From Lingula anatina (taxonomy: Eukaryota; Animalia; Brachiopoda): a stretch of DNA of 64,000 nucleotides. The stretch is taken from assembly GCA_051362555.1 (NCBI GenBank), contig CM120647.1, positions 5,084,001-5,148,000 of the forward strand, given 5' to 3'. The notes beneath the pieces are model-generated. The model did not search any database, was not told the DNA's origin, and saw nothing but the letters and a program-made list of their open reading frames with translations. Positions within the stretch are counted from its first letter, which is position 1, and each line of letters opens with the position of its first letter. The translations under genes and the position numbers were made by a program. Shown here piece by piece: positions 1-64,000 of the stretch.

Positions 1-329
1 CCTGTAAGCAGCACTCGAAAGTCAGGAAAAGTCTCTCACTATCCAACTCGTCCCCGCTTTGGACCCTCAAGAAAAGTTCATCTTTTTTTGGTGGAGAGCC
101 ATGGAGTTCCTCTTCCATGTAAAAAACTCTTCTTCAGGGCATCATACTGGCAGTTGCTCATAACCTTTAGGTCTAAAAAAGCAAATCAAAATAATAATAA
201 TAATAATTAATTAAGATTGCAACCCAGTGGGTTGAAGTTGTACATAGTGTTAAGAAAATTATAATGAAAATAAAGTGAATATTTGCTTGAATAAAACTGA
301 GTTAAAAGACTGCTAATTGAACTTTAAAA

Positions 330-850
330 TTATTGTACTTAGGATAAAAGACAACATAATACTATTGGAAATTTAAAAGTGCATACGGAATAAAAGAGCA
401 TCAGAATCTGTCGGTCTTAAATTGTGGCACTTTGTTACTATTGTTTGATCTTAAAAGACGATTGGATTGATCAATAAAGATGTGATTCAGTTTGTCAGAG
501 GATTCAGTTATTTTGTAAAAGAAAGTTTTGCACAGATCTCTTCGTTTATCTAAAGTACACATATGCCAGGTTCAGGGTTTCATCATAGTATAGGTCAGGG
601 AAAATAATCTTCAAAGCACGAGTTTGGTCAGTCTCTTAGAGTTTGCATTGCTCTATAGTTAGTCCTGGATGCCACACAGGGCAGGCATATTCTAGAATTG
701 AGTGCACAATACTTTGGTAAAGCTTAGCTCGTTTCAGTTGACGGAGGAAATAGAGTCTTGCATTATGTTTACATTATGTGTCGCCAATTTGGAAAAAAAA
801 TTGATAAAAGAGAAATCATGCACCTATATGCCTAATATATGAGGAGTGAA
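330..850 (-). mobile_element. Degenerate 3' fragment of a CR1/L2-group LINE reverse transcriptase
   Basis: The minus strand translates to ARLYFLRQLKRAKLYQSIVHSILEYACPVWHPGL...RALKIIFP, a typical C-terminal RT signature. It is interrupted by stops and frameshifts; boundaries are approximate. Confidence 0.65.
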
Positions 851-2176
851 TATCAGCTTATTAAAATTCTGCTTACTCTAAAGACATGTTTTAGTCCCAT
901 GTTGGATCATCAGGATCCTTTAATTCCCTCTTCTTCAGCATCTTCCTCCTCTTCCATCTGCACTTCTTCCAGTTCAGGCATACCATAGGAAAAAGTTACC
1001 TTGATACTGCAACCAAAAAAAAAAAAGCAACAGTACATAAAATAAGATAATCGAGTTTGAGAAAAATTATGTAAAAACATAACTGAAATAAGTATAAAAC
1101 TCAACTGAAATAAGTATAAATGCCATTTTTCTCAATATGATCACCTTAAATTATCTAGACTGTCATCTTCAACTGCACTAGTATTAACTACAACTTAATT
1201 TTGAAGTTTCTTGATCACTTCATATTGGTTTAATCTCCGAAATACTGGTTGGAAGTTCAAATTGTATGATCTAAATTATTACTCTGGACTATTTAATACA
1301 TTAGAGAGATGTACCAAACATAAACATGCAATATCCCCTTTCTGATTTATTTATTTTTAATGTAAAAAGGAGACAAATTGTCTTTAAAATATAAAATCAA
1401 AATACTACTATTTATTTTCACTTATAGTTGACATGCCATTTAACATTGGGTTAAACTTAGATACAATAACAGCTTCTGCACATTCATTTTGGGATTTAGA
1501 TGCCTAAAGAAATAGCATCTTTGTCATATGTCTTAATTACTGTGGTATGCCTAGATGTTAGAGGCACAAGAAATGTGCCCTCGGTAAGTCAAAAATTCGC
1601 CCTGGTCATTGTAATGTATATGTAATGAGACTAGTATCTCCCACCATGTCCGTTTTTATTTAAACTTTCTTTGCTCTATAAACTAACCCAAACCCTGTCA
1701 GAGTCGACATATGAGCAACACTTGCAATTTCTGTCATCGATACCACTCATATTAGTTACAATTTCATGGCATATTTTGACAGACGAGCCTGACAATCGTT
1801 AAGATATACAACGAACACACGTAAATAAACATAAATCTCTGTGCTTAATAAATATTTTCACTGGTGCCTTATCTCAAAGATTATTGTAAATGGTACTCAC
1901 AAATCCAGTAAATACTTCGCGGCCAGGCCATTCTTCGTATCCATGGCCACCCAAGCAGGTTTTCATCTGCCTTCTTCCTCGCCGGTGTTTATTGTTTGCC
2001 TGTCGTACATTTGCTGATACACTGTTTTACGCATGTTTTTTGTAAAGGCTGTTTCTTTTTTCTTTTTGTTATCTGTCTTCGCTTCTTCGAAGGACTCCCA
2101 GCATAACTGAGCCTCCTGTTTCACGTTGTCCTTTCCCGGCAGCTTGAACTGGTTTTAACTAGGTCGCAATACGAGA

Positions 2177-2196
2177 ATCTCGCGAGATCCGGAAGT
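2177..2196. promoter_or_regulatory. TCTCGCGAGA palindrome next to an ETS-type CCGGAAGT motif; putative promoter of the Kolobok-like gene
   Basis: ATCTCGCGAGAT at 2177-2188 and CCGGAAGT at 2189-2196 lie in a CpG-rich patch just upstream of the first minus-strand exon. Confidence 0.4.
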
Positions 2197-2582
2197 CTAG
2201 AGAGCTCAATTATGAAAATGGAGGTGGTTGTTGGTAAACCTCCGCTTAAGCGGAGGTTTTCTTTTTATTGTATTTTCCAAAAATGTTACAGAGCGATGGC
2301 GAGTGCCGGGAATGATAGATTAAAGGTTGGTAAATCGCGGAAAAGTAGTGTTAACCTCGGGATAAATCAGGATAAATCAATTTTGGCGCGAAAATCCTCT
2401 TTTGTGTCCTTTTAAGTGTTAAGAATTAATGGCTCCTGGACATATTCTGGGTACCCTGGACCACTTGTATGTACTTAAGACAATCTATGTAAATGGAAGG
2501 GCATTTTTTCTTCATCTTCACCGCAAAATTAATTTCGTTGATATGTCCTTGTTACAATCGGTGGATTTGTGTTCCTTGATGT

Positions 2583-3322
2583 AACACCCAAACCCAATAT
2601 AGAGGTGCATTTCACATGTTGAAGTATCCAAAAAAGTTGAATGAATTCAAAGTTGTTATCAATTTTAAGATAGTATAGAACAAAAATCCACATTTGTCTC
2701 AATTTAAATTCAATGGTAATGTTTGTTCCGGAAACATATGGTAATGTATGTTCCGGGTCATTTATTTATTTTTATAGCATTCTGCGATATATTTTCTATG
2801 ATTCAGTCATGGTTAATTAAACACGTGAAGTAAAAAGGCTTTTTTATATAAACATTTAAACTATCACTCAGGGGGCTTTGTGTCGTGGCTAATACTAGAT
2901 ATTGTAAGTTCCCCAGAAAAAAAATGTCAAAAAAGTTCATTTTGTTCAGTTACTTGGTGCAATAGAAAACATTGCTTTCTGTTGCTGATTGAAAAAAAAA
3001 TATTGTGATTCCATGATTGGTTGGCATTTCTGGTATTATAGTTGGATCATGAGGGGAAAATAGGTATTTCTTATTATACAGTCGGTAGAGTGCATCTTCC
3101 TTTTTTTTAACATTCAGTGACAATCAAACTAAAGTCTCTCAAAGGCAATTTACTGCTCTATATGGAATGTTATTATAAACTTTTACAACGTAATACTTGA
3201 GTGAGTTGAATCAAAGAACAAAACCAGTGATGATTGCATTTTAAAGTGAATAAAACGTTTCACAGCTGGACATTTGTCAGTTGTGACAGTAACGTGTGGT
3301 TCTTTTTGGGGATAGACGATGA

Positions 3323-3357
<35 letters not shown>

Positions 3358-3521
3358 CATTATTTGTTTTATTATTCATGATTCCAACAGAGTGATACTT
3401 TGATACAGATTTCTTCATGTGGGACCCTAAAATAATTAAACTTTGTTTGCAATCTGGGCATTAAATATTTTCAAGAGCATGCCTGTGACTTCAATTGCAC
3501 CTCTATGTTGAATTTGGGTAC
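2583..3521. mobile_element. Old non-autonomous TIR element; a partial second copy lies at about 49070-49370
   Basis: Imperfect TIRs ACCCAAACCCAATATAGAGGTGCA / TGCACCTCTATGTTGAATTTGGGT. The internal blocks GTATGTTCCGGGTC and CTTCATGTGGGACCCTAAAATAAT recur at 49071-49285. Confidence 0.5.
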
Positions 3522-5171
3522 TAAGCGCCATTATGTTTTTGCGCATCTAATCTGCAAGGTGCCAATTAGTCCATAAGCTGAGCCTTAACATATACTTCCT
3601 TAATCAAAACCGATCAAGAAATTTAACCCATGAAATTGGAAATGGTTTTAAACAGCTGCTTCCCATTCTGTTGATAAAGTTGACCACTTGACACTATTTT
3701 TTGAATAAAGAATATTCGGAGTAATAGACGCCAACATCAATTGTTGCCTTTTGGGAGGGGGGGGGTGTGAAGATTGATAATGTTTTCTGGTGTTGTTTTG
3801 GTGACAAAAGATAACATAGAAGGTCGTGCTTTTTTAATGAACTCCAAAATGGATATTGATAGAGTAATACTACTATTATTACTTATAATAATAATAAATA
3901 CATTATTTTATTAAAGTCTCATGTAAAAAAAATAAAATAAAATAAAACCCACCCTACCAAGGGTTATGAGAGCCTAGAACCTGTGATACTACATTTAAAA
4001 TTCATATATTTTTAAATTATAACTTATCAATTAAACACATAAAAAGGACATCATATATAAAACTTTTCAAACACTCTCTTTGTCATTAGCTTTGCCTTTT
4101 TTCCACAACATTGTGTGTACTTTTCTCGCTGTATAGAATTGTATTTGGTTGTTTCGCATAATAAATATAAGCATTTCAGCATTAAAAGCATTAAAATGTC
4201 CATCTTGAATTAGGAAAAACACACTCATTTACAAACCACTTCAACAATAACAAAGCCCCGGATGAAACACGTGTAGGTTGAAAAAGGAGCTGGTATTATA
4301 CAAACTCAGATACTTTCTTTGGATGTTTTATATGTTTTGACAACGGTTGTTTTAAGGATGTATGTCCAGGAAAGTTCCTATCTACATCACGGTATTTACA
4401 TGGCACTGTATATAGATAACTTTAGCTATCATGTTTTTTATTATTTTTATTTTTATGTATTTTATTATATTCTTTTACAATACCCGTTCAAATTTGAAAA
4501 TAAGTCACCATTGGTCGATTTTTTATTATTTATTTTGAAGAACGAATCTAACTGTAAATCCAGATTTATGAATTACTACCACTGTTCTATTTTGTGTTGC
4601 AGAATTGATTTCATCTACGATGTGGTCACTGCAATTCTACGTCATCACACTGTTTCTGTTCGACAGTCCAGTAACCGGTATGTATACCCATGATTCATGG
4701 CAAACAAAGGAAAATAACTTTGATATACCGAAGGTTATCTATGCCTCCTCCGTGACAATTTACCAAAAGTGTTTACTTCACCAACCACAAAAATTAATTT
4801 AAAAAATATGTTGAGGAATTATTGTTTGAGAATTGGCCAATTAATCCTGCTTTTTACACCACCAGTGAATAACATAGGGAAATCATTTGCATAGGTCTAC
4901 TTTTATTTACGTATTATATATATATATATATAAGTCTAGTTCCAGACTTATGCAGACACTACCCGTAAAAGCAGTGTTAGGTAGACCATCGTGTATACAT
5001 TTCTAATTGAAAAAATAACTTTATTTTAACATTTAATGAATATTATGTACATGCTATGATTATAGAGGCACAGAAATAAACAACAAAAAATATAAAAAAA
5101 AAAAAATTGGTCTGCCTAAGTTTCTGTAAGGATAGAACCAGCATTAGGCAGGCAAGCATTAGGCAGACCAG

Positions 5172-5240
<69 letters not shown>

Positions 5241-5344
5241 CAGCAGTAAGTAGACCACATGTACTTGTATAAATATATCAAAGTCCAGCATTAGGCAGAC
5301 TATATTAAAGTATACATTTGTTTGCTATTAATTATTGTATAATG

Positions 5345-6122
5345 TACCCTAGGTTCTGATTCCGGTATTGCCAGCTCGATCTTGATTTCCTATATAGCCC
5401 ATGTCGCAATACCAGGTTCTAGTGCACAGCGGCCATGTTAGGCTCCCGTCAATCAAATAGAATGGCTCCGCAGTGAATCTGCAGTTGAATGTCATCAGAC
5501 CAAAATGAAACGTAAAACAGATTTAATTCTGCTTTAATTAATTTTATTTGCTGTATTTAAGATATATAAAGTGAGAAATAAATAATATGTTTCTAAAAGA
5601 AAAAAGGTATATCCAATGTTTTTGTATTTTTTGCTTATCAAAGAACATTTAGTCCTGAGATAATAGACACGTGCTTGCCGTGTGCCAAGTTTGACAGCTA
5701 CACTGGATGCCCGATACCACTATAAGGGCTGCGCAATGGCTACACCAAAATCAATTTTATAGCAGAATGTTGCTTTTATTGTGGCACTGACCTTCGGCTG
5801 CAAGATAATTTCAATTCAAACTTCTAAATCCGCGTCAGACACTATGATTCTTGTCTCGTCTGCACGAGATTATGTCAACGCAAGGCGGGAAAAGCAGCTC
5901 CAGGCGGCCAAACCTGTGACGTACGAGACTTATGACTTCCAAATATGGATCCAGGCGGACACAGCTGTGACGTGTGACTTCCAAATATGCAAGCGCCCCA
6001 GGCAAATTTTTGAAGAAGTACGCCCTCAGATTGTCGCTGTTCGTCAGAGCTAGTGAAAGTGACTCCAAGGTATATTAGATATTAAACAAACTAACTTTCA
6101 CGTTGCTCTGACACTCAGGGCA
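5345..6122. mobile_element. 778-bp non-autonomous insertion with a 9(-10)-bp TSD
   Basis: TGTATAATG is duplicated at 5336-5344 and 6123-6131. The site is empty in copy B (about 23737). The ends TACCCTAGG / CTCAGGGCA form weak TIRs. Confidence 0.8.
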
Positions 6123-8998
6123 TGTATAATGTTGCCACTCACAGCAACCAACAGTTTAGCAGAGTAATTATTCTTGTTCATGCAATCTTGCTATTATGTG
6201 CGATTTGGGAGACAATATGTTGTATACATTTGTGCTTTTATAATTAATGGGATTGTTTTAAAGAGCAATGTCTTCACAGCCAAAAAGCCAGGATAATTTT
6301 AGCAAATCAACATTAAGTTTTGAGCACAAACCACAATTTATTTGGCATACATGTAACTAAACAGCAATAAGCAGACCATTTAGACTATATATATATATAT
6401 ATATATATATAAAACCAGCATTAGGCAGACTTTATATCAAACTACATTTTTACTTACTTTTACACTATGTTGCAACACAGAGTGCTTACCACTCAGAACA
6501 ATCAACACTTTAAATTGGCATATTTTAATTATTCATGTTATCTATTTTTGTCATTTGTGGGACAGTATGTTGTATATTTTTACTTTTACAATTTATGAGT
6601 ATAATTTATGAGTGCTGTAACATACCATTCCTTTTCAACCAAAGAGCAAGGATAATTTCAGCAAAATAAAATTTTGACCTAATCCCACACTTTATTTTAA
6701 TGTCACCCGTTATTGGATTTGTTTGTGTGACATGAAAAACAACTAACATAAACAATATGTAAGGTCTTAACATATTTATTGAGGTCAAATCATTGAACAG
6801 TCTGGATGAATAACATGCACCAATCTACATAAGCATAGAACAAAAAAAAAAAAACAGACAATGGACACAATTTAGGTGTTACTTGTCTGCCACCAAGCAC
6901 ATTACATCATTGAACAATCTTCAAGAAATGGAACTTCACTGTTACTTCAACAGTTAAATGTGTGAAATATTACTTCCAATATTTTGGAGAGCAATCTTTG
7001 TAAAAAACTTAGTCAACTGTAAAACGAACTTAAAATGGAACACACTGTTTCTCCAAGCAACAGTTAGGTATGTGAAATATTATCTTCAATCTTTTGGAGA
7101 ACAATCTTTGAGAAGAATTTCATCAACTGAAATATTAGAGGTAATATTTATATACTTTGCTGTTGTTTGAAGAAACATTGGTGTTCCATTTCAAGAACAG
7201 TCATCCTCCAACAGTTGCATTATATTCTTTGAAGTTTTTTTATTAACATTTTCCCTCATTGTTTTTCTCTCATTGAATAGCTTTATCCTGGTCTTTTTGT
7301 AGGCCTCTTGTAACTCCAAACTCTTGAGGCAGTGTGGATGTGGCCCTCAAGAAATGTCATTATTTCTTTTTTACCTTCAAAGTAAATAAAAAATATATTA
7401 ATATCATTAGCAAAGCCTCCATGAATCACAAAATTCAGTTTTGTTAGGCTGAATGATGTCATTGGTTGACCTCCTTACGTCCCCGTTACAGTTTTGGAAA
7501 ATAAGATGTTAGAAAAGTTATGTGCAATTTACTATTTTTAGTTTGTGGGCCTGGATTTTAAAAGTAAGTTATTTCCACTTAGATACAGATATTCATTTTC
7601 CTTAAGTACACAATGTTTTTTGTCCATCTGATATTGTTTACACGACTTCTGCCAAAAGCAATACAAATTTTCACAAAAATTGCATTTTCGTGGCAACATA
7701 GTTTTAATTTTCTCCTCCAGTTTAAAGAAAAAAAAAAAAAAAGAGTCATCTTTTCAATAATTATTAAAAAATGCCATTGGATATTTGTACATGAAACTCT
7801 ACAGATATACAGTTTGGACAAAAATTTGATGATGCCTGTAGTTCTAAATGTACACAACTACAGCGTAACAATGTAATGTACTAATTGGCTATTCAATAAA
7901 ATTGCACGTATGATTTCAAACGAAAAAAGTTGGCTGCACTCTGTTACAAGTTCACCTTGAACCATATTATATCTCAGAGGTACTATGCATGAAAATGACA
8001 ATATCGAGTCAATAAAATATGCTTACTTGGAAGCCTTCCTTTGTTATCCTCAGCCTCTAGGTGAGTACTTAAATATGGCGAAAAATGGTCTCTCAACATA
8101 TTTGTGTCTTCAGCAGACCAGGCCACTGAAAGAATAAAAGCACATACATCTATAACATATTTGAATCCTCTATTTCAAAGTGATAGATACAATTTCCTTC
8201 TCCGATGACATTAGTTTTGCCTATAGGACTTTAGAATCTTATAAAAAGAAATAGCAGTTCTGAATTTATATAGCTTACATTTCATTTTATCAAATAAAAG
8301 ATAGCAACTTTTCTTATATGTTATTACCTGATACAGATGTCTTGTCCTCTACAATCAATGTAACAGGATTATATGTCAGATTTGATTCTGAAAAGAAAAT
8401 ATATGTACACACCTTTTATTGATTGAAGCTCTATGCAATGCAAATAAACCATATAATAACATTTATTTTATTGGGAGGTGGACCATGCACATGCTGTTAT
8501 GTCCTAAATATTATACTTTATTTTTTGATTTTATATAAACAATTTCTGCAAAACAATGTTAAAAACATAAAAGGGAATATATACTTTATTCAATTGATCA
8601 TTTTCCCAAATTCAGCGTAGTTGTAAAACTGTCACTGTGTTTTAACCACTTAAAAATGTTTTGCAAATAATATGATTATTTGGTAAAGGTATGCATGTTA
8701 TTACCTGACTGAAGTTCTTCATTTTTACCAATCTCTTTAGTTTCAGTTGCACTTGCCTCAACTGTTTGTATAGTAGTTAAATCCGTTTCTGGTTCTGGTA
8801 CTGAAAACAAAAACAAATCAATGTTTACTCATTTTAGTGACTGCATCTTGTCTTTTACAGATCATGGATATCTAATGCATAGAAATATCTGTTTGGATTA
8901 AATGATATGTTTTCATATACAAAAAAATAGTTAAAATAGTCATGAAGAAATTAAGCATATTTTAAGTAAACATGTAATTATGAAATGAACACAATTAC

Positions 8999-10560
8999 CA
9001 TTTTCAAGATCTCCCAACATGCGGCCCATTACTTTGACCTCCCTGAGTCCAATTGGACATTGGTAATTATCTCTGTTGATGTTTTTTTCATGACCCATAT
9101 AATCTAAAAAGACCTGCTGATCTGTTGGGCTCATGTCCAGACTTGCATATACAGTTGACAAATAATGTCTGTTCTTTGTGGCATTGACTGTGACACCTTC
9201 TGCAGAGCAAATATCATTAAATGCGTGCCAACCAGAAGCATGTGCATTTGGGGACTTGGTTGCAAATAAGTAGGGATTTTCTTCAGGAACCCCAAACTCC
9301 TTTCTGTGTTTAACCAAATGATTACCACGTCCTTAGGCACTAGGACAGGGACAAACTTCTTTCCCTTCCCATTTAAGTAAGCTAGAAGGTGTTTTCCAAA
9401 GAGAAATTGTTCTGCAGGATCTCTTTTTTCCACCTCTGTATCTGGTAGCCACACCCCTTTCTGGGCGTCTTCCCACTGAGATATTGTCAACCTGGATGGC
9501 TCCTCTCCTCTGCGCCCATTGAATAAGGTTAATCAGCAGACAACTAAAGATCGCAACCAAGCATATCTGCCTAATTCAAAGTTGTCTGGCTCAGCAATTT
9601 CTTTTGTTATAAAGTTCTTCAATTTGGTAATGTCTTCAGGCACAACTTGCTTTTCAGGATGCCTTGCTTTGGTAAATGAGTTAGACAATGCCTTGTATCG
9701 AGAGCTAGAATACATTTCGTGAGACCTAAATAAATAAGCCTGCTGAAATTTGCCAAGTTCTTCATACTTCAAGTCTTGCATTATTTCTGTGTAAAGTCCT
9801 TTTAAAAATTTTATGCATCTTTGTAGAATTGCATGGCCGTTTAGTTTCAATCCATGTTTTTCATCACCGTTATCCATGCTAACCAATTTTTTATGGCCTC
9901 CCTCAGTGTTGTTAAGTGCTTTCTTGTGAACATGTCTTCAGTGGTTACATTCTCCTCACACAAATCTCTGAATATGAGGAAGACCCTTGCTAGCTCACGC
10001 ATTTCCCCCATGACAGACTTTCTTGTTTCGTTTCTTTTGCATCTTGTCCTCGCGACGCATTGAATAATGGCGATATCCAACTTGCATAATCAAGTCATCT
10101 GTGGTGCACAACTGTCCAACCTCACTGTCTCTGAATTTCCGCAATATATTCATACAGAAATCTTTGTCTTTATGAACATCAATGGTTTTTAAGTGTGTAG
10201 CCTTAAGAGGTTCAGGATAAGTCCCAGTACAACCTGCACGGTGTTTGTAGTAAGATCTATTGCTAAAAAACCTTCTACAACCTGAACACATAGTAACTTC
10301 ATCTGGTCTTGTAGCAATGCGTTCTCTCATCATCACATTTGAATCAAGTTCAGCACCTGTAGATTTTGCTATGATGTTCAAATTGTATTTATACATCCCA
10401 TCACACCTCTTCTGGTTGAAAAACTTATCCTGAAGATGTACAGGAAGTTTAATGGCTTCTTTGACTTCAACTATATCCCGCTGTTTTCTTCGAATATGGC
10501 GTTTTAATTTGCCACCATTAATCAGTATGTCACAGTAAGGGCAATACCTTACAGGTCTCT
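8999..10560 (-). pseudogene. Large exon encoding zinc-finger motifs plus a tyrosine recombinase domain (frameshifted)
   Basis: Joining frames gives YCPYC...KLKRHI and MCSGC...YKHRAGC, then LTLFNGRRGEEPSR (catalytic R), GKGKKFVPVL, NPYLFA, ATKNRH, YMGH and NRDNY (catalytic Y). The exon is flanked by an AG acceptor and a GT donor and has several frameshifts and stops. Confidence 0.8.
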
Positions 10561-10709
10561 ACTGAAATTTAAAAAAAAAATGTATCTATCACAATTTAAC
10601 ATCGAAACATTAAAAAAAAAAATCAATCTTGATTACATACACATACCTCAAAAAGAAGGTGAAAATACTCAAGACAACAAAGTTTGGCAGTAATACATAT
10701 AGCTTTCAA

Positions 10710-11800
10710 CATACCTTACTGGAGACCCCAACGCCAGAATTGGAAGTTAACTGCTCTGTTTCTTCTTCAACTGTATGCTTCTCTGGCGGTGTATTTTCTT
10801 GAATTTCACTCCCTTAAAAAAGAGATGGGGTATAAGACACCCGTATAAGCAGTATATATCTAAGACATAATTATGGCAAGTATATGACACTTAAATTTAC
10901 ATTTTGTTGACATTTGGTTATTTCCACATGCATACACGTACTACAGGTAAGCACAGAGAGAAAACATATAACATTTGACATTTGAATAAGTAATTTATCC
11001 TTGCTAAGGTTGTCAATTTAATGGAAAATATAAACAGGAAGGGGAGAAAAGAGTGATACCTGGTGTCTCCAAACCATTTATGTTTTCACTCTCCATTTCT
11101 TCCAAAGCCTGGATGGGAACCTCATGCTATAACAAAAAGATGGAAAGTGGATATTTTAGCCAGGTCTCGACATGTTTTCAACGTGTTTCATGCAGCCATA
11201 CCCTTTTTTTATCATGTCTTCATTGAGGAACTGTCAATCCAGATGGCTCAAGATTAATCTGCTGACAACTAATGATCACAAACAAACTTAGTCAAAGAAA
11301 AAATGCTAACAGTATATAAACATTATTGTATATACAGAATATATAAATACTAATATTAACATTATGAATTCAAACACCTTTGGAAAAAAATAAAAATTAA
11401 TAAATGAAAAAATTAACATACCTTTCTGGAGACTCCACAACAATGACTAGAAGTTATTTGCTCTACTTCTTCAACAACAGGCTCTTTTGGCCGAGTTCTT
11501 TCTTGTAAGTCATTCCTTTAAAGGGGGAGGGGTTATTGAACATTTTGAACATATTGAGTATTTATGGCACAAGGCAAATCAGGCCACATTATGAGGATCA
11601 TCACTTAAATACCTTGCATAGAAGTAGAAAGATAATACTTCACGTTTGATATTTGAATTAGTTACTTATCCCATGGTTGTGAATTAACTGCAGAATTTAA
11701 AGAGTAAGGGAATTAAAAAGATGTACCTGGTTTCTTGACACCATACATTTCCAATCACAGTTTCTTCCAAAGCCTGGAGCTTGTGCTATAACAGATAAAG
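10710..11800 (-). repeat. Diverged tandem duplication of an exon-plus-intron unit (about 700 bp period) in the linker region of the YR gene
   Basis: There are similar small exons at about 10714-10813 and 11421-11516. The intron words TTTCTTCCAAAGCCTGGA (about 11096 and 11761) and ATTTGAAT(A/T)AGT(AAT/TAC)TTATCC (about 10980 and 11651) are shared. Confidence 0.5.
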
Positions 11801-12253
11801 TAACAGAGTTCCAGTATCTATGCAAGTTACTTCAAAGAGGGTTATCAAACAGTAGACTCAACAAATCATTCTTGACTAAGTGATAAATTTTCACCAGCAT
11901 GTATGACTATTTGTTTTTTTTTTTTTTTTTTTTTTTTTGAGGAGGAAGGGGAATGGAATTATATCTGTACCGGTATGTACATACATCTTGCCATCTAAAA
12001 GCAAATATTTCCACTTATAACAAATACCTTATTGCCAAATCTAATAACATCTTCTGGTGAAAGCTCTGCAGAATCTTGAAGGTCACTCTCTGTAAAAGTA
12101 GCCAAAGACTGAACCTCACACACAATTGCAGGCACATAGGACTCTTTTCCTCAGATACAAGAATAAATATGTATATTTCAGTTTAGATTAGTGAGTTACA
12201 AAGCATTTATATTAATAATGTTGTGAAATGTAGAAGTTAATTATAAGATATGC

Positions 12254-12322
<69 letters not shown>

Positions 12323-12326
<4 letters not shown>

Positions 12327-14017
12327 CTTGACATTTAATATGGAATATTTTTTTCTAAATCATTATTCATTAGTTTTTTTCTTATTTCGCAGACTGATAA
12401 ATAAAAATAAGGATTAAAATCGTGTTTTAATAACTTTTGATAAAATGTTCCATGTCATTGCAACATCAGTTCTTTAATTGACTTCGCCAGTGAAGCAAAC
12501 AAAAATGCATTGCCAACAACCATTGAAAGCGATATTTTGGATCTCCATATCTTCCAAATTATTAGAACAACTAACTACTGAACTACCTCGCTAACGAGCA
12601 AACTTAGCGATTTTCGAGGGGTGTTTCACGAAGCAGTAGTTAATTTATCGCTAATTTCAGTCGTAAAGTTCGGTCGCTAGTTCTCTCGTTACTCACCGTA
12701 GTCTCGAAACCGTCTGCCGGAAGTGGAACTCTTGCGTAAAAGTGTCACGAAAGCACTAACTCTCCAATTTTTGGTGGCTGGAAATGCATAAGAACGTCTG
12801 CTTTGAGGTCGTCGTAAAGGATCTCCACCACCTTTTTGCCGCTCTTTTTGTCACAGCTAGGCGCAACCTCTCGTAAATTGCATCATCGTGTGTATATTCT
12901 AATAGATTCTGCCTTTCATGAAAACGTCGTAGTCTACGTTGCCGTCTGGCGGTGCGGTTAGCAAGAAAGGTAGCCGCCATATTGGATACAAAGACAAACG
13001 ACAGACAACGGTAACTAAGCAACCTTTTTATTTCACTCATTACGCATGCGTACGATGAAACTCTAGAGTTAGCGACTGGTCTGACCAGTCGTTAAATATC
13101 CAAGGCAACAACGAGACAATAACGAGCGAGAGAACTAGCGACTGCTTCGTGAAACGGCACTCTAACTAGCGAGAGGCTAACTATCGATCGCTAACTAACT
13201 ATTGCTTTGTGAAACCGGCCCCTGGTGAAATCTGACCTCAATAAAGAAAACAACGCGATTTCAGTATTCTACCCAGAAACGGTCATGGTCCCCAATTCAT
13301 TAGAGAAACAGACTACACTGTTTTGCTGTTTACAGTGGCTTCCTCAGAGGTCGCCTAATATCCTAACCTGCTGAAACCATTTTGGTCTTCGCTTAGCGCC
13401 TTGAAAAACGCGTTTTGGTGACAATTTGCCCCTCATTTAAAACGTACTAGGTGGTTTTGGTTTAATTGTAGGAGCATTTCCTGAAGGACATTGAGTCCTG
13501 TATCCTGGTGGTAAGATATCGATACATTGGACGTGCTGTCTGTGTGGGTACATAACCCTGGGCATTACTCTATGAAACTGTGCGGACAGTTCCGTTTGGG
13601 GCAATAATCTGTCTGGCAATATCTGTCTTTTTCGCGCCATTCTGGCACAGCTTAACGATTTTGATAAACAATGCTTAACTCATTTTACACAATGCAAAAC
13701 CGACCGCTTGCATGCAAAATTTCAAATTCTTCTATGCAATGGTGGCCGACATATGGATACATTTTTGACAGAACCGTGCCTCGCCAAAGCCAAGCTTTGG
13801 CCAGCCCAAAGGAGCACTACTCAATTAAATCACTGCATATTACACAATGCAGCAATGCATCAGACTTGGTAATCAGTTAATTGGTAGAGACACACCTGTC
13901 TTCACACTTCTCCAGTCAGATATCTTAAATGAGATCTGAGTTTTTTTCAATTAAGAACGCATTTTACCTAGGTTATACCTTTAAAACTGCAATATTCCAT
14001 ATTAAATGTCAAGTCTG
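12323..14017 (-). mobile_element. Tc1/mariner-like degenerate element inserted in (TA)n
   Basis: Perfect TIR CAGACTTGACATTTAATATGGAATATT at both ends, flanked by TA. A related copy lies at 51637-52519. Confidence 0.8.
12618..13222 (-). mobile_element. PIF/Harbinger deletion derivative nested in the Tc1-like element
   Basis: TIRs GGGGTGTTTCACGAAGCAGTAGTTA / TAACTATTGCTTTGTGAAACCGGCCCC. It retains a HARBI1-like N-terminus (MAATFLANR...RRFHERQNLLEYTHDDAIYERLRL). Confidence 0.7.
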
Positions 14018-14874
14018 TATATATATATATGAGTAAATAATTTGAATTTGAAAACATAATTTGAACTGTGCAATATTCCACAGAAAAAAAATATAGCAAT
14101 TTTGAATTGGATATTGCACCAGTAATAAGCAGACCTTACATTAAAACAGCATTCAGAAAAACACTATTGTATATTTGTATTCTCCAGCACAGGTTTACAA
14201 GAACTGGCTCTGAGCAGTTATATCCAGTAGTAATTTGACTATGTTAAAAAAAATTAAAAATGGAAATAACCAAGTGTCAATTTAACTTTCTTTTTATTTA
14301 ACAATATAACTCACCCTGGGGTTCCCATTCGATGCCACTAGAGACAAGTTCATCACTAGTAATTAACTCAGCACCCTTGTCCAATGAAGGTCTGTAATTG
14401 GAAGTAGAGCACATTCTAATAGATTGTTTCATGCACATGGAAAGTAATCAAAATAGTAATTTATACCTAAATGTTACGCACGCAGCGGTGCGTACCTGTA
14501 AGTTTGTATCACATGCTTTTGCTTTACTAGTTGTCCAATGATCATGTGATGGAGAGCATGGGATCTCCATTGGCCAGTCTATTGAGAACTATTCACTCCA
14601 CTTTACTACTTATACTGTATGCAGCGTATTTCTTTGGACAGTCTTTCTTAGTTGTGCAAGGGCGTATCGGGCATACATTCTTGAATTTGTGTATAGCAGG
14701 GGGTGTGTTAATATTGAGTAAGTTACATATTTTTTTCTTTATAATGTACAACTTAAGTTACTTAATTATTTATGTAATCATTTCTTTATAAGTGTAAATT
14801 TATTAATGTATCTTTATATTAAAGTGGCTTATATTGTTGTTTTCTTTTTTTAGGCCACCACACATACTAATAAT

Positions 14875-16473
14875 AGAGAGCTTTCGCACCTGCACGTTTA
14901 GGCGACCGACTACATTTAGCTATCCGTAACCGTAAAATGACCAACGTTTATTTTTTTCGTGATTTCGCAGAAAGACCCGGTTAGCCTTTACGGATAGTCG
15001 AATTGCACAGTAGCTGAAACATGTTTCACGTGCTGTAAGCAGAGACGTTCAATTACCGTAGGTCATACGCCATTGGACAGGTTAGGTAATTTTGGAATGG
15101 TCTTCCATACGCAATTTATGGAGATCAGGTGTAACGAAACTCAGGGTTCGTGTAGCAGAAAGTCCGCCTCCCATATAGTTATTAACGGTTAGGGCTGGCC
15201 TGACCTTAGTGGTCAAAATCTAGGCCGAGGCTCACCTGTACAAGTGAATGGGAAGCGGACTATCTGTTACGTTACACTGGTCTTCTGGTCAACTGCCATA
15301 CCTGTGTGTATGGCAATCAGACGAGTCGGTACTTTTATCTAGATCCTCCCACCTTGGAGGACTATTTAGCATGAACTGTACACGTATACATTGTGCGTAT
15401 GGAAAATTAAATAGTAGAATGTAAAATTTATACCGCAAGCAAACATTTATTTAATTGAAATCTTGAATAAAAAACAATGTTTTAACAAAGATTCAGCCCA
15501 TGTGTATCTTGTAGGCAGCAAGAGCATAGTATGTCAATTCAGTTTCTCATCTCCATCATTTGTTTGTCTTTCTCAATTTGAGCTTCTGTCTCTTTCTTTT
15601 CTAATTCAAAGCCTTCTTTCTAGAAGGCTTGTCTTTCAGGTAACTGACGTAATCTGCTGATGAATCAGTACGGCCCTTCTTAAGAGGCGGCATGTTGTCC
15701 CAATTTCAGTTGAAAAAATAAGCGTATCACCAATTAATGCAGCGTCAGTTTTTGCTACTGATATAATAAATATTAATCAACATTTGCTATTAGAGACAAT
15801 TAGATGTATAGAAAGATGCGCTGTCCTTACTTTTATTTATTATTCATTTATTCAAATACACAAAACAGGACGACATGTGACTTTCGAAATAAGGCTTCAT
15901 AAAATTTGCATTAAAAGTCAAAGAGACATGTCCTGTCAACTACAGGAAAAAATCGAGCTACTAGTAGTATCTTACTAAACGGCACTTACCTTACGGATAT
16001 CCTGCGTCTTATGCGTCAACTGCAGACGGCTATTCTACAGACCACTTATAAAGACATGTGTACTCGTAACAACTGCTCGCAAAATGATGACCTAACAGTC
16101 TTATCATACAATCAGTCACGCGTGCGGAAGGCCAGTTCTGACTGCCTTGTGGACAGTGGAAAATGCCCTTTGTACGGGTAAAATCTATATTTCAATAGTA
16201 TCAAAATGACAGAGACAAAATGACAGAGACAAAATGTTTCACGTATATTGCAAAAATGAAATATCTAATATGATTTTAGAAGAGAAACGATCAATTTTAA
16301 AAGGCTTGATTTCATAAAACTATGCTGATTTGTCAAACCGTTTTTCATTGACGGATAGCAATCTAGCCGCGGATAAGGTTCTCTCTAACCGTATGTGTAC
16401 ACGTCACTAGACAGCAACATATGATGACCTAAACGTAGTCGTCTGCCTAAACGTACAGATGCGAAAGCTCTCT
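14875..16473. mobile_element. Non-autonomous TIR element (Harbinger/ISL2EU-like) inserted in the 5' LTR of the BEL element
   Basis: TIRs AGAGAGCTTTCGCACCTGCACGTTTAGGC / GCCTAAACGTACAGATGCGAAAGCTCTCT with a 3-bp TSD (AAT). The element is absent from the 3' LTR. Confidence 0.85.
15126..15279. repeat. Small foldback (MITE-like) repeat
   Basis: GTGTAACG...CGTTACAC ends, with inner inverted arms AGCAGAAAGTCCGCCTCCCAT / ATGGGAAGCGGACTATCTGTT. Confidence 0.45.
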
Positions 16474-16593
16474 AATAAATACAATATTGCAAACGGTTAT
16501 GTTTGTCGGTTTATTGTAAAATGTGCGTGTGCCAATGACCAGAAAATTTCAACCCCGACAGCTGTGCGCAACAGTGGCTCAATAACCTGTGAA

Positions 16594-16790
16594 CGACGAC
16601 AGCACAAGTAGTACGGGTCAACGCCTGCGTACGTATCGTCTGTTCGTTTCTGATAGCACCGAATCCGCAACGACGACAGCACGAGTGGTACGGGTCAACG
16701 CCTGCGTACGTATCGTCTGTCCGTTTTTGGTAGCAACGAGTCAGCAACAACAATAGCGAAATTGGTACGGGTCAGCGCCTGAGTACGTCG
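16594..16790 (+). repeat. About 78-bp tandem repeat (about 2.5 units) in the BEL leader
   Basis: GTACGGGTCA(A/G)CGCCTG(C/A)GTACGT occurs three times. Confidence 0.75.
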
Positions 16791-16843
16791 GTCGATGACA
16801 GAGGAGTGACAGATCCTCATTTACTACATTTCAATCGTTTAGT

Positions 16844-18445
16844 ATGGCGTCCAAGGAAGAATCAACGGTCAAGTCCAATGAAGAACCCAAACGTGTCAGA
16901 AGTTCGTGCAAAGGTCAAGTTACTCGCGTTTTGAATGCTATAGAACGAGGAACAGTATCAGGAAACTGTAAGTTGATCTCGAAAGCACTGTCAGATCTGG
17001 ACGATATATTTATTCAGTTAGAAACTGCTCATTTTAACTATCATGATACACTAGAAAATGAAGTAGATATTACTGACAGTAAGAAATGGTTTGATGAATT
17101 ACAACACAGATATCTAACTGTTGTAAAAAATGCTAGATCTTTATTGAAGGGCGAATCCGCTGATTCCACAGCTTTTAATATCAGTGAAAAATTGCTGAGT
17201 ACAATTGACATACCTAAGGTGGAAATCATGACGTTCGATGGAGATCCTGCGTTCTATCATTCATTCATTACAATGTTTGATGAGATGGTAGAGAGTAGAA
17301 TATCTGATCCCGTCATGAAACTCACTCGGTTAGTTCAGTTTACATCTGGTGTAGCAAAAGATTCAATTCAAAATTGTGTGCTAATGGGAGGGCAAGGATA
17401 CGTTATGGCTAGGGAGATATTAAAGTCGAGATTTGGAAATGACCATTTGGTCACTTGCAGTATCTTGAATAATCTCAAATCAGGACGTAGCGTGTCCAGC
17501 CCAGAAGATTTAATGAAACTTTCTTACGAGTTAAATTTGGCCAATACTATTCTCTGCAATTTGGGAATGAGTTCTGAAATTGACAATCAAAGATCTATCA
17601 TATATATTCTAAAAAGATGCAAATCAAGTGTATCACAAAAATTGCATCAGAAGGCTTTGAAAATCAAGACTGAGAAAAACAAATATCCGTCATTTAGTCA
17701 GTTCGTAGATTTCATAAAAGAGATGGCCGAGAAAGCAAACGATCCTGTTTATGGTGAAAAGTCAGTTTACTCAGGTAAGACATCCGTGTCAGCATGCGCT
17801 TGCGAATTTAAGAGTGATTACCAACCAAACCCAGATCAACATGTAGATAACACACGTAGTATGTTATCTACTCCCTATTCAAACCCATGTGTTATTTGCG
17901 GCAAGAGTCATTCCATTCCTCGTTGTGATACATTTAGGAGTATGAAAGTGCCTGAGCGGTTGTCAGCGCTGAGAAAATTCAATTTGTGTTTCAATTGTTT
18001 TGAGCGTGGTCATCGAGCATCTGAGTGTGGAAAACCATATTTTTGCAGTAAACCAGAGTGTGAGAGAAAATCTAAACATTCTAATTTCTTACACCCAGCG
18101 AGTCAATGTCAGATTGGTCTGAAATCATCTCAGAGTGCGAGAACTGAAAATCAGGTCAATTCAAATACGTGTGTTCATTCATGTAGTGTGAATTTGCCCA
18201 TTGTGATGGTGAAGGTCAATGATAAGAAAATGGCCCTCGCTTTGTTAGATACTGGTTCTTCATCTTCATTTATTTCACATGATTTGGTGTCAGATTTGGA
18301 CATCAAAACTGTTTCATCATATAAATACAGGTTGAACACTGACTCAAAGGTGACCGAGTCGTGCACAATAGATTTCGTAATATCGCCTTGCGAAGATCTC
18401 AATGCGCAGTTTTTCATCTCAAACGCGACAGTGGTGCCGAAATAG
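16844..18445 (+). CDS. BEL/Pao Gag plus aspartic protease (ends in a premature stop)
   Basis: A 533-aa ORF with a DUF1759-like region (FDGDPAFYHSF), three Cys/His knuckles (CVICGKSHSIPRC, CFNCFERGHRASEC, CSKPECERKSKHSNFLH) and the protease motif LLDTGS. Confidence 0.85.
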   Translation: MASKEESTVKSNEEPKRVRSSCKGQVTRVLNAIERGTVSGNCKLISKALSDLDDIFIQLETAHFNYHDTLENEVDITDSKKWFDELQHRYLTVVKNARSLLKGESADSTAFNISEKLLSTIDIPKVEIMTFDGDPAFYHSFITMFDEMVESRISDPVMKLTRLVQFTSGVAKDSIQNCVLMGGQGYVMAREILKSRFGNDHLVTCSILNNLKSGRSVSSPEDLMKLSYELNLANTILCNLGMSSEIDNQRSIIYILKRCKSSVSQKLHQKALKIKTEKNKYPSFSQFVDFIKEMAEKANDPVYGEKSVYSGKTSVSACACEFKSDYQPNPDQHVDNTRSMLSTPYSNPCVICGKSHSIPRCDTFRSMKVPERLSALRKFNLCFNCFERGHRASECGKPYFCSKPECERKSKHSNFLHPASQCQIGLKSSQSARTENQVNSNTCVHSCSVNLPIVMVKVNDKKMALALLDTGSSSSFISHDLVSDLDIKTVSSYKYRLNTDSKVTESCTIDFVISPCEDLNAQFFISNATVVPK

Positions 18446-18514
18446 TCTATTTGTGCAAATAAACCTGTAAATACAGAGCATTTTACCGACATTCAGTTTT
18501 CTTCTTGTGTTGAT

Positions 18515-19840
18515 TTGGAGAAAGTAGAGATCATTATTGGCATGGATAACGCAGACTTGATTTTGCCAATTGAAACGCGCGTTGATCCAACTGGTCATTT
18601 TCCGATATTTGCTATTAGGACTAGGCTCGGATGGTGCCTATGCGGTCCTAACAATTCTGATTCAATGTCACGATTGGTGACTTCGAATTTCGTGTTAGTG
18701 GATGACGCGGTACGGAATCTGTGGAATATCGAAAATGACGTGGATTATGTTTCATTCTCGATTGATGATCGGGAAGTGCTAGATTTATGGGATAAAGAAA
18801 CTGTCAAAGTGGACAGTCATTATGTTATGCCCATTCCGTGGAGAAATAACGGCGTGAATTTTCCTGACAATTACATTCCGTTGATCAAACAATGTTTCTA
18901 TAACAGATACGACGAATGTATAAGAAAACTTCTTTCAGACAATCACGCGGAAAGGGTCCCTCCGGACGAGATACAGCTACGCGACGGAAAGGTATGGTAC
19001 TTACCCCATCATCATGTCATCAATCCGGCAAAGCCAGATAAGCTGAGAGTTGTGTATGATTGTGCATTTTCTTACAGAGGCGTGAGTTTGAATGATCAGT
19101 GTCTTCAAGGACCTGATCTAGTGAACAAGTTGATCGGAGTTCTTCTCCGTTTCCGCCAATATGAATATGCAATAACTGCTGATATTGAGTGTATGTATCA
19201 TCAGGTTGTGGTTGCAGAGAAAGATAGGAATGCATTGAGATTCTTGTGGCGAGAGAATGATTCCATTGTGCATCTTAGAATGCGTACTCACCTATTTGGA
19301 GGTAGGTGGTCTGGCAGCGCTAGTGCATACGCCCTCAAGCGCACCGTTCACGATTCAGAGGTATCCGACCTTGTACATGATACTGTTTTCAACAATTTCT
19401 ATGTTGATGATATGTTGAAATCTGTGAGATCAAAATCAGAAGTGAGAGAGGTCGTAAATGACACGAAGACTGTGCTAAAGAGTGGTGGTTTCAATCTTAC
19501 GAAATACATAGTCAACAATTTGGATTTGATGAATGAAATCCCTATGAATGAGCGTGCGAAAGAAGTCAGTGAGCGAACGATTGATACAGGAACGAATGCG
19601 AAAGTATTGGGGTTGAGGTGGAATGTAAAGTCAGACTCATTCATATATAACATTCAACCTTGTGGCGAAACCTTTATGACAAAGCGTAAAATGCTGAGTG
19701 TAGTGTCATCATTGTATGATCCTTTGGGTTTTATTGCTCCTGTCATATTGCATGGAAGATTATTGTTTCAGAATGCTGTTAGGTTGGGTCTGTCCTGGGA
19801 TGATCGAATGAATTGGGATGAATTGACTGGGATGAATTGA
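18515..19840 (+). CDS. BEL/Pao reverse transcriptase, truncated before RNase H and integrase
   Basis: WYLPHH, KLRVVYD, ADIECMYHQV, FYVDD, KVLGLRWN and YDPLGFIAP motifs. The same reading frame continues from the upstream ORF past a stop. Confidence 0.88.
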   Translation: MEKVEIIIGMDNADLILPIETRVDPTGHFPIFAIRTRLGWCLCGPNNSDSMSRLVTSNFVLVDDAVRNLWNIENDVDYVSFSIDDREVLDLWDKETVKVDSHYVMPIPWRNNGVNFPDNYIPLIKQCFYNRYDECIRKLLSDNHAERVPPDEIQLRDGKVWYLPHHHVINPAKPDKLRVVYDCAFSYRGVSLNDQCLQGPDLVNKLIGVLLRFRQYEYAITADIECMYHQVVVAEKDRNALRFLWRENDSIVHLRMRTHLFGGRWSGSASAYALKRTVHDSEVSDLVHDTVFNNFYVDDMLKSVRSKSEVREVVNDTKTVLKSGGFNLTKYIVNNLDLMNEIPMNERAKEVSERTIDTGTNAKVLGLRWNVKSDSFIYNIQPCGETFMTKRKMLSVVSSLYDPLGFIAPVILHGRLLFQNAVRLGLSWDDRMNWDELTGMN

Positions 19841-20984
19841 GTAATGCATGGAGTGTATGGAATGCATTTTTGATGGAACTTGATAACATTCAATTTAAAA
19901 GATGTATCACTTTCTAAGCTCTCCAAGACCTCGATGTTAACAGCCCTAGTTTCTTTACTGTAAATAATCTAGTTAAGATTATTTAGCAAACTAAGTAATT
20001 AAGAAATTACTAGTGTAAGTTATCAAGTTTGACATGTATAATACTGTTATATTATTATAATTATTTTTTTTTATTCTGGGAGTGTTACGCACGCAGCGGT
20101 GCGTAAGTTTGTATCACATGCTTTTGCTTTACTATTTGTCCAATGATCATGTGATGGAGAGCATGGGATCTCCATTGGCCATTCTATTGAGAACTATTCA
20201 CTCCACTTTACTACTTTTACTGTATGCAGCGTATTTCTTTGGACAGTCTTTCTTAGTTGTGCAAGGGCGTATCGGGCATACGTTCTTGAATTTGTGTATA
20301 GCTTGAGGATGGGTCAATATTGAGTAAGTTACATATTTTTTCTTTATAATGTACAACTTAAGTAACGTAATTATTTATGTAATCATTTCTTTATAAGTGT
20401 AAATTTATTAATGTATCTTTATATTAAGGTGGCTTACATTGTTATGTTTTCTTTTTTTTAGGCCACCACACATACAAATAATAAATACAATATTGCAAAC
20501 GGTTGTGTTTGTCTGTTTATTGTAAAATGTGCGTGTGCCAATGACCAGAAAATTTCAACCCCGACAGCTGTGCGCAACACTAAATACCACCCGAAAGAAC
20601 AAGCAAATGAACATATTGCATTGCTTCCTACCAACAGGAGGTTTTGCACAACTATATACATTTATATATATATATGTACTAGTACACGTCTCTCTCTTAT
20701 GTTGAATCAATGCATGGCTCATTTCTTTAATAAATTATGTAAGGCTTCATTAAAATCAACTATTCCCTCTACTTTTTATTATCCCATACAGAAGTGTAAC
20801 TTTACCTTGCATGCATATATAATGATAACAATGATAATATTATCAGAGACCAAGAAATGTTGGGTATTTACAGATTACAGGACAATGCATCATTTTTTTC
20901 TCACAAACTGCAGTGGGAGACAAAATGAATATACCATGCAGCCTTAAAACTATTAGCAAAATGAAAATTTGCAGATCTGCTTAC

Positions 20985-21788
20985 CTTATGTACTTTTGTA
21001 AGGACGGAAATTGATCTACAAAACTGCTACTGCCATCACCTTAATAAATAAATAAATAAATAAATACATATATAAATGACTGAATACACATAAATCCCAC
21101 TTGTGTAAAGTAATTAAGAAAATAAAGATGCACTTGATATACCTTTGAGTATGTATACCCACTGTATTTACACCTAGCAAACTCACTGTTATCCTCATGT
21201 AACCTCATGTAAAGCATTTTACAGCCAGAATTTTTTAGGGAATTTATAATAGGCTTACCATAACTGTTTTCTACAATCTCCTCAGGCTCTTCTGTTTTCT
21301 GAAAGTAAAGCACACCTAATCAAGCAAAAGGCTTGTAGTTACAAGATGCTCCAAACAACAATTCATGCTTGTACAATAAATCCCTCGAGTACCAAGCTTT
21401 TAACTGATTCAGTTGCTTATGTTATCTTTTGGATAGTTTATATATATATTATATTAAAAAAGCGATAACTTTAAAGTATTTCGATTTCATGTATCCATTA
21501 CCTTGATTCTTTTGTCAACATGTTCTTCATCAGAATCAAAGAGATAAGGATCATACTCTGAAAGAAAATTACCTTATCAGTGTATACGACTGAACTAATT
21601 AAGCATTGCTTCTCACCATGTACAAATGCATACTTTATTACAATAATTAGTAGTAGGTGTTAAAATGGGGTGTGTGGGGAGTGATGCTGTGATGCAAGCC
21701 CCCCCCCCCCACAAGCCCCTGGCTTCAGTAAAAGTAAGGAAAAAAACTTACCACTGTCGCTCACATCATCATCCATATCCTCCCATGC
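20985..21788 (-). pseudogene. Small linker exons of the SET-YR gene
   Basis: AG/GT-bounded segments at about 21752-21788 (AWEDMDDDVSDS), 21501-21558 (YDPYLFDSDEEHVDKRIK) and 21142-21298 (KTEEPEEIVENSYGK...YSK). Confidence 0.5.
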
Positions 21789-22413
21789 CTAAAACAAATA
21801 CACATTTATAAAGATGCACACTACTTATTTATTTCAAAACTGGTGTCAGACATCATCTCTACAGCAGCACTATGATTTTTGAAATATCTAAGGACTTAAG
21901 ACAGTAGCCCTAAGTAACAGGTTTATACAGGTGTAACACTCTGTGAAAAAAACATTTTTCAAAGGAATGCCACAAAAATAAATGGTAATGAGCCATACTG
22001 ATTAGAAATCAAATTAATATACAATGCAGACATATGCATATTAAAGGTATATAATCTAGGACTTTTTGCAGGTTTTAAGCCCACGTGAAGTACTTAAATC
22101 ATCTACTCAAGTTCCTATTGAATGTATCTATAATGACAAACTGTTTCTGTAAACTAAGTCTCTGGGTCAGTCTTACAGTAACACAAGCCGAAAGTGATAT
22201 GGCATGTTTGAAAGTTCTGAACTACTAGTGTAGCACTCAGATTTACGAACATTTTCAAAATTTTAAAAGAGTTATGTTGACTGTCAGGCAAGAAGGATAA
22301 AATAGAAGTTAGTAAGAGAAAAACATTTCACCCCAGAAAAATCGTTTTTTGCTGCAAAATCCTAGATACCTTTAATCATGTTTCTAGACTATACACAACA
22401 GACAAATAGATAC

Positions 22414-23134
22414 CTTTTTTCTCCAATATAAATTGTTTGAGTCGCCATAATCATACACAATTTCATCCCCTATGTTGATCTCTTTAAGAGCAAAAAGCAC
22501 TAAATGTGGAGCAGCTGTTTTTTTTTTTTTTTTTCGTACTACTGCGTTTGGTTTTGGGCTATCGTTAACCATTCTTCCAGCCCTTGACTAAGTTTCTGTT
22601 GCATCAAGACTGAAAAAAAAATCAAATACTAACAGAAAAGTGAAAATGATAAATAAAATAATGATAATAAATTATTTGAACATTTACATCTTAACCATTT
22701 TAATTTCAAATATATGGGAACATTATATAGTAACCCTGTGTAAAAAAATAAAACATTTACCATAATTTTCTATCTTCATGTGTGAAAAAACAAAAAACAA
22801 ACAAATAACAGTGTCGACTAGACTGTTGATACTTGAGTGATTTCTCTCTCTGTTTAGCTTCCTTCTGAGAAATCAGCTCTCCACAATACTCTAGCAGGAA
22901 TTCTCCTTCAAATTTCTTTGTTGCAAAAACACCAGGCCCTGGAATTAGAACAAGTTTTCATCTTCACCTGAATACATTTGAGTTTATTTCTCCAACAAAC
23001 AAAACTGAAGAACCAATTTATGGCTTGCAGTAAAAATTACCTATCTCTTTATTGATAAATTTTACTTCAGTTCCATCCGGATCTTGGCCAGCTTTTATCC
23101 ATTTTTGTGCCTCACAGATGGGGTTTTCACTAGC
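22414..23134 (-). pseudogene. SET-domain lysine methyltransferase (PR-Set7/KMT5A-like), three exons, disrupted
   Basis: Exons 23041-23134 (FINKEIG), 22761-22938 (PGVFATKKFEGEFLLEY.GELIS...YLF) and 22414-22609 (LDAT...GRMVNDSPKPN...PHLVLFALKEINIGDEIVYDYGD). Splice sites are canonical. There is one stop and there are small frameshifts. Confidence 0.85.
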
Positions 23135-23215
23135 CTTTAATTTATATAAGAACGTCAAATTATGCTTAATTCTTAATAGTGTTAAGCAAGAATGAAAGAA
23201 AAGAGTCATTACAGG

Positions 23216-23284
<69 letters not shown>

Positions 23285-23287
<3 letters not shown>

Positions 23288-23539
23288 TAGTTCCAGACTT
23301 ATGCAGACACTACCCGTAAAAGCAGTGTTAGGTAGACCATCGTGTATATAGGTATTAGATGATCATTTATAATTGAAAAAATAACTTTATTTTAACTCTT
23401 AATGAATATTATGCACATGCAATGATTATTGAGGCACAGAAATAAAAAAAAAACAAAAAATATACAAAAAAAATTGGTCTGCCTAAGTTTCTGTAAGGAC
23501 AGTACCAGCATTAGGCAGACAAGCATTAGGCAGACCAGA

Positions 23540-23632
<93 letters not shown>

Positions 23633-26222
23633 ATATTTTACCAGCAGTAAGTAGACCACATGTACTTGTATAAGTATATCAAAGTCCAGCATTATGCAGA
23701 CTATAATAAAGTATACATTTGTTTGCTATTAATTATTGTATAATGTTGCCACTCACAGGAACCAACAGTTTAGCAGAGTAATTATTCTTGTTCATGCAAT
23801 CTTGCTATTCTGTGTAATTTGGGAGACAATACGTTGTATACATTTGTGCTTTTATAATTAATGGGATTGTTTTAAAAAGCAATGTCTTCACAGCCAAAAA
23901 GCCAGGATAATGTTAGCAAATCAACATTAAGTTTTGAGCTCAAACCACAATTTATTTGGCATACATGTAACTAATCAGCAATAAGCAGACCATTTACACT
24001 TTATATATATATATATATATATGAAACCAGCATTAGGCAGACTTTACATCAAACTACATTTTTACTTATTTTTGCACTATGTTGCAACACAGAGTGCTTA
24101 CCACTCAGAACAATCAACACTTTGGCACATTTTAATTATTCATGTTATCTATTTTTTGTCATTTGTGGGACAGTATGTTGTATATTTTTACTTTTACAAT
24201 TTATGAGTATAATTTATGAGTGCTGTAACATACCATTCCTTTTCAACCAAAGAGCAAGGACAATTTCAGCAAAATAAAATTTTGACCTAATCCCACACTT
24301 TATTTTAATGCTACCCGTTATTGGATTTGTTTGTGTGACATGAAAAACAACTAACATAAACAATATGTAAGGTCTTAACATATTTATTGAGGTCACATCA
24401 TTGAACAGTCTAGATGAATAACATGCACCAATCTACATAATCATAGAACAAAAAAACAGACAATGGACACAATTTAAGTGTAACTTGTCTGCCACCAAGC
24501 ACATTACATCATTGAACAATCTTCAAGAAATGGAACTTCACTGTTACTTCAAACAGTTAAATGTGTGAAATATTACTTCCAATATTTTGGAGAGCAATCT
24601 TTGTGAAAAACTTAGTCAACTGTAAAGTGAACTTGAAATGGAACACACTGTTTCTCCAAGCAACAGTTAGTTATGTGAAATATTATCTTCAATCTTTTGG
24701 AGAACAATCTTTGAGAAGAATTTCATCAACTGAAATATTAGAGGTAATATTTATATACTTTGCTGTTGTTTGAAGAAACATTGGTGTTCCATTTCAAGAA
24801 CAGTCATCCTCCAACAGTTGCATTATATTCTTTGAAGTTTTTTATTAACATTTTCCCTCAGTGTTTTTCTCTCATTGAATATCTTTATCCTGGTCTTTTT
24901 GTAGGCCTCTTGTAACTCCAAACTCTTGAGGCAGTGTGGCATGTGGCCCTCAAGAAACGTCATTATTTCTTTTTTACCTTCAAAGTAAATAAAAAATATA
25001 TTAATATCATTAGCAAAGCCTCCATGAATCACAAAATTCAGTTTTGTTAGGCTGAATGATGTCATTGGTTGACCTCCTTACGTCCCCGTTACAGTTTTGG
25101 AAAATAAGATGTTAGAAAAATTATGTGCAATTTACTATTTTAAGTTAGTGGGCCTGGATTTTAAAAGTAAGTTATTTCCACTTAGATACAGATATTCATT
25201 TTCCTTAAGTGCACAATGTTTTTTGTCCATCTGATATTGTTTACACGACTTCTGCCAAAAGCAATACAAATTTTCACAAAAATTGCATTTTCGTGGCAAC
25301 ATAGTTTTAATTTTCTCCTCCAGTTTAAAGAAAAAAAAAAGAGTCATCTTTTCAATAATTATTAAAAAATGCCATTGGATATTTGTACATGAAACTCTAC
25401 AGATATACAGTTTGGACAAAAATTTGATGATGCCTGTGGTTCTAAATGTACACAACTACAATGTAACAATGTAATGTACTAATTGGCTATTCAATAAAAC
25501 TGCACGTCTGATTTCAAACGAAAAAAGTTGGCTGCACTCTGTTACAAGTTCACCTTGAACCATATTATATCTAAGAGGTACTATGCATGAAAATGACAAT
25601 ATCGAGTCAATAAAATATGCTTACTTGAAAGCCTTCCTTTGTTATCCTCAGCCTCTAGGTGAGTACTTAAATATGGCGAAAAATGGTCTCTCAATATATT
25701 TGTGTCTTTAGCAGACCAGGCCACTGAAAGAATAAAATCACATATATCTATAACATATTTGAATCCTCTATTTCAAAGTGATGGACATAATTTCCTTCTC
25801 CGATGACATTAGTTTTGCCTATAGGACTTTAGAAGCTTATAAAAAGAAATAGCTATTCTGAATTTATATATCTTACATTTCATTTTATCAAATAAAAGAT
25901 AGCAATTGTTTACTTTTCTTATATGTTATTACCTGATACAGATGTCTTGCCCTCTACAATCAATGTAACAGGATTACATGTTAGATTTGATTCTGAAAAG
26001 AAAATATATGTACACATCTTTTATTGATTGAAGCTCTCTGCAAAGCAAATAAACCACATAATAACATTAATTTTATTGGGAGGTGGACCATGCACATGCT
26101 GTTATGTCTGAAATATTATACTTTATTTTTTGATTTAATATAAGCAATTTCTGCAAAACAATGTTAAAAACATAAAAGGGAATATATACTTTATTCAATT
26201 GAACATTTTCAGTCATTACAGG

Positions 26223-26274
<52 letters not shown>

Positions 26275-27122
26275 GCCACACAAGTTATTTTTTTACATTA
26301 ACTTGTGTGGTGACTTTGAGCTATGTGTCCGCTGCTCAAATAAATTAGTTTGACAATTCATTAAATAATTTTAAGATGATTTTTTGTGAAACTTTTAAGT
26401 CTTCCACATAAAATGAGGACCGGGATTATTAATATCTTATACTACGTTTTTTTCACAGATGTCGATCATTAACACGCAGTAAATCTCCTCACAACATTCT
26501 CTTATTATAAAGATACGATGAAAACGTGAACTTACCAACTGTTTTCCTCTCAGAAGTGACATCTTGTGCGGCAGTCACGTACCGGTAGCCATGCCATCAA
26601 ATGCATTGCGCGCCAGAGACCTATATCATAAAGGTCAAGGACATTGCTGACTTTCTCTCCCAGAAGGAGAAAAAAGGTGGCATGTCAAATATCGGTCTTG
26701 TAAAAAATCTGCGTTGTAAGAAACTTATTGTGCGAATGGATAGCTATGTGGCTAAATAACACAGATGCCAAGAGATAATTTCGATATATAGCGTATCTTG
26801 AAATTATCGTCGATTTTCCAACGGTCTGCCGTAGCGTGTCTCATAAGTTTTTGATATACATCGTAAATATACACGGTTGTACCTGTAAAAACGCATTTGA
26901 TTTATTTTAAATGGCCTTCGCAAACAATATATAATCGATGTAAACAATAACATCGGTGTACCCTTAAGTAACTGACAGCAGATTACTTTTTCAATCTGCT
27001 TTTATCTACATTTTTTTAGGGGGGGAAATGTTAGGCAGACCGGCTGCGGTCTGCCTAAAATTCCGGTCTGCGTAATGCTGGCGTTTAAGTGCGAATGGTC
27101 TACCTATTGCTGGAAGCAGGAC
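23285..27122 (-). mobile_element. Non-autonomous derivative of the YR-SET element (copy B), nested in an internal (TA)n of copy A
   Basis: 23285-26205 matches 4934-8600 without the MITE. It then jumps to AGTCATTACAGGC(TA)n (equal to copy A 23204) and ends with CTGGAAGCAGGAC|TATA. Confidence 0.88.
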
Positions 27123-27583
27123 TATATATATATATGTAATAGTAGTACTTATTTTCTTAATTTTTTATTTATTTTGTCATATTTTCAGTCTGTTCCGTTT
27201 GTATGTTTCCATTCCTTATTTTCTGTATTCCCTGATTTCTTTCTTATTCCTTGTTTTCTGTCTCTGTACGTTCTTGCTTTTCATTGGTTTAAAGTCTCTA
27301 ACCGGTAATTTCCTTTGTCCGATTCCTCACTTTCTCTTAGATCTCGTAGGCTGAAGTTTTCTTTTATTTTACAGGTAATTTTTTTTTTTTTTTTATCTTT
27401 AATTTATATTAAGCCATATATTATTTGATTAACTCTCATTATTTAGTTATTATTATCAATTTAATGCTTAATTTAAATATTTATTTAGCAAACTATGTAA
27501 TTTATGTAAAAATAAAGACTTTCTCTTAGATCTCGTAGGCTGAAGTTGTCTTTTATTTTACAGTAATAAAAACTGTTACAATT

Positions 27584-27601
27584 TGGCGCCCGAACAGGGA
27601 C
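27584..27601 (+). other. Primer binding site complementary to tRNA-Lys(UUU)
   Basis: TGGCGCCCGAACAGGGAC begins 3 nt after the 5' LTR and is the known tRNA-Lys3 PBS sequence. Confidence 0.9.
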
Positions 27602-27889
27602 CTACGAGAGTAAAAGAGAAGTCACGTAACACGTATCTGCAGTTGGTCGATCCCACACACTGAGCTAACGGTAGCCCGAATGGTGATTCCTTGGTGTTAA
27701 AAAACTGGTTGAGTCGACGTTTCATCTGGGGACGCCTAGTACGACCGCCGACAAAGCCTGTTGTGAAGAAAACAAAGACGTTTTCTAACGGACATTTTCC
27801 TGATCTCCGTCTTGGTGTATGTGTTTGCTGTGAAATCCGTCATTTCTGGTGTATACACCTCGTACTTTGAAGCTGCCGGCTGTGACACC

Positions 27890-28120
27890 CAGGAGCTGAA
27901 GCTAACTACGATCCACTGCTTGAAATCGTCAATGATGATCGGTTATTTATAAGACAGTAGGACCATTGTGAGGAAGCTGAGGCTACCTGCGAGACACTGC
28001 TTGAACCCGTCAATGACGACCGGTTATTCATAGGACAGTTTTAGAGGAGCTGAAGCTTACTACGAGACACTTCTTGAAGCTGTCAGTGACGATCGTTATC
28101 TATAGGACAATTGGACAATT
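27890..28120 (+). repeat. Three diverged units of about 70-80 bp in the Gypsy leader
   Basis: GCTGA(A/G)GCT...CG A.ACACTGCTTGAA...GTCA(A/G)TGA(T/C)GA..G occurs three times. Confidence 0.6.
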
Positions 28121-28966
28121 GTAAAGGTACTTGTAAATATTGCATTCCTAACGGTACCTTTGTAAATAATTTTGATTCATTTCACGCTCTGAGTTACTAT
28201 CGTTTCAACTCTTGTAAATATTACATCCCTACTAGTACATTTGTAAATAGTTTTGATTAATTCACACTCTGAATTTCCGCCGTTTCCACAGTTGAACTGT
28301 AGCATTCATACTACCCGTTTGTGGGTGTTGTTCAGTCAACCGCAGTGCACATTTGGGCGTTGTTCAGTCAACCGTAGTATAAATTTGGGTGTTGTTATAA
28401 ATAGCAATACGCAGCGGACTCAGTCAAGAGTATATAATTATTGTCATTTCACTTACTAGATTGAGTAGTGTACAGTTTTCACTTGATAGAATGAGTAGTG
28501 CACAGTTCAGTATTACCTGTTGTCAGACTAGCTCATATTAAGTGAAGGTAGTTTGTGTATTTTTTCATTCCTCTTTGAATTTTATACCTTTTTTTTTCAA
28601 TTTTCTTAGATGGCTGTTTTCAGTATAAATAAAATTTAACAGCCAAATTCCATTGATTGGTTTGAACTGTGAAAGTATATGCTGCTTGTTTGCATACATT
28701 GATTGTAGGATTATTTGTGACTGTAATTTATGTTGTGCACGCATCACTGCTCTGATCAGTAGTTAAATGAAGTAGTACAGTGGTACTCTGAATGTGTTAG
28801 AGCATCCTAACGCAATTTGTGTGTGAAGTTTTCTTTGATTTAATTGAAAAAAATATATATATATATAATTTTTTTTTTCATTTCAACATGTATTATTTGT
28901 GCAATTTCAGCCCTGAGATTCTTAACTTTTTCTCTACCTTGTGCATTTCAGACTTCTATCTCAAAC

Positions 28967-30368
28967 ATGGCTCTTTTCAGTGATCGGTCTGTTTGTTTTC
29001 ATAATTTGCCTGATTCTTATGATCCAGATTCACTACAGCAATACATTGAAAAACGATTGGTGATAGGCAGGGTAGAAAAATTATACACACTGGAAGGGAA
29101 TAGGGCGTTTGTTGTTTTTGAGTTACCTGAAACAGTGGTTGAAGCTATTGATTCAATTCATAATCACCAGTTTGGTGGTTACAGGTTAAGAGTCTTACCG
29201 GTTCAGGAACCGGAGATCCTTGAATTAGAGGGGATATCTAACTGTCTTGAGGTTCTAGGGGTAAAAAAAACCAAAACCTACTCCAAGAAAAAATACAATT
29301 ACTGAAGCGGCTGGTGATACTTCTGACATCTCAGCTAAAACACCTGCACAATACATGGAGGATATGTTGAGTATAATGTCCCTTGATAACAAGCGTTAGA
29401 TGTTTCAGATTTTAAAAAATGAATTTCAGGAAACTCATTCAACTAAAAGACCTGTCCATCGCCTTTTTGAGTCTGATACTCCAGCTTATTCACCAACAGT
29501 ATTATCTGATCCCAGACAAACGGTCTCAGCTCCTAGTCCAGCAGTGGCCTCTGCTCCTATTCAGAATGTGTCAAGTACACCTGGTGGCACTACTTTTTCT
29601 ACTACTTCTGGTGTTCCACCCAAAATTTCTTATTTCTCAGGTGATGATGGAAAGGGTGAGTCATCATATCAATAGTGGCGATACGAAGTCATGAGTCTGG
29701 TTAAAGAGGGTGTCTATCCTTCTGCAATGATCTTTTTAGCTATACGCAGATCCCTAAAAGGAACTGCTGCTGATATATTGCTCAACATGGATATGTCGCT
29801 CGACGAAGAGATGACAATTGACCTCTTAATTGAGAAGTTGGATATGGTCTTCGGAAAAATTTTGCCAATAGAAGCTGCTTTGCAGAAATTCTACAATGCC
29901 AACCAGGTGAGTTCTGAGACTGTCGCGAAATGGGCTTGTAGGTTGGAGGATTTACTTGGGGAAGTACGCAGGGCAGATCCTATTACTTCTGAGGAGGTAA
30001 GGAGGAAGTTGCGCAATAAATTCTATAGTGGGTTGTCCTCAACAAACATCAAATTTAGCATAAAACACAAATATGATTCTGGTGCAAGTTAACATGAACT
30101 ACTCAGGGCAGCCAGGATAGCAGAGCAAGAACAGGTAAGTTCTGCTAGTGTTCAACAAAACACGGTTACAAGTGACATGACTTCAAAATTGAATGATCTT
30201 GTTTTTCAGTTGGAGACTCTAAAAAACAGATTGGATAAATTGGATAGAGATAAGGCATCTGCACGTAGACAGTTCACAGGTAGGTGTTTTGCTTGTAAAA
30301 AAATAGGACACAAACAAACCGAGTGTCCGGAAAACTCAAGACAGTATACAAACGGGGGCAGGTTGTAG
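28967..30368 (+). pseudogene. Gypsy Gag: N-terminal RRM-like domain, PNMA-like capsid region and CCHC knuckle (disrupted)
   Basis: SVCFHNLP...RAFVVFE (RNP2/RNP1-like), PKISYFSG...WRYEV...IRRSLKGTAAD and CFACKKIGHKQTEC. Several stops and frameshifts. Confidence 0.8.
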
Positions 30369-33300
30369 ATTGTGTTAATGCCATGCTTCACAAACCTGAG
30401 ACTGAAAACAAGATATACCAACCTGAGGTTGCCAATAAACCTATACTTCAGCGATTGGTTGGTAAAGCTAATGAGACATCTGTTAGTGCCAATAACAAAT
30501 CTGTTTTGGCCTTACTTGATACAGGTTCCATGGTCAGTACTATTTTTAAGCAATTGTGTGATGACCTCAAGCTAGACGTGCTTGAATTAGATCATATTAT
30601 TCAGGTGGAAGCAGCTGGTGGAACTACTTTGCAGTATCTTGGCTATACAGAAGTGAATCTTTCAGTTCCCGGATTACAGGAACCGCCCATTCCTGTGTTG
30701 ATGTTAGTGGTACCCACCATCAAATATCACATAAAAGTTCCATTACTCATAGGCACCAACGTTTTGAAAGTTATTTTAGAAGGCAAGACAGTTCCAAGGG
30801 ACGTAGACGTGGTGTGGCAAAATGTGTTTAAAGCCATTGTCTCTTTAAATACTCTCTTTCAGAAATAAGGGTCATTGGGAGTTGTCACTTCCACAAAGAA
30901 CATTACCGTAAAACCTTCTTGTCATACGGTAATTCATGGACAAACTAGAGCAGCATTCTCTTGTATGCATATCCGGGTATTAGCTGATGAGAGCAGCTCT
31001 TCACATTTACCTGGTACATTAGTTATCTCCCCAGGTCTGATTGAGTTAAAACCTGGAGTCAAATCTCAGCGTGTTCCTATAGAGGTTACCAACTACTCAG
31101 ACAAACCAGTTACAATCCCAGCCAAATTTGCCTTGTCTGAACTGTATCCTGTGGATATCCTTTCTCCAGAGAGTCTCAATCATTGTTCTTCTGAGAGAGA
31201 CCTTGAAATTCCAAAGCTATTTCAAACTGACCTTTCAGAAACTCTAAAACCCAGTGAAGTGGAAAAGTCACTTGCATGTTAAAAAAATGGCAGTTTGTGT
31301 TTAGCAAAAATGACTTAGATTTAGGTCACACTAACATCACAAAGCATCACATAAATCTTACGGATAACCTGCCTTTTACCGAAAGACACAGTCGAATACC
31401 TCCATCCATGATAAATGAAGTAAGAGAACATTTGCAGGACATGCTGAAACTGGGGGTAATTAGAAGGTCTGAAAGTCCATATTCATCAGGTGTGGTGCTA
31501 GTAAGAAAAAAAGATGGAGCTCTACGGTTTTGTATTGACCTGAGAAAACTCAATTCAAAAAACATCAAAGATTCTTATGCTTTGCCTCGAATTGATGAGA
31601 CTTTGGACATTCTTCATGGTGCTTCTTGGTTCAGTGTGTTAGATTTAAAATCTGCTTACTGGCAAGTTGAAATAGAGGAATCAGATATTCCCAAGACGGC
31701 TTTTTCTGTTGGGAATCTTGGTTTATTTGAGTGTAAACGCATGTCATATGGGTGCACCAATGCTCCAGCTACTTTCCAACGGTTAATGGAAACGTGTATG
31801 GGAGATTTGTATTTGACAGATTGTCTCATTTACCTAGATGACATAATTGTCTTCAGCAATTTGATAGAGGAACATTTGAAAAAACTTGAAAAAATATTCC
31901 AAAGGTTGCATGAGGCAGGTTTAAAATTCAAACCAAAAAAAAAATGCAAATTATTTCAGAAATCCATTAAATATCTGGGACATGTGGTGTCAGAAAAGGG
32001 GGTGGAAACTGACCCAGAAAAAATTGAGGTTATCAAGAATTGGCCAATTCCCAAAAACTCAAAGAGGTTCAGAGTTTCTTGGGTTTTGTGGGTTTCTATA
32101 GAAGGTTCATCAAGGACTTCTCAAAAATAGCTAAACCCCTTCATAATCTAACCAAAGGCAATGTGAATGTGAAAAAGGGAATACGTCACAGTCAGTCTTC
32201 TTCTTCATCTGCTTCCTTCACATGGGGCGAGGAAGAACATTCTGCTTTTTCCCGTCTTATAGAATGCATTATATCTTCCCCCACCTTAGCTTTTGCTGAT
32301 TTTTCAAAACCTTTCATTTTACACACTGTTGCTAGTGCAATTGGACTAGGTGCCGTTTTATATCAAGTCCAAGATGGCGTCAGAAAACCTATTGCCTTTG
32401 CTAGCAGATTACTAAATGGAGCTGAATCTCGCTATTCGGCACACAAACTCGAATTTCTGGCTCTCAAGTGGTCTATCAAGTGGTCTATTTCATGATTACC
32501 TCTATGGGAACGAGTTCACTGTCTATACAGACAATAACCCTCTCACTTACCTCTTGACAAGTGCAAAATTAGACGCAACGGGGCATCGTTGGGTTTCTCA
32601 GTTGTCCAATTACAATTTTTCTATCATGTATAGATCTGGCAAATCTAATGTTGATGCTGATTCTCTTTCTAGGATCGAGTGGCCTGAAGCTAGCAAAGAA
32701 ATCATGTCTCAAAGTGTTCATGCCATTTTTCAGATGGGTCTTGTGGAAGATACGTCCTTGATAGATGCGCATAGTGTTTCAGGTGAACAAAATTCTGAGC
32801 AAATGCAGGATTGGAGTGTGATTCAAGGTGAGGATCCTGTATTGAAACACATAGTAGCAGCAGTGCAGGGAAAACCAGTAGATTATGCCAAACTTGGATT
32901 TGAAGGGAATGTTTTCAAACGTGAATTCCCCAAACTTGTTCTTAGAGAAAATGTCCTTTACAGAACAAGAAAGATTGATGATGATGTAAATTTCCAGTTG
33001 GTTCTTCCACAAAGCTACAGGTCCAAGGCAATCACTGGTTGTCATGAAAGCATGGGACATCCGGGTCGTGAGCGCACTCTGGATTTGATGAGGGTTAGAT
33101 TTTATTGGCCTGGTATGACTCGTGACGTCATACAGCATGTGTCACAATGTGGGCGGTGTGTTGTACGTAAGTCCCCTACCAAACAAGACACTTACCTCAC
33201 TTCTATATCTTCATCTTATCCATTGCAGTTGGTCTGCATTGATTACTTGTCTATTAAGGATTGCAAAGGTGGTGTGGGCAATGTTCTTGTCATTACCGAT

Positions 33301-34110
33301 CATTTTACCCGATATGCTCTCGCTATACCAACAAAAAATCAGACCGCCAAGACTACAGCTGAAGCTTTGTACAATAATTTCATTATGGTTTTCGAGAGAG
33401 ACTTCAGAGCGACCAAGGTCGAAACTTTGAGTCAGACACAATACAAGAATTGTGTAAATTAGGTGGAATAGTGAAGTCGCGAACAACTCCGTATCACCCT
33501 ATGGGGAAGGTTGAAAGGTTTAACAGATCTTTATTGGGTATGTTAGGTACTCTTGACCCCGATGAAAAGAAAGACTGGAAAAATATGTTCCGTCCTTGGT
33601 ACACGCTTACAACTGCACAAAGAACAAAACTACTGGCTTCTCACCATTTATTCTGATGTTTGGCCGTCATCCAAGATTAGCCATTTCAGAACCCTAAAGA
33701 TCCCGTCCTATCGTCCTCCTATCCGGAATATGTGTGTCAACTTAAAGAGAAGTTGACGTATGCTTATGAACTGGCTTCTCAGAAAATCAACAAATCTCAA
33801 ACCAGACAGAAAGAAACTTACGATCAGAAGGTGAATTATGTTGGCATTACAGTTGGTGACCGTGTATTGGTGAGGAATGTAGGTCTGAAAGGAAAAAAAA
33901 ATTAGCTGACAAGTGGAAACCGGAGGTATTCTTGGTAACAAATCAACCCAATACTGACATACCAGTCTTTGTGGTTAAGCCGGAGACTGGCAAAGGCTCA
34001 GAAAAAACTTTACATCGGAACATACTCCTTCCTTTAACATCCTTACCCGTTTTCCCCGTCAATAGATCAATACCATCAAAAAGAAAACATAAAAAAAAAC
34101 TCAAGTAATC
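30369..34110 (+). pseudogene. Gypsy Pol (protease, RT, RNase H, integrase), frameshifted
   Basis: LLDTGS; LRFCIDLRKLN, LDLKSAYWQ and YLDD; GLGAVLYQ and YTDNNPL; the integrase zinc finger H-x3-GH...CGRC; TDHFTRY; and TTPYHP...VERFNR. Confidence 0.92.
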
Positions 34111-34747
34111 CTTCACCTGTCCCGTCTTCTTCTTCTTCATCAGACTCAGACAGTGACAACTCTACCTATCGGGGCCCTTTGACTAGATCCCGTACAAACC
34201 CAATACCAAAACCCAGAAAATCTCTAAGAAATGGAAAAAAAATAAAACGAATTGAGTCAGTAATTTTAAAGCTGTAGGACCAGCTTTCATGTAAGGGGGG
34301 GGGGGATGTAATAGTAGTACTTATTTTCTTAATTTTTTATTTATTTTGTCATATTTTCAGTCTGTTCCGTTTGTATGTTTCCATTCCTTATTTTCTGTAT
34401 TCCTTGATTTCTTTCTTATTCCTTGTTTTCTGTCTCTATACGTTCTTGCTTTTCATTGGTTTAAAGTCTCTAACCGGTAATTTCCTTTGTCCGATTCCTC
34501 ACTTTCTCTTAGATCTCGTAGGCTGAAGTTGTCTTTTGTTTTACAGGTAAAATTATTTTCTTTTTATCTTTAATTTATATTAAGCCATGTATTATTTGAT
34601 TAACTCTCATTATTAAGTTATTATTATCAATTTAATGCTTAATTTAAATATTTATTTAGCAAACTATGTAATTTATGTAAAAATAAAGACTTTCTCTTAG
34701 ATCTCGAAGGCTGAAGTTGTCTTTTATTTTACAGTAATAAAAACTGT

Positions 34748-34811
<64 letters not shown>

Positions 34812-37199
34812 CTTCATTTCTATCTATCATATATAAGCAAAACGTTCAAGGAGAAACAGACTGAGACAGCATGCTTTACCCTGTACATCCCTGCATACTT
34901 CATGCAGTTCAACAGGAACACTATTTCACTATATTATTGAAAAATATAAATAATCACTTTGACTTTAATATGATATCTATATTTTTAAAACTATACAATA
35001 ATCTTCCATAATAAAAAGTCATTAAGACACAATTGATAAATATCACATTATTAATTAATGCTCACCTGCACCCTGCGCATACCAAGTCTTAACTGAAAGG
35101 AAATTCAATACTGTATGTAAGAATCATCTTAGTCCAGTATTCTGGGCAAACAGAGACCCCCCTCCCAACCTACGCTACAATCTCACATGGGGAATTTCGG
35201 CACTTTTGCAGTTTACCCCACCACTCTATAACTCTGTGATATTAATTAAATTGTTTACATTAACTTGTGTGGTGACTTTGAGCTATGTGTCCGCTGCTCA
35301 AATAAATTAGTTTGACAATTCATTAAATAATTTTAAGATGATTTTGCGTGAAACTATTAATTCTTCCACATAAAATGAGGACCGGCATTATCACTGGGCT
35401 GAAAATTTGCCGCGATCTCATTGGTCAATTAATTTTCAGGGTTAGTAAAAAAAGTATAAAAATAAGTTAGCAAATTTACAAACTAATTTTTTTTTTGGAA
35501 TAGCTGAGACATTGATAAAAGTCACCACATAACTTAGTTTTGATAATATCGGAAATTAGAGAGTTGCGGGTGGAGGTGGATAAGTACCGAAATTTCTGAG
35601 TCAGTTGAAACAGGTTATATAGAAGATAATTTATCATTATGCATAGGCTATTGGCTTAAAAGAGAAATATTAAAGAAGGAATAAATTAAAGTTATAACTA
35701 TTATCCTGAAACAAACTGTGTTAGAGACTAGATCAGTGCTGGATGAAGATCAGAAATCTAATACACATGATAAATTAGCAGGTGGGAGTATACTAGTATT
35801 TTGAGAACCTAATACAGAGGATGCTGAAGTAGAAGTTCCAATGGACAGTATATATGCTTATTGGCTTTAAATACATCATATTTTGCTTCATTCTGTACAC
35901 TGTATCCAGTAGGTCTTTTTACCGAATTAAAATTGGTTGAAACAATTAGTGGCAATTCTGAAGTGTTGGAAATTCTGGGCACTCTCAAAACAAAGTATCA
36001 AAATTTGTTTAAGGATAATAAATAAATAATAAAAATGTATATAAAGCTGACAAACCCCACAATATTCTGTTTAACTGAGCCACAAAATAAGCTGAAGATC
36101 TGTAAATTTGCATAAATTGCATGACCAAATTAAAAAAAAAAGAAAAAAAAAAGTGACCTATATCATAAAGGTCAAGGTCATTGCTGGCTTTCTCTCTCAG
36201 AAGGAGAAAAAGGTGGCATGTCAAATATCGATCCTGTAAAAAATCCGCATTGTAAGAAACTGATTGTGCGAATGGATAGCTATGTGGCTAAATAACACAG
36301 ATGCCAAGAGATAATTTCGATATATAGCGTATCTTGAAAATTATCGTCGATTTTCCAACGGTCTGCCGTAGCGTGTCTCATAAGTTTTTGGTATACATCG
36401 TAAATATACACGGTTGTAAAAACGCATTTGATTTATTTTTAAATGGCCTTCGCAAACAATATATAATCGATGTAAACGATAAAATCGGTGTACCCTTAAG
36501 TGACTGACAGCAGATTACTTTTTCAATCTGCTTTTATCTACATTTTTGTAGAGGGGGGAATGTTAGGCAGACCGGCTGCGGTCTGCCTAAAATTCTGGTC
36601 TGCGTAATGCTGGCGTTTAAGTGCGAATGGTCTACCTATTGCTGGAAGCAGGACTATATGTATTCAACAAGCCAAAAGAATCATGCTTCGAGACTGCCGA
36701 TTCTCTGATGTTAGAGAAACTACATATTGGGCTCTCTGGTGACAGATATCCACATTTGTACATTAAATTTGATTTTATAACATGCTGTCAATCAGTTTTA
36801 CGGTCTGTGTGCATTGTTTAATTTAAAAAAATCAGAGCGTCATCCATGATTTTCCATCTCCATTACAAAATCAGCAACCGAAAAGTGAAAAGCTTGCCAA
36901 TAGATTATACAAATCTGTAATAAAGGGGTTGATAATTATCGCCTGGAAAATATTAACAGTCCCTGTATACAGTATGACCCATCTCAACGTGAAGATTAGT
37001 TTGATATAACAACTTGCCAGTATGAAACAAGAAACCGCAAAAATGAAAATACATGGTTGTGCACTATGTGTTTGGAATTCTTTTTTTATAGTTATGCTGT
37101 AAAACTACGTGATTTTAATTTACTCAACATTATCTAAAGATACGTAACACTTTTAAATAATTCTTCTACCAGAGGGGTTTTTCAATAAAAGAGAGCTTT

Positions 37200-62847
<25,648 letters not shown>

Positions 62848-64000
62848 GTAAGTCGAGACTGTTTTTTCCTATATAATGGATTTCCTATTATGGTTTAAAA
62901 ATGTAAAGACTTGAAGCAAGATAAAAATAAAATATTAGGGTTGGTTTAGTTCCTTACTTCCTAGCACTCAGAGGACATACCTCCGCCAAGGTACGCCCAT
63001 TGCACGAGCTAAGAAACCTTTCCTTTTTTTTTTTTTTTTTTTTTTTGCTCGGTGACGAACAAAAATAAAAAAATCGGTCTCCATTGGCGTCGGAAATAAA
63101 GTGACCATAATGTACAGCAGTACACATTTAAAACTGACACCACGTGAAATGGGATCAACAATATATAGAGGAATCAATTGCAAACTGCATCTGCTATCAT
63201 AATTAATAATAATTCTCACATTAAAAACAAAATAAATAAACTAATAAAACGATAAAAACCACTATTTTGATGTGCATGTACTGCTTGGATTACGGCGTAA
63301 ATATCAGAAAGCTGCCCAATCCAAAATACATAAAAACTAAAAATAGGGTGCCACAAGGAGCATTCTTGGTATCCCTATTAAAAGAAGATACGAATATCAA
63401 TGAAAACAATAAAAAGACTGAACTAACAATTTTTAAAGGAATAAGAAGCGAGTTTATAGAATATGGGCACAAAAATTTTATCATAACAGTAAAATCAAAG
63501 TATGAAGTTGAAAATTTTTATTTGCTGTTTGGTAATTATAAAGACACTAATAAAGTGCCCAATATGGACTTCGATTGAAACATCAATTTGTCATAACTAT
63601 GGAAATCCAAATGCATGGTTTTTTTTATTAATTTGCTTTTAAAAAGTTTTTGAATAACGTATATTTTTGACATGTTATTAAATTGTATTTCATCATTATT
63701 ATTTTTGCATTTTTAAGATACATATCCACTATGCATTCCTTACCCTCAAAAAGGCCCATGCGGAATATATCGTTTTATTTATGTTTTTCTAATTGAAATA
63801 TTCCAGATGAGACCTACATTGCCAACGTGCAGGCTGCCGTGACCGACGTATGTACCGACCAATCACGTCCGGTTTGTCATGTGACAATCCCTGCCCCTTC
63901 CGGCTGCCCCTGCCAAGTGATGATAAACTACATGTGTTGCGATGAATTATATTAAATGGTAAGTGTTTATGGAAATAGAGGTTAACTGTTAGAAACAAAA

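What the first reader, a model, noticed from the sequence alone, without database searches (positions are those of the whole stretch)
4934..36654. Intron-rich tyrosine-recombinase transposon that fuses a histone-methyltransferase SET domain to its recombinase
Seen in sequence: one element bounded by GTC...GAC ends holds minus-strand exons in this order: a micro-exon at 35066-35092 (LRLGMRRVQ), three SET exons (22414-23134), acidic linker exons, then a 1.56-kb exon with two Cys/His zinc-finger motifs and a tyrosine-recombinase catalytic set (RRGEE, K, TKNRH, MGH, NY). No RT or DDE gene belongs to it. Subtracting the nested insertions leaves roughly 11-12 kb. Established: RT-less eukaryotic YR transposons are Cryptons, and the SET motifs resemble PR-Set7/KMT5A (H4K20me1). 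Inference: this is a mobile element whose transposase carries its own chromatin-writing domain. Such proteins are probably annotated as host 'KMT5A-like' genes when the element ends are missed. It may overlap Repbase CryptonV-type families, so novelty needs checking.
Basis: partly seen in the sequence, partly recalled or inferred. Interest (0 to 1): 0.88.

Follow-up and report, generated by a model that had tools for sequence, protein, structure and literature searches.

The report
Jumping gene carrying a histone methyltransferase
This is a broken copy of an animal DNA transposon whose single gene joins a histone-methyltransferase-like domain to a DNA cutting-and-rejoining enzyme, a pairing also found in clams, sea urchins and woodlice, and it likely explains the puzzling extra 'H4K20 methyltransferase' genes reported in cnidarian and sea-urchin embryos.

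Summary
Confirmed and extended. Window 4934-36654 is a dead 11.7-kb tyrosine-recombinase (YR) DNA transposon in (TA)n, inflated by nested insertions. Two deletion derivatives share its ends. One joins the intron just upstream of the SET exons to a post-YR intron, so SET lies inside the element. A phase-consistent 20-exon gene (about 1,070 codons) reads SET - acidic linker - two zinc fingers - YR - helical tail. Its first exon survives only in the derivatives. A 16-bp motif marks both ends in inverted orientation. SET+YR single proteins are on record in bivalves, echinoderms, an isopod and (degenerate) fish. The SET is closest to KMT5A; most copies have NH>ND but keep the active-site tyrosines. 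Ayers et al. 2023 (PMC10368294) read such genes as an expanded host H4K20 methyltransferase set switched on at genome activation. Their own table shows recombinase domains in 3 of the 22, not mentioned in the text. Probably CryptonV-type; Repbase could not be checked. No RNA read bridged SET to YR here, and methyltransferase activity is untested. The scan noted YR-SET pseudogenes before in two other genomes.

The parts
4934..36654 (-). Outer copy of the SET-YR DNA transposon (core 11,682 bp after removing nested insertions), inserted in (TA)n
4934..4960 (.). 3' terminus; imperfect inverted match to the 5' terminus
4972..6431 (-). Seven copies of the 16-bp subterminal motif GGTCTRCSTAATGCTG, all pointing to the near end; span interrupted by a 777-bp insertion at 5346-6122 with a 10-bp duplication
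36597..36654 (+). 5' terminus with two copies of the 16-bp motif, inverted relative to the other end
26536..26562 (-). Likely first coding exon E0 (MSLLRGKQL), kept in the derivatives (also near 60429-60455) and missing from the outer copy
   Evidence: resemblance to bivalve N-termini judged by eye
35066..35092 (-). Micro-exon E1 (LRLGMRRVQ)
22414..23134 (-). SET exons E2-E4 (23041-23134, 22761-22938, 22414-22609); KMT5A-like, NH>ND, one in-frame stop
10715..21788 (-). Ten short exons E5-E14 encoding an acidic, internally repeated linker
   Evidence: the homologous linker is disordered in the AF2 model of P0033
8999..10561 (-). Exon E15: two Cys/His zinc-finger motifs plus YR core and catalytic domain (R, K, RH, H, Y); stops and three frameshifts
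7200..8800 (-). Exons E16-E19: spacer and C-terminal helical, possibly Myb/SANT-like domain; frameshifted here, open in both derivatives for E19
23285..27122 (-). Non-autonomous deletion derivative nested in the (AT)n of the outer copy's intron; its junction removes SET through YR in one deletion
57478..61000 (-). Third copy: an independent deletion derivative with the same ends, in (TA)n
27134..34751 (+). Nested Gypsy LTR retrotransposon (447-bp LTRs, 97.5% alike) in the same (AT)n; not part of the element
14472..20579 (+). Nested BEL/Pao LTR retrotransposon (5-bp duplication; one LTR split by a 1.6-kb TIR element at 14875-16473); not part of the element
12323..14017 (.). Nested TA-flanked TIR element with a further MITE inside (about 12562-13224); not part of the element

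Best explanation
This is a decayed copy of a (TA)n-inserted tyrosine-recombinase DNA transposon whose one spliced gene encodes SET - acidic linker - zinc fingers - recombinase - helical tail, and whose intact relatives likely excise as circles, re-insert into TA runs and use the tethered SET domain to monomethylate H4K20 on their own chromatin. Shown: shared ends, TA-run targets, SET inside the ends, exon phase, fusion proteins in several phyla, folds of both domains. Inferred: the protein binds the inverted 16-bp end motifs through its zinc fingers or tail. The YR then cuts and rejoins in the TA flanks via a circle (by analogy with the Crypton model). The SET, held at the element ends on a flexible tether, marks nearby nucleosomes to keep the element open and transcribed in early embryos. 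The architecture part is about 0.9 likely, CryptonV-type about 0.75, and an active H4K20 monomethylase acting in cis about 0.45.
For: Three copies share both ends, all in TA runs; outer and inner copies are 96.6-97.3% alike. The derivative junction deletes SET-to-YR in one step. The end motif gives 26 matches, all within about 1.5 kb of the six ends and inverted between ends; chance mean 0.03 (pattern taken from these ends). DNA runs break into many variant contigs over the YR region, and other copies lack this copy's lesions at 10561, 9321, 7337 and 7235. SET+YR single records: Mercenaria P0032, Magallana P0033-35/37-39, S. purpuratus P0127, Anneissia P0148, Apostichopus P0160/P0222, Armadillidium P0224/262/263 (99.4-100% alike, four accessions). 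P0278 and P0245, from ENA/Logan contigs, hold part of SET plus YR in one likely unspliced ORF. R, K, R, H and Y are all present in 205 of 231 YR domains. The AF2 model of P0005 matches XerH, XerA, XerD and Cre first. The model of P0033 matches SETD8 first (E 5e-10, TM 0.82 on target). SET-bearing rows lie in both halves of the YR tree and in most of its sub-clades. In Hydractinia, SET+DNA_BRE_C genes switch on at genome activation, e.g. HyS0030.151 from 0.01 to 84.6 TPM.
Against: No RNA read bridged SET to YR in the five RNA lays (four runs); SET exons had depth 0.55 or less. The Foldseek YR match is weak (best E 1.9e-3, TM 0.36 on target), and a YR profile found nothing in PDB sequences. SET was found in only 12 of 30 non-redundant long homologues and upstream in 4 of 32 metagenome loci with 2 kb or more of upstream flank; truncation explains some of these but perhaps not all. 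NH>ND and a shortened C-terminal segment could impair catalysis. Fish members have lost SET and YR catalytic residues. No excision, circle or methylation datum exists.
Confidence: 0.7

Rival explanations
1. Same transposon, but the SET domain is a catalytically weak or dead nucleosome/H4-tail reader that tethers the recombinase to chromatin at target sites.
For: NH>ND in most members, including this one. Some members have lost the YDY tyrosines (P0160, P0012, pipefish copies).
Against: The EY.G tyrosine and the second YDY tyrosine are kept in most invertebrate members across four phyla, at 22-40% SET identity. Two members keep NH (L025, P0278). PRDM9 lacks the NH histidine yet is active (recalled).
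Confidence: 0.2
2. The SET is active but acts in trans on bulk embryonic chromatin or on non-histone targets (itself, silencing factors), not on the element in cis; some hosts may have co-opted it.
For: Dozens of copies are expressed together at genome activation in Hydractinia and sea urchin (PMC10368294). Fish carry tandem or ZMYM-fused, recombinase-dead forms that look domesticated.
Against: Fusion to a sequence-specific recombinase whose likely binding motifs sit only at the element ends argues for local action; this is inference.
Confidence: 0.2
3. Chance juxtaposition: a host KMT5A-like gene with a separate YR transposon inserted downstream, joined only by gene predictors.
For: No bridging RNA read here. 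Most long records are automatic gene models, and some are clearly chimeric (C-type lectin P0203).
Against: The derivative carries the SET-proximal intron inside the same ends. Exon phases run unbroken from SET to YR. The same order recurs in four invertebrate phyla and in likely unspliced ORFs. Ten ESM Atlas clusters at score 0.9 or more; the five shown are 970-1340 aa with SET in 79-100% of members.
Confidence: 0.04

Closest known systems
CryptonV (Kapitonov and Jurka 2012, Repbase Reports 12:2034; not seen, known here only through passages of PMC8869645)
   Same: YR-encoding DNA transposon inserted in microsatellites; relatives occur in Hydra.
   Different: No SET domain is mentioned in any passage seen. 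Sequence identity to Repbase CryptonV could not be tested, so SET may already be noted in Repbase entries.
CryptonA, F, S, I (Kojima and Jurka 2011, PMC3212892; passages)
   Same: RT-less eukaryotic YR DNA transposons; circle-excision model.
   Different: They have 4-6-bp terminal direct repeats and DUF3504 (A) or GCR1_C (F). Here the ends are imperfect inverted repeats with repeated subterminal motifs, neither Pfam domain was hit on the YR, and the gene has about 20 exons. The paper has 0 occurrences of 'SET domain'.
'Expanded H4K20 methyltransferases' of Hydractinia, Hydra and S. purpuratus (Ayers et al. 2023, PMC10368294; section 9, passages, S8 Table whole, rows of three other tables)
   Same: N-terminal SETD8-like SET and a long conserved C-terminus; 12 of 22 zygotic Hydractinia genes are 1,000 aa or longer; 3 of 22 carry DNA_BRE_C; dispersed loci.
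   Different: Read there as host chromatin regulators; 'recombinase', 'integrase' and 'Crypton' occur 0 times in the main text. Their sequences were not aligned here, and none of the 6 sea-urchin ids tried was in S8.
KMT5A/SETD8/PR-Set7
   Same: Nearest solved SET by sequence and fold; EY.G and YDYG motifs kept.
   Different: The host enzyme has a C-terminal SET in about 300-400 aa, with NH; here SET is N-terminal, mostly ND, fused to a YR and multicopy.
SETMAR/Metnase (recalled; listed only as a weak PDB hit)
   Same: SET domain fused to a transposase.
   Different: A single domesticated primate gene with a DDE mariner domain and a Suv39-type SET, not a mobile element.
Starships (PMC10104507, PMC9156397, PMC11162782; passages)
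   Same: Eukaryotic YR DNA transposons with target preference; DUF3435 clusters appear as a weak ESM lead (0.86-0.87).
   Different: Fungal, giant and cargo-bearing; no DUF3435 Pfam hit here.

Membership tests
Crypton (YR DNA transposons, broad) | Tyrosine recombinase with catalytic R-K-H/R-H-Y set | tested here: met
   Motifs in the window exon; 205 of 231 family domains complete; top folds XerH/XerA/XerD/Cre, best E 1.9e-3
Crypton (YR DNA transposons, broad) | No reverse transcriptase or DDE transposase of its own | tested here: met
   RT/integrase ORFs lie only inside nested Gypsy and BEL elements with their own LTRs
Crypton A/F/S/I as described in 2011 | 4-6-bp terminal direct repeats, no terminal inverted repeats | tested here: not met
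   Ends are imperfect inverted repeats within TA runs, with an inverted 16-bp motif array (definition)
Crypton (YR DNA transposons, broad) | Excision through a circular intermediate | not testable with these tools
   No circle junction was sought in reads; the two lays did not cover the ends
CryptonA | DUF3504 (PF12012) recombinase | tested here: not met
   No PF12012 on window fragments or homologous YR regions; the hit in P0012 is on its separate ZMYM part
CryptonF | GCR1_C domain after the YR | tested here: not met
   No such Pfam hit
CryptonV | Insertion specific to microsatellites | tested here: met
   3 of 3 copies in the window sit in TA runs; small sample; ends in other animals not resolved
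CryptonV | Present in cnidarians | tested here: met
   Hydra vulgaris members P0223 and P0236, 2 of 10 looked up
CryptonV | Sequence clusters with Repbase CryptonV consensus proteins | not testable with these tools
   Repbase/Dfam not available; Kojima 2019 review not held
DIRS/Ngaro YR retrotransposons | RT-RNase H within the element | tested here: not met
   None in the 11.7-kb core
Starship | DUF3435 captain plus cargo genes | tested here: not met
   No PF11917 hit; one gene only; ESM score under 0.9
KMT5A/SETD8 orthologue | Single host gene with C-terminal SET and NH motif | tested here: not met
   N-terminal SET, ND, fused and multicopy
KMT5A-type active monomethylase | Active-site tyrosines kept (mapping to Y245/Y334/Y336 recalled) | tested here: met
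   EYCG and YDYG in the window; kept in most invertebrate members
KMT5A-type active monomethylase | Methylates H4K20 on nucleosomes | not testable with these tools
   Needs an enzyme assay

The most novel reading that the evidence does not exclude
A pan-animal superfamily of tyrosine-recombinase transposons captured a PR-Set7 domain early and has carried it as an active, self-targeted histone writer. The 'expanded H4K20 methyltransferase repertoires' switched on at zygotic genome activation in Hydractinia, Hydra and sea urchin are these transposons marking their own chromatin, and fish later domesticated dead copies.
Probability: 0.4. Interest if true: 0.88.

Novelty: new variant of a known kind. 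Interest (0 to 1): 0.75.

Why it matters
Among the papers my ten searches listed, I found no still-mobile element carrying its own histone methyltransferase inside its transposase. If the SET is active, it is a direct counter-silencing or self-licensing device and a natural sequence-targeted epigenetic writer. It also gives a simple, testable explanation for a published puzzle: dozens of 'KMT5A-like' genes activated at genome activation in cnidarian and sea-urchin embryos would be transposon copies, not new host regulators. That would change SET-gene censuses in many animal genomes. The recombinase family is large (1,566 clusters at 50% identity with E up to 1e-30), and near-identical full-length copies in Armadillidium offer candidates for a live element.

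Tried and rejected
No whole genome is held, so no genome-wide copy search was possible. No indexed RNA holder was listed. Raw RNA reads were sparse: 22 records in X14 and 2 in X17 on 6430-12250. Two X14 reads span roughly the E16/E17 intron, and none joins SET to YR. Element ends in 80 metagenome loci could not be resolved because contigs were short and full of other repeats. Viral contigs: 2 pattern matches, none confirmed. The YR profile against PDB sequences gave 0 hits. The VIA-align fold comparison never ran. My first catalytic-motif census had a faulty pattern and was redone by profile columns. Exon E11 was off by one base and corrected. A weak SET hit in L009 (E 0.19, downstream of the YR) was dropped. 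The direct accession test of the Ayers link was negative: P0127's gene is in their expression table (0 counts at 0 h, 21 at 24 h) but is not flagged as KMT5A-like and is not in S8; the other two LOC ids and one accession were not found in the files held, one of which is cut. SET labels are not clustered on the tree more than shuffles (99 of 500 as low), so no claim of co-evolution is made. Paper searches that showed no SET-Crypton description in listings or passages. Three supplements of PMC10368294 (s011, s013, s015) were too large to read and may list all 65 genes.
Full report
What is in the window. Self-comparison shows three stretches with the same two ends: 4934-36654, 23285-27122 nested inside it, and 57478-61000. 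Each end begins GTC, the two ends are imperfect inverted repeats, and all six abut TA runs. A 16-bp motif, GGTCTRCSTAATGCTG, occurs 26 times at up to 2 mismatches. Every match lies near one of these ends, on the minus strand at left ends and the plus strand at right ends; shuffles give 0.03 on average. The pattern was drawn from these ends and the three copies are homologous, so the independent count is nine sites per element. Removing a 777-bp insertion, a TA-flanked TIR element, a BEL/Pao element, the nested derivative and a Gypsy element leaves 11,682 bp. The closest named protein is a Lingula anatina gene model, 96% identical over part of the YR, so the host is likely that brachiopod.

The gene. 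Twenty minus-strand exons with AG/GT borders keep phase from start to end, about 1,070 codons in all (with E11 corrected). The order is two micro-exons, three SET exons, ten acidic linker exons, one 1,563-nt exon with two Cys/His motifs and the recombinase, and four tail exons. The first exon (MSLLRGKQL) is kept only in the two derivatives. This copy is dead, with stops in SET and YR exons and several frameshifts. Contigs of two DNA runs show other copies without four of these lesions and break into many variants, as expected for a repeat family. The nested derivative joins the 13 bases that follow the intronic (AT)n, 70 bp upstream of the first SET exon, straight to the intron behind the YR. 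So SET and YR were deleted together from one element: SET is internal.

Domains. The second and third SET exons hit PF00856, and the third has KMT5A/SETD8 as nearest solved sequence; so does the intact clam homologue (E 3.6e-25). An AlphaFold model of the oyster protein P0033 (mean pLDDT 80.9) has a folded SET, a disordered linker, a folded zinc-finger/YR block and a small helical tail; Foldseek ranks SETD8 first. The window's YR fragments do not reach Pfam PF00589, and a family profile finds nothing among PDB sequences. The model of homologue P0005 ranks XerH, XerA, XerD and Cre first, though weakly (best E 1.9e-3). The catalytic R, K, R, H and Y are all present in 205 of 231 family domains. 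In the SET, the NH motif reads ND in most invertebrate members, with NH in two, while the EY.G tyrosine and YDYG are mostly kept. The tail may be Myb/SANT-like (one ESM cluster, PF00249 in 40% of members).

Spread. The YR profile matches 1,566 clusters at 50% identity with E up to 1e-30. SET and YR stand in one record in Mercenaria, Magallana, Strongylocentrotus, Anneissia, Apostichopus and Armadillidium, and in degenerate form in three fish. The Armadillidium proteins are 99.4-100% alike under four accessions; NCBI flags those records as unverified, though a second assembly holds a shorter member. Pfam SET was found in 8 of 30 representatives chosen for long N-termini. A family SET profile found it in 20 of 42 long proteins with isoforms included and in 12 of 30 after removing 19 near-duplicates. 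Absence is often truncation: P0145 (no SET) and P0278 (SET) have the same YR. Four of 32 metagenome loci with 2 kb or more upstream had SET exons on the same strand, one of them 9.8 kb away. SET-bearing rows occur on both sides of the deepest split of the YR tree, which fits an early capture with losses but does not prove it. Hydra carries the YR family; nothing was confirmed in viral contigs.

Expression. In this organism the family is barely transcribed in the runs tried. X14 gave 22 records on the YR half, mostly over exons, and two reads span roughly one intron; no read joined SET to YR. A single transcript is therefore inferred here from phase and from other species.

Link to print. Ten searches showed no description of a SET-bearing Crypton in listings or passages. 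CryptonV is described, in passages of PMC8869645, as a YR DNA transposon lineage from cnidarians that inserts in microsatellites, which fits. The Repbase report itself and the 2019 review by Kojima were not available, so SET may be noted there. Ayers et al. 2023 (PMC10368294; section 9 read whole) report 65 KMT5A-like genes in Hydractinia, 24 in Hydra and 61 in sea urchin, mostly with N-terminal SET and a conserved long C-terminus, activated at genome activation, and treat them as host regulators. Their S8 Table (read whole) lists DNA_BRE_C, the tyrosine-recombinase superfamily, in 3 of the 22 zygotic Hydractinia genes. A fourth, HyS0050.112, neighbours a co-activated XerA-like gene with the same best Hydra hit as two of those three. 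The main text never says recombinase. Against a direct link: I did not align their proteins, and my sea-urchin fusion P0127 is in their expression table but not in their KMT5A list.

Mechanism. Shown: ends, TA-run targets, derivatives, gene anatomy, fusion, folds. Inferred by analogy with the Crypton model (passage in PMC3212892): binding to the inverted end motifs, excision as a circle and integration into TA runs; derivatives keep both ends and would be moved in trans. Inferred: the SET, tethered to the element by the recombinase, monomethylates H4K20 locally and helps the element stay open in early embryos (about 0.45). Rivals are a dead SET used as a nucleosome reader, or action in trans. 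A chance gene-model fusion is unlikely.

Verdict. A real feature, and a new variant of a known kind (CryptonV-type, membership untested by sequence). Interest 0.75: the architecture is surprising and widespread, and it recasts a published embryo puzzle as a transposon question that can be tested at once. It is held down by the unseen Repbase record and the absence of any enzyme data. Two earlier scan notes describe decayed YR-SET fusions in other genomes; I did not test them and they did not shape this reading.

Noticed in passing
window 23217-34810: One intronic (AT)n received two insertions side by side: a Gypsy element and a derivative of the element itself; a TIR element sits in another (AT)n at 12323.
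   Followed up: yes
window 35392-36151: 760 bp unique to the outer copy, replacing the 186 bp that hold the likely first exon in both derivatives; origin unknown, no other match in the window.
   Followed up: partly
window 10715-11785: The linker contains a duplicated exon pair (E11/E12 and E13/E14); homologous linkers in bivalves also consist of tandem acidic repeats.
   Followed up: partly
P0012 (Fundulus), P0227/P0231 (pipefish, seadragon): Fish proteins with recombinase-dead YR-SET-YR units, one fused to a ZMYM4-like DUF3504 gene, others repeated in tandem with SET tyrosines lost: likely domestications.
   Followed up: partly
P0072 (Amphiura), P0011 (Mercenaria): Family members whose gene models carry a BRCT domain instead of SET; could be a second accessory domain or a chimeric model.
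   Followed up: no
L025 and L048; window 22609/22761: The intron splitting the SET just before the xIDA motif falls at about the same place in these distant loci as in the window.
   Followed up: no
window 9536-9862: Contigs only about 87% alike over part of the YR exon point to a second subfamily in the same species; a 9197-11749 deletion variant also exists.
   Followed up: no
window 46430-48035: Penelope-like fragment (RT tail and GIY-YIG-type endonuclease motif, label recalled; no such Pfam hit) with an inverted partial duplication.
   Followed up: no
window 42497-44272 and 54115-55785: Two related TIR elements with long inverted arms and decayed Tc1-like transposase fragments (label by eye).
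   Followed up: no
window 51208-51350 and 61720-61910: Likely host-gene exons on the plus strand, the second a thrombospondin type 1 repeat; the third element copy lies between them.
   Followed up: no
window 28844-29302: RRM-like domain upstream of the PNMA-type gag in the nested Gypsy element.
   Followed up: no
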